Shown here one piece after another: positions 1 through 64,000 of a DNA stretch of 64,000 bases. Numbering within the stretch: the first letter of the stretch is position 1; the number at the start of each line of letters is the position of its first letter. The notes under the pieces are model-generated. The model saw only the letters and a list, made by a program, of their open reading frames with translations. It did not search any database and had not been told where the DNA came from. This DNA comes from Ruminococcaceae bacterium UBA1425 (GTDB taxonomy: Bacteria > Bacillota > Clostridia > Oscillospirales > Acutalibacteraceae): positions 34,245 to 98,244 of the forward strand of contig DCUB01000012.1 in the NCBI GenBank assembly GCA_002329365.1, written 5' to 3'. Position numbers and translations under genes: made by a program.

Positions 1-22
1 GGTCTTGACCGTTCCGCAAGGT
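1..22. repeat. Family A REP-like unit, truncated by the window edge (GGTCTTGACCGTTCCGCAAGG)
   Basis: Identical to the right part of the unit at 44703-44733. Confidence 0.7.
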
Positions 23-82
23 TAGATGTATCTTTCAACGCACGAACACGGCGCGAAAGTCAAAACCGAAAGGATAGTTTTC

Positions 83-1129
83 ATGAGCATTGAAAAAAGC
101 TTTTTCGGCACAACAAAGGACGGCGGGGAAGTATATAATTACGATATAATAAATGCCGGCGGCTCGCGCGCGGGTATCATAACCTACGGTGGCACTTTAT
201 GCTCTCTGCTCGTGCCCGATAAAAACGGAGTGCTGACAGACGTACTGCTCGGCTTTGACGACATGGAGGGGCACGAGGAGCGTTCTGCGTATCAGGGTCA
301 GCTTGTGGGCAGATACGCAAACAGGCTCGTAAACGGCTCCTTTACGGTAAACGGCATAAAAATTGAAGTAACAAAAAACGAAAACGGCGAAACATGCCTT
401 CACGGCGGCGGCGAGCTTTCACACGCAGTGTGGACGGCGGAAATTGCCGGCGAAAACTCCCTGCGGCTTACATATACGGGCGCCGACAATAAAGAGGGCT
501 TCCCCGGCGTGTTCACGGCGGAGGTTTTATACACCTTTACGGACGAAAACGAGATTATTATAGATTACAGGGCGTCCTGCACGGAGGATACCGTTATAAA
601 CCTCACAAACCACGCATATTTTAACCTCGCGGGCTTTGACGGCGGCGACGTGCTTGACCACGAGCTTTCGATAGACGCGGATTACTTCACGCCCACCGAC
701 AAAAAGAGCATACCGACGGGCGAAATAAGGGCTGTCGGCGGCACGGCGTTCGACTTCAGAAACCTTAAGCCCATAGGTCTTGATATAGGCGCCAATGACG
801 AACAGCTTATAAGCTGCAGGGGCTACGACCACAATTTCTGCCTTAACAAAAGACCTGCCGGCGCTCCCGCCGCCCGCGTAAGATGTCCGCGTTCGGGAAT
901 ATCAATGGAGATGTTCACAGACATGCCGGGCGTTCAGCTTTACACGGGCAACTTCCTTGACGGGGAAAAAGGGAAGGGTGGCACACCTGTGAACAAACAC
1001 GCCGGCTTCTGCCTTGAAACACAGTTTTATCCCGACACGCCGAACCACTTAAATTTTCCGCAGTGTACCTTTTTGCGCGGCGAATTATTCGTTTCGCGCA
1101 CGTCATATAAATTTTACTCAGACCGATAA
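83..1129 (+). CDS. galM: Aldose 1-epimerase (galactose mutarotase)
   Basis: ORF 26-1129. The internal ATG at 83 follows AAAGGA. Family-typical N-terminus (FGTTKDGGEVYNY), HGG motif and NHAYFNL motif. Confidence 0.85.
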   Translation: MSIEKSFFGTTKDGGEVYNYDIINAGGSRAGIITYGGTLCSLLVPDKNGVLTDVLLGFDDMEGHEERSAYQGQLVGRYANRLVNGSFTVNGIKIEVTKNENGETCLHGGGELSHAVWTAEIAGENSLRLTYTGADNKEGFPGVFTAEVLYTFTDENEIIIDYRASCTEDTVINLTNHAYFNLAGFDGGDVLDHELSIDADYFTPTDKKSIPTGEIRAVGGTAFDFRNLKPIGLDIGANDEQLISCRGYDHNFCLNKRPAGAPAARVRCPRSGISMEMFTDMPGVQLYTGNFLDGEKGKGGTPVNKHAGFCLETQFYPDTPNHLNFPQCTFLRGELFVSRTSYKFYSDR

Positions 1130-1141
1130 GGAGATGTGTCA

Positions 1142-1864
1142 ATGAAAAAGGCGCTTATATTCAGAGGCGGATGGGACGGTCACGAGCCGCTGCTTGTGTC
1201 CGAAAGATTCGCCGGCATCCTGCGGGGCGAGGGCTTCGATGTCGACATTCACGACGACCAGGATATCTTAGGCAACCTCGATTACCTCATGGGGCTGGAC
1301 CTCATAATCCCCTGCTGGACAGGCGGAGAAATCAACGGCGATTACACGAAAAATGTGGCAAAGGCAGTCGGTGCGGGAGTAGGCATGGCCGGCTGTCACG
1401 GCGGAATGTGCGACGCGTTCCGTAAAGACACCGAATGGCAGTTCATTACGGGAGGTCAGTGGGTAAGCCACCCGGGCGGCGACGGCGTTGAGTACACCGT
1501 CAACGTCATCCGTTCCTCAAGCCCCATTGTAGAGGGAATAGAGGACTTCCTTGTCTGGAGCGAGCAGTATTATCTTCATGTAGATCCCGCCGTAGAGGTG
1601 CTCGCGACAACACGATTTCCTGTCGTGAACTATTACCACATTTCAAACAAGCCGGTTGACATGCCCGTCGTATGGACAAAGTACTGGGGCAACGGGCGCG
1701 TGTTTTACTCGTCGCTCGGTCACCACGATGACGTGTTCGACAAGTCGCCGTCGGCACAAATCATAATGACGCGCGGCATGCTGTGGGCGGCGGAAGGTAA
1801 GGAATACGCCGTTAAAAACGGTCTTACCACCGAGAGATTTGAAAGCAAAGCAAAAATGTATTAA
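1142..1864 (+). CDS. ThuA domain-containing protein (trehalose-utilisation ThuA-like)
   Basis: MKKALIFRGGWDGHEP N-terminus, SLGHH motif and about 240 aa length are typical of the ThuA family. A Gfo/Idh/MocA gene follows. Confidence 0.7.
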   Translation: MKKALIFRGGWDGHEPLLVSERFAGILRGEGFDVDIHDDQDILGNLDYLMGLDLIIPCWTGGEINGDYTKNVAKAVGAGVGMAGCHGGMCDAFRKDTEWQFITGGQWVSHPGGDGVEYTVNVIRSSSPIVEGIEDFLVWSEQYYLHVDPAVEVLATTRFPVVNYYHISNKPVDMPVVWTKYWGNGRVFYSSLGHHDDVFDKSPSAQIIMTRGMLWAAEGKEYAVKNGLTTERFESKAKMY

Positions 1865-1882
1865 TAGAAAGAAGGGCTATAA

Positions 1883-2983
1883 ATGATAAAAATCGGTTTT
1901 GTAGGCGTCGGAGACATAAGCGGAATTTACCTCAAAAACATCACGGGGCTTTTCGGCGAGATTGAGATTGCGGGCATCTGCGACCTTGTCCGCGAAAAGG
2001 CGGAGCGCGCGGCGGAAAAGTACAACATCAAAAAAATCTACAAGGATATGTACGAGCTTTTTGCAGACCCCGAGGTTGATATTGTCCTCAATATCACAAG
2101 GCCTTACGAGCATTTCGGCGTTTCCAAGGCGGCTCTTGAGGCGGGAAAAAACGTATATTCCGAAAAGCCTCTGGCGGCGACGCTTGAGGAGGGCAGAATA
2201 CTTAAAAAGCTTGCCGACGAAAAGGGGCTTTTCCTCGGCGGAGCGCCCGACACCTTCCTCGGCGCGGGCATACAGACCTGCCGCAGGCTGATTGACGACG
2301 GCTATATCGGAACTCCCGTCGGCGCGGCGGCGTTTATGATTTGCCGCGGACACGAAAGCTGGCATCCCGACCCCGAGTTTTATTACAAGCACGGCGGCGG
2401 GCCGATGTTCGACATGGGACCGTATTATCTTACAGCTCTCGTCAACCTCCTGGGGCCCGTCGAGTCCGTAATGGGCATGTCAAAGATATCCTACCCCGAA
2501 AGAATGATTACGAGCGAGCGGCTTAACGGCACGATTATAAAGGTTGACGTACCCACATATATTACGGGCATACTTAAGTTCAGGAGCGGCGCTGTCGGCA
2601 CCATATTCACAACCTTCGACGTCAAGTACACCGAAGGAGCGCGCCTTGAGGTTTACGGCTCAAAAGGAACGCTGAACGTTCCCGACCCGAACGGCTTCGG
2701 CGGCCCCGTCAAGCTCCTGCGCATGGAGGAAAAGGAATACAGGGATATGCCGCTTTGCTTCAGCTACAGCGAAAACAGCCGCGCCCTCGGCCTTGCCGAC
2801 ATGGCAAAGGCCATCGAGACGGGCAGGCGTTTCCGCGCAAACAGCCGCCAGACGCTTCATGTGCTTGAAATCATGAGCGCCATAGATACTTCGTCGAAGG
2901 AAGGCAGGCTTGTTAAAATCGAGTCCGATTACGAGCCTGAGGCGCCGATGGCAAACCCCGACAGAATAGGATACCTTGATTAA
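1883..2983 (+). CDS. Gfo/Idh/MocA family oxidoreductase (ThuB-like partner)
   Basis: N-terminal Rossmann motif IGFVGVGDISG, an EKP motif, and 366 aa length. Confidence 0.85.
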   Translation: MIKIGFVGVGDISGIYLKNITGLFGEIEIAGICDLVREKAERAAEKYNIKKIYKDMYELFADPEVDIVLNITRPYEHFGVSKAALEAGKNVYSEKPLAATLEEGRILKKLADEKGLFLGGAPDTFLGAGIQTCRRLIDDGYIGTPVGAAAFMICRGHESWHPDPEFYYKHGGGPMFDMGPYYLTALVNLLGPVESVMGMSKISYPERMITSERLNGTIIKVDVPTYITGILKFRSGAVGTIFTTFDVKYTEGARLEVYGSKGTLNVPDPNGFGGPVKLLRMEEKEYRDMPLCFSYSENSRALGLADMAKAIETGRRFRANSRQTLHVLEIMSAIDTSSKEGRLVKIESDYEPEAPMANPDRIGYLD

Positions 2984-3033
2984 AAGCCGCCGCAAAATTA
3001 TCATTTTCGTGGCTGCATCAACGATGTATATTT

Positions 3034-3172
3034 CGGAACGGTCAAGACCGTTCCCTACAAATGTTTTTTCCTATCTTCGGAAGACAACGTGTAGGGATTT
3101 GTTTTGACCGTTCTCGGTTTTGATGACGAATATCATTTTTTGCGCAGGAAACGGTCCTGACCGTTCCGCAAA
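3034..3172. repeat. Family A REP-like cluster: short unit 3034-3058, right arm of the long form 3075-3116, unit 3144-3172
   Basis: CGGAACGGTCAAGACCGTTCCCTAC; CTTCGGAAGACAACGTGTAGGGATTTGTTTTGACCGTTC (approximately the reverse complement of 37925-37960); GCAGGAAACGGTCCTGACCGTTCCGCAA. Confidence 0.8.
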
Positions 3173-3250
3173 AGAGTTTTTTAAACAAACCTTGTTTTGT
3201 TTCGAGGAATTGTCCGAGGTTAATGTCGGGGTAATTGTTCACTCTTTGTA

Positions 3251-3280
3251 TTGACAAGCCGCATATCAAAAAGGTATTAT
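3251..3280 (+). promoter_or_regulatory. Sigma-A type promoter (TTGACA, 18 nt spacer, TATTAT)
   Basis: Near-consensus hexamers about 95 nt upstream of the ABC ATPase start. Confidence 0.55.
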
Positions 3281-3375
3281 TAACATGAGTATTTTTGTGT
3301 AATCGCGGGAATACAACGCATAACATGTTAGTTTCTGATGCAAAATGCTGCGGCGCTGAGGGAGGCATTTTAATA

Positions 3376-4086
3376 ATGACGCTCATAAGGTGCAATAACG
3401 CGTCCTTCGGCTACGAGGGCAATATTGTTCTTTCAAACGTCAGCTTTTATACCGATTCCGGCGACTACCTTTGCATAGTCGGCGAAAACGGTTCGGGCAA
3501 AAGCACCCTTATTAAGGGGCTTCTCGGCCTGAAATCACCCGTTTCCGGCACTGTCGAAACGTGCGGCGGGCTAAAGCCCGACGAAATAGGATATCTCCCC
3601 CAGCAGACGACGGCGCAAAAGAATTTCCCCGCAAGCGTCTATGAGGTTGTTCTTTCGGGAAGGCTCAACAGCATAAAAAGGCGCCCTTTTTACTCAAAGG
3701 AGGACAAGCGTTCGGCGCTCAACATTCTTGAAACAATGGGTATGGCGGACTACAAGAACCATTGCTACCACGAGCTTTCCGGCGGGCAGCAGCAGCGCGT
3801 GCTGCTCGCGCGCGCTCTGTGCGCCACAAAAAAGCTTCTGCTGCTCGACGAGCCTGTCGCAGGGCTTGACCCGCCGGCTACTATGGAGCTTTACAGGCTT
3901 GTCCGGAGAATTAACGGTGAGCTCGGCATAACAGTCATCATGGTGTCGCACGATATACACGCCGCCGTAAAATACGCAAGCCACATACTACATCTCGGCA
4001 ACGAGCAGCTTTTCTTCGGAACGGCCGGGGAATATATAAAAAGCGAGTACGGCAGACAGTTTTTGGGAGGCACGGATATTGATTAG
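3376..4086 (+). CDS. ABC transporter ATP-binding protein (metal/ZnuC-like), with no adjacent permease or binding protein
   Basis: Walker A GENGSGKST, signature LSGGQQQR, Walker B LLLLDEP. RBS GAGGGAGG lies upstream of the ATG at 3376. Confidence 0.85.
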   Translation: MTLIRCNNASFGYEGNIVLSNVSFYTDSGDYLCIVGENGSGKSTLIKGLLGLKSPVSGTVETCGGLKPDEIGYLPQQTTAQKNFPASVYEVVLSGRLNSIKRRPFYSKEDKRSALNILETMGMADYKNHCYHELSGGQQQRVLLARALCATKKLLLLDEPVAGLDPPATMELYRLVRRINGELGITVIMVSHDIHAAVKYASHILHLGNEQLFFGTAGEYIKSEYGRQFLGGTDID

Positions 4087-5371
4087 TCATATGGGCGCAG
4101 CGTCAAACCAGCCGACGTGGCTTAAGCTTGACAACGCGGGAAAGATATTCCCGGGGCAGAACACGTCAAAGTGGTCAAACATTTTCAGGGTTACGGTCGT
4201 TCTGAAGGACGCCGTCGACCCCGATATACTTTCGCAGGCTGTTCGCGACACGCTGCCGCGCTTTCCGTGCTTCGACGTCCGCATACGGCGGGGGTTTTTC
4301 TGGTATTATTTCGAGAAAAACCCGAAGCCAGCGCCGCCCGTAATGCCCGACATAAAAAACCCCTGCTATCGTGTGAATTTCCGTGAAAACGACGGTTTTC
4401 TGTTCAGGGTCTACTACCGCGAGAACAGAATCTCGATAGATTTCTACCACGCGCTTTCCGACGCCTACGGCGCTTCCCGGCTGCTCTCCACCATAACCGC
4501 GCAATACCTGCGGCTTTGCGGCCACGATATCCCGCCGGGCGAGAGCGTGCTTTCGCTTGAAGAACCGGCTTCCCCCGAAGAGCTTGAGGACTCCTACCGC
4601 AAATACGCAAGCTCAAAGGCAAAGAGCAAACGCGGCGGAAAACTCGTCTACCACGCGAAGGGCACGCGTATGCCTCCGCATACGATGAACATCACAACAG
4701 GCTTTATGCCTGTCGACAAGGTGAAGGCAAAGGCGTTTGAGTATAACGTCACCGTAACCGAGCTTCTTGCCGCCGTGCTTCTGTTCATCCACTACGAAAA
4801 GCAGAAAAAGGAGCGCCGGAGGCAAAGGCCGCTCGTAATCCAGATACCCGTCAATCTAAGGGGCGTATTCCCCTCAAAAACACTGCGGAACTTTTCACTG
4901 TGGTACTCCGTCTGCATTGACCCGAACATGGGTGAGTACACCTTCGAGGACATTTTAAGGCACGTTTCCCTGTCGCTGCGCCTTACGAATAACGAAAAAA
5001 CGCTGAACGCGATGATAACCGCAAACATGAAGGTGGAAAGCAACCCGGCAATGAGGTTCCTGCCGCTGTTCGTGAAGGATCCCGCAATTGGGCTTACTTT
5101 TATGATAACGCGCGAACTGACGTCCACCACCGTCGTGTCAAACCTCGGTGTTATGAAGGTGCCGGCGGAAATGGAGCAGTTTGTGGACAAGTTTATTCTT
5201 GTAAACTGCCCCGGCGTCAGAAACGGCGGGCGCTGCGCAGCCGTAAGCTTTAAAAACACCCTCGCGCTTACGTTTTCAAATATTTTCGTCGAGAGCTGTC
5301 TTGAGCGCGATTTTTTCAGGATGTTCGTGAAAATGGGCATACCCGTAAAAATAGAAAGCAACAGGGAATAA
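4079..5371 (+). CDS. HxxxD acyltransferase (annotated-as alcohol acetyltransferase / condensation-domain-like family)
   Basis: WLKLDNAGKIFP N-terminal motif. HALSD (HxxxD) at nt 4448-4462. The TTG start is 8 nt after GGAGG and overlaps the ABC ATPase stop. Paralog at 53134-54447. Confidence 0.7.
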   Translation: MISHMGAASNQPTWLKLDNAGKIFPGQNTSKWSNIFRVTVVLKDAVDPDILSQAVRDTLPRFPCFDVRIRRGFFWYYFEKNPKPAPPVMPDIKNPCYRVNFRENDGFLFRVYYRENRISIDFYHALSDAYGASRLLSTITAQYLRLCGHDIPPGESVLSLEEPASPEELEDSYRKYASSKAKSKRGGKLVYHAKGTRMPPHTMNITTGFMPVDKVKAKAFEYNVTVTELLAAVLLFIHYEKQKKERRRQRPLVIQIPVNLRGVFPSKTLRNFSLWYSVCIDPNMGEYTFEDILRHVSLSLRLTNNEKTLNAMITANMKVESNPAMRFLPLFVKDPAIGLTFMITRELTSTTVVSNLGVMKVPAEMEQFVDKFILVNCPGVRNGGRCAAVSFKNTLALTFSNIFVESCLERDFFRMFVKMGIPVKIESNRE

Positions 5372-5399
5372 AGCGGACAAAAAACGGGAGGTGAAGCGC

Positions 5400-5600
5400 A
5401 TGATATTTAAGTCCAAGGAAGAAGGCAAATTTGCCTTTAAAAAATATTACTCCCGCGGGCAGAGGACGTACGCCGAGCGTATGCGCAGGCGTCTTATCGT
5501 GCGCCGTCTTCTCATGTCTTTTTTGTTCATTCTTGTTTTTTTGCTCGGCTTTTTCATCATGTCGCTTCTGCTCGACATATCTTCGCTGCCGCCTTCATAA
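5400..5600 (+). CDS. Small basic single-pass membrane protein (66 aa)
   Basis: GGGAGG RBS 8 nt before the ATG at 5400. Lys/Arg-rich N-terminus followed by one hydrophobic helix (LLMSFLFILVFLLGFFIMSLLL). Confidence 0.5.
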   Translation: MIFKSKEEGKFAFKKYYSRGQRTYAERMRRRLIVRRLLMSFLFILVFLLGFFIMSLLLDISSLPPS

Positions 5601-5636
5601 AACGGCGCCGGCAACAAGGCAAACCCCGGAGGAAAC

Positions 5637-7505
5637 ATGCATTATATACCTTTTAATTCAAGAAAATCATATCATAAAACGCCCTTCGGAGCCGTCGGCT
5701 CCGGGGATGACGTAACGCTCAGGGTGATACTGCCCCGTGAATTTCAGTGCAGGGCAGTCTGGCTCGTCGTTCACCGCGACGACAGGCGCGATTGGAGCTA
5801 TTTCCCCTTTTCATGGGAATGCATGGAGGGCTGCGGCGAGGAATGGTGGCGGATAACGTACACGCCCGACTCGCCCGGTCTTTACTGGTATCACTTTGAA
5901 TACGACACCGACTGGGGGCGCGTGCGCATAAACTGCGCAGGCGGCGGCATCGGCCGGATAAACGGCGAAAACGCGGACTGGCAGCTTACGGTTTACGACA
6001 AAAAAACCAAGTCCCCTGTTTGGCTGAAGGGCGGCGTGATATATCAGATTTTCCCCGACCGCTTTTTTTCCTCCGGCGAGCCTAAAAAAAACGTGCCTTC
6101 TGACAGGATAATCCGCTCCGACTGGGGCGGCGAGCCGATGTGGGAGCCTGACGGCAGGGGCAGGATATCAAAATACGACTATTTCGGCGGCGACCTCAAA
6201 GGAATAGAGCAAAAGCTCCCCTACCTTCAGTCGCTCGGCATCACATGTATTTATCTGAACCCGATTTTCGAGGCGCACTCAAACCACCGCTACGACGTCG
6301 CCGATTACATGAAAATCGACCCGCTGCTCGGCACCGAGGAGGATTTTAAAGATCTTTGCGCCGCCGCGCGCGACCGCGGCATACGAATCGTTCTCGACGG
6401 CGTTTTCAGCCACACCGGCGCCGACAGCGTTTACTTCAACAAGCGCGGCAGGTACGGCTCGGGCGGGGCTTACAACTCAAAAAAGTCCGAATATTACAGT
6501 TGGTACAAGTTCCGCAGATGGCCCGACGATTATGTAAGCTGGTGGGACATTGACATTCTGCCCGAGGTCAACGAGGAGGACGAAAGCTATCTCGATTTTA
6601 TCGCGGGCAGAGGCGGCGTTCTCGAAAAGTGGATGGACGCGGGAGCATCGGGCTTTAGAATTGACGTCGCCGACGAGCTTCCGGACAAGCTGCTCGACCG
6701 CGTGTATGAAACTGTCAAACGAAAAAACCTCGACGCGTATATTGTCGGCGAGGTCTGGGAGGACGCGTCGAACAAATACAGCTACGGCAAACGCCGCCGA
6801 TATCTTTTAGGCGGACAGATGGACTCCGTTATGAACTATCCGTTTGCCGACGCTGTTCTGAGCTTTGTCAAAACAGGATGCGCCGAAGTTTTTATGGATA
6901 AGATAATTACCGTGCTCGAAAATTACCCGCGCGAGGTTGTGGACACGCTTATGAATCACATAGGCACACACGACACGGTAAGGGCTGTTACACTTCTTGC
7001 AAAAAGCGAAAAAGCGGAACGTTCTCCCCAAAAAAGAAGCCCCGAAAGGCTGACGATAGAGCAGCTCGAAAAGGGCATAGCGCTTTTGAAGGCCGCCAGC
7101 ACTCTGCAGTTTACGCTGCCCGGCGTGCCGTCAGTTTACTACGGCGACGAGGCGGGGCTGGACGGCGGCGCCGACCCGTACAACAGGCGCTGCTACCCGT
7201 GGGACCATGAAGACGGCGGGCTGCTGCGCCATTATACGGAGCTTTCGCGTATACGGCGCGAACACCCCTGCTTTATCGACGGAGAGTTTGTACCCATTTC
7301 CGCCGCATTGGGCTGTGTCGCGTACGCGAGGATAAAGGACGGCGGCGGCGTAATAGTAATAGCAAACATGAACTGCCACGAAATTGAATATTATCTGCCG
7401 CCCGAGTGGCACGGAGCGCGTCTGCTGCTCGGCGGAACCGGATGCGACGGCTCCACGGTTAAGCTCGGCGCGGCCGCAGCCGCTGTTTTAGACGTTAGAT
7501 GTTAG
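5637..7505 (+). CDS. Glycoside hydrolase family 13 protein (neopullulanase/cyclomaltodextrinase-like, cytoplasmic)
   Basis: GH13 conserved regions DGVFSHTG, GFRIDVADE, EVWED and NHIGTHDT. No signal peptide. Confidence 0.85.
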   Translation: MHYIPFNSRKSYHKTPFGAVGSGDDVTLRVILPREFQCRAVWLVVHRDDRRDWSYFPFSWECMEGCGEEWWRITYTPDSPGLYWYHFEYDTDWGRVRINCAGGGIGRINGENADWQLTVYDKKTKSPVWLKGGVIYQIFPDRFFSSGEPKKNVPSDRIIRSDWGGEPMWEPDGRGRISKYDYFGGDLKGIEQKLPYLQSLGITCIYLNPIFEAHSNHRYDVADYMKIDPLLGTEEDFKDLCAAARDRGIRIVLDGVFSHTGADSVYFNKRGRYGSGGAYNSKKSEYYSWYKFRRWPDDYVSWWDIDILPEVNEEDESYLDFIAGRGGVLEKWMDAGASGFRIDVADELPDKLLDRVYETVKRKNLDAYIVGEVWEDASNKYSYGKRRRYLLGGQMDSVMNYPFADAVLSFVKTGCAEVFMDKIITVLENYPREVVDTLMNHIGTHDTVRAVTLLAKSEKAERSPQKRSPERLTIEQLEKGIALLKAASTLQFTLPGVPSVYYGDEAGLDGGADPYNRRCYPWDHEDGGLLRHYTELSRIRREHPCFIDGEFVPISAALGCVAYARIKDGGGVIVIANMNCHEIEYYLPPEWHGARLLLGGTGCDGSTVKLGAAAAAVLDVRC

Positions 7506-7528
7506 ACGTTAGACGTTAAACGTTCAAG
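7487..7528. repeat. Heptanucleotide tandem repeat (TTAGACG-like, 6 units) spanning the GH13 stop codon
   Basis: ttagacg ttagatg ttagacg ttagacg ttaaacg ttcaagg, read directly. Confidence 0.85.
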
Positions 7529-7542
7529 GTTTGTCTGTAATA

Positions 7543-7704
7543 CGCGGAACGGTCAGGCCCGTTCCCTAAGTGCTTAAACTTTATGAGTGAACCACACAGA
7601 CTGCGGCGTGTTTTACTCGGAACGCATAAATGCGTTCTCTACGAACATTCTCAATATTTGCCGTCCGGAAAGCAGGGAACGGATTCATCCGTTCCGTGAA
7701 AAGT
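7543..7704. repeat. Family A REP-like cluster (units 7543-7570, 7618-7642, 7672-7700), including the mosaic copy 7601-7704
   Basis: CGCGGAACGGTCAGGCCCGTTCCCTAAG; CGGAACGCATAAATGCGTTCTCTAC; GCAGGGAACGGATTCATCCGTTCCGTGAA. Confidence 0.85.
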
Positions 7705-7805
7705 ATGAACTGAATTGTCTTAAGTAAACTCACATAATACCGTTCCATACAAAAAAACGACGGTTGTTTTATTGTTATATACGGACATTAAAAGGAATTG
7801 AAAAA

Positions 7806-8678
7806 ATGAGCAGAAAAAGCAAGTTTTCATTTAAAACCGAAAAGGAAAGGCAGCGGCAGAAAACAAAGAGGTTCCTTGTCGGGTTCTTCTCGTTTCTGAT
7901 TGCTTTCGCGTGCTTTTCAACCCTTTATCTTCTCATAACATACGACTTCGATCTCTCTCCCCTTCTTAACGCCCGGGGCGAGGAGGAAACGTCCGAGCCT
8001 ACGGAGCCTGTGAGCGAATTCGCAAAGGAGGTTACTCCCCTTCATTTCCTGCTTTTCTGTACAAACAGCGAGGTTTCGGAGCTGCGCTTCGTCGTCGTTG
8101 TAAGAGTCGACATGAACAAAAAGGTATTTACGGTCTGTTCGCTTTCAGAGAACGAAAGGGTATCGGTCGACGGCGTGAACGAAACCTTTCTGCAACATTA
8201 TCTAAACGGGGGAGCAAAGCGGCTTGTCACCGCGGTTGAGAGGTTCAACGGAATTAAGATTGACAGATATATATCATCGTCCGACAACGGCTTTAAAAAG
8301 GCCGTCAACAGTATTGGTCAGTTCAGGCTGACGCTTAACGAACAGATAAACTACCGCAACGGCGACTTTTCCGTTATGTTTATCGAGGGCGAACAAAAGC
8401 TGCGTGGAGACGACCTGCTGAAATATCTGCGCTACTGCAAATTTATCGGCGACGAGGGGCTTGACCTTCAGGCGAAAACCGTCGGAATGATGCTCACGCA
8501 ATACATCAGCAACGAAAACCTTTCAAAGAGCGACGCTCTTTTCTCGTCCGTTATCAACAACGTCGAAAGCAATATAACGGTAATGGATTTCAAGTCCGCC
8601 GCGCAGGCGCTCAGCTTCATAGCGCAGACGGGCTTTAAAACAGAAACGGTCGCTTACTTCAAGTCGACTGTCGGCTGA
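7806..8678 (+). CDS. Membrane-anchored LCP (LytR-CpsA-Psr)-like protein, divergent
   Basis: N-terminal TM helix. The domain layout (block of hydrophobic strands, then NGGAKRL...GIKIDRYI...GF) resembles an LCP fold, but I could not verify the catalytic Arg residues. Confidence 0.45.
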   Translation: MSRKSKFSFKTEKERQRQKTKRFLVGFFSFLIAFACFSTLYLLITYDFDLSPLLNARGEEETSEPTEPVSEFAKEVTPLHFLLFCTNSEVSELRFVVVVRVDMNKKVFTVCSLSENERVSVDGVNETFLQHYLNGGAKRLVTAVERFNGIKIDRYISSSDNGFKKAVNSIGQFRLTLNEQINYRNGDFSVMFIEGEQKLRGDDLLKYLRYCKFIGDEGLDLQAKTVGMMLTQYISNENLSKSDALFSSVINNVESNITVMDFKSAAQALSFIAQTGFKTETVAYFKSTVG

Positions 8679-8689
8679 CGGAGGAAAAA

Positions 8690-9910
8690 ATGCTTTGTGA
8701 AAGATATGAGTTCCGCGGAAAACGGTTTTGCTTTTCTTTTCCATCCGGAACGCTCGTAATGGGCGTGCTGAACGTAACGCCCGACTCCTTTTCCGACGGC
8801 GGGCAATACCTTCTTCCCGACGACGCCGTCCGGCAGGCCGAAAAAATACAGTCGGAAGGGGCGGACATAATCGATGTCGGCGCCATGTCAACGGCGCCGG
8901 GGCGCGAGGCCGTCGCACCAGACGAGGAAATATCAAGGCTCATGCCTGTGCTTCCCGCTCTTATTAAACGTCTTCATATTCCCGTTTCTGTCGACACGGT
9001 TTACCCCGAAACTGCGCGTTTCGCGTTGCAAAACGGAGCGGCGATAATAAACGACGTCAGCGGCGTTTTCAACCCCGCCACGGCGGCGACCGTCAGTGAA
9101 TTCAACGCGGGCTATATAGTAACCCACGGCGGCAGCTCAAACGTTACGAAAACCGAAAAGCGCGACATAATAAACGAAGTATCCGGCTTTTTTGCGGATA
9201 TCTTAAACGCCGCAAGGCTGTGCGGCCTTGACACGCAAAGTATCTGCCTTGACCCGGGAATAGGCTTCGGAAAAAGCCGCGGGGAGGACGCGCTGCTCCT
9301 TCGCCGCCTTTCAGACGTAAAGCCGAGCGGAACGGCGCTGCTTGTCGGCGCTTCGAGAAAACGCGTCATAGGGGAGCTAAGCGGCGAGAGCGACCCGTCA
9401 AAGCGCGACTTCGGCACCGTTGCCGCGCACACGGCGGCAATAGCGGGCGGCGCCGATATCATAAGGGCGCACAATGTGCCGGCAGCCGTTCAGGGCGCGA
9501 GGGTTGCCGACGCGCTTTACCGCCGCGGGCAGGCTGCATTCACAGGCAGGGATAAAATATTGATAAAGGGGCTTAACGTATTCGCTTTTCACGGCGTAAA
9601 TCTCGAGGAAAAGCAGGACGGTCAGAACTTTTTGCTCGATATCGAGGCTCTCGCCGACTTATCCGTTCCCTGCGCGACGGACAGTGTCGACGATACCATA
9701 AGCTACTCACGGATTATTAAAAGCGCTGTAAGGATATTCACGGCGCAAAAATACGACCTCATAGAGCGCGCCGCTTCGGCGCTCGCCGACGGTCTCCTCT
9801 GTGAATATCCGCGCATTGACAGCATTAAAATAACGGTAAAAAAACCCGACGCTCCCGTAAAGTCCGTTTTTGATTTCGTCGGCACGGAAATTACAAGAGC
9901 GCGAAGATAA
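8690..9910 (+). CDS. folP: Bifunctional dihydropteroate synthase / dihydroneopterin aldolase (FolP-FolB fusion)
   Basis: DHPS motif GVLNVTPDSFSDGG and DPGIGFGK. From about nt 9551 there is a FolB-like domain (ILIKGLNVFAFHGVNLEEKQDGQNF). Confidence 0.85.
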   Translation: MLCERYEFRGKRFCFSFPSGTLVMGVLNVTPDSFSDGGQYLLPDDAVRQAEKIQSEGADIIDVGAMSTAPGREAVAPDEEISRLMPVLPALIKRLHIPVSVDTVYPETARFALQNGAAIINDVSGVFNPATAATVSEFNAGYIVTHGGSSNVTKTEKRDIINEVSGFFADILNAARLCGLDTQSICLDPGIGFGKSRGEDALLLRRLSDVKPSGTALLVGASRKRVIGELSGESDPSKRDFGTVAAHTAAIAGGADIIRAHNVPAAVQGARVADALYRRGQAAFTGRDKILIKGLNVFAFHGVNLEEKQDGQNFLLDIEALADLSVPCATDSVDDTISYSRIIKSAVRIFTAQKYDLIERAASALADGLLCEYPRIDSIKITVKKPDAPVKSVFDFVGTEITRARR

Positions 9911-9948
9911 AAAGTAAGAAGTCATCGGAAATAATATTTCCCGAAAGG

Positions 9949-10494
9949 ATGATGAAACAGCTAATGAGCAGAGCGGTTATCGGTATGGGTTCAAATCTCG
10001 GAGATAAGTTCGGTAATATCAAGCAGGGGCTCAAGGCTATATCGCTTCTCCCTGCGACAAGGCTCATTAAAGCCTCAAAAATTTACGAAACCGACCCCGT
10101 CGGCTACTCCGAGCAGCCGGTGTTTTACAACGCCGTGCTGCTTGTCGAAACCGAGCTTTCGCCCAACGCGCTGCTCGGCGCGTGTCTTGGGATAGAGGCG
10201 GGCTTAGGGAGGATTCGCACCGTTCCCGACGGTCCGAGATTACTCGACCTCGATCTGCTGCTTTATGAGAGCATTAAGACCGAGAGCTTCGAGCTTACGC
10301 TTCCGCACCCCAAAATGATGAAAAGGGCGTTTGTGCTTGTCCCGCTTAACGATATTTTTCCTTCCGGCAGGGCGATGGGGCATTACTTTTTACAGGCATT
10401 GAGAGAGATGGACACAAGCGGCGTCCGCGAAACACTTTTCACGCTCAACAACGAATGGATGGCGCAGGTCGAAAGCTTCGGCGGAGATTTATAA
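9949..10494 (+). CDS. folK: 2-amino-4-hydroxy-6-hydroxymethyldihydropteridine diphosphokinase
   Basis: GMGSNLGD, ETDPVGY, LDLDLL and PHP motifs. Confidence 0.85.
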   Translation: MMKQLMSRAVIGMGSNLGDKFGNIKQGLKAISLLPATRLIKASKIYETDPVGYSEQPVFYNAVLLVETELSPNALLGACLGIEAGLGRIRTVPDGPRLLDLDLLLYESIKTESFELTLPHPKMMKRAFVLVPLNDIFPSGRAMGHYFLQALREMDTSGVRETLFTLNNEWMAQVESFGGDL

Positions 10495-10510
10495 TACAAC
10501 ATTTTTTCTC

Positions 10511-10590
10511 CGTAGGGGCGACCGCAAGTGTCGCCCGACGTCCCACATGCAAAACAAACCATGGGCGACCGCAAGGGTCGCCCCTACAAC
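10511..10590. repeat. Inverted pair of GTAGGGGCGAC-type hairpin units (subfamily of family A)
   Basis: CGTAGGGGCGACCGCAAGTGTCGCCCGACG (10511-10540) and ATGGGCGACCGCAAGGGTCGCCCCTACAAC (10561-10590). Confidence 0.85.
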
Positions 10591-10668
10591 TGTATCTTTA
10601 TCTAATGAAAAACAACCTAAATAATACCTTATTTAATGCAACTACATAAATTTTTAGCGTTGTTACTA

Positions 10669-10697
10669 TTGCAACAGCAGACATTATTTGTTATTAT
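10669..10697 (+). promoter_or_regulatory. Sigma-A type promoter (TTGCAA, 17 nt spacer, TATTAT)
   Basis: Hexamers about 40 nt upstream of the 10737 start. Confidence 0.5.
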
Positions 10698-10736
10698 ATT
10701 GTCATGTTAATAAATTTATAGCAGGAGGAAGCTTAA

Positions 10737-11582
10737 ATGTATAATTTTCCTATTGGCGTAATAGTCGACAGCTTTCAGGTCGAGATACCCGAGGCTGTAA
10801 AAAAGGCCGCTTCAATAGGAGCGCAGGGAATTCAGGTTTACTCAACATACGGTGATATGGCGCCCGAAAACCTCACCGGCTCAAAGAGGAGCGAGTTTTT
10901 AAAGCTTGTCAAGGACAACGGGCTTGTGATTTCCGCTCTCTGCGGAGACCTCGGCGGAGGCGGCTTCACGCACCCCGAAAAGAACCCGGAAAAAATCGAG
11001 CGTTCAAAGCGCATACTCGACCTCGCTCTTGAGCTTGAAACAAACGTGGTCACCACCCATATCGGCGTAGTGCCGTCAGACAGCGGCGCAGAACGGTACA
11101 AGATAATGCAGGAGGCGTGCGCCGAGCTTGCCGGATACGCCGATTCAATAGGCGCGCATTTCGCAATCGAAACAGGTCCCGAAACGTCGCTTGTGTTAAA
11201 GGAATTCCTCGACAGCCTCAACTCGACAGGCGTCGCCGTAAACCTCGACCCCGCAAACCTTGTAATGGTAACGGGCGACGACCCCGCAAAAGCTGTGTTT
11301 AACCTTAAGGATTATATAGTCCACACTCACGCGAAGGACGGCAGGCAGCTGTTCTACAAGGACCCTGAAATAGTTTACGGCATGGTCAAAAGCCACATCG
11401 TGACGGGTCCCTCCTTTGAGGAGGTGCCGCTGGGCGAAGGCTCCGTCAACTGGGACGAATACTTAAAGGCACTGAACGAAATCGGCTACAAGGGCTTCCT
11501 TACCATAGAGCGCGAAGTCGGCGACGACCCCGAGGCGGACATAAGAAAAGCAGTTGTCTTTCTTAAAGAAAAAATGTCATGA
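10737..11582 (+). CDS. Sugar phosphate isomerase/epimerase (xylose isomerase-like TIM barrel)
   Basis: AGGAGG RBS. About 280 aa with AP_endonuc_2-like pattern (HIG..., [23 protein letters not shown]). Confidence 0.8.
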
Positions 11583-12988
11583 TGCAATTTGAAACGGAAG
11601 AAGAAAGTAAGCAGAATCGAAATCAAATAAAAAGGCAAAGCCGTCCGCGGCCGCCCGCCCCGTCAAGCGGGCAGCTTTTAAGGACTTATTATGTTATGTT
11701 CGCGGTATATGCCGCGGCATTCCTTGCTGTTGCCGTCATAACACGCGGAGAGTCGGTCAGAAACGTGCTGTTCTATAACGCGATAAGCGGTGAAGACGAC
11801 TATTTCATGGACTATTTCAACTCCATACGCAACTCCATATTTGAGTTTTCATATAATATCGGAGTCATCTATCCTCCGCTTGTCAACCTGTTTTATTTCT
11901 TTCTTTCAAGGCTGCTTCCCGCAGGCACAACCGACAACATAGATTTTCCGGGCAGATACATTGTGCGGAACGGTCAGCTACCTCTATTGAGCTACGTTCT
12001 TTTTACGGTAGCCGTCGTGCTTTTCACCGTAAAGGTGATTGAAAAATATGTCGCGCGCTCAAGTCTTCCTCGTTCAAAGGCGCTGCTCGCCTACACCATA
12101 GTGTTTTCCTACCCGTCCGTTTACTGCATAGAGCGCGGAAATATAACGATGCTCGCCGCCGTGCTGACGCTCGTTTTCGTTATGTACCGCGATTCCGAAA
12201 AGCGCTATCTGCGCGAGCTTTCCTTTATAGCCCTGGCGGTTGCCGCTTCCATAAAAATATATCCTGCCGTTTTCGGCCTGCTTTTGATATTCGACAAAAA
12301 ATATAAAGACGCCGCACGGCTTGCCGTGTACGGCGCGGTGCTGTTTATTGTTCCCTTTTTCTTTTACGACGGATTTACAAGCATATACCAGTTCGTCAAG
12401 AAAATTCTCGATTTTTCGGACAAAAAAGCCGTTTTTTTCGGAGTGGGGCAGGTGTCGGTCAAAAATATCGCCGCGCTGTTAGGGTTGGTTTTCGATTTTA
12501 CCGGGGACACTGTCCGCCGAGTAGGCGGCACTCTGTTCCCTCTCACGCAGTTTCTGGCTCTCTTTGCCGCCGCAACCGTGCCGTTAAAGTGGCAGAAGGC
12601 CGCCGCTTTAACATATTTCATGATAAACTTTGCCGCCGTTTCACAGGCATATTCCGTGCTGTTCCTCGTTGTGCCTTTTTTGATGCTTTTGTCCGGCGGG
12701 GAGCCTCTGCGAAGAATCGACCGGGTTTATCTTGTTGTTTTTGCTTTGTTTTTTGTCCCCCTGCCGCCGTTTAGCTCGCTTTCCGACCTTTTCGGCGTCG
12801 GAGGGCTCGGCGGGCTGATAACTTATCAGAACCGCGAGGTGTTTAAAAACATCTTCACCCAGCCGAACCAATATCTTTCAATGCTCCTTATGCAGCTGCT
12901 TTTGCTGCTGCTCACAGTCGAGGGAGTCTCCAAAACTATAAAGACACTCAAAAAAAGGGATTCAGCGCCGGTTATTGTCAATATATAA
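11579..12988 (+). CDS. Polytopic integral membrane protein, possibly a GT-C-type glycosyltransferase (DUF2029/GT87-like)
   Basis: About 10-12 hydrophobic helices, YPPL and KIYPA motifs, ATGA overlap with the upstream gene. The family assignment is tentative. Confidence 0.4.
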
Positions 12989-13014
12989 TTTTTAGCCGAT
13001 TGGGGATATGTGTT

Positions 13015-13881
13015 ATGAAAACATGCGTCAGCAGCTACAGCTTCAGCCGCTATTTAAGCTCCGGGGCGACAGACCAGTTAGGTCTTATCCGGCTCGTAAA
13101 GGACATGGGCTTTGACGCCATAGAATTTACGGAGTTAAAGTCGCCCGAAGGAGTCGCCGAAAAGGACTACGCCGCAATGCTCCGCGAGGAGAGCGAAAAG
13201 CTTTCGCTGCCCGTCGCGAACTACACCATAGGAGCCGATTTTTTAAACGGCGAAAGCCCCGAAAGGGAAGCGGAAAGGCTGTGCGGCAGGGTGGATATTG
13301 CAAAGATTCTCGGTGCCTCCGGAATGCGCCACGACGCTACGGGCGGCTACAAGGGAGCGGAAAAGCACTACAAAACCTTTGACGACGCGCTGCCCGTACT
13401 TGCCAAAGGCTGCCGCATGGTTACGGAATACGCGAAAACGCAGGGAATCGCCACGATGGTAGAAAACCACGGCTTTTTCTGCCAGGACAGCACGCGCGTC
13501 GAGCGTCTTGTTTCGGCAGTCGGCAGCGACAATTTCGGTCTGCTTGTGGATATAGGCAATTTCCTTTGCGCCGACGACCCGTCGGTTACGGCGGTCGGGC
13601 GGGTAGCGCCGTTCGCAAAGCATGTACACGTCAAGGACTTCCATGTAAAGAGCGGCACCGACGACTACCCCGGCGCGGGCTGGTTTTGCACAAGGGGCGG
13701 AAATTATCTGCGCGGCGCCATACTCGGTCACGGCAACGTGCCTGTAAGGCAGTGCCTTTTCGCCTTAAAGCGCGCCGAATACGACGGCTATGTAAGCATT
13801 GAGTTTGAGGGAATGGAGGACAACCTCCCGGCTATCGAGATAGGGCTTGATAATCTTGTGAGGTTCATTTCCCTGATATGA
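13015..13881 (+). CDS. Sugar phosphate isomerase/epimerase (xylose isomerase-like TIM barrel)
   Basis: ATG at 13015 within ORF 13000-13881. [18 protein letters not shown] and SIEFEG motifs. Confidence 0.8.
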
Positions 13882-14717
13882 GCGACACGTTTATAATAGG
13901 CTGTCACCTGTCATTTTCAAAGGGCTTTTGCGCTATGGGCGCCGATGCCGTTTCGATAGGCGCTACTGCCATACAGTTTTTTACACGCAATCCGCGCGGC
14001 GGCGTCGCAAAGGCAATAGACGCCGACGACGTCGCGGCTTACAACGAGCTCGCGGCGGCAAACGGCATTATAACGCTGCTTGCCCACGCGTCATACACGC
14101 TGAACCTTTGCTCGGGCGACAAAAGAATCAGAAAGTTTGCCGAGGAAACCATGGCGGACGACCTTTTGAGAATGGAGTTAACGCCGCATCAGCTTTATAA
14201 TTTTCATCCGGGCAGCCATGTCGGTCAGGGAATCGAAGCCGGCATAGAGCTTATCTCCGGCGCGCTGAACAGAATCCTGACGCCCGAACAGACCACTACG
14301 GTACTGCTTGAAACTATGTCGGGCAAAGGCTCGGAGATCGGCGGAAAATTCGAGGAGCTGCGCGATATAATCGACAGGACGGAGCAAAACGAAAAGCTCG
14401 GCGTCTGCCTCGACACCTGCCACGTTTATGACGCGGGCTACGACGTCGTCAACGATCTTGACGGCGTGCTCGCGGAGTTCGACAGGGTAATCGGTATAAG
14501 GCGGCTTCGGGCAATTCACATAAACGACAGCAAAAATCCCTTCGGCAGCCACAAGGACAGGCACGAAAAAATAGGCATGGGAAATCTGGGCGTTGAGGCT
14601 CTCGCGAGAATCATAAACCACCCGCTCCTGCGCTCGCTCCCGTTTCTTCTTGAAACGCCGAACGAGCTTCCGGGATACGCCGAGGAAATAGCTTTGCTAA
14701 AAAAGCTGAGAAAATAA
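13878..14717 (+). CDS. nfo: Deoxyribonuclease IV (endonuclease IV)
   Basis: [34 protein letters not shown] and HE.IG motifs. Confidence 0.9.
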
Positions 14718-14737
14718 AAAGGAAGGGGCAATAAACC

Positions 14738-15031
14738 GTGTACGACAGCAAAATAAAAAGTCCCGAGGCCGACCGGCTTTTTGAGGCTATATTAACGCTT
14801 GAAAGCCTGGAGGAATGCTACCGTTTTTTTGAGGACATATGCACTATTCGTGAGATTCACGACATAGCGCAAAGGCTTGAAGTTGCGGCTATGCTCAGAA
14901 ATGGGGAAACCGTCGCCTCCATAGCTGCTAAGACCGGCGCGTCCACAACAACCGTGTCACGCGTAAACCGCTGCCTTCAATACGGCACAAACGGGTACAG
15001 CCTTCTGCTTGACAGGCAGAAGGATAAGTAA
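14738..15031 (+). CDS. YerC/YecD (TrpR-like) family protein
   Basis: 97 aa with a typical YerC sequence (ECYRFFEDICTIREI...AQRLEVA..L....Y..I...TGASTTTVSRVNRCL.YG). GTG start. Confidence 0.85.
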   Translation: MYDSKIKSPEADRLFEAILTLESLEECYRFFEDICTIREIHDIAQRLEVAAMLRNGETVASIAAKTGASTTTVSRVNRCLQYGTNGYSLLLDRQKDK

Positions 15032-15063
15032 CGAATCTGAAATAACAGGACGGATGTCTTGTT

Positions 15064-16092
15064 GTGCGGGGGATTATTTTGTCCGTAATTAAAAATAAAA
15101 AAGCAACTACGGCTGCGGCGTTATGCTTGGCGGTCGTGTTGTTTTTTTGCTCCTGCGGCATATACAAGGGCGACGACGAAAAGAGCGAAAAACAGCTTTT
15201 CGCTATGGACACAGTTATAGAGCTTACCTCCTACGGCAAAAACTCCGAAGCGGCACTTGAAAAAGTCGCCGAAAAAATAAAAGAGCTTGAAAAAGAGCTT
15301 TCGACAACCGAAGAAAACAGCGCGGTAAACAAAATAAACACGGCAAATGGCAAAGCAGTCGCTGTTTCCGGTAACGTGCTTGTTCCCCTTCGCGCTTCGC
15401 TCGACATCTCCGAAAAAAGCGGCGGCGCGCTTGACGTTACTGTTTATCCCGTAGTTAAGGCATGGGGCTTCATCTCCAAGGACTACCGCGTTCCGGAGGA
15501 GATCGAGCTTATGCGCCTGCTTGATAAGGTAAACTACAAAAATATAACCGTCGGCGACACCGGCGTTGTCGTTCCCTCGGGCGTCGAAATAGATCTCGGC
15601 AGCGTTGCAAAGGGTTACGCTTCGCAGGTAGTGTGCGAAATGTTAAAGGAAAGCGGAGTTGAGGGCGCCGTCGTATCACTCGGAGGCAACGTCCAGACGG
15701 TGGGCAGAAAGCCGGACGGCAGCAAGTGGCGCGTCGCCATATGCGACCCCGACAACCCCGACGGCGGAATTACGGGCACACTGACAGTCGGCGAAGCGGC
15801 TGTCGTCACCTCCGGCGGATACCAGCGTTTCTTCGAGCGTGACGGTAAAAAATATCATCACATCATTGACCCGTCCACGGGCAATCCCGCGGACAGCGGT
15901 CTGAAATCTGTCACAATCGTATGCCCCGACGGCACATACGCGGACGGTCTTTCAACAGCGCTGTTCGTCCTCGGACTTGAAAAGGCAATGGATTATCACG
16001 AAAAATACGGAGGCTTTGAAGCGGTTTTTGTCTCCGACGACGGCACCGTAACAGTTACCGACGGGTTGAAGGATTCGTTTGCTCCGTCTTAA
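15064..16092 (+). CDS. apbE: FAD:protein FMN transferase (ApbE family) lipoprotein
   Basis: Signal peptide ending FFCSCG. FAMDT, GGALDVTVYP, DLGSVAKGY and HHIIDPSTG motifs. Confidence 0.85.
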   Translation: MRGIILSVIKNKKATTAAALCLAVVLFFCSCGIYKGDDEKSEKQLFAMDTVIELTSYGKNSEAALEKVAEKIKELEKELSTTEENSAVNKINTANGKAVAVSGNVLVPLRASLDISEKSGGALDVTVYPVVKAWGFISKDYRVPEEIELMRLLDKVNYKNITVGDTGVVVPSGVEIDLGSVAKGYASQVVCEMLKESGVEGAVVSLGGNVQTVGRKPDGSKWRVAICDPDNPDGGITGTLTVGEAAVVTSGGYQRFFERDGKKYHHIIDPSTGNPADSGLKSVTIVCPDGTYADGLSTALFVLGLEKAMDYHEKYGGFEAVFVSDDGTVTVTDGLKDSFAPS

Positions 16093-16096
16093 AAAA

Positions 16097-16136
16097 TGTT
16101 GTCATCCTGAGGCGCGAAGCGCTGAAGGATCTTTCC
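16097..16136. repeat. Family B repeat unit (TGTTGTCATCCTGAGGCGCGAAGCGCTGAAGGATCTTTCC)
   Basis: Shares GTCATCCTGAGG...GAAGGATCTT with 34597-34635 and 58701-58770. Confidence 0.8.
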
Positions 16137-16168
16137 CGGGTTTGGCATTTTTTTCTTAAATAACAGCG

Positions 16169-16201
16169 CCGCGCCGTGAAGGCTTTGTCTTCGCGGCGCG
16201 G
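16169..16201 (-). terminator. GC-rich hairpin between convergent apbE and pnp, possibly a bidirectional terminator
   Basis: CCGCGCCGTGAAG / CTTCGCGGCGCGG (13 bp, 1 mismatch) with a 7 nt loop. T/A-rich flanks on both sides. Confidence 0.55.
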
Positions 16202-16232
16202 TGATTATTGTATAGCAAGACTTGATTAATAA

Positions 16233-18437
16233 CTATCTTTTTCTGCCGTTGCCCTTGTTGTTGTAGCCGCCTCTGCGGTCTCCGTCCCTTCTGGGGGCGC
16301 GCCGCGGAGCATCGGAAATCTCGTTTTCGGGCGTCATTCCCTCAATTTCGATAAGAGCGTCTCTGCGCGAAAGATTAATCCTGCCCTGGTCGTCTATCTC
16401 GATTACCTTTACTATGACCTCGTCGCCGACTGAGACGGCGTCCTCAACCCTTTCGGTGCGCCTGACGTCAAGGCGGCTGATGTGGACAAGCCCCTCCTTG
16501 CCCGGCGCAATTTCCACAAAAGCTCCGAAATCCATAAGCCTTGTTACGACGCCCTTATAAAACGCGCCCGGCTCCGGGTCGTTCGCTATTGTTTCGATTA
16601 TCGTAAGGGCGCGCTGCGCGTCGCCGATATCAAGCGCGCTGATGAATATTGAGCCGTCCTCCTCGACGTCTATCTTGCAGTTGCACTCGGCACATATCTT
16701 CTGGATTACCTTGCCCTGCTTGCCGATGACGTCGCCTATCTTCTCGGGCGAAATCTTTGTTGTGAGCATCTTGGGCGCGTACTTTGAAAGCTCGGCGCGC
16801 GGCTCGGCAATTACCGGCTTCATTATCTCGTCAAGGATGTAAAGCCTTGCCTTGTAGGTCTTTTCAAGCGCTTCCTTAATGATGGCGGGTGTCAGACCGT
16901 GTACCTTTATATCCATCTGAATGGCGGTGATGCCCTTGTGGGTGCCGGCAACCTTGAAGTCCATATCTCCGAAGAAGTCTTCAAGCCCCTGAATGTCGAC
17001 CATTGTCATAAAGCGGTCGCCCTCTGTGATAAGACCGCAGGAAATGCCCGCCACGGGCGCCTTTATAGGCACGCCTGCCGCCATTAGCGAAAGCGTTGAC
17101 GCGCAAACGGCGCCCTGGGATGTGGAGCCGTTTGAGGAAAGCACTTCGGAAACGAGCCTAAGGCAATACGGGAACTCCTCAACCGACGGAATAACGGGAA
17201 GAAGCGCCCTCTCCGCAAGTGCGCCGTGGCCGATTTCGCGCCTGCCCGGCCCTCTTGACGGCTTTGTTTCGCCGACGGAGAACGACGGGAAGTTGTAGTG
17301 GTGCATATAGCGCTTTGTATCCTCGTTGTCGATGCCGTCGAGCATCTGCGCATCTCTCATCGTGCCGAGAGTAGTCACGGTAAGTACCTGCGTCTGTCCT
17401 CTTGTGAACATGCCCGAGCCGTGTACCCTTGAAAGCAGGTCAACTTCGGCGTTGAGCGGACGGATTTCGTCTATTCCCCTGCCGTCAACGCGCTTGCCGT
17501 CGTCAAGCAGCCAGCGGCGCACGACATATTTCTGAACCTTGTAAAGGCACTCGTCGATTTTTATCACTTGCTCCGGATACAATTCGTCGAACTTTGCGTG
17601 TACAGCCTCGTAAACGGGCTTTAAGCGCTCGTCGCGGATCCTCTTGTCGTCGGTGTCGAGAGCCGCGCGGATATCCTCAATTGCGAAATCCTTTATTGCC
17701 TCATACATTTCGGGGTCTGGGTCGTTTGACGGGAAGTCGATTTTTTCCTTGCCGACCTCCGCCTTTATGCCTTCTATAAAGGAAACTATAGCCTGGTTCT
17801 GCTCGTGTCCGAACATGATGGCGTCAAACATGACGTCGTTAGGAACCTCATTGGCGCCCGCCTCTATCATTGCGACAAGCTCGCTCGTCGAAGCTACCGT
17901 AAGCTGAAGGTCGGAAACCTGCCGCTGCTCCTCGGTGGGGTTGATTACAAACTTACCGTCCACAAGACCGACAGAAACGCCGGCAATCGGGCCGTCCCAC
18001 GGTATCTCGGATATTGAAAGGGCTATTGAAACGCCTAACATAGCCGCGATTTCAGGCGAGCAGTCGGAGTCGACGGACATTACTGTCGCGACGACACTTA
18101 CGTCGTTCCTCATATCCTTCGGGAACAGCGGTCGTATAGGGCGGTCGATAACTCTTGAAGCCAGCGTCGCCTTTTCGCTTGCCCTGCCCTCTCTGCGCTG
18201 GAAGGAGCCGGGGATTTTGCCTACCGAATAAAGCTTTTCCTCAAAATCTACCGAAAGAGGGAAAAAGTCGACTCCCTCGCGGGGCTTTGCCGACATTGTA
18301 GCCGTACAGAGAACTTCGGTTTCACCGTAGCGGACAAGGCATGAGCCCCCCGCAAGCTGCGCCATTTTGCCGATTTCAGCCACGAAAGACCTTCCGGCAA
18401 TTTCTGTTTCAAACTTTTTGAAATCCTTGAAAAACAT
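16233..18437 (-). CDS. pnp: Polyribonucleotide nucleotidyltransferase (PNPase)
   Basis: Start taken at MFFKDFKKFE. Two RNase PH domains, KH and S1 domains are recognisable, with an Arg/Gly-rich tail. Confidence 0.95.
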   Translation of the reverse strand: MFFKDFKKFETEIAGRSFVAEIGKMAQLAGGSCLVRYGETEVLCTATMSAKPREGVDFFPLSVDFEEKLYSVGKIPGSFQRREGRASEKATLASRVIDRPIRPLFPKDMRNDVSVVATVMSVDSDCSPEIAAMLGVSIALSISEIPWDGPIAGVSVGLVDGKFVINPTEEQRQVSDLQLTVASTSELVAMIEAGANEVPNDVMFDAIMFGHEQNQAIVSFIEGIKAEVGKEKIDFPSNDPDPEMYEAIKDFAIEDIRAALDTDDKRIRDERLKPVYEAVHAKFDELYPEQVIKIDECLYKVQKYVVRRWLLDDGKRVDGRGIDEIRPLNAEVDLLSRVHGSGMFTRGQTQVLTVTTLGTMRDAQMLDGIDNEDTKRYMHHYNFPSFSVGETKPSRGPGRREIGHGALAERALLPVIPSVEEFPYCLRLVSEVLSSNGSTSQGAVCASTLSLMAAGVPIKAPVAGISCGLITEGDRFMTMVDIQGLEDFFGDMDFKVAGTHKGITAIQMDIKVHGLTPAIIKEALEKTYKARLYILDEIMKPVIAEPRAELSKYAPKMLTTKISPEKIGDVIGKQGKVIQKICAECNCKIDVEEDGSIFISALDIGDAQRALTIIETIANDPEPGAFYKGVVTRLMDFGAFVEIAPGKEGLVHISRLDVRRTERVEDAVSVGDEVIVKVIEIDDQGRINLSRRDALIEIEGMTPENEISDAPRRAPRRDGDRRGGYNNKGNGRKR

Positions 18438-18588
18438 ATTCGAATTCCTTTCACAATATTTACTTTCACATCTATTATTTCCGCAGCCTGCGCATTTTAG
18501 CAATAAATCCGCAGCTTTCCCCGAAACAGGCAAAGCGGTCGATTAACTGCTAAAGCGACAGACCGCCGGATACAGCGAAAACGCATTA

Positions 18589-18614
18589 CAGGGGCGGCTG
18601 CAAAACCGCCCCTG
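18589..18614 (-). terminator. rpsO-pnp intergenic hairpin (terminator/attenuator)
   Basis: CAGGGGCGG, 8 nt loop, CCGCCCCTG, followed on the minus strand by TAATGCGTTTTCG. Confidence 0.6.
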
Positions 18615-18622
18615 TCTGGAAC

Positions 18623-18886
18623 TTATTTACGGATGCCGAGCTTTTCGATAATCGCGCGGTAGCGTTCGATATCGACCTTCTGGAGATAATTAAGGAGGTT
18701 GCGCCTGTGACCGACCATCTTAAACAGTCCTCTGCGCGAATGATGGTCCTTCTTGTTTGCCCTCAGATGCTCGGTGAGGTCTGCGATGCGCTTTGTAAGA
18801 ACAGCAATCTGAACCTCGGGGGAACCCGTGTCGCCCTCATGAAGAGCATATTCCTTCATTATTTGGGTTTTTTCTTCCCGTGTCAT
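18623..18886 (-). CDS. rpsO: 30S ribosomal protein S15
   Basis: Conserved [11 protein letters not shown] and HSRRGL motifs. ATG lies 6 nt after GAGGTG. Confidence 0.95.
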
Positions 18887-18986
18887 TATTTTCACCTCGT
18901 TTTAATTATTGCCTGAAACCCAGCATGGGGCAGGTGAATGCCGAAAAACGGCTTATTCCCTCAGCCGAGAAACAGGTCTGTATTTT

Positions 18987-19015
18987 AGTATAACACAATT
19001 AAACTTGCTTGTAAA
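18987..19015 (-). promoter_or_regulatory. Sigma-A type promoter for rpsO (TTTACA, 17 nt spacer, TATACT on the minus strand)
   Basis: Read on the reverse complement. It gives an approximately 100 nt leader. Confidence 0.5.
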
Positions 19016-19023
19016 GGCTATTT

Positions 19024-19461
19024 TCAGTCGTCGCTCTTTTCGTCGTCGCTCTTATTCTCGGTCTTGGCGGATTTTTTTGCAGCCTTCTTTGCCTTTTTGT
19101 CATCAGGTGCAACCTCGTAGCCGAGAATCTCAATGATGCACATCTCGGCGGCGTCTCCGCGGCGAGTCTCAGTCTTGATGATTCGCGTATATCCGCCGCT
19201 TACATCCTTGAACCTCGGCGCTATCTCGTCAAAGAGCTTTTTGGCAACATCTTCCTTCGTCACATACGCAAGCACCTTACGCTTTGCGCTCAGCGAGTTG
19301 TCCTTGGCGACGGTGATCATCTTCTCTGTCATCGCTCGGACTTCCTTTGCCCTTGCAACTGTGGTTTCGATCCTGCCGTTTTCCAAGAGATATGTGACTA
19401 AGCCTCTGAGCATCGACCTGCGGTGGTCGGACGCTCTACCAAGTTTTCTGGTACCGGGCAT
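19024..19461 (-). CDS. rplQ: 50S ribosomal protein L17, with a Lys/Asp-rich C-terminal tail
   Basis: [20 protein letters not shown]-terminus. Confidence 0.95.
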
Positions 19462-19484
19462 TTAAATCACTCCTTTTCAATGAC

Positions 19485-20435
19485 TTACTCGTCTTCTCTC
19501 TTGAGGTCGAAGCCCAATGAATTCAGCTTGCTGATGACCTCGTCGATAGACTTCCTGCCGAGGTTGCGAACCTTCATCATGTCCTCCTCGGTCTTGCTTA
19601 TCAGATCTTCAACAGTGTTGATGCCCGCCCTCTTCAGGCAATTGAACGAGCGGACTGAAAGGTCAAGTTCCTCAATGGTCATCTCAAGGATTTTTTCCTT
19701 GCCGTTGTCGTCCTTGACAACCATTATTTCCGTATTGTACGCCTCGTCCGAGAGATCGCTGAACAGGCTGAGATGCTCGTTGAGGATCTTGGCGCCGAGA
19801 GACACGGCGTCTTTTGCCGAAATGGTCCCGTTTGTCCAGACCTCCAAGGTAAGCTTGTCGTAGTCGGTTATCTGCCCTACGCGCGTGTTTTCAACGGTGT
19901 AGTTAACCTTGAGGACGGGGGAATAGATGGAGTCGACGGCAATGACGCCTATTACGGGCTGCATCATCTGCTTGTTTCTTTCGGCGGAAACATAGCCGCG
20001 CCCCTTGTCGCAGGTCATTTCCATGCCGAGATGGGCATCCTCGTCGAGCGAAGCTATGTGCAGTTCGGGGTTGAGGATTTCGACCTCTGAGTCTGTTTTG
20101 ATGCTGCCTGCCGTTACCTCGCCCGCGCCGTTTGCGTCGATATAAATAGTTTTGGGACCGTCGCCGTGAATCTTTAATATTACGCTTTTCAGATTAAGGA
20201 TTATTTCCGTAACGTCTTCTTTAACTCCCGGAATAGTCGTGAACTCATGAAGAATGCCGTCTATCTTTGCGGAGGTTATAGCGTAGCCCGGCATCGAAGA
20301 CAATAGTACCCGTCTGAGACTGTTGCCCAGCGTTGTTCCGTAGCCTCTCTCAAGCGGCTCTACTATAAACTTACCGTAAGTGCCGTCGGGTAGAAGGTCG
20401 GTCGTTTCGATTTTGGGCTTTTCAATTCCTATCAT
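19485..20435 (-). CDS. rpoA: DNA-directed RNA polymerase subunit alpha
   Basis: Typical N-terminal domain and C-terminal domain ([16 protein letters not shown]). Confidence 0.95.
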
Positions 20436-20503
20436 TCAAAACCCTCCTTGTAATGTTGGTGGATATCTCTGTGTGAGTTGTTCTCAATAAGCCTCAGTGG
20501 GCA

Positions 20504-21124
20504 TTATTTGGAGTAGAACTCAACAATGAGATGCTCCTCAACGGGAGCCTCGATCTGGTCTCTCTCGGGCAGGTTTATTACCTTTCCGATGGAATCGTCG
20601 CGCTCAAGCCATGCGGGTACGGGACGCGCGGCGTTGGCGTCGAGAACAGCCTTGAACTTCTCGCTTTCAAGACTCCTTTCCTTAATGGAAACAGCGTCGC
20701 CTGCCTTGAGAAGGTATGACGGAATATCTACCTTTCTGCCGTTAACGCGGTAATGACCGTGCTGAACGAGCTGCCTCGCTTCCGCCCTTGAGTTTGCCCA
20801 GCCCAGAAGATAAACCACATTGTCAAGGCGGCTCTCGCAGATGCGGAGAAGGTTTTCGCCCGTAACGCCGGATTTGCGCTCGGCCATAAGGAAATATTTG
20901 TGGAACTGTCCTTCCTGGATACCGTAAAAACGTCTCGCCTGCTGTTTGGCACGAAGCTGAAGTCCGTATTCGGAAGTTTTCTTGCGGCTCTGCCCGTGCT
21001 GACCGGGAGCGTACGAACGGCGCTCGACCGAGCATTTTCCCGTATAGCAGCGCTCGCCCTTCAGAAAGAGCTTTTTACCCTCCCTGCGGCAAAGCTTGCA
21101 GACCGCACCGGTATATCTTGACAT
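20504..21124 (-). CDS. rpsD: 30S ribosomal protein S4
   Basis: [16 protein letters not shown]... with a 4-Cys N-terminal motif. Confidence 0.95.
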
Positions 21125-21146
21125 TTATTGCACCTCCAAAATTTGA

Positions 21147-21554
21147 TTACACGCGCCTTCTTTTGGGCGGGCGGCAGCCGTTGTGCGGAATCGGGGTAAC
21201 ATCCTTTATCATGTTGACCTCAAGACCGGCCGTCTGCAAAGCCCTGATGGCGGCCTCGCGTCCCTGGCCGGGACCCTTGACGTATACCTCAACCGTCTTC
21301 ATACCGTGCTCCATAGCCGCTTTTGCGGCTGTTTCGGCAGCGGTCTGAGCCGCGAACGGAGTTGACTTTCTTGAGCCTCTGAAGCCCATTTCGCCGGCGC
21401 TTGCCCACGACACGGCGTTGCCGCGGGTGTCGGTTATTGTGACTATCGTGTTGTTAAAGGTGGACTGGATATGGGCAGCGCCGCGCTCGATATTCTTGCG
21501 CTCGCGGCGTCTGCGCGTAGCAGTATTCTTTTTGCCTGCACCCTTAATAGCCAT
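21147..21554 (-). CDS. rpsK: 30S ribosomal protein S11
   Basis: Family sequence plus position in the alpha operon. Confidence 0.95.
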
Positions 21555-21569
21555 ACTTCTCCTCCTATA

Positions 21570-21938
21570 TTACTTCTTCTTATTCGCAATGGTCTTTTTC
21601 GGGCCCTTGCGTGTGCGGGCATTTGTCTTTGAGCGCTGACCCCTGACGGGCAGACCCTTGCGATGACGAATGCCGCGGTAGCAGCCGATTTCGATGAGCC
21701 TTTTGATATCGAACGCCGTTTCCCTGCGGAGGTCGCCCTCAACCTTGACGTTGTGGTCGATATACTCACGGAGCTTTGAAACGTCGTCCTCCGTCAAATC
21801 CTTGACTCTTGTATCGGGGTTTACGCCTGTCGCAGCGAGGATGTCGACGGCGGTTTTGCGACCTATACCGTAGATATAGGTAAGACCGATTTCAACTCTT
21901 TTATCTCTTGGTAAATCAACGCCTGAAATACGAGCCAT
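21570..21938 (-). CDS. rpsM: 30S ribosomal protein S13
   Basis: [15 protein letters not shown]-terminus. Confidence 0.95.
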
Positions 21939-21974
21939 TTGTCAGTTGCACCTCCATTAAATGGTTTGCGCCGG

Positions 21975-22088
21975 TTAACCCTGACGCTGCTTGTGCTTGG
22001 GATTTTCACAGATGACCATTACTCTTCCCTTGCGCTTGATGATTTTGCATTTTTCGCATATTTTCTTTACAGAAGGTCTGACTTTCAT
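21975..22088 (-). CDS. rpmJ: 50S ribosomal protein L36 (37 aa, Zn-binding form). Not in the ORF track
   Basis: Reverse-complement translation gives [37 protein letters not shown]. Confidence 0.95.
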
Positions 22089-22106
22089 AAGAATTACCTC
22101 CTTTAT

Positions 22107-22325
22107 TTACTTGGAACGCCATGTAATCCGCCCTCTGGTAAGGTCGTATGGCGACATTTCGACCGTAACCTTGTCACCCGGAAGTATGCGGATGTAGTTC
22201 ATCCTGAGCTTGCCGGATATGTGGGCCAATATCCTGTGCCCGTTCTTAAGCTCCACCTGAAAGGTAGCATTCGGAAGGGCTTCTACAACGGTACCTTCGA
22301 TTTCGATCATATCCTGTTTGGACAT
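22107..22325 (-). CDS. infA: Translation initiation factor IF-1
   Basis: [26 protein letters not shown]. Confidence 0.95.
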
Positions 22326-22600
22326 TCAGACACCTCCTGAGGTTTTTCGCCCTGCTGCCCCTGCTTTTCGGAGACCGCGGCGAGCGCTTTTTTTAAGGCT
22401 CGGTTGCTTCCGGCCAAATTTATGTCAAGCAAGATTCCCGTATCCGCGACATGGCGGATATTTTTCAGCTTGGGTTTTTCGACCGGACGTTCCCTGCCGT
22501 CGCAGACAAGGACGCCGTTTTCCGTTATGTCCGTTACAAGCATCAGCCTGCCTTTGTCACGTCCTGCGAGCGATTTAATTACGCTGCCTTTTTTAAGCAT
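22307..22600 (-). CDS. KOW domain-containing RNA-binding protein (L14E-like) between map and infA
   Basis: [25 protein letters not shown]-type motif. About 97 aa. Confidence 0.75.
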
Positions 22601-22611
22601 TTCCGTCCTCC

Positions 22612-23361
22612 TCACAGCTGCGTAAGGATTACGGGCCCGTCGGGCGTTACGGCTACAGTGTGTTCAAAATGCGCGGAAAGCTTTCCGTCGCGCGTTTTAA
22701 CCGTCCAGCCGTCGGGCATTACTTTTACGGCTCCCGAACCCTGATTTATCATCGGCTCGATTGCGATAGTCATGCCGGGCAAAAGGCGGACGCCTCGCCC
22801 CGGTGTGCCGAAATTCGGCACCGCCGGATCTTCGTGCATGTTGCGTCCGACGCCGTGACCGGTAAACTCGCGCACGATTCCGTAGCCTCGCGACTCGCAG
22901 TATCTCTGAACCGCCGAACCAATGTCTCCGACTCTGCCGCCAGCGACAGCCATTTTGATGCCCTCGTAAAGGCTCTCTCTTGTCGTGTCGCTCAGCCGCT
23001 TCGCCTCGGGGCTTATTCTGCCCGCCGCGAAAGTGGCGGCGTTGTCTCCGACAAAACCGTTCAGCGTGGCTCCCAGGTCAATGCTGACAAGATCGCCCTC
23101 TTTGATAACGCGGTTTTTGCTCGGTATGCCGTGAATGACCTCGTCGTTTATTGAAATGCATGCGGTAGCGGGAAAACCGTTGTAGTTCAGGAATGTGGGG
23201 TTAGCTCCCCGCTTTGTGATATAATCATAAGCAATTTTATCAATCTCGGCCGTTGAAACACCCGGCTGAACAGCCGTTCCGGCTGCCCTTAATGCTCCTG
23301 CCGCTATAACGCACGCCTCTTTCATAAGGGCGAGCTCCTTTGTTGTTTTGAGCACTATCAT
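22612..23361 (-). CDS. map: Type I methionine aminopeptidase
   Basis: Metal ligand pattern (D..D..H..E..E context). GGAGGAG RBS before the ATG at 23361. Confidence 0.92.
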   Translation of the reverse strand: MIVLKTTKELALMKEACVIAAGALRAAGTAVQPGVSTAEIDKIAYDYITKRGANPTFLNYNGFPATACISINDEVIHGIPSKNRVIKEGDLVSIDLGATLNGFVGDNAATFAAGRISPEAKRLSDTTRESLYEGIKMAVAGGRVGDIGSAVQRYCESRGYGIVREFTGHGVGRNMHEDPAVPNFGTPGRGVRLLPGMTIAIEPMINQGSGAVKVMPDGWTVKTRDGKLSAHFEHTVAVTPDGPVILTQL

Positions 23362-23379
23362 GCCGGCTCCTCCGTACAC

Positions 23380-24732
23380 TTAATCAAGGAAGCCCTTGTA
23401 GTGACGCATCATCATCTGGCTTTCAAGCTGCTTCGCGGTTTCGAGAGCGACGCCGACCATAATGATGATTGATGTGCCGCCGAGCGAGATGTTCATCGCG
23501 TAATTGACTCCGCCGATGGTGATAAGCGTCGTTACCTGTGAGAAGATTATCGGGAACAGCGCCACAACGCTTAAAAGAAGCGCGCCGAGCAGCGTGATTC
23601 TTGAAATAATCCTCGCGATATAATCAGAGGTGGGCTTGCCCGGACGAAGCCCCGGAACGGCGCCGCTGTTTTTGCGGATGTTGTTTGCCATTTCAACGGG
23701 GTTGTACTGTATCGACGAATAGAAGAACGCGAACGCTATGATGAAGAAGAAGTATATTATCGTGTACGCCCAATGCTCGGAGGTAAACACGTTAAAGAAT
23801 TTCTTTAAGCCTTCGCTGGGGTCTGATATGAATAGCTCCACGGTGGGAGGAAGCGAGAGAAACGACGACGCGAAGATAACCGGCATAACACCCGACATGT
23901 TGACCTTGATGGGTATATGCGTGCTCTGACCGCCGTACATCTTTCTGCCGACCACTCTCTTGGCGTACTGGACGGGTATGCGCCTTTCGGCGTTGTCCAT
24001 CCAGACTATATAGGCTATCATCAGAAGAAGTATTACACCTGCAAGGGGAGAAAGCACATAGAAGGCGCCGCCTCTTGCGAGATAGCCGACGCTGGGGTTA
24101 AGGCTGTAAAGGGTTGCAAGCAGCGTCGGGATTCGCGAAACGATACCGGCAAAAAGGATAATCGAAATTCCGTTGCCGATGCCCTTGTCGTTAATCTGCT
24201 CGCCGAGCCACATTATAAGCGCGGTGCCGCCGACAAAGGTGATGATGATTACAAGCGCCTGGAACACTGCCCAGAAGCCGGTATACGCGGAGCCGTCGGT
24301 GGATGCAAGAAGGAATCCCTGATTTTTGAGGTAGAAGTAATACGCCGTGCTTTGAAGCGCGCCGAGAATCATTGTTACCCAGCGGGTAATCGACGCAATC
24401 TTCTTTCTGCCTTCCTCGCCCTCCTTCTGGAGCCTTTCGAGCGCGGGAATAGCCACCGTCAGCAATTGCATGATAATGGAACTGTTGATGTAGGGTGTGA
24501 TGGACATCGCGAAAATCGTACCGTAGTTGAACGCGTTGCCCGTCATCATGCTCAGGTATTCCATAAAGGTTCCGGCGCTCTCCTGAACGTCGATGATTCC
24601 CGCCTCGCCGATGTCGAGGAAGGGAACGGGAATAGCCGAGCCAATCCTGAAGACAAGGATTATGAACAGCGTGAAGAGCATCTTTTTCCGAAGCTCCGGG
24701 ATCTTCCACGCGTTAACGAGGATCTTGAACAT
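23380..24732 (-). CDS. secY: Preprotein translocase subunit SecY
   Basis: 10-TM profile and family motifs. Position in the spc operon. Confidence 0.95.
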   Translation of the reverse strand: MFKILVNAWKIPELRKKMLFTLFIILVFRIGSAIPVPFLDIGEAGIIDVQESAGTFMEYLSMMTGNAFNYGTIFAMSITPYINSSIIMQLLTVAIPALERLQKEGEEGRKKIASITRWVTMILGALQSTAYYFYLKNQGFLLASTDGSAYTGFWAVFQALVIIITFVGGTALIMWLGEQINDKGIGNGISIILFAGIVSRIPTLLATLYSLNPSVGYLARGGAFYVLSPLAGVILLLMIAYIVWMDNAERRIPVQYAKRVVGRKMYGGQSTHIPIKVNMSGVMPVIFASSFLSLPPTVELFISDPSEGLKKFFNVFTSEHWAYTIIYFFFIIAFAFFYSSIQYNPVEMANNIRKNSGAVPGLRPGKPTSDYIARIISRITLLGALLLSVVALFPIIFSQVTTLITIGGVNYAMNISLGGTSIIIMVGVALETAKQLESQMMMRHYKGFLD

Positions 24733-24733
24733 G

Positions 24734-25177
24734 TCAGATCACCTCAGCCTTTCCGCCGGCAGCCTCAATCTTCTGTTTGGCGCTATCGGAGAAGGCGTTT
24801 GCTTTAACCGTGAGGTTTTTCGTTATTTCGCCGTTTCCTAAGATCTTTACGCCGTCAAGAGTCTTTTTAACAAGACCGGCATTTTTGAGCGCGTCAATAT
24901 CGACAACCGCTCCGCTTTCAAATCTGTCTTCAAGCGCCGATAAATTGACAATTGTCATTTCCTTGCCGAAGATGTTTACAAAGCCTCTCTTGGGAACACG
25001 TCTCTGAAGGGGCATCTGGCCGCCTTCAAAACCTGCGCGCATACCTCTGCCCGCGCGGGCTTTCTGGCCCTTGTGACCTTTACCGGCGGTTTTGCCCTGA
25101 CCTGACGCCGGGCCTCTGCCGATACGCTTGCGCTCCTTTGTGGAGCCCTCCGCGGGTGAAAGATTGTGTAATCTCAT
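24734..25177 (-). CDS. rplO: 50S ribosomal protein L15
   Basis: Family sequence and operon order. Confidence 0.95.
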
Positions 25178-25401
25178 TACTTCGCACCTCCTTGATCGGT
25201 TTCCTTGACCTCAATGAGATGACCTATTTTTCTGATTTTGCCCTGGGTAGCGGGGATATCCGGCTGAACGGAGATGTCGCCTATCTTGTGAAGACCAAGC
25301 GCATGGGCGGTGGCAATTTGATCCTTTTTGCTGCCTATAAGGCTTTTTGCAAGCTTTATCTCAACATAGCTTTGCTTAGCTGCTTTAGCTGCTCTTGCCA
25401 T
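25177..25401 (-). CDS. rpmD: 50S ribosomal protein L30, with a short N-terminal extension
   Basis: [23 protein letters not shown] core. Confidence 0.9.
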
Positions 25402-25415
25402 TTATTCCACCCTCC

Positions 25416-25919
25416 TTATCCTAAAATCTCGCTTGCCGGCTTGCCGCGGACAGCCGCGACCTCGTCGACGTTGCGAAGCCTTGAAAGACCGTCAAGCGTA
25501 GCCCTGACAACGTTGCAGGGATTGTTTGAGCGGAGCGCCTTTGAACGGATGTCCTTGATTCCGACTGTTTCGACAACCGCGCGGACAGGTCCGCCGGCTA
25601 TAACGCCTGTACCGGGAGCGGCAGGCTTGAGCAGGACTACGCCCGCGCCGAACTTGCCGATAATCTCGTGAGGTATGGTCGTGCCCTTAAGAGAAACCTT
25701 GAACAGGTTTTTCTTCGCGTCCTCAATGCCCTTGCGGATAGCGTCGGGAACCTCGCCCGATTTGCCGAGTCCGAAGCCGATAGTGCCCTGACCGTCGCCG
25801 ACAACGACGAGAGCCGAAAACTTGAATATGCGTCCGCCCTTGACTGTTTTTGAAACGCGGTTAATGGCGACGACGCGCTCTGTAAGCTCCATAGCCGATG
25901 AGTCAATCTTGTTAGCCAA
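25416..25919 (-). CDS. rpsE: 30S ribosomal protein S5
   Basis: Family sequence and operon order. Confidence 0.95.
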
Positions 25920-25937
25920 AAGTGTTACCTCCTCCTC

Positions 25938-26297
25938 TTAGAACTTGAGGCCGCCCTCGCGGGCGCCTTCGGCCAGTTCCCGAACACGGCCGTGATAGAT
26001 GTAGCCGCCGCGGTCGAACACACACTGTGTGATCTTCTTCTCGGCAGCGCGCTGGGCAAGAAGCTCGCCCACCTTGCGGGCTGCGGATATATTTCCGCCG
26101 TAATTCTCAAAACCCTTCTCAACAGTAGAGGCTGACACAAGGGTTTCGCCCTTAACGTCGTCTATTAACTGAGCGTAGGTGTTCTGAAGGGAGCGGAATA
26201 CATTAAGGCGGGGGCAATCGGCCGTGCCGCTGATTTTGGCGCGGACTCTTTTATGGCGCGCTTGCCTTGCCTTTCTGGTGTCCGGTCTGTTTACCAT
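25938..26297 (-). CDS. rplR: 50S ribosomal protein L18
   Basis: Family sequence and operon order. Confidence 0.95.
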
Positions 26298-26319
26298 TGA
26301 TTTTCAACTCCTTATTAGA

Positions 26320-26865
26320 CTACTTGCCGCCCTTGCCGGCCTTGCCTTCCTTGCGGCGGATTGTTTCGTCGACGTACTTGATGCCCTTGCCCTTGTACGG
26401 CTCGGGGGGACGCTTACCGCGGATTTCCGCCGCGAACTGACCGACCTTCTGTTTGTCGGAGCCGAGCACTACTATCTTGTTCGGCGCGGGGACCTCTACC
26501 GTGACTCCCTCAGGCTCATCCATAAACACCTGATGCGAATAACCCACGTTAAGCACAAGCTGCTTGCCCTGCTTTGCGGCACGGAAGCCGACGCCGTTTA
26601 TTTCAAGCTCTTTTTTGAAACCCTCGTTAACGCCGACAACCATGTTGTTGATGAGCGTTCTCGTAAGCCCGTGAAGCGACCTGTTAAGCTTGTCGTCGTT
26701 GGGGCGGGAAACCTTTATACCGGTTCCGTCCTTTTCGAGAATCATGTTGCCGTGCATTGTTTTAGTGAGGGTGCCTTTGGGGCCCTTTACCGTTACAGTG
26801 CTGCCGTCGATTGTAACATCGACGCCCGCGGGGATAACGATTGGCTGCTTTCCTATACGAGACAT
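26320..26865 (-). CDS. rplF: 50S ribosomal protein L6
   Basis: [10 protein letters not shown]-terminus. Confidence 0.95.
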
Positions 26866-26880
26866 TCTGACAGCACCTCC

Positions 26881-27279
26881 TTACCAGATAAACGCAAGAA
26901 CTTCGCCGCCGACATTGGCCTTGCGAGCGTCCTTGTCAGTCATAATACCCTTTGACGTTGAGAGGATGGCAATACCGAGACCCTTCATGACCTTCGGAAT
27001 GTCCTCACAATTTGAATATATACGCAGGCCGGGCTTGGAAACTCTGCGTAAACCGGTGATAACCTGTGATTTGTTGGGACCGTACTTAAGAGCGATTTCA
27101 ATAACGCCCTGCTTGCCGTCGTCCTCAACCTTAAAGCTTTTTACATATCCCTCGTCAACAAGAATCTGAGCAATTGCCTTCTTCATGTTGGATGCGGGAA
27201 TCTTCACCGAGTCATGCTTTGCTGAATTAGCATTGCGAATTCTCGTTAACATATCTGCTATCGAATCAGTGATCTGCAT
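26881..27279 (-). CDS. rpsH: 30S ribosomal protein S8
   Basis: Start at [17 protein letters not shown] inside the longer ORF. Confidence 0.95.
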
Positions 27280-27310
27280 AACCGTTTTTCCTCCTTTGCA
27301 ATTGCTCTGA

Positions 27311-27496
27311 CTACCAGCTTGCTTTCTTAACCCCGGGAATCTGGCCCGCGTGAGCCAGCTCGCGGAAGCATATACGGCACACTCCGTACTTGCGGAGGTA
27401 GGCATGCGGCCTGCCGCAGATTTTGCACCTGTTATACTGCCGAGAAGAATATTTAGCCGGCCTTGCCTGCTTAACCTTCATTGATGTTTTGGCCAC
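27311..27496 (-). CDS. rpsN: 30S ribosomal protein S14 type Z (61 aa, CxxC...CxxC)
   Basis: [20 protein letters not shown]. Confidence 0.95.
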
Positions 27497-27508
27497 TTTG
27501 TTCCCTCC

Positions 27509-28051
27509 TTATCTCGCAAACGGCGCGCCCAGCAGCGTTAAAAGCTCGCGCGCTTCTTCGTCGGTATTCGCGGTGGTTACAATGCATACGTCCATGCCGC
27601 GAACCTTGTCTATCTTATCGTAGTCGATTTCGGGGAATATAAGCTGCTCCCTGACGCCGACGGAATAATTGCCGCGGCCGTCGAAAGAGTTGGGGTTGAT
27701 TCCCCTGAAGTCTCTGACTCTCGGGAGAGCAAGATTGAAGAACCTGTCAAGGAACTCGTACATTCTCTCGCCTCTGAGCGTGACCTTCACGCCGATTGTC
27801 ATGCCTTCGCGGAGCTTGAAGTTTGCGACCGACTTCTTCGCCTTGCAGAGAACGGGCTTCTGACCTGTTATCTGCATGATGTCGGAAACGATAGCGTCGA
27901 GAACCTTGGGGTTGTCGCGCGCCTCACCGCAACCTACGTTGACGACTATCTTGTCAAGCTTCGGGATTTGCATGACGCTCTTATACTGAAACTTCTTCAT
28001 GAGAGCGGGCGCGACCTCGTTCAAGTAAGCTTCTTTAAGTCTTGCTGCCAT
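27509..28051 (-). CDS. rplE: 50S ribosomal protein L5
   Basis: Family sequence and operon order. Confidence 0.95.
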
Positions 28052-28068
28052 CTGTCATGTTCCTCCCT

Positions 28069-28398
28069 TTATTCAAATTCCGCGCGGCAGTCGCTCTTTT
28101 TGCAGGCGCGCATCTTTTTGCCTTTTGAGTTTATCGTATGCCCGACTCTTGTCGGCCTGCCGCACTTGGGGCAGATGAGCTGGACCTTTTCGGCGTAGAG
28201 CGCGCTCTCCGCCTCGATAAGTCCGCCGGGATCGCCCATCTTGCGGGGCTTTACATGCTTTGTGACGATGTTAATGCCCTCAACGATAACCTTTCCCTCG
28301 GACGGGCTGACCTGCATGACCTTACCCCTCTTGCCGCGGTATTTGCCGTTGATGACGACTACCGTATCGCCTGTTTTGACATGAACCTTCTTATTCAT
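28069..28398 (-). CDS. rplX: 50S ribosomal protein L24, with a four-Cys C-terminal segment
   Basis: KOW motif VKTGDTVVVINGKYRGKRGKV. C-terminus reads CPKCGRPTRVGHTINSKGKKMRACKKSDC. Confidence 0.93.
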   Translation of the reverse strand: MNKKVHVKTGDTVVVINGKYRGKRGKVMQVSPSEGKVIVEGINIVTKHVKPRKMGDPGGLIEAESALYAEKVQLICPKCGRPTRVGHTINSKGKKMRACKKSDCRAEFE

Positions 28399-28412
28399 TT
28401 CCGTACCTCCGA

Positions 28413-28781
28413 TCAAAGCACTTCGGGAGCCAGTGAGAGAATCTTTAAATAGTCCTTTTCACGAAGCTCTCTCGCAACCGGCCCGAAAATACGCGTGCCT
28501 CTCGGGTTTTTGTCTTCCCTTATTATTACGGCCGCGTTATCGTCGAAGCGGATGTAAGTACCGTCGTTGCGGCGCACGCCCTTTGCCGTGCGGACTACGA
28601 CAGCCCTGACAACATCGCCTTTTTTAACAACTCCGCCGGGTGTTGCCTTCTTGACAGAAGCAACAACGACGTCGCCTATATTGGCATATCTTTTGCCGGA
28701 ACCACCGAGAACACGAATACACATGATTTCCTTGGCGCCGGTATTGTCTGCCACTTTCAGGTAACTCTGCTGCTGTACCAC
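28413..28781 (-). CDS. rplN: 50S ribosomal protein L14
   Basis: [17 protein letters not shown]. Confidence 0.95.
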
Positions 28782-28808
28782 AGTGTCTGCCTCCTTAATT
28801 GTTCCGGA

Positions 28809-29066
28809 TTATTTCGCTTTATCGATGATTTCGGCAACGCGCCATCTCTTGTCTTTTGAAAGCGGGCGCGTTTCCATGATGAGCACGCGGTCTCCGATGC
28901 CGCATTCGTTGTTTTCGTCGTGCGCCTTAAGCTTGATTGTGCGGTTGACGATTTTTTTGTAAAGCGGATGTCTGACCTTGTCTTTTACCGAAACGACAAC
29001 GGTCTTATCCATTTTATCGCTTGTAACCAGACCAACGCGGGTCTTTCTGAGATTTCTTTCACTCAT
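28809..29066 (-). CDS. rpsQ: 30S ribosomal protein S17
   Basis: Family sequence and operon order. Confidence 0.95.
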
Positions 29067-29084
29067 TGTTTAACCCATCCTTTC

Positions 29085-29288
29085 TTACGAATCGGAGCCG
29101 TGAAGTTCAATGTCGCGCTGGATTGTTTTTACCCTCGCGATATCCTTCTTGACGGCGTTGATGCGCATAGGGTTGTCGAGCTGGTTAATGGCTTGCTGGA
29201 AGCGCAGCTTAAACAGCTCGTCCTTCAGCTCAAGAAGCTTAGCATCCAGCTCTTTTGCGGAAAGTTTTCTGATTTCACTGGCTTTCAT
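29085..29288 (-). CDS. rpmC: 50S ribosomal protein L29
   Basis: Family sequence and operon order. Confidence 0.95.
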
Positions 29289-29713
29289 TCTTGCTCACCG
29301 CCCGTTTCTTCCTTAGATACAAACTTGCACTTAATGGGAAGTTTGTTTGCGGCAAGGCGCATTGCCTCCTCCGCGAGCTCTCTGTCGATACCGGCAATTT
29401 CAAACATTACCCTGCCGGGCTTGACAACAGCTACCCAATATTCGGGAGAACCTTTACCGGAACCCATGCGGGTTTCGGCGGGCTTCTCCGTAATCGGCTT
29501 GTCGGGGAAAATCTTGATCCAGACCTGTCCGCCTCTTTTGATGCAGCGGGTCATAGCGATACGGGCGGCCTCAATCTGGTTTGAGGTGATCCACGCCGGC
29601 TCAAGAGCCATCAGACCGTAATCACCGTAATTGACCTCATTACCGCGATGAGCAGTGCCCTTCATACGGCCTCTGTGGACTCTGCGGTATTTCACACGCT
29701 TAGGTAACAGCAT
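29285..29713 (-). CDS. rplP: 50S ribosomal protein L16
   Basis: Start at [15 protein letters not shown] inside the longer ORF. Confidence 0.95.
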
Positions 29714-30381
29714 TATCTGGCTCCTCCTTCTCTGCGGGATCTGCGGTTGTCGTGAAGAACCTCGCCCCTGTATATCCAGACCTTGATACCGATACGTCCG
29801 TACGTCGTCTTTGCCTCCGCAAAGCCGTAGTCGATGTCGGCTCTTATTGTCTGAAGCGGGATTGTTCCTTCGTGATAATGCTCGGTGCGGGCGATTTCGG
29901 CGCCGCCTAATCTGCCCGATACCTGGCACTTGATTCCTTTCGCGCCGAGCTTCATTGTGCGGCCGATTGCCTGCTTCAACGCGCGGCGGAAGGAAATACG
30001 TCTTTCAAGCTGTGATGCGATGCTTTCCGCAACGAGCTGAGCGTTGAGGTCCGGCTGCTTTATCTCAACTATGTTGAGCGAGACGTCCTTGCCGCCGAGC
30101 CTGTCGGAGCAGAGCTTCTTAAGCTTTTCAATCTCGGCGCCGCCGCGGCCGATTACCATGCCGGGCTTCGCGCAGTGAATGTTGACGTAAACCCTTTTGG
30201 TGTCGCGTTCAATCTCTATTTTCGGCACTCCTGCGGGAGCAAGAAGCTTGAGAAGGAACTCACGGAGCTCGTAATCCTCATAAAGGGTGTTTGCGAAATC
30301 CTTTTCATTCGCGTACCAGCGGGATTCCCAATTTTTGATGACACCGATTCTTAAACCGGTCGGATTTACTTTTTGTCCCAT
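29713..30381 (-). CDS. rpsC: 30S ribosomal protein S3
   Basis: Start at [13 protein letters not shown]. Confidence 0.95.
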
Positions 30382-30400
30382 TGTTTTTCCTCCTCCTCGC

Positions 30401-30736
30401 TTATTCCGCTTCCCTGAGCACAAGGGTGATGTGGGATGTCTTCTTGTTGATTCTGAAAGCTCTTCCCTGAGCTCTCGGCCTGATGCGCTTGAGCGTCGGG
30501 CCCTGTCCCACCGTACACTCGGCTATATAAAGGTTTTCGGGATCCATATCGTGGTTGTTCTCGGCGTTAGCAATTGCCGATTTAAGAAGCTTTATAAGCG
30601 GTTCACACGCGGCCTTAGGCGTGTGTTTAAGAATTGCCATCGCCTTGTCGACGGGTTGGTTACGGATAAGGTCGAGCACTATCTGAACCTTTCTCGGCGC
30701 AATGCGGACATAAGTCACTGATGCTTTTGCTTGCAT
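30401..30736 (-). CDS. rplV: 50S ribosomal protein L22
   Basis: Family sequence and operon order. Confidence 0.95.
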
Positions 30737-30759
30737 TGATTACACACTCCTTTCGACCG

Positions 30760-31044
30760 TTATTTGCCTGTATTTGAAGTCTTTGAGCCTGCTGCGTGGC
30801 CCTTAAAGACTCTTGTAGGCGCGAATTCTCCGAGCTTGTGGCCTACCATATCCTCGGTCACATACACGGGAACATGCTTGCGCCCGTCGTGAACCGCGAA
30901 TGTGTGACCTACGAAATCGGGGAATATAGTGGAGCTGCGGCTCCATGTTTTGATTATTTGCTTTTCGCCTTTTTCGTTCATCCTGACGACTCTTTCGAGC
31001 AGCTTGGGCTGCACGAACGGTCCTTTTTTAACGCTTCTGCCCAT
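30760..31044 (-). CDS. rpsS: 30S ribosomal protein S19
   Basis: [10 protein letters not shown]. Confidence 0.95.
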
Positions 31045-31061
31045 TGATGTCTGCTCCTTTC

Positions 31062-31895
31062 TTATTTGTCGTTACGGCGTTTGACTATCATTTTACCTGA
31101 GGCCTTTTTCTTTGAGCGCGTCTTGTAGCCAAGCGCGGGCTTGCCCCACGGTGTTACCGGTCCGGGACGGCCAATCGGGCTCTTGCCCTCGCCGCCGCCG
31201 TGCGGGTGATCGCAGGGGTTCATGACGGAGCCTCTTACGGTAGGTCTCCAGCCCATGTGGCGCTTGCGCCCCGCCTTGCCTATTTTGACGTTTTCGTGTT
31301 CGACGTTTCCGACCTGTCCTACCGTTGCCATGCAGCCCATGGGAACCTTGCGAAGCTCGCCCGAGGGAAGACGGAGAAGTGCGTAGTTGCCTTCCTTAGC
31401 CATTAGCTGCGCGTAGTTGCCGGCCGCGCGCGCCATCTGACCGCCCCTGCCGGGATTCATCTCGACGTTGTGGACAACAGTACCTGTGGGAATCGCGGAA
31501 AGGGGAAGCGCGTTACCCGTCTTGATGTCGGCGCCTTCGCCCGAAATGACAACGTCGTTCACCTTTAAATCGGCGGGAGCTAAGATGTATCTCTTTTCGC
31601 CGTCCTCATACTGAAGAAGCGCTATGTGAGCAGACCTGTTGGGATCGTACTCTATGCTTGTTACGGTTGCCGGAATGTTGAACTTATCTCTCTTGAAATC
31701 GATTATGCGGTACTTTCTGCGGTTTGCGCCGCCGCGGTGGCGTACCGTTATCCTGCCGTAGCTGTTGCGGCCGGACTTGTTTTTGAGGGGAGCCAGCAGG
31801 CTCTTTTCGGGTGCCTTCTTCGTCAGCACCGAGTAATCTGTAACCGACATGTTTCGTCTTGCGTTTGTTGTCGGGTTGTATATCTTTGTCGACAT
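31062..31895 (-). CDS. rplB: 50S ribosomal protein L2
   Basis: Start at [14 protein letters not shown]. Contains GGGEG and HPHGGGEGK. Confidence 0.95.
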
Positions 31896-31968
31896 TTGTT
31901 TCACTCTCCTTGAAGCGGCTTTGCGGAGCATGCCGTACTCCATACGTTACCGCCGGATAATTGGTGGA

Positions 31969-32265
31969 TTACATCATTCCGTCAAAGAACTCGATGGTCT
32001 TGGAATCCTCGGTCAGGGTTACGATAGCCTTTTTCCAAGAGGGCGTGTAGCCTTCAAACCTGCCCTGCCTGCGGAGATGACCCCTGACGTTAATTGTGTT
32101 GACCTTCTCGACCTTGACCTTGAAAAGCTCCTCGACCGCCTTCGCGATTTCTATCTTGTTCGCGTCCTTCGCAACCTTGAAGGTGTACTTCTTGAGCATT
32201 GCGCCGGTCATGCTTTCTTCTGTGATAATGGGCTTGAGGATAATGTCGTATGAAGTTTTCATCAC
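31969..32265 (-). CDS. rplW: 50S ribosomal protein L23
   Basis: Family sequence. ATGA overlap with rplD. Confidence 0.95.
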
Positions 32266-32885
32266 GCGTAGACCTCCTCTATCCTGCTGACGGAATCCTT
32301 AAGCACGAGCAGTGTGTCGCAGTTAAGAATGTCGTAAACGTTAAGCGTGCTGACAAGAGTGGTTTTTACGCCGGCAATGTTTCTTGCGCTCTTATAGATG
32401 ATATCGTCCTTTTCGGGGAGAACCAAAAGAGTTTTCTTGCCGGTTTTGAGGGCGTCGAGCACCTTGACGACGTCCTTCGTCTTAATGGCGTCGAGCTTTA
32501 AGCTGTCGAGCACCGTCATTTCACCGTCTGCCACCTTGGAGGAAAGAGCCGACTTTAAAGCAAGCCTTCTGACCTTCCTGTTTATTGTAAATCTGTATGA
32601 ACGCGGCTTGGGACCGTGGGAAACTCCGCCGTGATACCACTGGGGAGACCTTGTTGAGCCCTGCCTCGCGCGGCCCGAACCCTTTTGCCTCCACGGCTTT
32701 TTACCGCCGCCGCTGACTTCACTGCGTGTAAGTGTGGACTGAGTGCCCTGACGCTGATTAGCCAAATAATTGACAACACACAGGTGCATAACCGGTACGT
32801 TGGGCTCGATGCCGAATATGGCGTCGGAAAGCTCTATTTCAGAAATCTTCTCGCCCGCCGCATCGAATACTGGTACGTTTGGCAT
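32262..32885 (-). CDS. rplD: 50S ribosomal protein L4
   Basis: Family sequence and operon order. Confidence 0.95.
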
Positions 32886-32901
32886 GTTACTTACTCCTTC
32901 C

Positions 32902-33534
32902 TTACTTCTTTACGCTGTCCGAAATGAGAACTATCCCGCCCTTGGGGCCGGGAACGGCTCCCTTTATAGCAATGAGATTGTTTTCGGCGTCAACTTTGAT
33001 TACGTTCAGATTCTGGATTGTCACGCGCTCGTGACCGAGATGACCCGCGAGCTTCTTTCCCTTATATACTCTTGAGGGGTCGGAGCATGCGCCCAGCGAG
33101 CCTGCGTGCCTCGCGACGGGACCAGTGCCGTGCGACTCCTTGAGCCTCGCGAAATTCCATCTTTTGATGGAGCCGGCAGTGCCCTTGCCCTTGCTTGTGC
33201 CGACGACATCCACACAGTCGCCGGAGGCGAAGATGTCGGCCTTTATTATGTCGCCGACGTTCAGAGAGCCTATGTCGTCAAGCTTGAACTCCCTGAGTGA
33301 CTTTTTGGGAGCCGTGTTTGACTTGTCGAAGTGCCCCTTCATGGGCTTTGTGACTCTCTGCACCTTGACGTCACCGAAACCCAGCTGAACGGCCTCATAG
33401 CCGTCGTTCTCGATTGTTTTCTTCATGATAACCGTGCATGGACCCGCCTCTATAACCGTTACGGGAACAACGTTTCCGTGCTCGTCGAAAAGCTGCGTCA
33501 TGCCGATTTTCTTGCCTATCAGACCTTTTACCAT
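32902..33534 (-). CDS. rplC: 50S ribosomal protein L3
   Basis: [16 protein letters not shown]. Confidence 0.95.
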
Positions 33535-33646
33535 TTTTTCTCCTCCTTCTGGTTATTGGTTGACTTCGTCAACGTGACCACGGTCGGCAGGATTGCAGAA
33601 GCTTCGGTCTAAAAGCTCCGCCAAAGCGCCGCCTGTCTTTTCTCAA

Positions 33647-33958
33647 TCAGAGCTTAATCTCGATTTCCACGCCTGCCGGAAGCTCAAGGCCGGTAAGAGC
33701 CTCGACTGTCTTCTGCGACGGCCTGATGATGTCGATAAGCCTCTTATGAGTTCTCTGCTCAAACTGCTCGCGGGAGTCCTTGTATTTGTGGACTGCGCGA
33801 AGGATCGTAACTACTTCCTTTTCGGTGGGAAGCGGCACGGGACCTGAAACCTGGGCCCCTGTTCTCTTTGCCGTTTCGACTATCTTCTCCGACGCCTTGT
33901 CGACGATGCTGTGGTCATAGCCCTTGAGCCTGATCCTGATTTTTCCCTTAACTGCCAT
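33647..33958 (-). CDS. rpsJ: 30S ribosomal protein S10
   Basis: [10 protein letters not shown]... Confidence 0.95.
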
Positions 33959-34279
33959 TTACGTCACGCCTTTCTTTAGTTGGCTTCGTTTTGAAGCCGT
34001 ATGTAGTTTTGGCGGGCTTCCTTCAACTTGCTGCAACCGAGCCGGGTGTTTCGGCGCTTACCGATATAAAAACCGGAAAACAATATGTATTTTCCGGGTC
34101 AACGGCCAAGTTGAAAGCACAATCCTGATTTTTCCGGCGCAAGGGAAGCGCCGAAAGCAGGGTCTGCATAGATCGCCCGGTTTAAAATCGGACATACTCC
34201 GCGGAAATTTCCCGTCTCGAGGACGGCCACCTCCCGCATCAACGCATATCTAACGGCACGTTCGAAGAACGCACTTAAG

Positions 34280-34308
34280 TATATTATCACAGGAATAACG
34301 ATAATGCA
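34280..34308 (-). promoter_or_regulatory. Candidate S10-operon promoter (TTGCAT, 17 nt spacer, TAATAT on the minus strand) with an A/T-rich upstream tract
   Basis: Read on the reverse complement. It implies a leader of about 320 nt (33959-34275). Confidence 0.45.
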
Positions 34309-34443
34309 AGCTTTTTTTAAAATTTTTTTTCATATTTTTCGGGTTTTTCGCGGTTTTATTATTGACCGGAACGCGCGCCGCAGATATCAGCACTGATATA
34401 TATAATGTAATACATCAATAAACATCAAAACGATTAAAATATT

Positions 34444-34474
34444 GCGTAGGGAACGGTCTTGAACGTTCCGAAAC
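34444..34474. repeat. Family A REP-like unit (GCGTAGGGAACGGTCTTGAACGTTCCGAAAC)
   Basis: Direct reading. Confidence 0.8.
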
Positions 34475-34557
34475 CCAGGCGTTGATACAGGCCTTTTTTC
34501 AAGATAGGGGCGAAACTGTCAATAAAGAGCTGAAAAGATTATGAGCGAAGCATGGAT

Positions 34558-34635
34558 AGATTCTTCGCTTCGCTCAGAATGACAGGGTTCTTCCCGCTTT
34601 GTCATCCTGAGGCGCAGCGCGCCGAAGGATCTTGC
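34558..34635. repeat. Family B repeat pair in inverted arrangement
   Basis: GATTCTTCGCTTCGCTCAGAATGACAGG ... TTTGTCATCCTGAGGCGCAGCGCGCCGAAGGATCTTGCG. Confidence 0.8.
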
Positions 34636-34654
34636 GATAGAAAGCTTCTTACTG

Positions 34655-34766
34655 CCTGCAAAACGGACAAGACCGTTCCCTGCTTCAATATTGTAATGTG
34701 TATACCATGAGTTTACACACCTGTTTACCATGTTACTCTTGACACAAGACCGTTCCCTGCTTCAGG
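34655..34766. repeat. Degenerate family A unit plus an exact 21-nt direct repeat (ACAAGACCGTTCCCTGCTTCA at 34667-34687 and 34744-34764)
   Basis: Direct reading. Confidence 0.75.
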
Positions 34767-34798
34767 CTTTTGTCTTCAAACAAAATCTTCATAACCTG

Positions 34799-34827
34799 TT
34801 GACAAAAGCTGCGCTACGACATATAAT
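34799..34827 (+). promoter_or_regulatory. Consensus sigma-A promoter (TTGACA, 17 nt spacer, TATAAT) for the ArsR operon
   Basis: Perfect hexamers about 55 nt upstream of the ATG at 34883. Confidence 0.7.
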
Positions 34828-34834
34828 AAAAACA

Positions 34835-34858
34835 ACATGTGAATACATGTTCACATGT
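34835..34858 (+). promoter_or_regulatory. Candidate ArsR/SmtB operator: perfect 9-bp inverted repeat ACATGTGAA-N6-TTCACATGT
   Basis: Lies immediately downstream of the -10 element and upstream of the ArsR gene. Confidence 0.6.
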
Positions 34859-34882
34859 TCACCGCAAAGGAGCTGAAAAAAC

Positions 34883-35221
34883 ATGGCTGAAAAGAGCGGA
34901 AAAAGCGGCAGTCACGCCGTCAGGGCCGTAAGCACCGAGCAGCTTTATGATTTGTCGGAGCTGTACAAGGTGTTCGGCGACAGCACAAGGATTCGCATAT
35001 TATACGCGCTTTTCGAAAAAGAACTCTGCGTCTTTCACCTTTCAATGGAGCTTAACATGGGCAGGAGCGCCGTGTCGCACCAGCTTCGCATACTCCGCTC
35101 GGCGGGGCTTGTACGTCCGCGCCGCTGCGGCAAGGAGGTCTACTATTCGCTTGACGACGAGCATGTGCGCGAGATAATCGGCGCGGGACTTAAGCATATA
35201 AATCATAAGCAGGCGCGGTGA
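34883..35221 (+). CDS. ArsR/SmtB family metalloregulatory transcriptional repressor
   Basis: wHTH pattern LFKVFGDSTRIRILYAL...ELCV..L......S.SAVSHQLR.LR...LV..RR.GK.V.YSL.D.HV. Confidence 0.9.
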   Translation: MAEKSGKSGSHAVRAVSTEQLYDLSELYKVFGDSTRIRILYALFEKELCVFHLSMELNMGRSAVSHQLRILRSAGLVRPRRCGKEVYYSLDDEHVREIIGAGLKHINHKQAR

Positions 35222-35314
35222 TGAAGGTCGGGGAACGCGCCGCCGTTACAGATACAGGTAATTATTAATATCGGTCAATCACTTCACAGCCGAAATATCA
35301 GAGGGGGAGCGAAA

Positions 35315-36031
35315 ATGACAATACTCGAAGCAGTCGACATGAGGCGTTCAAGGCGCAGCTACACGGGCGAACCGCTGACGGCTGCCGACGCGGACGCGCT
35401 TAACAAAATCATTTCGGACATCAATAAAAAGGGAAACCTTAACTTCAAGCTTGTCGTCAACAATACGGCGGCGTTTGAAAAAACGAGAGCGACATACGGC
35501 TTTTTCAGCGGGATTAAAAACTATATTGTCGTCGCCGGTCAAAGCTCCGACAATCTGCTTGTAAAGCTCGGCTACTACGGCGAGCAGATAGTGCTTGAAG
35601 CGACGCGTCTGGGGCTCGGAACCTGCTGGGTCGGCGGCAATTTTGACAAAAAAAGCGTCGCCGTGCCGGACGGGGTAACATTATACGGCGCGATTTTAGT
35701 CGGCTATGCAAAGAATAACAAAACCTTGAAGGAAAAGGTCATTTCTTCGGCGTTAAAAAGAAAGACAAAGACAATTGAAGAAATGTCGGAGGGGCTTGAA
35801 AACGCGCCGTTATGGTTTGCGGGCGGCATGAAGGCGCTTCAGAAAGCGCCTTCGGCGATAAACTTACAGCCCGTAAAGGTCCGTTATAAAGACGGCACCG
35901 TTACAGCTTCGGTGGAAGGAAAAACAAGGCATCAAAGCGTTGACCTCGGCATAGCAATGTATCACTTTGAGATAGGCTCCGGCGGAGGAACGTGGGAGCT
36001 TAGAAATCACGGAAAGTTTGAGAAGGATTGA
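35315..36031 (+). CDS. Nitroreductase family protein
   Basis: RRSRRSY N-terminal motif and about 238 aa length typical of the family. Confidence 0.7.
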   Translation: MTILEAVDMRRSRRSYTGEPLTAADADALNKIISDINKKGNLNFKLVVNNTAAFEKTRATYGFFSGIKNYIVVAGQSSDNLLVKLGYYGEQIVLEATRLGLGTCWVGGNFDKKSVAVPDGVTLYGAILVGYAKNNKTLKEKVISSALKRKTKTIEEMSEGLENAPLWFAGGMKALQKAPSAINLQPVKVRYKDGTVTASVEGKTRHQSVDLGIAMYHFEIGSGGGTWELRNHGKFEKD

Positions 36032-36043
36032 AGGTTCGGATAA

Positions 36044-37918
36044 ATGAAACACGAATGCGGATGCGATTCCTGCGGCGCTGCCTGCGCGGAGGAGAAGAAC
36101 GTTCACGGCTACCGCTTTGAGATAATCAAGATTGCCGCCGCCGCGCTCCTTTTCGGGCTGTCTTACATTCCGTCAATGAGCGAAACGGTTTCCTGCATAA
36201 TGCAGGCCGCGGCGGCCCTGCTGACGGTTTACGGCTCGGCAATCGAAGCTGTCGAAAAGCTGCTTGAAAAAACGATAAACGAGGATGTTCTGCTCGTTAT
36301 CGCGGTTATTGCCTCCTTTGCCATCGGCGAGTTCGGCGAGGCTGCCGCCGTATCGGTTCTTTACAAAACAGGCGAGCTGCTCGAGGACTTTGCGGCTGAC
36401 AGAAGCAGGCGTTCCATAAAAGCGCTGTCGGAGATTCGCGCAGATACGGCGAATATACGCGACGGCGATACACTGCGCGCAGTCCGCGCCGAAACGGTGG
36501 AGGTGGGCAGCGAAATTGTCGTGCTCCCGCACGAAAGAATACCTCTTGACGGGGTTGTCCTGTCAGGCGGCTCGTTTACGGACGCTTCGGCTCTGACGGG
36601 CGAGAGCGTTCCGCTTGAGGCAGTTCCCGGAACGCAGGTGCTGAGCGGAATGATGAACGGCGAGGGCACGCTTGTTGTCCGCACCACGCAGCTTTTCGGG
36701 GATTCGACGTCGTCACGGATTATTGCCATGGTCGAGGAGGCGGCGGAGCGAAAGGGCAACGCGCACAGGATTATAACACGCATTGCGAAATATTATACGC
36801 CGTCCGTCGTCGGCGCGGCGGCGCTTATTGCCGTCGTCCCGTCGCTCATAACGGGCATCTGGCACGAGTGGATATATAAAGGGCTTGTGCTGCTTGTGGC
36901 GTCCTGCCCGTGCGCTCTTGTGCTGAGCGTGCCGATGAGCTTCTTCGCCGGAATGGGCGCTGCCGCAAAAAAGGGGATTCTCGTCAAGGGAGGGTTGTTT
37001 GTCGAAAAGGCCGCCGCTGCGTCCGCTGTTGTTTTTGACAAAACGGGAACACTCACCACCGAAAAGCTAAAGGTCGGCAAAACAAGGGGATACAACGGAT
37101 TTTCAGAGAATGACGTTTTGAAATTCGCAGCGGCTGCCGAGCGCGTTTCAACGCATCCCATAGCGGCAGCGATAACGGAAAAGGCGGAGCTTTTTGATAT
37201 AAGTACGGATTACGGCAGAGAGTATGAGGAAATAGCCGGAAAGGGTACACGCGTTTTCGCTTTAGGCAGGGATATCCTGTGCGGCAGCAGGCGGCTTATG
37301 GAGGAGCGCGGCATAAGCGTTCCCGACGACGGCGCGGCCGTATATGTGTTGGTCGACGGAGTTCTTGCGGGCAGCGTAGAGATTGAGAGCGAAACAAGAA
37401 AGGGTGCTTCGAAGCTTGTCGGGCGTCTGCGCTCACTCGGCATAAAAAAGATTGTTATGCTGACGGGCGACGGCGAAAAGCAGGCGGCCGGTACGGCGGC
37501 GGAGTGCGGCATCGACGAATATTACGCGGGGCTTCTGCCAGAAGGCAAGCTTAAAGCCATGGAGAAAATAAAAAGCGAGTCGAAAACCGTGCTGTATGTC
37601 GGCGACGGGATAAACGACACTCCCGCGCTTGCATACGCCGACGCGGGCGTCGCCGTCGGCTTCGGCACTCAGGCGGCGCGCGAAACGGCAGACATCGTGC
37701 TGACGGGCGGCATAGAAAGGCTTGCCGACGCTATTGCGATGTTCCGCCGCGTGATGAAAACCGTGCGTTTTAACATATTTTTTATCTTTGCCGTCAAGCT
37801 TACGGTCATGGCGCTCGGCGCGGCCGGATACGCACCTATTTGGGCTGCCGTTTTTGCGGACGTGGGCGTTTTGCTTATTACAATGCTCCTTTCGGTTGGC
37901 ATATTGGTTAAGAGATAG
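36044..37918 (+). CDS. Heavy-metal translocating P1B-type ATPase (Cd/Zn/Co class)
   Basis: CPC motif (SCPCALVLS), DKTGTLT, GDGINDTPAL, and a Cys-rich N-terminus (HECGCDSCGAAC). Confidence 0.92.
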   Translation: MKHECGCDSCGAACAEEKNVHGYRFEIIKIAAAALLFGLSYIPSMSETVSCIMQAAAALLTVYGSAIEAVEKLLEKTINEDVLLVIAVIASFAIGEFGEAAAVSVLYKTGELLEDFAADRSRRSIKALSEIRADTANIRDGDTLRAVRAETVEVGSEIVVLPHERIPLDGVVLSGGSFTDASALTGESVPLEAVPGTQVLSGMMNGEGTLVVRTTQLFGDSTSSRIIAMVEEAAERKGNAHRIITRIAKYYTPSVVGAAALIAVVPSLITGIWHEWIYKGLVLLVASCPCALVLSVPMSFFAGMGAAAKKGILVKGGLFVEKAAAASAVVFDKTGTLTTEKLKVGKTRGYNGFSENDVLKFAAAAERVSTHPIAAAITEKAELFDISTDYGREYEEIAGKGTRVFALGRDILCGSRRLMEERGISVPDDGAAVYVLVDGVLAGSVEIESETRKGASKLVGRLRSLGIKKIVMLTGDGEKQAAGTAAECGIDEYYAGLLPEGKLKAMEKIKSESKTVLYVGDGINDTPALAYADAGVAVGFGTQAARETADIVLTGGIERLADAIAMFRRVMKTVRFNIFFIFAVKLTVMALGAAGYAPIWAAVFADVGVLLITMLLSVGILVKR

Positions 37919-37920
37919 AA

Positions 37921-38004
37921 TTGCGGAACGGTCAAGACAAATCCCTGCACGTTGTTTTCCGAAGCTATGGAAAAATTGCAGGGATTTGTCTTGACCGTTC
38001 CCTA
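37921..38004. repeat. Long form of the family A element: perfect 25-bp inverted repeat (37925-37949 / 37977-38001) with a 27-nt loop
   Basis: GGAACGGTCAAGACAAATCCCTGCA ... TGCAGGGATTTGTCTTGACCGTTCC. Starts 3 nt after the ATPase stop. Confidence 0.9.
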
Positions 38005-38163
38005 TATTACAGTTTTATACAGCCTTATCAGACTTCGATACTGCCCTTATTTAGATATAGATAAAAAAAGAACCGCGTCCATATGCCCCAGCGTCGCGCC
38101 TTGCGTTAAACGCAGGCACGATGCACGTTGATATGACACGATTCCGCAGAATCTAACGGTAAA

Positions 38164-38430
38164 TTACTGCTCGGAAAAGCCGGAATTCACAAGCTTAATA
38201 AGCTCGTCTACCGCCTGCTCCTCGTCGGAGCCGCCGGCTATGATGCGGATTTGAGTACCGCCCATAATGCCGAGCGAAAGAACGCCGAGAAGGCTCTTTG
38301 CGTTTACCCTGCGCTCTTCCTTCTCAACCCAGATAGACGACTTGAATTCGTTTGCCTTCTGAATGAAAAAGGTCGCCGGACGCGCGTGTAGTCCCACCTG
38401 ATTCTGAACAACAACATCTTTAACGTACAT
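38164..38430 (-). CDS. ptsH: Phosphocarrier protein HPr
   Basis: GLHARPA (His15) and NAKSLLGV (Ser46) motifs. 88 aa. Confidence 0.92.
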   Translation of the reverse strand: MYVKDVVVQNQVGLHARPATFFIQKANEFKSSIWVEKEERRVNAKSLLGVLSLGIMGGTQIRIIAGGSDEEQAVDELIKLVNSGFSEQ

Positions 38431-38658
38431 AGCTTATATCTCCCACACAAAAAGATTTATATCACCATAACACAGTCGTTATTATATCACAAAATACCAC
38501 TGCTTAATTGTCAAATAAGATTTTAAGTATATTTCGGTAGCTCAGCCAAAGATGGACAAATTATAGACGTCCGCTTTGGTTATTTTGACAATATTTGCAG
38601 GCATTTTTATGTAATATAGCTGAAATTTGCTGCTACATTATATGCAATAAGCCATAAA

Positions 38659-39243
38659 TCAGAGCTTAAGTATTATTCCGGCCGCCGCGGAAGCGGCAAT
38701 ATAAACAACAGGATGCAGCTTGCCGAGCCGCTTAAAGCGGGTAAGAATCACGATTGCAGCAAAGAGCAAAACGGCGCTGATGTTAAAGGAGCCCGAAACG
38801 GCCGAAAGGCTTTGCGGCATGTACAAAAACAACGTTTCCCGTACAACGAGCCAGCCCGCGGCGGCTATAAGCCCCGTCACGGCGGGACGAAGACATGAAA
38901 ACACGCTTTTGACGTAATTATTTGACATGTATTTCTCAAGGAAACGCGATATTATCAGGATTATTATCGCGGACGGCAGGACAATGCCGACGGCGGTAGC
39001 CATTACGCCGGGAATGCCGGCGACCTTGAAGCCGACATAAGTCGACATGTTTATTCCGATAGGGCCGGGCGTCGATTCGGAGACGGCTATCATGTTTGTA
39101 AGGTCCTCGGTCGAAAACCAATCAGGATGACTCTGGCTCATACGCATAAGAAACGGCAGAGTTGTCAGCCCGCCTCCTACGGCGAAGACGCCCGTTACGA
39201 AAAACTCATAAAAAAGTACGGCGAGAGTTTTTAAATATGTCAT
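38659..39243 (-). CDS. Chromate transporter (short-chain CHR family, C-terminal-type half)
   Basis: GGG.TTLP and PGP...N motif pattern, about 6 TM. Overlaps the partner gene by 4 nt. Confidence 0.8.
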   Translation of the reverse strand: MTYLKTLAVLFYEFFVTGVFAVGGGLTTLPFLMRMSQSHPDWFSTEDLTNMIAVSESTPGPIGINMSTYVGFKVAGIPGVMATAVGIVLPSAIIILIISRFLEKYMSNNYVKSVFSCLRPAVTGLIAAAGWLVVRETLFLYMPQSLSAVSGSFNISAVLLFAAIVILTRFKRLGKLHPVVYIAASAAAGIILKL

Positions 39244-39836
39244 TCCTTTCGCCTCCTTTTCCCGTAAACGAGCCCGAAAAGCGAGGCGCCGATAACGACG
39301 AAAACAGGCGAGCTTCCCAAAACGGCGACGACGACAAACGCGGCTACACAGAGCGCAATCTCCGTCACACTGCGGACATCGCTTTTAACAAGGCGTATCA
39401 CCGCAGATGTGATAAGCGCCCCCGCCGCGACCCTTATCCCGGAAAGCGCGTGCCGGACCGCCACTATTTCGGCGAAGCTTTCAAAAAGAGCGGCAATGAC
39501 GGTTATAACGATAAGCGAAGGAAACACCATTCCCGCCATTGCCGATACAGCGCCGAACGCCCCCTTTTGCCTGTAACCGATGAACATAGAGGTGTTGACG
39601 GAAATTATTCCGGGCATACACTGACCTATCGCGAAATAGTCAAGGATTTCCTCCTGCGTCGCCCAGCCGTTTTTATCGACGACTTCACGCTGAAGCAGCG
39701 GCAGCATGGAGTATCCGCCGCCGAAAAGGAAAATCCCGATTCTGAAAAAAACGCCGAAAAGCTTAAAATACTCCTTCAAGCCAAACCCGTCCTTTTGATG
39801 AATAGTGATATTATTCCTGAAATATAATGATATCAT
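39240..39836 (-). CDS. Chromate transporter (short-chain CHR family, N-terminal-type half)
   Basis: FGGGYSMLPLLQREVV and QCMPGIISVN motifs. Confidence 0.8.
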   Translation of the reverse strand: MISLYFRNNITIHQKDGFGLKEYFKLFGVFFRIGIFLFGGGYSMLPLLQREVVDKNGWATQEEILDYFAIGQCMPGIISVNTSMFIGYRQKGAFGAVSAMAGMVFPSLIVITVIAALFESFAEIVAVRHALSGIRVAAGALITSAVIRLVKSDVRSVTEIALCVAAFVVVAVLGSSPVFVVIGASLFGLVYGKRRRKE

Positions 39837-39947
39837 ACCGCAGGCAATCGTTCAAGGGCAAACGGCAATAAACCCATACGATAATAATCATCCGTGGTTT
39901 TTGCGCGTTGTTACAATTCATTAATCAAAAATTAACACTTCTGACCA

Positions 39948-39976
39948 TTGAAAAGCTTTTCCCTGTATGATAAAAT
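39948..39976 (+). promoter_or_regulatory. Sigma-A type promoter (TTGAAA, 17 nt spacer, TAAAAT) upstream of the lipoprotein gene
   Basis: Direct reading. Confidence 0.45.
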
Positions 39977-40034
39977 AAATTAGTGTTTATGTATCCTCAA
40001 ATTATCGTCGGTCAGGGGAAAGGAACTGATATCA

Positions 40035-42218
40035 ATGAAATTAAAAAAACTGTTCTGCATTATTATGGCTCTTGTTATTGCGGCCGCACTTTTGCCGTCG
40101 TGCAACAGGAATCCGGGCTTAAGCGAAACGCTTGCCCCCCCGGACGATACATGGCATGAAATACCGGCGGGCGAAACCGTAAGCGAAATGCCCGAGGAAG
40201 AAAGAAACGCGCTGATTCTTTCCATACTCGGCGAGGATTCCGCCTGGGACGGCGATTACAACACCTTAACCGATATTCAGAAAAACCTCATAGTTTCAAA
40301 AATGGCGGAGAGAGGCTATAACGTCAAAATCACCTCCGACGGCATAGTATATCTTTCAAGCGCGCCTGCCCCGACGGAGCAGGAGTTCATGGAAATTATA
40401 AAAGAAACCTTCGGAAACGATTTTGAGTGGACGGGATTTTCGTCGCTTACCGAATTGCAGCTTATTATGCTTACAAACGCTCTTAAAAAAGCTGGATACA
40501 GCGCGACTGTTACAAACGCCGGCATATCTTATTACAACACAAAGACGGCTCCGAAGTCGAAGAAGTATTATCAGAACCCGTCAAAATCCGAAATAGACGC
40601 CGTAGTAAAAGATGTGCTTAAGGATGATTACAGCTCATGGAACGGTAACCTCAAAAGCATCGATGAACCAAAGCTAAATCAGATAATCGATACCTTCAAC
40701 AACGCGGGCTATAACGTCGGAGTAAGCGACGACGGCTCAAGGCTCGAACGTCTTGAGGAGCCACCCTCGGAAACAACCGCAGTCATTAACACCGGCTCGC
40801 TCAACACGGGTTCAGGGACGACAACAAGGCCCTCCGGCGGCGAAGCGACAACAAAGCCTTCACCCGAAACCACAACAAAGCCCGGCGGCCCCGTTAAATC
40901 GCTTCAGCAAGCATCGCTTTTCACCTTCGGCGGCACGGGGGGCGACAGATTCCTAAACGCAGTTGCGCTTTCCGACGGCGGATATGTCGTTATCGGAAAC
41001 TTCCAGTCCAGCAACGGCGATTATGCCGACGCCACAGGAAACTGGACAATGATCCGAAGCTCCGTCATAAGGTTTGACGAGTCGGGCAACGTCGTATGGA
41101 AGCGCTATATAGGCGGCGACGGCGGGCTTGAGCTTAAGGCCGCGGCCCAGCTTAAGGACGGCGGCATTGTCTGCGTAGGGTACACAACCTCCAAGGTAAT
41201 AAGCACGCTCGACGGCAACCTTAACATCACGGGAACAAAAAACGGCGTTGACGGAATAATTGTAAAATATAAACAAAACGGTGACCTCGATTGGGCAAAG
41301 ATTGTAAAGGGCAGCAAGGGCGACACCTTTGTTTCGGTTTGCGCAACTCCCGACGGCGACTTCATTGTGGGCGGCAAAACCGAGTCGAGCGACGGTGACT
41401 TCGCGGGGCTGAAGGACGGCTTTATCGCGGCCGTCCTCACAAGATACTCGGCGGACGGTCAGACGGTGCAATGGAGGCTTGCCTTCTCGGGCAGCATGTT
41501 CAACAGAATTGACGCTGTCGCGACAACGCCCGACGGCTATGTCTACGCCGTCTGCAACACAAACTCCGGTGATCTGTTTTTCAGCGAATGGGCGGGGCAC
41601 GGCGACAGCGACACAATCGTTATGAAAATATCCATGAACGGCAAGCCGATTTGGTATAAATCGGTTTACAGCTCCGGATACGACGAGTTTCTCGGTCTTG
41701 CGGTAGCACCCGACGGAGGGTGCGTAATCGCCGGACGCTTTTCAGAAAACAGGCTGTCTGAGGGCACGTTCAACGGCATTCACAATTACGGCGGAACGGA
41801 CACGGCTGTTTTGAAGTTTAAGCCCGACGGCGTCAACGGCGAGGGCATTATCGAGTGGATAACTCCGATAGGAGGCCTGGGCTCGGATATTATGACCGGG
41901 CTTGTTGCGGTTAACGGCGGATATGTCGCCGTTGGACAGACGGCGTCGTCAAACCAGCAGTTCGCCGCCATCCTCAACAAGGGCGAGCTTGACGTATTCT
42001 TAGCTTACTTCAGCGAAAGCGGAATGCTGCTCGACATGAAGTCAGTGGCGGGCAGCCGCAACGACGCGGGACTCGGCATTGCCACATACGACGGCAAAAG
42101 GGTTATTGTGGTCGGCGCGACAAGGTCTGACGACGGCTCCTTCGCCGGTAAGCTGCCGAAAAGCAGCGGCTCGTCAAACATTTCGTATGTCGGCGTGTTC
42201 GACATAAAGAACAAATAA
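40035..42218 (+). CDS. Large putative lipoprotein: three N-terminal repeats of about 65 aa, a Thr/Pro-rich linker, and seven repeats of about 60 aa (beta-propeller-like)
   Basis: Signal peptide with LLPSC. Internal repeats are visible in the translation (DGGYVVIG..S.dGDF recurs seven times). Confidence 0.7.
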   Translation: MKLKKLFCIIMALVIAAALLPSCNRNPGLSETLAPPDDTWHEIPAGETVSEMPEEERNALILSILGEDSAWDGDYNTLTDIQKNLIVSKMAERGYNVKITSDGIVYLSSAPAPTEQEFMEIIKETFGNDFEWTGFSSLTELQLIMLTNALKKAGYSATVTNAGISYYNTKTAPKSKKYYQNPSKSEIDAVVKDVLKDDYSSWNGNLKSIDEPKLNQIIDTFNNAGYNVGVSDDGSRLERLEEPPSETTAVINTGSLNTGSGTTTRPSGGEATTKPSPETTTKPGGPVKSLQQASLFTFGGTGGDRFLNAVALSDGGYVVIGNFQSSNGDYADATGNWTMIRSSVIRFDESGNVVWKRYIGGDGGLELKAAAQLKDGGIVCVGYTTSKVISTLDGNLNITGTKNGVDGIIVKYKQNGDLDWAKIVKGSKGDTFVSVCATPDGDFIVGGKTESSDGDFAGLKDGFIAAVLTRYSADGQTVQWRLAFSGSMFNRIDAVATTPDGYVYAVCNTNSGDLFFSEWAGHGDSDTIVMKISMNGKPIWYKSVYSSGYDEFLGLAVAPDGGCVIAGRFSENRLSEGTFNGIHNYGGTDTAVLKFKPDGVNGEGIIEWITPIGGLGSDIMTGLVAVNGGYVAVGQTASSNQQFAAILNKGELDVFLAYFSESGMLLDMKSVAGSRNDAGLGIATYDGKRVIVVGATRSDDGSFAGKLPKSSGSSNISYVGVFDIKNK

Positions 42219-42305
42219 TACGCGCCGCGGTTATGGCTGTGACGTGATTCTGAATACTCGGGTGGCCGAGGGCCGATGTACCAATAAATGTTTGAATGTT
42301 AATGT

Positions 42306-42379
42306 CATAGGGGCGCACCTGTGTGTGCGCCCATAAACTTTATTATGCCTTGCGGAACGGTCAAGAACGTTCCCTACGC
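42306..42379. repeat. REP-like units: TAGGGGCGCAC-type hairpin (42306-42336) and family A unit (42350-42379)
   Basis: CATAGGGGCGCACCTGTGTGTGCGCCCATAA; TTGCGGAACGGTCAAGAACGTTCCCTACGC. Confidence 0.8.
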
Positions 42380-42430
42380 AAAATGATATGTTCACAGTTT
42401 GTTATAATTAAAAAGGGGCTATAAAAAACC

Positions 42431-42515
42431 GCGAACGGTCAGGACAAATTCCTGCATGTTGTTTTCAAAGCTTTGAGAAAACCAACATATGCAGGGAACG
42501 ATCCTGACCGTTACG
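42431..42515. repeat. Long form of the family A element (imperfect hairpin with arms of about 40 nt)
   Basis: GCGAACGGTCAGGACAAATTCCTGCATGTTGTTTTCAAAG / CTTTGAGAAAACCAACATATGCAGGGAACGATCCTGACCGTTACG. Related to 37921-38004. Confidence 0.85.
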
Positions 42516-42537
42516 ATTTTTATTGCCTCGTTATGAA

Positions 42538-43605
42538 TTAAAACTTAATGACCTCGTTTTTCGCAGCCGACTCAAAAATGGATTCGATAAGTTTTACGGA
42601 ATTCCTGAGCTGGTCGTGCGTTACTACAATAGGCTCCTCGCCGTTAATGGCGGCTATCAGGTTTTTGTAGTAGGATGCCCAGTCGGCGTCAACCTTTTCT
42701 ATGGGAACGCTCTTGACGGTGTCGCTGTTTCTCGGCGCCATTGTTTTTGTAAGCCCCGCTCCCGCCGCGACAGGCGTTACGTCGTATTTTTCCCAGTTGA
42801 TGACCTTGACTATCTCGCCGTCGCATCTCCAGTTCTTGATTACGGCGGAGCCGTTATCGCCGAGAACATACCAGCGCGGCATTTCGATGAAGTTGTTTGT
42901 GACAACCTCTACAAGCCATTCTATGCCGCCCTCAAATTTGCAGATTGCATAAAATCCGTCGTCGCACTCGTCATTTGTGATGTTTGTCATCGTCGCGTAT
43001 ACTGAAAGCAGCTTTCGGGGAGCCATCATCATGAGCATCTGGTCGAGCAGATGAACGCCCCAGTCGAGCAGCATGCCTCCGCCGTGCTCCTTTTCGCCGC
43101 GCCAGCCTTCGGGAATGCCGTGCGAGCCGTGAACCTTTGACTCGAAGCGGAAGACGTTTCCGACTGTCTTTTCTTCAAAAATCTTTTTTGCCGTAAGGTA
43201 GTCCTCGTCCCAGCGCCTGTTCTGATGAACGGTGAAAAGCTTGCCCGACTCATTGGCGGCGGCTATCATGTCCTCAAGGTCATCTGATGTCATTGTCACG
43301 GGCTTTTCGCACACCACGTTTTTGCCCGCTCTCAACGCGTCGATAACGATTTCCTTATGTACGTCGTTCGGGGTTGCGACAACGACGACGTCGATACGGT
43401 TGTCGGCGAGCAGCTCCTTTCGGGAATTGAAACAGCTTATCCCCTTTTTCTTTGCCACTTCATGCCTTTTGGGGTCAATGTCGTAGACGCCTATAAGCTC
43501 AATGCCGTCTACCGTCTGCATTTTGTCGGCATGAAAGCCGCCCATTCCGCCATAGCCTATTACCGCTCCGCCGAGCGTTTTTTTACCCATATCATTCACC
43601 TTCAA
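42538..43605 (-). CDS. Gfo/Idh/MocA family oxidoreductase
   Basis: GAVIGYGGMGGFH Rossmann N-terminus and EKP motif. Confidence 0.85.
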   Translation of the reverse strand: MKVNDMGKKTLGGAVIGYGGMGGFHADKMQTVDGIELIGVYDIDPKRHEVAKKKGISCFNSRKELLADNRIDVVVVATPNDVHKEIVIDALRAGKNVVCEKPVTMTSDDLEDMIAAANESGKLFTVHQNRRWDEDYLTAKKIFEEKTVGNVFRFESKVHGSHGIPEGWRGEKEHGGGMLLDWGVHLLDQMLMMMAPRKLLSVYATMTNITNDECDDGFYAICKFEGGIEWLVEVVTNNFIEMPRWYVLGDNGSAVIKNWRCDGEIVKVINWEKYDVTPVAAGAGLTKTMAPRNSDTVKSVPIEKVDADWASYYKNLIAAINGEEPIVVTHDQLRNSVKLIESIFESAAKNEVIKF

Positions 43606-43634
43606 ATATTATATATATTGTGTGGTTTTTTGCC

Positions 43635-44600
43635 TTAAATCCACCACATTTCGCCGCTTTTTTCTGTTATTAAAACGCCTTTTAAGAATTCGACCGCCTT
43701 TGAAAGCCCCTCGTTCTGGCTCATGAGGCTGTCCTCGTGCTCAATGCTTATCGCGTAGTCGTAGCCCACCATGCGAAGGTTTGAAATGATGTCCTTCCAG
43801 TACTCCGCGCCGTTGCCGTAGCCTATCGAGCGGAAAATCCACGAACGGTTAAGCTCGTCGGCGTATGACTTCACGTCAAGTACGCCGTTTACGGCGGTGT
43901 TGTATTTGTCAAGCTTCGTATCCTTCGCGTGGAAATGGAATATGGCGTCGCCCAGCTTGCGGATACAGGCTACAGGCTCCATGCCCTGCCATATGAGATG
44001 GCTCGGGTCGAAGTTCGCACCGATTTCGGGACCGACGGCTTCGCGCAGCTTTAAAAGGCTTTCGGTGTTGTAGACGCAAAAGCCGGGATGCATTTCAAGC
44101 GCTATCTTGTTAACACCGTGCGTCTTCGCGAAAGACACAAGGTCTTTCCAGTAGGGAATCAGCACCTCGTTCCACTGCCATTCGAGCAGCTCCGAAAAGT
44201 CGTTCGGCCACGGACAAGTAACCCAGTTCGGATATTTCGCGTCTTTGCTGTCGCCGGGGCAGCCCGAAAACGTGTTAATCTGGTGAAGCCCCAGCTTTTC
44301 GGCAAGAAGTATGGCGTCGCGGATTACCTTGTCGCCCGCCGCCGCCTCGTCTTTGTTCGGATGAACGGGGTTCGCGTGGCAGCTTAGCGCGCTGATTTCA
44401 AGCCCGTATTTCGCGACTGTCGCCTTAAATTCCTCAAGCTTTGAAGCGTCTGACAGCAGCTCGTCGGGATTGGCGTGGGCGTTTCCCGGATATCCGCCGC
44501 AGCCTATCTCAATCATCTCAATGCCGAGCGACTTGAAGTATTTGCACGCCTCGTCAAGGGAGAGGTTGCTTAAAAGCGTGGTGAATACGCCGAGTTTCAT
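43635..44600 (-). CDS. Sugar phosphate isomerase/epimerase (xylose isomerase-like TIM barrel, 321 aa)
   Basis: IEIGCGG, ALEMHPG, FDPSH, HAKD and SIEHED motifs. Confidence 0.8.
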   Translation of the reverse strand: MKLGVFTTLLSNLSLDEACKYFKSLGIEMIEIGCGGYPGNAHANPDELLSDASKLEEFKATVAKYGLEISALSCHANPVHPNKDEAAAGDKVIRDAILLAEKLGLHQINTFSGCPGDSKDAKYPNWVTCPWPNDFSELLEWQWNEVLIPYWKDLVSFAKTHGVNKIALEMHPGFCVYNTESLLKLREAVGPEIGANFDPSHLIWQGMEPVACIRKLGDAIFHFHAKDTKLDKYNTAVNGVLDVKSYADELNRSWIFRSIGYGNGAEYWKDIISNLRMVGYDYAISIEHEDSLMSQNEGLSKAVEFLKGVLITEKSGEMWWI

Positions 44601-44702
44601 TTTTTCTCACCGTTTGCGGCACAAAAATATATCCCTTGCCGCATCCTTTCTTTTTTTCTGAGTCAATTGCGCGTATATAAGACTTTGAAAATACAATTTA
44701 CC

Positions 44703-44858
44703 TGTAGGGAACGGTCTTGACCGTTCCGCAAGGTTTTATGAAGCTTCGGACACGGCGCGCCGTGTCCCTGCACCCTTTATCACCCAGACCTTAACGTTAC
44801 GATTACGGTATAACCTTTACAATCCCCGGGTCGTCGAGGGCGCCGACACCTACAATTC
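44703..44858. repeat. REP-like cluster: family A unit 44703-44733, GGACACG palindrome 44745-44773, degenerate GTAG hairpin 44829-44858 (minus sense)
   Basis: TGTAGGGAACGGTCTTGACCGTTCCGCAAGG; TTCGGACACGGCGCGCCGTGTCCCTGCAC. Confidence 0.8.
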
Positions 44859-44864
44859 CGGGCA

Positions 44865-45590
44865 TTACACGTTTGCCTTTAAATATTCCATGCTGCGGGC
44901 GATGTCAAGCAGCCCCGTCGGCTCCGGGTCGTCGTTTTCAAGCACAAGCCACTCGAGTCCTATATCCTTAGCCGCTCTTATGACGGTCCCGAGGTCGCAG
45001 TCGCCCTCGCCGAGAGCCTTTGGCTTGCGGTCTGTTCCGTCCTTTATGTGAACGCCTATAATCCTGTCCTTGTTTTCGGTTATGTACTTATAATTGTCGA
45101 CTCCGGCACAGAAGCTCCAGTAGGTATCTATCTGAAGATATGCAGCCTCGCCTATCAGGTCCTCGCACAGCTTTCCGTCGAACTTGAACTTAAATTCCTC
45201 AGAGTGGTTGTGATAGTAGAATTTAATGCCCTCTTTTTCGCCCGCCTCGTTTGCCGCCTTGTAAATTCTTCTGAGCCTGTCAATGTCCTCCTTTGTGCCG
45301 TGAGCCGCGCCGCCCGTGCCGTAGGCGTTCATGCCAAGTATTTTTGCCGTTCTGATTGCCGCCGCGATGTTTTCCTCTCCGTCGAAGGTATCGACGCCGG
45401 AGTGGCATCCGACCGCTACAAGCCCCGCTTCGTCGAGCGCCGCCCTGATAACCTCGGGCTCAAGGCCGTTATAGCCCGCAAACTCCACGCCGTCAAAGCC
45501 GAGAGCCTTGACCTTTTTGAAGATTGCGAGAAACTCCTCGGGAGTGCTGTAATCACGTCTTAAGGAATAAAGCTGAACCGCAAATTTCAT
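44865..45590 (-). CDS. Sugar phosphate isomerase/epimerase (xylose isomerase-like TIM barrel, 241 aa)
   Basis: GFDGVEFAG, YHNH, HIKD and LENDD motifs. Confidence 0.8.
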   Translation of the reverse strand: MKFAVQLYSLRRDYSTPEEFLAIFKKVKALGFDGVEFAGYNGLEPEVIRAALDEAGLVAVGCHSGVDTFDGEENIAAAIRTAKILGMNAYGTGGAAHGTKEDIDRLRRIYKAANEAGEKEGIKFYYHNHSEEFKFKFDGKLCEDLIGEAAYLQIDTYWSFCAGVDNYKYITENKDRIIGVHIKDGTDRKPKALGEGDCDLGTVIRAAKDIGLEWLVLENDDPEPTGLLDIARSMEYLKANV

Positions 45591-45604
45591 GTTAAATACT
45601 CCTG

Positions 45605-46690
45605 TCAGTTAAAATAGACGGGCTTGCCTGTTTTTGAGGATTTGTAGATAGCCTCAAGAATCTGCGTGACGACAAGCGCCTGGCTCGCCTTTGTCGGAAC
45701 TTCCTTGTCGTTTATTACGGCGTCTATCCACGCCCTTGCCTCAAGCTCGGACGGTTCCGCGCCCCTGCTGCCTTCAAAGAACGCAACGCCTCCCGTTTTG
45801 AAGTCGGGTCTTTCTATAACCTGCCGGTTGTTCTTGACATAGTTTATGCGAAGTCCGTCGAGCATGTCTGCGCCCGCCTTATCGCCCGCAAGGAGAGTAA
45901 TTGCCTCGTGCGGGTCCGCGATATTCAAAGCCCAGCTTGATTCAAGGACAATAGTCGCGCCGTTTTTCATAACGATGAAGCCGAACGCGGAATCCTCGAC
46001 AGTGTACAGCTTGGGGTCCCAGTCGCCCCATGCGTTTGCCGTTTGTGTCTGGTCGCCGAGCATCTTGTATTTTGTGCCCACGACCATTTTCGGCTCGTAG
46101 TTGTTCATAAGCCACAGCGTAAGGTCGAGCGCGTGTGTGCCGATGTCGATAAGCGGGCCGCCGCCCTGCTCGTATTCGTTGAGGAAAACGCCCCATGTGG
46201 GAACGGCTCGGCGGCGGAGAGCTATCGCCCGCGCGTAATAAATGTTGCCGAGCTCGCCGTTTTGGCATACCTGTTTAAGATACTGCGAATCGCCCCTCCA
46301 GCGCTGCTGATAGCCTATTGTCAGCTTTTTGCCGGTGCGTACGGAGGCATCGTACATCTTTTTTGCCTCGGCATAGGTCTTTGCCATGGGCTTTTCGCAC
46401 ATGACGTGCTTGCCTGCCTCAAGAGCGTCGACTGTTATAAAGCTGTGCGAACGGTTCGGTGTACAAACATGAACGACGTCGATGGACTCGTCCTTTAAGA
46501 GCTCCTTGTAGTTTACATAGACCTTTGCGTCCTCTGTTCCGAACTTTTCGGCCGCCTTTACGGCTTTTTCCTCAACGATGTCGCAGAAGGCCACCATTTC
46601 GACCTCGGCTATTTTTGCGAGGTTCGGCATATGCTTGCCGTTTGCAATGCCGCCGCAGCCTATGATTCCGACCCTGACCTTTTTGCTCAT
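45605..46690 (-). CDS. Gfo/Idh/MocA family oxidoreductase
   Basis: Start at MSKKVRVGIIGCGGIANGKH. CEKP motif. Confidence 0.85.
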   Translation of the reverse strand: MSKKVRVGIIGCGGIANGKHMPNLAKIAEVEMVAFCDIVEEKAVKAAEKFGTEDAKVYVNYKELLKDESIDVVHVCTPNRSHSFITVDALEAGKHVMCEKPMAKTYAEAKKMYDASVRTGKKLTIGYQQRWRGDSQYLKQVCQNGELGNIYYARAIALRRRAVPTWGVFLNEYEQGGGPLIDIGTHALDLTLWLMNNYEPKMVVGTKYKMLGDQTQTANAWGDWDPKLYTVEDSAFGFIVMKNGATIVLESSWALNIADPHEAITLLAGDKAGADMLDGLRINYVKNNRQVIERPDFKTGGVAFFEGSRGAEPSELEARAWIDAVINDKEVPTKASQALVVTQILEAIYKSSKTGKPVYFN

Positions 46691-47042
46691 ATGGTTTTCC
46701 TCACATTCGTATTCATAATTTTTACCGTTCCGGAGCCGCTCCGGCAAACGCACGCCCCGCGTTTTTATGAAGCCCGCGAAGCGTTAATATACAAGCTTAA
46801 TTATAACTTTTTGTAGTGAATATGCAAGTAAAAAGACAAAAAAAACAGTAAAAAAGAACGCAGCATTTTTGTTGATATTTAACAAAAATACCGCGCGTGA
46901 TGTTCGTGTGTGAAAACGGGTTGAAAACGGTGAAAAGCATCCCCTCTTTTTTGCAATCCGCACTTTAAAAATACAGTCTTTACCGCTGAATGTCAATGAC
47001 TGATTGCTACTGTTTGACGGAGTTTCCGTAAATTAATACGCG

Positions 47043-47621
47043 TCAATCCTCGTATGTCCTTTCACAAACTTCGCGGATTTTGTCGCGCAGCTTTAAAAAA
47101 TCCTCAAGGGCAAGCGGCTTCTGGCTCTGGTTTCGCAGCAGGGACGCGGGGTGGAACGTGCCCATCATAAGCGTGCCGTTCTTTTCAAAAAAAACGCCGT
47201 GCTCCTGCGTTACCCTGAAGTCGGGTGATATGAGCCGCTGGGCGGATATCCTGCCTAAGCACACAATGATTTTAGGGCGCATAAGGCGAACCTGCTCGCG
47301 CAGCCATTTGATGCATTCGTCCTGCTCCTCCGGCTTCGGGTCGCGGTTTTGCGGGGGACGGCACTTGACCATATTGGCTATGTAGATGTTCTTATTTCTG
47401 TCAAGGTCTATTGCGTCGAGATATTTGTCCAAAAGCTGTCCGGCGCGCCCGACAAACGGCTCGCCCTTCAAATCCTCCTGCTCTCCGGGGCCCTCGCCCA
47501 CAAACATGACCTCTGCGTTTTCGTTACCCACACCGAAAACAAGGTTTGTCCGCGTTTCGCCCAAAGGACACCTCATGCAGGACATGCAGTCTTTTTTAAG
47601 CGGCTCCCAGCTGCCGTACAT
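47043..47621 (-). CDS. Uracil-DNA glycosylase, family 4
   Basis: C..C..C Fe-S Cys cluster at the N-terminus, GEGPG motif, HPS near the C-terminus. Confidence 0.85.
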
Positions 47622-47625
47622 CTTA

Positions 47626-48876
47626 TCACACCTTTTCGGAAAAATTGAAACGATAATACCGAAACATGCTCGGATTTAACATTACGATCACCATATCCGG
47701 CTTCAGCTTTAGTGCGTATTCCGAGACGGAACCGTAAAAATTCCTCATGTCGAGCGTGTGAAGCTCACGGCAGGCGGCGAGGGAAAGAAGCGGGGTGGCA
47801 ACGCAGGAAAACGAGTCGCGGATAATGAGAATCTTGCCTTCGGAGATGTTTTTGTTGATCGTTATTGTCTCGGAGTAATCGCGTCCCGAATACGCTAAAT
47901 ACGGGCTGCCCTCCATATAGTTTTTTTCAAGATGCTCCTTTTCGATAAACGCTTCATAAAAGCTGCCCTCGCGGCGGAATTCCTCACCGTCAAGGTAATG
48001 GTCATCTGTTTTATGATAAGAATAAACAATATCGGTTTCGTATTCGGGCAGTAAGAGCACGAAGTCATCGACACCGGCATAATACATGCCGACGCGTCTG
48101 CCGAGGCTGCCGAGGAACAAATCTTTATAAGTCGTCTGTGTAAATTTATCGCTGTCAAGCAGCGAAGGGTCTGTATTAAAGCCATAGTCATCGTTCAGCT
48201 TTTCACAAAGTCTCTGCATTGACCAAAGCGCGGTTGATGGCAGCCAGTGGTGGTCCGTGCGGAAAAACAGCGGATAATAGTCAAGCCCGGCTTTTTTGTA
48301 CTGCCCGCGCATATCAAACGTATCGACCGAATTGCCTTCAAGCACGGAAAGCACACAGTCGGCATTTTCGTTGCTGTAATCCTCGACTCCGACGGGCAGT
48401 TGCTTGTCATAGGCGCATATTTTACACGGCAGCTGTACATAAAGAAAATCTATTCCTTCCTCCGCGAGGAATTCGGAAAACTCGGTGATACCGCCGGTTA
48501 TTTCATTAAGACTTTAATCCGTAAGCTTCGGGAGGCAGGTTGTTAAATATCCGTTGTTCAAACGCACGACATCATTTTTGGGGCCTGCGTCATAAATATA
48601 ATCGTTTCCGATAACACGCTGTATCAGCCTGTTGAGGTGTATATAGAATGCCTTGAGTTTTATATCAGGTTCAAGATTAACTCCGCCGTAGCGGATGTCT
48701 AACAGCTTCAATACCGGTGCCTTGATCAGATATGAGAGGGATCTGTCGGACTGTAAAAAACCGTCGATGATATTCAACGCTTGAGGTTTGCATACTGAAA
48801 CCATCCCTACCGCAATATAAACGATAAAGAAAACGGACAAAAAATTATTCTTTACAGTTTTCAGGAGGCGTTTCAT
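47626..48876 (-). pseudogene. DHHW family protein (AlgX/AlgJ-like SGNH partner of MBOAT), interrupted by a single in-frame TAA at 48514-48516
   Basis: ORFs 48514-48876 and 47626-48354 are in the same frame. My hand translation of 48355-48513 is open and reads sensibly (SLNEITGGITEFSEFLAEEGIDFLYVQLPCK...). DHHW motif present (FFRTDHHW). Confidence 0.7.
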
Positions 48877-48887
48877 AGCAGCTCCCC

Positions 48888-50315
48888 CTAAAAGTTAAAG
48901 TAAATAAACGGGTTGTAGGTGCCCTTTATCATATAGGACACGGCGACGACGAACATCAGGAGCAGCGCAGCCGTGTAAGCCGCGTCTGCCGCGCGCCGAG
49001 TACGTTCACCCGCCGACATCAGCTTTTTGCGCAGGAGCGGAGCAACTGGCAGCGAAAACACGGCGGAGGCAACGAACATTACAAGGTTATTTTTAAGATA
49101 AAAGACGGTGTCGTCCGAAATAAAGGTTCCGCCGTTAAAGCCGAACATAGCTTTGAAGTATTCGCCGGCGGCGCCAAGGCTTTCCGCCCTGAATATAACC
49201 CAGCCGAAAATGACGAGCAGCATTGTATAAATGTATTTGGGTATGATTAACAGCCTGCCCTCTTTTTTCGGAATGCCTGAAAGCTTTTCGACAGTAAGAA
49301 TAACAAAATACATAAGCCCCCAGACAAGAAATGTCCAGTTTGCTCCGTGCCAGACACCGGTGAGGAACCAGACGACAAACAGGTTGAACACAAGCCTTGC
49401 CTTGGAATTGACGCGGCTTCCGCCAAGCGGAAAATAGACGTAGTCGCGAAACCATGTGCCGAGCGAGATGTGCCACCTGCGCCAGAACTCCGTTATGGAC
49501 TTTGAAATATACGGATAGTCGAAGTTTTCAAGAAAATGAAAGCCGAACATTCGCCCGAGACCGATGCCCATGTCGGAATAGCCCGCAAAGTCAAAAAATA
49601 TCTGGAACGTATATGCAAGCGCGCCGAGCCACGCGAAGGACGGGGAAATTGCATCCTTCGCGTCAAAGGCTGCGTCGGCTACCACAGCCATAGTATTGGC
49701 GAGCATGACTTTTTTAAGAAAGCCGACAATAAACCTCTCGACGCCCGTGGTGAAATCGGAAAGCGTTTCCTTCCTGTTTTTTATCTCGTTTGCGACGGTC
49801 TGATAGCGGACTATCGGACCTGCTATAAGCTGTGGGAAGAAAGATATGTAAAGGCCGACATTAAGCGGGTTCTTTTGCATTTCGCCGTCGTTTCTGTAAA
49901 CGTCGATGACGTATGAAAACGCCTGAAAGGTGAAAAACGAAATGCCTATCGGCAAGGTTATCTGAGGGACGGGAATCTGAAGCCCGAAAACGGAATTGAT
50001 GTTTTCGAGCGTGAATATAAGATATTTGAATATGAACATCAGACCGATGTTGAAAACAGCAGCCGCCGCAATGACGGCACGCGCTCTGACCTTGTTGTCC
50101 CTGTATTTTGCCGCGGGTAGCCCCAACGCCCAGTTAACAATTATCGACAGCATCATGACAAGCACGAACTTCGGCTCGCCCCACGCGTAGAATATGAGCG
50201 ACATTATGAGCAGGAATATGTTCTGAAGCAGCCTGCTTTTCCTGAAAATAACGTAATAGCCGAAGATAACAACGGGCAAAAACGCAAAAAGAAACACGGT
50301 GCTTGAAAAAAGCAT
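48888..50315 (-). CDS. MBOAT family O-acyltransferase (AlgI/DltB-like)
   Basis: Start at MLFSSTVFLF after GGAGGAG. Polytopic, with conserved His context (WRRWHISL). Confidence 0.88.
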   Translation of the reverse strand: MLFSSTVFLFAFLPVVIFGYYVIFRKSRLLQNIFLLIMSLIFYAWGEPKFVLVMMLSIIVNWALGLPAAKYRDNKVRARAVIAAAAVFNIGLMFIFKYLIFTLENINSVFGLQIPVPQITLPIGISFFTFQAFSYVIDVYRNDGEMQKNPLNVGLYISFFPQLIAGPIVRYQTVANEIKNRKETLSDFTTGVERFIVGFLKKVMLANTMAVVADAAFDAKDAISPSFAWLGALAYTFQIFFDFAGYSDMGIGLGRMFGFHFLENFDYPYISKSITEFWRRWHISLGTWFRDYVYFPLGGSRVNSKARLVFNLFVVWFLTGVWHGANWTFLVWGLMYFVILTVEKLSGIPKKEGRLLIIPKYIYTMLLVIFGWVIFRAESLGAAGEYFKAMFGFNGGTFISDDTVFYLKNNLVMFVASAVFSLPVAPLLRKKLMSAGERTRRAADAAYTAALLLMFVVAVSYMIKGTYNPFIYFNF

Positions 50316-50342
50316 TTTAGTCTCCTCCGTTAACGTCAACTA

Positions 50343-50846
50343 CTATTCTGCGTCGGAAATCTCAATCTCCCTGCCGTCGGAAGTCGTTATGATTATCGAG
50401 GGCATCGTCTGCGAGGGCTTGTTTTCGTTTCTGAAGTAGCTTGCGGCAAAAACAAGATTGAACATTTTTTTCTCGCCTGCCGCAATAGAAAACATTTCCC
50501 TGCCCGTCAGCTTTTCACGCGCGGGCGCCCTGCTGTCAAGAATCACACCGTTTTCAAAATCCTTTTTGAACAATCCGGCGATGCGAAAGCCGCTTTGCTC
50601 CTTGTCGGACGGATTATATAAGGTGATTCTGTAAGAAAGAAGCAGCTCATCGTTGCGTATTTCATACTGCTGGTATGAGCTGTTGGCGGTGACAATCTGC
50701 AGGTCGTCGGGCTTCGGCGCATTAGCGTTAGCCTTTTGCTTAAACGAAATAATAAGCGCGCCACCCGCGACAAGAGATATTACGGCAACTGCCGCAAGAA
50801 CGATTACAACTGTTTTGCGTTTTGAGCCTTGCTTCTTTTCTTCCAT
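50343..50846 (-). CDS. Membrane-anchored hypothetical protein (167 aa), first gene of the MBOAT locus
   Basis: N-terminal TM helix. GAGGG RBS. I recognise no family. Confidence 0.5.
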   Translation of the reverse strand: MEEKKQGSKRKTVVIVLAAVAVISLVAGGALIISFKQKANANAPKPDDLQIVTANSSYQQYEIRNDELLLSYRITLYNPSDKEQSGFRIAGLFKKDFENGVILDSRAPAREKLTGREMFSIAAGEKKMFNLVFAASYFRNENKPSQTMPSIIITTSDGREIEISDAE

Positions 50847-50868
50847 AACACACCCTCACTTCCATATT

Positions 50869-51006
50869 CGGTAGGGATTGCATTTATGCGTTCCGAAAAC
50901 GTATCGGAATTACACCGACGCAGGGACACGTCACGCTGTGTCCGAAGCTAAAAAATGCCTTGCAAAACGGTCAGGACGCACAACGGTCAAGACCGTTCCC
51001 TACAAT
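50869..51006. repeat. REP-like cluster (units 50869-50899, 50919-50948, 50960-51006)
   Basis: GGTAGGGATTGCATTTATGCGTTCCGAAAAC; CGCAGGGACACGTCACGCTGTGTCCGAAGC; TTGCAAAACGGTCAGGACGCACAACGGTCAAGACCGTTCCCTACAAT. Confidence 0.85.
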
Positions 51007-51010
51007 ATAT

Positions 51011-52390
51011 TTAAAACACAAGCTTTTCAGAAATGAAGCCTTCGAGCCCGTCTATCGGAAGCCTTACCTGCTCCATTGTGTCGCGGTCGCGCACGGTAAC
51101 GCAGCCGTCCTCAAGCGAGCCGAAGTCGAAGGTTACGCAAAACGGAGTGCCGATTTCGTCCTGCCTGCGGTAACGCTTGCCGATGGAACCCGCGTCGTCG
51201 TAATCGCACATGAATTTTTTCGAAAGCTTGTGGTATATCTTTTCGGCGTTTTCGCCGAGCTTTTTCGAAAGCGGAAGCACCGCCGCCTTGACGGGCGCGA
51301 GCGCGGGATGAAGACGAAGAACGACTCTTGTGTCGCCCTTGTCGGCGTCTACAACTTCCTCGTCGTAAGCGTCGCAGAGGAACGCAAGCGCAACCCTGTC
51401 GGCGCCCAGCGACGGCTCTATGACATATGGAAGGTATTTTTCGTTCGACTCCTGGTCGAAATACTCAAGGCTCTTGCCCGAGGTGTTCTGATGCTGTGTG
51501 AGGTCGAAGTCGGTACGGCTCGCGACGCCCCAAAGCTCGCCCCAGCCGAACGGGAAAAGATACTCGAAATCGGTGGTGGCGTTCGAGTAGTGGGAAAGCT
51601 CCTCCTTCTCGTGGTCGCGAAGGCGGAGGTTTTCGGGCCTCATGCCGAGCGAGTAGAGCCAGTCGCGGCAGAAGGTTTTCCAGAAATCGAACCACTGAAG
51701 CTCGGAGCCGGGCTTGCAGAAGAATTCAAGCTCCATCTGCTCGAACTCGCGCGTGCGGAAGATGAAGTTGCCGGGCGTTATCTCGTTGCGGAAGCTCTTG
51801 CCTATCTGGCAGACGCCGAACGGCACCTTGCGGCGCGTTGTGCGCTGTATGTTCGGGAAGTTAACGAAAATCCCCTGCGCCGTTTCGGGGCGGAGATAAA
51901 GCTCGTTCTTCGCGTCCTCCGTTACACCCTGGAAGGTTTTGAACATAAGATTGAACTTTCTTATCTCGGTGAAGTTTAAGCCGCCGCAGTCGGGACAGGC
52001 TATTTTGTTGTCGGCTATATATTTTGACATCTCGTCAAAGCTCCAGCCCGCGGGGTTCGCGCCCGCGTCCTCAATCAGCTTGTCTGCCCTGTGGCGCGTT
52101 TTGCATTCCTTGCAGTCCATAAGCGGGTCTGAAAAACCGCCGACGTGACCGGATGCCACCCATGTTGTGGGGTTCATCAGTATCGCCGAATCAAGCCCGA
52201 CATTGTAGGGGCTTTCCTGCACAAACTTCTGCCACCACGCGCGCTTTACGTTGTTTTTGAACTCGACGCCAAGCGGACCGTAGTCCCATGTGTTTGAAAG
52301 CCCGCCGTAAATCTCGCTTCCGGCATACACAAAGCCTCTGCCCTTGCACAGCGCGACAATAGCGTCCATTGTCTTTTTTGAATTGTCCAT
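51011..52390 (-). CDS. glyQS: Glycine--tRNA ligase (dimeric class II, GlyQS type)
   Basis: [25 protein letters not shown]-terminus. 459 aa. Confidence 0.93.
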
Positions 52391-52459
52391 AATTCAAAGC
52401 ATCTCCTCGGGATATTTACATATATACATATCGGAATAACAACATTTGCGGTAACAGCC

Positions 52460-53143
52460 TTATACGCGGAACCTTGCCGCAAGCTCGTCGCGTATTTCCT
52501 TCGGCATGGCAACGCAAAGCCCCGCTATGATAGCCGCGCAGACGGCAACGGCTGCGGCGCACCACCAAGGGGTGTAGCCGTAAGCAAGACAAATAACAAG
52601 CAGTAAAACGTTGCAGGCGCCTATCGCTATTAAATGCGTCGCGGCGTTTTTGCGTCTTTGGGGAAAGAAGAACAGCCCAACAAAAAGTATCACGGCGGCG
52701 GAAAGGCTCAAAAGCGGTATTCCGAAGCGGATCGCGGGGCCGAAATTGCCGAGGTGCGATTTGCTGAACCACAGCATCAGCAGGGAAAGATAAACGGCGT
52801 CGTGGATTATATAGCTTCCGAAATAAAGCTTTTTTATGAACACGGGACGGAACACAATCGCCCACACGCACGGCAATATAAACACCGCCCACATGGCGTT
52901 TGAAACTGTTTTGTTAATCAGACAGTCGGCGGCAATGGCTGCTGCTGACGATATCAGATACACCGCTGAGAAAATGCCGAAATACCAGGGCGGATTTTTC
53001 CTGTAAACTATATCGGGATACTCGGCCGTGCGCTGCCCTTTTATGAGCGGCTCTTCGTTTTCGGCGGGAGAACCGCAAAGAGGACACCTTTTATATTCTT
53101 CCCCGAGGTCAACGTTGCATTTTTTGCATCTCATCATGACCAC
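52460..53143 (-). CDS. Zinc-ribbon plus polytopic membrane protein (resembles DUF6320-type proteins)
   Basis: N-terminal CKKC...CPLC followed by about 6 hydrophobic helices. Overlaps the upstream acyltransferase by 10 nt. Confidence 0.6.
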   Translation of the reverse strand: MVMMRCKKCNVDLGEEYKRCPLCGSPAENEEPLIKGQRTAEYPDIVYRKNPPWYFGIFSAVYLISSAAAIAADCLINKTVSNAMWAVFILPCVWAIVFRPVFIKKLYFGSYIIHDAVYLSLLMLWFSKSHLGNFGPAIRFGIPLLSLSAAVILFVGLFFFPQRRKNAATHLIAIGACNVLLLVICLAYGYTPWWCAAAVAVCAAIIAGLCVAMPKEIRDELAARFRV

Positions 53144-54447
53144 GCCTCCTTGTTGTTTGTTTCGACGCGGACACGAATGCCCTTTGACGTAAGAAACGTG
53201 AAGAAGTTCCTCGGGATATCGAACCTCTTTGAAGAGCCGGTAAAAGTAAAGTTAAGCGTTTCGTCAAGACAGCCTATGGCGCACGCCAGCGTTTCGCGCG
53301 GCGCGCCTCCGAGCAGCACCTCAATGCGGTCGATATGCTCGCGCATTTCGGGCGGCATTTTGCATATGCCGAGATTTGTCATACAGCACAAAAACTTTCT
53401 TTGCCCGACAAGATGATAAGCCGCTTTAAGAAGCGGTCGCTTCAGGATGTTCGGAAGGAATCGGACGGCGGGGTTGTTCGCGCTGCCGACGTTCCTCTTT
53501 ATCGGGATGAGCATTGCATCCGGGTTTACGTCGGCCTTGATTTTTCCCCTTATCGACTCTACTATATCGTCAAACGTGGTGGAGCCGTCAGCCTTGGGGA
53601 CAAAGCCTATATTCGTGAACAGCGAAAAGTTGCGGAGCGTATCGTAGCCGAAAACGGGGCGCAGACTTATCGGTACAGACACCTTTATCGGCTTTTTGTT
53701 TTTGGGGTTATCGAGGTAAATGGAGTAGAGCAGCACAGCGGCGAAATAATCGGTTATCGTAAGCCCTAACGGCTTGCACTGAGCCTTTAAATCCTCGACG
53801 GGAATAATGCCGTGAACAGCCTGAAAATAGTTCGGGATTGTTTTGACCCTGTACTGATAGCTCGCTTCTTCTTTTTTCAGGGCGGGAACGTCCTTTTTGT
53901 AAAGCTTTTGGAAGACGTCCTCGTGCTCGTACTCCTTCGGCTCCTCGCCGATGTCTATAAAGTCGCCGTTTTTCGGGATATTATATCCCTTCAGCTCAAG
54001 GTACCGCGCCACAAGTGTTTTCAGAAAAATGAGTGTCGCTCCCCCGTCGGAAACGGAATGGAACATTTCTATTCCTATGCGGCGTTTGTAATATATGATT
54101 CTGAACGCGGGCTTGTCCGTTTCAACGAGCGACGCCCTGTGGCAAGGGTATTCGGACTCCTCGACAACAACGTCGGTGTCGTCGACGCGCTCAAGGTAAT
54201 ACCAGAAAAGCCCCGTGCGGAGCTGGACAAAAAACGACGGAAACCGCGGGGCGATATCGTCGACGGCGCGCCGCAGAAGCTCAGGGTCTGCGTTCTCATT
54301 AATTACAAAGGTTATCCTGAATGTGCAGGCGTATGTCCTTGTTCTGGCGGCGGGGTATATTGTTGCTGCGTTGTCGAGCCTGAACCAGTGCGGAACAACG
54401 TATTTTCCCTTTGCTCCGACTGTCCCGGTCGCTTCCGTACCGAGCAT
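53134..54447 (-). CDS. HxxxD acyltransferase (alcohol acetyltransferase / condensation-domain-like), paralog of 4079-5371
   Basis: WFRLDNAATIYPA N-terminal motif. HSVSDG (HxxxDG). The FPSFFVQLRTGLFWYYLE block parallels FPCFDVRIRRGFFWYYFE in the paralog. Confidence 0.7.
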   Translation of the reverse strand: MLGTEATGTVGAKGKYVVPHWFRLDNAATIYPAARTRTYACTFRITFVINENADPELLRRAVDDIAPRFPSFFVQLRTGLFWYYLERVDDTDVVVEESEYPCHRASLVETDKPAFRIIYYKRRIGIEMFHSVSDGGATLIFLKTLVARYLELKGYNIPKNGDFIDIGEEPKEYEHEDVFQKLYKKDVPALKKEEASYQYRVKTIPNYFQAVHGIIPVEDLKAQCKPLGLTITDYFAAVLLYSIYLDNPKNKKPIKVSVPISLRPVFGYDTLRNFSLFTNIGFVPKADGSTTFDDIVESIRGKIKADVNPDAMLIPIKRNVGSANNPAVRFLPNILKRPLLKAAYHLVGQRKFLCCMTNLGICKMPPEMREHIDRIEVLLGGAPRETLACAIGCLDETLNFTFTGSSKRFDIPRNFFTFLTSKGIRVRVETNNKEAWS

Positions 54448-54677
54448 CAGCTATCACTCCTTGACTGTAGTTAAGGGCATAAACCCGCATGACACAGTGT
54501 ACATTATCAACACCCGGAAGTCAAGTTTTTTGTACATGCTTCATATGACAATGGCGTAGTTTTTGCAAAAACGAGTCTTATAACGGCGATTTATGTTTGA
54601 CACATTTTGACTGTTGTTATATAATGTACACTGAATTGAAAATCATGAAATACGGAAGACAGGATGTAAACAAAACA

Positions 54678-56165
54678 ATGGTAAGAACGGGATTTGACAA
54701 CAACGAGTACATAAAAAGGCAATCCGAGCAAATCAGCCGGCGCATAAAGGACTTCGGCGGCAAGCTTTATCTTGAATTCGGCGGCAAGCTTTTTGACGAC
54801 TATCACGCGTCGAGGGTCCTGCCGGGGTTCCAGCCCGACAGCAAGCTTTGGATGCTCAAAAATATCGCGTCGGACGTTGAAATTGTCGTCGTCATAAACG
54901 CCTGCGATATCGAAAACAACAAAAAGCGGCGCGACTTCGGAATCACCTACGACAACGACGCGCTCCGCCTTATCGACGCCTTCAGGGGCATAGGGCTTTA
55001 TGTCGGCAGCGTCGTGATAACCCAGTTTTCCGGTCAGCCGGCGGCAAAAAAGTTCAAGGAGCTGCTCGAACGGCTAAAAATCAAGGTCTTTCTTCATTAT
55101 GTCATTGACGGATATCCGCTCAACATATCGAACATTGTCAGCGAAAAGGGCTTCGGGAAAAACGAATACATCATAACCGAGCGCCCGCTCGTCGTAATAA
55201 CGGCGCCCGGTCCCGGAAGCGGCAAAATGGCAACGTGCCTTTCGCAGCTTTACCACGAAAACTTAAGGGGCATCAAGGCGGGATACGCCAAATTTGAAAC
55301 CTTCCCTATCTGGAATCTGCCCTTAAAGCATCCCGTAAACCTTGCCTACGAGGCGGCAACCGCAGACCTGAACGACGTCAACATGATAGACCCGTATCAC
55401 CTTGAGGCTTACGGAAAAACAACCGTGAACTATAACAGGGACGTTGAGGTCTTTCCCGTATTGAACGCTATCTTCGACAAAATTTACGGAAGCTCGCCCT
55501 ATAAATCGCCCACCGACATGGGCGTCAACATGGCAGGCTTCTGCATAATCGACGACGACGCCGTGTGCGAGGCCTCCCGCTGCGAGATAGTCAGAAGGTA
55601 TTTCTGCGCCCTTTGCGACTACAAAAGCGGCAAGGGAACGCGCGAGGCAGTCGACAAAACGGAGCTTCTTATGAAGCAGGCAGGCGTTTCGCCCGATGAC
55701 AGGGCTGTCGTCGCCGCGGCAGCGGTAAGAAGCGAGGAAACGGGAGGGCAGCCGGCCATGGCTATCGAGCTGCCTGACGGCAGCATTGTAACGGGAAAAA
55801 CGTCAAGCCTGCTCGGAGCCTCCTCCGCGGCGCTTCTCAACGCCGTCAAGAGCCTCGCGGGGATTGAAAAATCGGTTCACCTCATAAACCCGTACGTCAT
55901 AGAGCCTATACAAAGCCTTAAAATAGACTACCTCGGCAACCGCAATCCGCGTCTTCATTCCGACGAGGTCCTCGTGGCTCTCGCCATCTGCGCCGCGGGC
56001 GACAAAAACGCTGCTCTTGCCATGAAGCAGCTTGCGCTGCTGCGCTGCTGCGAGGCTCATTCGACGGTAATGCTGTCGCAGGCGGACGAGGAAACCTTCC
56101 GCAGGCTCGGCATTAACCTTACCTGCGAGCCGCAGTATCAGACAAGCAAGCTGTTCCACGGCTGA
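54678..56165 (+). CDS. DUF1846 (UPF0371) domain-containing protein
   Basis: GFDNNEYIKRQSEQI...KLYLEFGGKLFDDYHASRVLPGFQPD is the typical family N-terminus. Confidence 0.8.
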   Translation: MVRTGFDNNEYIKRQSEQISRRIKDFGGKLYLEFGGKLFDDYHASRVLPGFQPDSKLWMLKNIASDVEIVVVINACDIENNKKRRDFGITYDNDALRLIDAFRGIGLYVGSVVITQFSGQPAAKKFKELLERLKIKVFLHYVIDGYPLNISNIVSEKGFGKNEYIITERPLVVITAPGPGSGKMATCLSQLYHENLRGIKAGYAKFETFPIWNLPLKHPVNLAYEAATADLNDVNMIDPYHLEAYGKTTVNYNRDVEVFPVLNAIFDKIYGSSPYKSPTDMGVNMAGFCIIDDDAVCEASRCEIVRRYFCALCDYKSGKGTREAVDKTELLMKQAGVSPDDRAVVAAAAVRSEETGGQPAMAIELPDGSIVTGKTSSLLGASSAALLNAVKSLAGIEKSVHLINPYVIEPIQSLKIDYLGNRNPRLHSDEVLVALAICAAGDKNAALAMKQLALLRCCEAHSTVMLSQADEETFRRLGINLTCEPQYQTSKLFHG

Positions 56166-56247
56166 GCCTTTTTGCTGCTACATTATAAAAATACAAGGAC
56201 TGTATCAAGCTTTGATGATACAGCTCCTATTTTTTATATCGCGGAGG

Positions 56248-56931
56248 TCATATAATGTCGTTCATAAGCAGCAGCGCCAAAACGCACGAAGCTATAATAA
56301 ACACCGCTATCAATACGGCCGCCACCGTTGCCTTGCCCTGCCTTGCGGAGCCTTCGTTCTTCGGCATCAGCCTTGCCGCGCGCAGAGCCGATACGACGGG
56401 CTTATACAAAAGCAGCGTTACCGCCATGTTGAGCGAGCCCTTGATAAGGTTGAACGGCAGAAAAACGGGCACAAGCATTTCCGCCACCGCGGCTCTCGGC
56501 ATACCCATATAAATCGGCGTCAGGAGGTAATTCCACAGCAGCATCACAACAACCATAAGGGCTGTACCAAGCGCGAGGCCGGTAACCGCCGCAGCAAGAT
56601 TTTTTCTTTTTATGTATATCAGCGACGCAGGCAGCACAAAAGCCCATGTCGAAAGAACGTTCATAACGAAGCCTATCCAGCCCGTCGTGCTGAAGGTAAC
56701 CATCTCAAGAAGCGAAACTACGACTGATATAACCATCGCGGGCAGCGGACCGAAAAGAAGCCCGCCCATAGCTATAACGACATCCTTAGGGTCGTATTTC
56801 AGGAAAGGCGCCGAAGGAAGCAGCGGCGGCATCGTATGGTGTGATATTGATACGAGTACATACGCCGCCGCGCATATCATAGCGCATGTAACCATGGTCT
56901 GGGTGGAAAGGCCCTTGCCTTTTTTGTTCAT
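56248..56931 (-). CDS. ECF transporter S component (substrate unknown)
   Basis: About 6 TM, size and hydrophobic pattern typical of S components. No adjacent EcfA/T genes. Confidence 0.55.
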   Translation of the reverse strand: MNKKGKGLSTQTMVTCAMICAAAYVLVSISHHTMPPLLPSAPFLKYDPKDVVIAMGGLLFGPLPAMVISVVVSLLEMVTFSTTGWIGFVMNVLSTWAFVLPASLIYIKRKNLAAAVTGLALGTALMVVVMLLWNYLLTPIYMGMPRAAVAEMLVPVFLPFNLIKGSLNMAVTLLLYKPVVSALRAARLMPKNEGSARQGKATVAAVLIAVFIIASCVLALLLMNDII

Positions 56932-56960
56932 TTTACACACATCCTTTTTGCCCTCTAAGT

Positions 56961-57470
56961 TTATATTAATTTATCCCTTGCGTTTTTCAGTCTGCCGACG
57001 GCGAACTGCGCGCACAGACCGGTGAACACGCCAGTAACAATAGCCGACAGCAGGAGCGCCGGGAAATACCAGAACACCTTCATACTGCCGAGCATCACCG
57101 CCGCCGCCGAAAGCTGCCCTATATTGTGGGAAATAGCCCCGAATACGCTTAAAGCCCACAAGCGGTTCCCCGAAAGCGCGCGAAGCATAAGGGACATTAC
57201 GATATAGCAGCAGACGCCGCCCGACATGCTGTAAACAAGGCTTGCCGCCGTGCCGCCGAAAACGCTGCCGAGAACGATTCGCACAAACAGAACGGCGGCT
57301 GCGTCTTTTTTGCCGAACAGCGACATGGTAACAAGCGTTACGACATTCGCGAGACCGAGCTTTATCCCCGGCACAGCGACAGGCACCGGAATCTGAGCCT
57401 CTATAATAAACACAACAAGCGCCGAAGCGGCAAGCACCGCGTCCGCCGCAAGCCTTTTTGTGTTCATCAT
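56961..57470 (-). CDS. Gx transporter family protein (heptaprenyl diphosphate synthase component I-like)
   Basis: IIEAQIPVPVAVPGIKLGLANVVTLV motif. Confidence 0.7.
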   Translation of the reverse strand: MMNTKRLAADAVLAASALVVFIIEAQIPVPVAVPGIKLGLANVVTLVTMSLFGKKDAAAVLFVRIVLGSVFGGTAASLVYSMSGGVCCYIVMSLMLRALSGNRLWALSVFGAISHNIGQLSAAAVMLGSMKVFWYFPALLLSAIVTGVFTGLCAQFAVGRLKNARDKLI

Positions 57471-57660
57471 CTCACCCTCAGATTTTACGAATAAAGCATT
57501 GAATTTTATTTTAGCGTGAATTAATAAAATAGTCAATCAAAATTACGGCTTTTATGCCGTATACTGCGTAACATAGTACAAAAAAGCAGAACTTTTTACA
57601 AGAAAACGATATGCCTCTTGCTGTATATTATCTTTATTGATTCAGGGAAGGTAATATTAT

Positions 57661-58677
57661 ATGAACATGTCACAGTGGAGAAGCTCGGTTCTTGATTCAA
57701 AAATAAAAAAGCCCATGCCCGTTTTGTCATACCCGGGAATACAAAAGCTCGGCGTTACGGTCAGGGAGCTTATAGGCGACAGCTCGCTTATGGCGGAATG
57801 CATGGCTTCGGTCGCGGCGGAGGCGAACCTGCTCGCATCCGTCAGCTTTATGGATTTGTCGGTTGAGGCAGAATGCTTCGGCTGCGAAGCAATTGTAACG
57901 GATTATGAGGTTCCGGCAATCGGCGCGCCTATTGTTTCAAGCCTTGAGGACGCCGAAGGGCTGCGCGTGCCGGCCGTGGGCTACGGCAGAACGGGTGTTT
58001 GCCTTGACGCAATCGAAAAGGCGAAAAAGCTGATTACGGACCGCCCCGTTTTTGCGGGCTGCATAGGCCCGTTCAGCCTTGCCGGCAGGCTTATTGGCGT
58101 CAGCGAAGCTATGATTTACTGCTACGAGGAGCCGGAAATATTGGAAATAGTTCTGCAAAAATGCACTGAATTCATTACAGCATATATAAAGGAGTTCAAA
58201 CGGCGCGGCGCCGACGGCATTATTCTCTGCGAGCCGCTTTCGGGTATGGTTTCGCCCGCTCACGAGGAGGAGTTTTCCGCGCCGTATGTTAAAAAAATCG
58301 CGCAAGAGGTGCAGGACGACAGCTTTATGATTGTCTATCACAACTGCGGCAACTTTACATACAGGATGACGGAATCCATAAGTCATAACGGCTGCAAGGC
58401 ATTTCACTTCGGCAACGCCATTGATATTAAGGTTATGCTTGACACGTTCCCGGACGACTCGCTTGTACTCGGCAACATCAGCCCGTCCGACATGTTCGTA
58501 AACGGCACGCCCGAAACAATGAGGGCCGCGACGGAGGAGCTTATGCATAGATGCGGCAGGTACAGGAATTTTATCCCGTCCTCCGGCTGCGATATCCCGC
58601 CAAAAGCTTCGTGGGATAATATCATGGCGTTTATCGGGGCTGCAAACGGGTACTACCTTTCGAACAATCAGAGTTGA
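57661..58677 (+). CDS. Uroporphyrinogen decarboxylase (URO-D) family protein, MtaA/MT2-like methylcobamide methyltransferase type
   Basis: URO-D fold length (338 aa). Candidate Zn ligands H-x-C (YHNCGN) and a distal C (SSGCDIP). Confidence 0.7.
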   Translation: MNMSQWRSSVLDSKIKKPMPVLSYPGIQKLGVTVRELIGDSSLMAECMASVAAEANLLASVSFMDLSVEAECFGCEAIVTDYEVPAIGAPIVSSLEDAEGLRVPAVGYGRTGVCLDAIEKAKKLITDRPVFAGCIGPFSLAGRLIGVSEAMIYCYEEPEILEIVLQKCTEFITAYIKEFKRRGADGIILCEPLSGMVSPAHEEEFSAPYVKKIAQEVQDDSFMIVYHNCGNFTYRMTESISHNGCKAFHFGNAIDIKVMLDTFPDDSLVLGNISPSDMFVNGTPETMRAATEELMHRCGRYRNFIPSSGCDIPPKASWDNIMAFIGAANGYYLSNNQS

Positions 58678-58700
58678 GGGATAGAAGCACCGTTTCCATG

Positions 58701-58848
58701 CTGTCATCCTGAGGAGCAAAGTGACGTCCCCCGGCTGTCATCCTGAGGAGCGAAGTGACGAAGGATCTTTCCTTAAGATTCTTCGCTTCGCTCAGAATGA
58801 CAGGTGTACCTCAGAATGACAGGTGTACCTCAGAATAACAGGTGTACT
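58701..58848. repeat. Family B repeat cluster: two direct copies of CTGTCATCCTGAGGAGCRAAGTGACG, an inverted partner, and three tandem 19-mers (TCAGAATGACAGGTGTACC) at 58792-58848
   Basis: Direct reading. Sits between convergent genes. Confidence 0.85.
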
Positions 58849-58863
58849 CTCGGACGATTTTCC

Positions 58864-60117
58864 TTAATTGTAACGGTCGCGGTATTTCTTCGGTGAAGTG
58901 CCCGTCATTTTTTTAAATACCTTTGTGAAGTAGCTCTGGTCCTCAAAGCCGCACATTCCCGAAATGTCGCAAAGAGGTATAGCAGGGTTTTTCAGCATTT
59001 GCTTTGCCTTTTCGATACGTACGCCGTTCATGTAGGAGGAAAGCGTCTGCCCCGTTTCCGCCTTGAAAATGCCGCTTACGTAAGAGCGGCTTAAATAGAC
59101 ATATTCCGCTATATCGTCAAGCGATATCTTCCTGCCGAAGTTTGACTTTATGTACTCCATAATGCGGTAAACGGTATCGGAATGCCTGACGCTCGAAAAA
59201 TCAAAGGAGTAGTCCGTAAAATGGTGAAGCGCCTCGGTAAGCAGAATATTCAGCTCGTCTATTGAATTTGCCTCTTCCAGTTTGTTCATATATATGGTAT
59301 TATAAAGAAAAACCTCGCGGATGTCCGCGCCCGCGTCTATCGTGGCTCTCGAAAGCAGAACCATAAGCTCAAGCGAACGGCTTTTGATTGCGTGTAAGTC
59401 CCTGTTGCCCGCTCCGTATATGAAGCCGAGCAGCCTGTTTAAAAGCTCGCGCGCTCCCCGCTCGTCCTGCCTGCTCACCATGCCGCGAAGCTCCCTTTCA
59501 AGCTCTATGGGATAGAAAAATCCGCCCTCGCGCTCCTGCCGTTTTGTCGCCTCGTATATTTCGTTTAATATGATTTCCTGCTCGTATACCGGCTTTCCCG
59601 CCCTGCCCGTTATGCCGGCTGCGGAGGTTTCAAGAACAGCAGCAAGGTGATTCATTTCGCCGGCCGGAAAGACGGGCAGCGAGCCTACAAGCTCCGGCTC
59701 CGCGTAGCCGGGCAGGTCAAAAAGCGTGTCCTGCAAATCGCCCATAACTACAGGCCCCGCCAAAAGCGCAAGGTCGGTTTCGGGCACCGTTACCGCCGCG
59801 AACGTCAGCCCCGCGGGGCAGTAGAAGATATATTTCCCGTTCCAGCGCTTCGCCTCGCTGCAGCCGTAAAGGAGTGTCTGCGGAAGACGGCATTCGTTTT
59901 TGCAGGCTCCGCAGTAAAAAAGCCCGGTAGTCGCCGTCGTTATTATTTCGCGGTCAAAGGTGTCCACAAGCGTTACGGGCGTTTTGCAGACGGCCGCGAA
60001 GTGCCCGGCAAATGTCTTACACTGCTCCGTTATGCGCTTTTCCGTAGCAATCCCCCCGTCCGTGCACAGCGTTATACAGGTATTATAACAGTAGTTTTGT
60101 CTGTTGACAATAAACAA
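58864..60117 (-). CDS. AraC family transcriptional regulator with an N-terminal PocR-like sensory domain
   Basis: C-terminal AraC HTH (ISLDDIAEYVYLSRSYVSGIFK...). Cys-rich N-terminal domain (FYCGACKNEC...CSEA...FYCPAGL). The start codon is uncertain. Confidence 0.8.
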   Translation of the reverse strand: MFIVNRQNYCYNTCITLCTDGGIATEKRITEQCKTFAGHFAAVCKTPVTLVDTFDREIITTATTGLFYCGACKNECRLPQTLLYGCSEAKRWNGKYIFYCPAGLTFAAVTVPETDLALLAGPVVMGDLQDTLFDLPGYAEPELVGSLPVFPAGEMNHLAAVLETSAAGITGRAGKPVYEQEIILNEIYEATKRQEREGGFFYPIELERELRGMVSRQDERGARELLNRLLGFIYGAGNRDLHAIKSRSLELMVLLSRATIDAGADIREVFLYNTIYMNKLEEANSIDELNILLTEALHHFTDYSFDFSSVRHSDTVYRIMEYIKSNFGRKISLDDIAEYVYLSRSYVSGIFKAETGQTLSSYMNGVRIEKAKQMLKNPAIPLCDISGMCGFEDQSYFTKVFKKMTGTSPKKYRDRYN

Positions 60118-60135
60118 TAACCGGAGGAAAATAAA

Positions 60136-61113
60136 ATGTCCGAAAGCCCGCTTATAAGTGCGCTTCGTCTTGAATATCCCGAAACAATTCCCGTATGCCT
60201 AAACGTTCTTCCCGCCATGTGGATTCGTCACGGTGAGGAATTTCAGCGGCTCACAGATGAATACCCTCAGTTCTTCGGCGGTCAGAAAAAGGACTTGTCC
60301 GATATTGCAAACCTTGCCCGCGGAAGATACAGGGAGGGTACTCACGTCGACGAGTGGGGCTGCGTCTGGACAAACATGAACGAGGGCATGGACGCCATTG
60401 TGACCGGTCATCCCGTAAAGTCACCCGGGGACGTCTACTCGCTCGAGATACCGGAAAACCGCGACGGAAGCCTGCCGCACGGCTTTATGTATCTTCGTAT
60501 TCTTGACCTTTGCGGCTTTGAAAACGCGATGATGATGTTCGCCGAGGAGGGCGACGAGATTCGTATTCTCATTGACAAGGTTCTGCAATACAACAAATAT
60601 CAGATAGAGGCGGTTATAGACAGCTTCGGCGACATTGCGGGCTTCGGCGACGACCTCGGAATGCAGACGGGGTTAGCAATAGGTGCGGAGCGCTGGCGAA
60701 AATACTTAAAGCCCTGCTACGCCGAGCTTTACGGAATGATTAAAAAAAGGCATCCGAAGCTGCCCATATACATGCACACCGACGGCTGTATTTACGAGAT
60801 AATGCCCGACCTTGTCGAATGCGGCGTAGACATGATAAATCCGCAGTTCCGCGCAAACAGTCTCGATAACCTTGTAAGGGTTTGCCGCAGCGAGCGGACA
60901 ATAGCAATAAACTTAGACCTTGACCGCCAGCTGTTCCCCTTCGCCACGCGCTCGCAGATATTCGACCATGTGGCGGAGTGTGTCGAAAGCCTTTATCTGC
61001 CCGAGGGCGCTTTGGCTCTTAACATCGAGCTTAACTACGACATTCCGCTTGAAAACTGCGCCGCCATATTTGACGCTGTTGAAAAATACCGTCATTATAA
61101 GGTACACATGTAG
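60136..61113 (+). CDS. Uroporphyrinogen decarboxylase (URO-D) family protein
   Basis: 325 aa, URO-D-like C-terminal half (IYMHTDGCIYEIMPDLVECGVDMINPQ). GGAGGA RBS. Confidence 0.65.
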   Translation: MSESPLISALRLEYPETIPVCLNVLPAMWIRHGEEFQRLTDEYPQFFGGQKKDLSDIANLARGRYREGTHVDEWGCVWTNMNEGMDAIVTGHPVKSPGDVYSLEIPENRDGSLPHGFMYLRILDLCGFENAMMMFAEEGDEIRILIDKVLQYNKYQIEAVIDSFGDIAGFGDDLGMQTGLAIGAERWRKYLKPCYAELYGMIKKRHPKLPIYMHTDGCIYEIMPDLVECGVDMINPQFRANSLDNLVRVCRSERTIAINLDLDRQLFPFATRSQIFDHVAECVESLYLPEGALALNIELNYDIPLENCAAIFDAVEKYRHYKVHM

Positions 61114-61225
61114 GCGTTTTTCTTGCATTGTACTGTTCCCGCTATTGACACATTTTTATAAACAGATATAATATATTTAACGTATATTATGAGGCAGATA
61201 AAAATTTTGGCTTTTGAGGTATAAA

Positions 61226-62383
61226 ATGCAAAAGATAACCGACGACATCATTTATATAGGCGTCAACGACCATATCATCGACCTATTTGAAAGTCAGTTC
61301 GTCGTTCCGAACGGAATGGCTTACAACTCCTATGTCGTCCTCGACGAGCAAATTGCCGTTTTCGACACGACCGAGGCAAAGTTTACTGACGAGTGGCTTA
61401 AAAATCTAAGCGAGGCGTTGGGCGGCAGAAAGCCCGGCTACCTTGTTGTTCAGCACATGGAGCCGGACCACTCCTCGAGCATCGCGGCCTTTGCAAAGGA
61501 GTATCCCGAAGCGAAAATTGTCGGCAACTCCAAAACCTTCGGCATGATAACGCAGTTTTTCGGCATCTGTCTTGACGGCAGAAGCGTTGTAATAAAAGAC
61601 GGCGATACACTGTGCACGGGCAGGCATACGTTTACGTTTGTGTTCGCGCCGATGGTTCACTGGCCCGAGGTTTTCGTAACATACGACAGCTATGAAAAAA
61701 CGCTGTTTTCGGCAGACGCGTTCGGCAAGTTCGGTGCTTTAGACACAGACGAGGAATGGGCGTGCGAGGCAAGACGTTATTACTTCGGAATAGTCGGTAA
61801 ATACGGCGCGCAGGTGCAGGCGCTGCTTAAAAAGGCGTCGTGCCTCCCGATAAAGAGAATATGCTCCCTGCATGGTCCCGTACTGTCCGAAGATTTAGGC
61901 TATTATCTTAATCTTTATGATATCTGGTCGTCCTACGGTGTCGAATCCGAGGGAGTAGTCATAGCCTACACCTCCGTTTACGGCAACACAAGAAAAGCAG
62001 TCGAAAAGCTTGCGGGAATGCTCGAAAAAGGCGGCTGCGAAAAGGTAGTCGTAACCGACCTTGCGCGCGACGACATGGCGGAGGCCGTTGAGGACGCGTT
62101 CCGCTACGGCAGGCTTGTTCTGGCGACAACAACATATAATGCCGACATTTTCCCATTCATGCGCACGTTTATCGAGCAACTGACAGAGCGCGGCTATCAG
62201 AACAGAACGATAGCGTTTATCGAAAACGGCTCGTGGGCGCCGACGGCGGCAAGGGTTATGAGAGGTCTGCTTGATAAGTGCAAAAACATAAAATTTGCCG
62301 AAAACGTCGTCACCATAAAATCGGCGCTGAATGCCGAGTCCGAAGAAGCACTTAAGAAGCTCGCGGAGGAGCTGTGCGGATAA
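61226..62383 (+). CDS. fprA: FprA-type flavodiiron protein (metallo-beta-lactamase plus flavodoxin domains)
   Basis: HMEPDHSS di-iron motif and a C-terminal flavodoxin-like domain. Confidence 0.88.
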   Translation: MQKITDDIIYIGVNDHIIDLFESQFVVPNGMAYNSYVVLDEQIAVFDTTEAKFTDEWLKNLSEALGGRKPGYLVVQHMEPDHSSSIAAFAKEYPEAKIVGNSKTFGMITQFFGICLDGRSVVIKDGDTLCTGRHTFTFVFAPMVHWPEVFVTYDSYEKTLFSADAFGKFGALDTDEEWACEARRYYFGIVGKYGAQVQALLKKASCLPIKRICSLHGPVLSEDLGYYLNLYDIWSSYGVESEGVVIAYTSVYGNTRKAVEKLAGMLEKGGCEKVVVTDLARDDMAEAVEDAFRYGRLVLATTTYNADIFPFMRTFIEQLTERGYQNRTIAFIENGSWAPTAARVMRGLLDKCKNIKFAENVVTIKSALNAESEEALKKLAEELCG

Positions 62384-62440
62384 CAAAACGGCGGGAGCAA
62401 ACCCCGCCTCTTATGCTTTATCTTTAGCCGATTCAGTTAA

Positions 62441-62545
62441 ACTTTGGACGGAACGGATGAATCCGTTCCCTACTTCCTGAACGGCAAATATTGAAAAAAA
62501 TTCGTAGGGAACGCATTTATGCGTTCCGCGCAAAACACACCGCAG
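62441..62545. repeat. Family A mosaic (units 62448-62474 and 62501-62536), an inverted copy of 7601-7704
   Basis: The reverse complement aligns by eye with 7601-7704 over about 105 nt with about 14 differences. Confidence 0.85.
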
Positions 62546-62608
62546 GCTCGTGTAGTTCCCGTATTTGAGTAAACGCACATGAGCCCCGCTCTACGAAGGA
62601 GGATTGCC

Positions 62609-63247
62609 ATGAACAAAAACTCATTGTATTCAATAAGCTACGGTCTGTTTGTGCTCAGCGCGCGCGAGGGCGAAAAGGACAACGGCTGCATCACAAACAC
62701 CGCCATTCAGGTAACGAGCGAGCCTACGCAGCTTACGGTGGCGGTAAACAAGGGCAACTACACCACGGGCATGATTGACAGAACGGGCAAATTCAACCTC
62801 TCCGTCATATCCGAGGCGTCGGACTTTTCGCTTTTTGAGCGGTTCGGCTTTCAGTCCGGCAGGGACGTTGACAAATCCGACGGCTTTCAAGACGTAAAGC
62901 GCTCCGAAAACGGAATCCTTTATGTCACACAAAACTGCAACGCGTACCTTAGCTGCACCGTCGTAAACAAAATCGACCTCGGCACACACATAATGTTCGT
63001 GGCAACTGTAGACGACGGCGACGTCCTGTCGCGCGAGCCGTCCATGACATACGCCTATTATTTCGCAAACGTAAAGCCGAAGCCAAAGCCGACCGCTTCG
63101 TCGGGGCGCGTGTGGGTTTGCAGGATATGCGGCTTTGTCTACGACGAGGAGAAGGAGGGCACGCCGTTCGAGGCTTTGCCCGCCGACTGGGTGTGTCCCA
63201 TCTGCAAGCATCCGAAGTCAGACTTTGAGCTGATGAATAAACAATAA
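62609..63247 (+). CDS. High-molecular-weight rubredoxin (flavin reductase-like domain fused to rubredoxin)
   Basis: Flavin reductase-like N-terminal domain. C-terminal CRICG...CPICK rubredoxin motif. AAGGAGG RBS. Confidence 0.85.
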
Positions 63248-63271
63248 TAAAATGTGAAAGGGAGAAAGAAT

Positions 63272-63652
63272 ATGGTTATGAAGTTTTATGTCTGCAAGCA
63301 CTGCGGGAACATTATAGCTTTTCTTGAAAGTTCCGGAGTACCCGTGGTATGCTGCGGCGAAAAAATGAGCGAGCTTGTTCCGAACACGACAGACGGCGCG
63401 ACGGAAAAGCACGTGCCCGTTATTGAGGTGGACGGAAACAAGGTTACGGTAACTGTAGGCAGTGTCGCGCACCCGATGGTAGCCGAGCATTATATCAAGT
63501 GGATTTGCCTTCAGAGCAAGCAGGGCAACCAAAGGAAGTTTTTAAATCCCGGCGACGCTCCGACGGCTGTGTTTATGCTCTCTGACGGCGATGAGCCGGA
63601 GGCTGCTTACGAATACTGCAATCTGCACGGTCTTTGGAAAGCAACGGTATAA
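63272..63652 (+). CDS. dfx: Desulfoferrodoxin (2Fe superoxide reductase)
   Basis: N-terminal CKHCGN...CCG desulforedoxin-like motif. EKHVP, and C..H near the C-terminus. Confidence 0.9.
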   Translation: MVMKFYVCKHCGNIIAFLESSGVPVVCCGEKMSELVPNTTDGATEKHVPVIEVDGNKVTVTVGSVAHPMVAEHYIKWICLQSKQGNQRKFLNPGDAPTAVFMLSDGDEPEAAYEYCNLHGLWKATV

Positions 63653-63673
63653 TTATTTTAAGGAGAAAACATT

Positions 63674-63832
63674 ATGAAGTACATCTGCTCAATCTGCGGC
63701 TACGAATATGACGAGGCTGTCGGCGATCCCGACAACGGCATAGAGCCGGGCACAAAGTTCGAGGATTTGCCCGACGACTGGACATGCCCGCTTTGCGGCG
63801 CGGTAAAGGATCAGTTCGAAAAGGACGAATGA
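63674..63832 (+). CDS. rd: Rubredoxin (52 aa). Not in the ORF track
   Basis: Hand translation gives [62 protein letters not shown]. Confidence 0.9.
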
Positions 63833-63851
63833 TTTCCGGCAAAGGTTGGGG

Positions 63852-63907
63852 GCCGTATCGTACCCTTGCTTAAGGCGGGTTCCGATACGGCTCCGTATTT
63901 TGTTTTT
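63852..63907 (+). terminator. Rho-independent terminator after rubredoxin
   Basis: GCCGTATCG ... CGATACGGC stem followed by TCCGTATTTTGTTTTT. Confidence 0.7.
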
Positions 63908-63966
63908 CCGTCGACCGTTAAGGCGGTCATTGTCACGGTATAATGGTGTGTGTCGAGAGGAATAAA

Positions 63967-64000
63967 ATGGATATTGTAAAGTTTTACATCAAAAAACACT
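63967..64000 (+). CDS. Possible 5' end of an unidentified gene (MDIVKFYIKKH...), truncated by the window edge
   Basis: ATG lies 7 nt after GAGAGGA. Only 11 codons are visible. Confidence 0.25.
   Translation, partial: MDIVKFYIKKH

Follow-up and report, generated by a model that had tools for sequence, protein, structure and literature searches.

Introduction

REPs, hairpin elements most familiar from E. coli and Pseudomonas, are non-autonomous and spread via intergenic DNA. To our knowledge, nearly all work on REP/REPIN-RAYT systems concerns Proteobacteria.

Beyond this core, a survey of GTAG repeats lists Proteobacteria, Cyanobacteria, Chloroflexi, and the PVC group, with Firmicutes and Clostridia unmentioned (Di Nocera et al. 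2013, PMC3733652). RAYT homologs in Clostridia have already been noted in passing (PMC5581495), and in-frame REP insertion in tnpAREP genes of subclass 2.4 has already been described (Quentin et al. 2018, PMC6006769; Group 4 of Bertels). Because of these two precedents, the family reported here extends known biology and is not a new grammar. An initial annotation of the 64-kb stretch of DNA that we analyzed (the window) was aware of no REP/RAYT system described in Clostridia. The elements that we describe are of a known kind, but their host group is one for which no REP/REPIN system has been described.

Results

A covarying family of GTAG-tagged hairpins

We built a covariance model (R1) from the units of the window and ran it with filters off on the 64-kb sequence. 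Twenty strong matches scored 20.8-45.9 bits, and the next-best scores (15.8 bits or less) were opposite-strand echoes or noise. Adding one truncated unit, one partial unit, and ~4 hairpins of other stem types brings the window to ~26 GTAG hairpins. Local density in the window is ~0.3-0.4 units per kb. A plain pattern (GTAGGGAACGN8CGTTCC, up to 3 mismatches) matched 24 times, versus 0.48 expected from shuffles, and none of 100 shuffles reached 24.

The unit follows the plan G(T/C)AG-GGAACGGTCTTGACCGTTCC-G, a short imperfect palindrome of the 20-40-nt class that makes a stem-loop. Its tag reads GTAG in 11 of the 20 R1 units, GCAG in 8, and TTAG in 1, so that AG is invariant and the consensus is GTAG. 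With GTAG in 11 of 20, we judged the units to carry the conserved 5' GT[AG]G foot of REPs, although the GCAG and TTAG tags fall outside that published consensus. The stem is 8-9 bp long; when the units are aligned, its 8 bp are paired in 89.6% of cells. Both-sided (compensatory) changes occur at 5 of 8 stem pairs, and it is by such changes that the stem variants differ. The covariation score of the stem was 0.382, against 0.146 for shuffles and at most 0.077 for slid partners.

These results bear out much of the initial annotation: units are present at the positions it listed, the inner stem does vary with compensating changes, and the REP grammar (GTAG tag, imperfect palindrome, extragenic site, and inverted pairs) holds. 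Its reading needs correction in other places. The variable base of the tag is the second (GTAG/GCAG/TTAG) and not the first (G/C). The single unit plan does not extend to 10511-10590 and 42306-42338, which have another stem type (GTAGGGGCGAC...). Nor is 44703-44858 all one type, as 44828-44853 is a different hairpin, and within 34655-34766, 34737-34764 is a partial unit only.

Table 1. Hairpin units and doublets in the window, with R1 scores and fold statistics
Position	Strand	Feature	Notes
1..22	+	Type A unit, 3' part, cut by window start	Upstream extension L127 (9963-9998) has the whole unit GTATGGAACGGTCTTGACCGTTCCGCAAGG
3035..3058	-	Type A unit GTAGGGAACGGTCTTGACCGTTCC, left arm of doublet 3035-3114	R1 45.9 bits; Logan contigs break inside this unit
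3091..3114	+	Type E unit (GGGATTTGT...) lacking self-complementarity; partner of 3035-3058	R1 27.8 bits; doublet 3035-3114 fold z = -5.3
3144..3167	+	Type A unit, GCAG tag	R1 38.7 bits
7546..7569	-	Type A unit, TTAG tag	R1 35.9 bits; one loop SNP between strains
7619..7695	.	B(-)/C(+) inverted doublet, 29-nt spacer	R1 35.9 + 37.1 bits
10512..10587	.	Type F inverted doublet (GTAGGGGCGACC...GGTCGCCC)	Perfect stems; doublet fold z = -4.0
34446..34469	+	Type A unit, divergent gap beside S10 leader	R1 40.2 bits
34660..34683	-	Degenerate type A unit	R1 32.3 bits, alignment A1; further partial copy 34737-34764
37925..38001	.	E(-)/E(+) doublet, perfect 25-bp long hairpin	R1 36.1 + 33 bits; fold -33.4 kcal/mol, z = -11.9; begins 6 nt past stop codon
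42306..42335	+	Type F-like unit ATAGGGGCGCAC...GTGCGCCC	Perfect 8-bp stem
42354..42377	-	Type A unit	R1 38.6 bits
42432..42514	.	E(-)/A(+) doublet between convergent genes	R1 20.8 + 34.2 bits; fold z = -6.1
44704..44771	.	A(+) + D(-) (GGACACGG/CCGTGTCC) pair, tags facing outward	R1 40.9 + 32.3 bits; fold
44828..44853	-	Other GTAG hairpin type (GTAGGTGTCGGCGCCCTCGACGACCC)	Sequence reading; resembles hairpins within L070 RAYT gene
50871..51003	.	Cluster B-like(+), D(+), A(-) + partial duplicate of A arm	R1 31.7, 29.6, 35.2 bits; fold
62450..62527	.	C(-)/B(+) doublet, 30-nt spacer	R1 34.8 + 38.8 bits; fold z = -4.6

Units are extragenic and recur as inverted doublets

As expected of REPs, the copies are many and extragenic: all 20 R1 units lie inside the ~11% of the window that is non-coding. 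Together with three GGGGCG-type units they occupy 9 intergenic gaps, and all 23 tabulated units are intergenic, as had been claimed of every copy. That units fill nearly every long gap was roughly right, since they occur in ~9 of the 12 gaps that are truly non-coding and 150 nt or longer. Placement at gene ends likewise holds for the majority, which are found downstream of a stop codon or in convergent gaps, but two units sit between divergent genes.

Six inverted doublets are present in the window. All but 7619-7695 fold as one long hairpin, with z from -4 to -12. Spacers of 29-35 nt are homologous between the copies at 3035-3114, 7619-7695, 37925-38001, 42432-42514, and 62450-62527; hence the doublet itself is the repeated unit, and inverted pairs recur as wholes in the manner of REPINs and BIMEs. 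By the same homology, 7619-7695 and 62450-62527 are copies of one composite element on opposite strands.

Units are absent from a syntenic relative and static among strains

The host is a Clostridia genome, as first proposed: the window carries an S10-Clostridia leader, and the best named relatives of its PNPase come from MAGs of Clostridiales, Acutalibacteraceae, and Oscillospiraceae. The initial annotation had also called for a comparison of individual units among related genomes. A syntenic relative (GCA_001577815.1; PNPase 89% identical) has no unit in 22 kb, so the units are present in one related genome and absent from another. Two orthologous gaps measure 35 and 92 nt there versus 258 and 242 nt in the window; the second holds doublet 10512-10587 here and no such units in the relative. 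Searching ~430 kb of amylase-ortholog loci from relatives with R1 gave no match, and the pattern, run on the full set of 80 loci (655 kb), returned only 3 matches, each with 2 mismatches, that we judged spurious. Meanwhile, strains at ~99.9% identity show no such differences: the units are static among them, with no direct sign of recent movement.

Same-strain metagenome contigs end inside units, and these breaks point to repetition across the genome. The exact 24-mer is present in MAGs of dozens of Oscillospirales species.

RAYT genes of related genomes carry the same hairpins in frame

A search for a RAYT gene in the window, 10 kb upstream, and 1.9 kb downstream found none, in agreement with the initial annotation for the window. 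All four candidate RAYT clusters derived from other samples. In related MAGs, RAYT genes adjoin or contain a unit at seven loci (L070, L072, L020, L137, L131, L134, and L230). It had been proposed that a REP reading should fall if the genome and its relatives lacked any RAYT and the units were fully syntenic and static; this is not the case, as unit-bearing Clostridia MAGs encode RAYTs beside or enclosing the unit, and the syntenic relative lacks the units. The L072 protein scores 84.8 bits on the NCBIfam model for REP-associated tyrosine transposases (NF047646; cut-off 80) and 28.5 bits on Pfam Y1_Tnp (cut-off 23), and its sole PDB match is the TnpArep structure 4ER8. The frameshifted L070 copy scores 74.7 bits on NF047646.

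Nearly all 239 RAYT homologs have the NH[IV]H and WQ motifs. Their Y motif is mostly YIDTNP, with a minority of YIHNNP or YIDNNP; that of subclass 2.4 is YIxNNP. Judged by sequence features (NH[IV]H, WQ, YIxxNP, and in-frame REPs), the RAYT proteins of related MAGs most resemble subclass 2.4.

Units translate in frame within these genes as ER[IM]NPFPT (type C), VGNAFM[HR]S (type B), and ERSRPFPT (type A). The in-gene hairpins occupy fixed positions conserved over hundreds of cluster representatives, and the type A peptide occurs in 96 of 239. Both arms of 62450-62527 are identical to in-frame hairpins of the RAYT genes in L131, L134, and L230. Loci read at the DNA level, ranging from Chloroflexi to gut Clostridia, all have one type A sequence, whereas their proteins are only ~41-60% identical. 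The in-gene hairpins thus appear far more conserved than the protein. They also evolve by compensatory base changes, as a result of which amino acids are replaced in a coupled way (N/H, K/P, and N/R at one stem pair).

Several RAYT-bearing relatives have hairpins in the gene only and few in nearby intergenic DNA; possession of a RAYT alone therefore does not predict proliferation. A flanking REPtron arrangement is found in only part of the relatives.

Discussion

Origin of the units

We consider it very probable that the units of the window are GTAG-tagged REPs, many of them arranged as inverted doublets (REPINs, BIME-like mosaics), that were mobilized in trans by a RAYT whose gene lies elsewhere in the genome. 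Such a REP-associated tyrosine (HUH-Y1) transposase (RAYT/TnpAREP) would read the GTAG foot plus the hairpin base, and its single-strand cleavage and joining would spread the units. The cognate enzymes would be nearest to subclass 2.4, whose genes hold the same hairpins in frame. We infer that the source genome encodes a subclass-2.4-like RAYT and that this enzyme mobilized the copies in the window. Transcribed copies just 3' of stop codons probably act as mRNA 3'-end hairpins.

Alternatively, the units could be no more than common intrinsic terminators or mRNA 3'-end hairpins, each having arisen in place at a gene end and none ever having been mobile. Many units do begin 3-60 nt past a stop codon, and 42432-42455 and 42491-42514 have T-rich tails. 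These two are, however, the only ones of 23 with at least 6 T within 10 nt after the stem, so that the units lack the direct T/U run of the intrinsic terminator class with its G+C-rich hairpin, and a terminator scan of the window did not call the main hairpins. Neither would an origin in place account for one 24-mer with identical asymmetric flanks at many loci in many species, for up to three units clustered per gap, or for units in a divergent gap; moreover, the syntenic relative retains a real ApbE-PNPase terminator yet has no units. We therefore give this explanation very little credence. A mobile origin of another kind, in which the ~95-nt doublets are MITEs (deletion derivatives of a DDE-type insertion sequence, mobilized through TIRs with target-site duplication and unrelated to RAYTs), would suit the inverted termini, the conserved internal spacers, and the recurrence of whole doublets. 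It is nonetheless highly unlikely, because single units are equally common as doublets, the termini bear the GTAG foot typical of RAYT substrates, and RAYT genes of other genomes hold identical hairpins in frame and directly upstream.

The units might also be bound by a host protein with affinity for DNA or RNA, for example a nucleoid-structuring or regulatory factor; this function would maintain them, and recombination, not a transposase, would have spread them. The foot GGGAAC...GTTCC is strongly conserved across species, the units are static among close strains, and E. coli REPs are described as bound by host proteins in one review (PMC2817692). Binding of this sort accounts neither for the link to RAYT genes and the doublet structure nor for the lack of units in a syntenic relative that has the same genes, and it would be compatible with, and secondary to, a REP/RAYT origin; as a full explanation it seems to us most improbable. 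Within the preferred REP/RAYT reading, a more tentative proposal concerns the in-gene hairpins. RAYT gene and REPs may not be separate entities in this clade, and the hairpins could conceivably be functional cis elements (a REPIN master copy or seed, or an autoregulatory site) rather than passengers, and the source of bursts such as that in the window.

Our analysis suggests the presence of a REP/REPIN-type system, at high local density, in uncultured Oscillospirales that are very abundant in the gut. Short-read metagenome assemblies break predictably at its repeats, which also provide a ready marker at strain and lineage level and put conserved hairpins into many 3' untranslated regions. RAYTs of the 2.4-like kind, with their own substrate hairpins in frame, offer a tractable case for the seeding and upkeep of REP populations.

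Comparison with described systems

The units share with the GTAG repeats of Di Nocera et al. (PMC3733652) a short stem-loop with GTAG at one end; those repeats lie mainly between co-directional and convergent genes and sometimes in genes. Like the REP/BIME elements and RayT (YafM) of E. coli and the REPINs of Pseudomonas fluorescens, they are extragenic GTAG-tagged imperfect palindromes placed downstream of genes, forming inverted pairs with short linkers that fold as long hairpins, and the single-copy HUH-Y1 enzyme of those systems is homologous to the Clostridial protein (4ER8). They differ in their shorter unit (a 9-bp stem without a bulge), frequent GCAG tags, and higher local density; in addition, a flanking REPtron occurs in only some of the relatives, and the RAYT is 2.4-like rather than of subclass 2.2 or 2.5.

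In the subclass 2.4 REPs (PMC6006769), as here, the base of the hairpin is G/C-rich and bears a GT[AG]G foot; "double foot" versions are found in other phyla. The NH[IFV]H and WQ motifs are common to both sets of proteins, whereas the Clostridia RAYTs mostly have YIDTNP in place of YIxNNP and measure ~155-175 aa against a median of 194. Subclass 2.4 was reported to be frequent in Cyanobacteria and Bacteroidetes, with a scattered presence in other groups; the hosts here are gut Oscillospirales/Clostridia. Unlike the sporadic insertions of subclass 2.4, the in-gene hairpins of these genomes stand at fixed, conserved positions.

GTAG-tagged hairpins recur in the non-coding gaps of the window

The repeat unit has the consensus G(T/C)AG-GGAACGGTCTTGACCGTTCC-G(C/A)AA and is present in both orientations, as read in window coordinates. 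The pattern GTAGGGAACGN8CGTTCC, with at most three mismatches allowed, matched the window 24 times against 0.48 expected. From an alignment of 18 oriented units (A2) we made a covariance model, R1, which with filters off returned 20 copies in the window, scoring 20.8-45.9 bits; everything below them scored at most 15.8 bits and was an opposite-strand echo or noise. In the 8-bp stem, 89.6% of cells are paired and five of the eight pairs have two-sided changes, values that shuffles and slid registers came nowhere near. The initial annotation had described a dense family of intergenic GTAG hairpins with compensating stem changes, and these counts confirm both the family and the pattern of change. 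Stem types A to F are listed in the table. A finder for GTAG followed by any hairpin was dropped in favor of the covariance model: it gave 33 matches, many within coding sequence, versus about 12 in Markov controls. A search of the window against Rfam returned no family at the units.

According to a gene map drawn from codon usage, ~11% of the window is non-coding. All 20 R1 copies and three type F units are in this fraction, spread over nine gaps, and the intergenic placement reported initially stands. Units are found in about nine of the 12 truly non-coding gaps of at least 150 nt, and the leading unit frequently begins 3-60 nt past a stop codon. The neighboring genes are co-directional for 15 units, convergent for 6, and divergent for 2. 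A T-rich tail follows just two of the units, and a terminator scan of the window did not pick up the main hairpins.

Stem types and coordinates of repeat units, RAYT genes, and other features
Feature	Location	Strand	Particulars
Type A stem			GGAACGGTC/GACCGTTCC
Type B stem			GGAACGCAT/ATGCGTTCC
Type C stem			GGAACGGAT/ATCCGTTCC
Type D stem			GGACACGG/CCGTGTCC
Type E			GGGATTTGTC...GACCGTTCC, without self-complementarity
Type F GTAG hairpins	window 10512-10587, 42306-42335		GGGGCGAC, different stem
Further GTAG hairpin	window 44828-44853		stem unlike A-E
Doublet	window 3035-3114
Doublet	window 7619-7695
Doublet	window 10512-10587
Doublet	window 37925-38001
Doublet	window 42432-42514
Doublet	window 62450-62527
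Tandem 7-nt repeat	window ~7487-7520		GTTAGAC-like
GT87-family glycosyltransferase gene	window 11579-12988		among three AP_endonuc_2 genes
GTCATCCTGAGGCGCGAAGCGCTGAAGGATC palindromic repeat	window 16101-16131		between ApbE and PNPase
GTCATCCTGAGGCGCGAAGCGCTGAAGGATC palindromic repeat	L147 20465-20572		includes 77-nt insertion
S10-Clostridia ribosomal protein leader	window 34173-34250	-	Rfam RF03136, 44.2 bits; precedes long ribosomal protein operon (19-34 kb)
Promoter and palindrome	window 34799-34859		upstream of gene at 34883
Phage-like genes	L127 1-6761		terminase small and large subunits, capsid
RAYT gene, two or three in-frame GTAG hairpins	L072 124-606	-
RAYT gene, two or three in-frame GTAG hairpins	L131 216-731
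RAYT gene, two or three in-frame GTAG hairpins	L134 2725-3237
RAYT gene, two or three in-frame GTAG hairpins	L230 3728-4264
Units bracketing a RAYT gene, Chloroflexi MAG	L020 789-1184		bracketed 5' half
Units bracketing a RAYT gene, human-gut Clostridia contig	L137 4956-5285		bracketed 5' half
RAYT remnant	L050 3465-3660		5' part missing

Units pair into REPIN-like doublets

Six inverted pairs of units form doublets. Their tags face inward in five of the six and stand at the outer ends in 10512-10587; with this last doublet left out, the spacers (29-35 nt) are homologous across the five aligned copies. Folded as single-stranded DNA, five of the six doublets form one long hairpin (z of -4.0 to -11.9), and the minimum-energy fold of 7619-7695 is two separate hairpins (z = -3.6). 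Doublet 37925-38001 is a perfect 25-bp stem of which neither arm self-folds, so it is the doublet as a whole that retains complementarity. This organization is the REPIN/BIME pattern.

The host, its strains, and syntenic relatives

The host is marked by the S10-Clostridia ribosomal leader in the window and by the window PNPase, which shares 85-89% identity with proteins attributed to MAGs of Clostridiales, Acutalibacteraceae, and Oscillospiraceae. Gut metagenome assemblies (e.g., ENA ERZ3460576 NODE_20, 475 kb) were the only source of exact or 99.9%-identical copies. Short-read contigs of the same strain start or stop inside units, which is the effect expected of a genome-wide repeat on assembly.

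A presence/absence comparison of related genomes, as the initial annotation had suggested, separated close strains from more distant relatives. Among strains ~99.9% identical, the units are static save for a few loop SNPs. In GCA_001577815.1 and two metagenome contigs, gene order is as in the window and PNPase is 89% identical; none of the three contained a unit by pattern scan, nor did the two scanned with R1. The amylase-LytR gap is 258 nt with three units in the window versus 35 nt in the syntenic relative, and the HPPK-endonuclease gap, 92 nt in that relative, is 242 nt in the window and contains two type F units. Both retain the genuine terminator that separates ApbE from PNPase. As a second control, amylase-orthologue loci gave no R1 match in ~430 kb; across all 80 such loci (655 kb) the pattern scan found only 3 matches, judged spurious, against 16 in the window with the same pattern. 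The absence of units from the syntenic relative and from the amylase-orthologue loci argues, on comparative grounds, that the window units are insertions that proliferated in this lineage.

Several other features of the region were recorded. The tandem 7-nt repeat spans the stop codon region of the alpha-amylase gene and has one additional unit in strain L003. The palindrome GTCATCCTGAGGCGCGAAGCGCTGAAGGATC, unrelated to the units, is single-copy in the window and in L001; the insertion in strain L147 adds one inverted and one direct copy, and several short-read contigs stop exactly at this palindrome. A perfect sigma-70-type promoter (TTGACA-17-TATAAT) is directly followed by a perfect 10-bp palindrome, AACATGTGAA...TTCACATGTT, which looks like an operator. 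The GT87-family gene is absent from L235, an otherwise syntenic relative. Phage-like genes lie close upstream of the window, in a stretch of the 10-kb upstream extension (L127 1-6761) that contained no REP units.

RAYT genes in other genomes carry the units in frame

Searches by tblastn with the E. coli and L072 RAYTs found no RAYT in the window or its flanks, in agreement with what was first noted for the window. Four RAYT clusters (P0117, P0120, P0154, and P0135), chosen by hairpin-encoded peptide match or source pattern, were rejected as this genome's RAYT; all four are from other samples.

A scan of species-representative genomes found the exact pattern in at least 120 8-kb blocks. Most of the blocks listed are Oscillospirales MAGs (Oscillospiraceae, Acutalibacteraceae, Ruminococcus, Faecousia, Fimenecus, Gemmiger, and Subdoligranulum), and an identical 24-mer is present in many of them. 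A symmetric double-foot form, GTAGGGAACGN8CGTTCCCTAC, occurs in Poribacteria (L017, L041, L042, L045, L112, and others), Thermodesulfobacteriota (L028 and L075), and other groups. By tblastn of the blocks listed, RAYT-like genes are present in L070, L072, L020, L035, and L031; Poribacteria blocks L112 and L115 also have RAYT-like ORFs. The L072 protein scored 84.8 bits (cut-off 80) against NCBIfam NF047646 (REP-associated tyrosine transposase) and passed Pfam Y1_Tnp, and its only PDB match is 4ER8, E. coli TnpArep.

In four RAYT genes the reading frame runs through two or three GTAG hairpins. The unit GGAACGGAT(A/G)AATCCGTTCCCTAC encodes the peptide ER(I/M)NPFPT, GTAGGGAA(T/C)GCATT(T/C)ATGC(A/G)TTCC encodes VGNAFM(H/R)S, and GGAACGGTCAAGACCGTTCCCTAC encodes ERSRPFPT. 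The in-gene hairpins of L131 and L134 (type C) and of L230 (type B) are identical to the arms of doublet 62450-62527. Derivation of the doublet spacers from the spacer between two in-gene hairpins was considered and dropped, the resemblance being only 7-8 nt, and we make no such claim. L020 and L137 share another arrangement, in which the 5' half of the gene, HuH motif included, lies between a type A unit just ahead of the start codon and an inverted in-frame unit; every contig seen places the L137 gene between dnaE and topA. Within the 650 nt that follow the L070 RAYT gene there are two type A units and one type D-like unit. A double-foot unit, GTAGGGAACGGTCAAGACCGTTCCCTAC, marks the exact start of the L050 remnant, which looks as if it had been cut at the in-gene hairpin.

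The in-gene hairpin, rather than its peptide, may be what is conserved

Two database searches returned 2819 and 2239 RAYT homologues at E <= 1e-10. Among the 239 representatives listed, 96 have ERSRPFPT and ~110 have ER(I/M)NPFPT or EG(I/M)NPFPT; a few have the type A unit reversed at the same site (VGNGLDRS), and a few have no unit. The residues at one stem pair of the type B hairpin are N/H (98), K/P (10), or N/R (7) in these representatives; where the gene itself was read (L131, L134, and L230), N/H goes with T-A, K/P with G-C, and N/R with C-G. K together with H was never seen there among the 239. At this stem pair, hairpin pairing appears to be preserved even where that means changing amino acids. 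That residue pairs track base pairs suggests that the entity conserved inside the gene is a DNA or RNA hairpin and not the peptide. In several RAYT-bearing genomes the hairpins are confined to the gene; hence, the dense intergenic population of the window looks like a lineage-specific burst.

Relation to known REP/RAYT systems

The doublets, together with RAYT genes bearing in-frame units in other genomes that have the units, support the REP/RAYT-type interpretation offered initially. The best explanation, and in our judgment a highly probable one, is a REP/REPIN family with a cognate 2.4-like RAYT whose gene lies in another part of the genome. We infer mobilization of the units, and likewise any role that they may have at the RNA level.

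The survey of Di Nocera et al. 2013 (PMC3733652) lists GTAG repeats for Proteobacteria, Cyanobacteria, Chloroflexi, and PVC alone, and Group 1 RAYTs are mentioned in Clostridia (Bertels et al. 2017). When we searched the literature for REP/REPIN families described from Clostridia or Firmicutes, RAYT homologues mentioned in passing were all that turned up, and the supplement text of Quentin et al. 2018 (PMC6006769) had no match to the window unit or to Clostridia. In that study, TnpAREP subclass 2.4 (Group 4 of Bertels) has the motifs NH[IFV]H, WQ, and YIxNNP, REPs of the GT[AG]G kind in both canonical and double-foot form, tnpAREP genes with REPs inserted in frame, and hosts in Cyanobacteria, Bacteroidetes, and various phyla. 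This description matches the arrangement of RAYT and units in the other genomes; given this match, and with no REP/REPIN description found for Clostridia, we therefore regard the family as a new addition to an already known kind of system.
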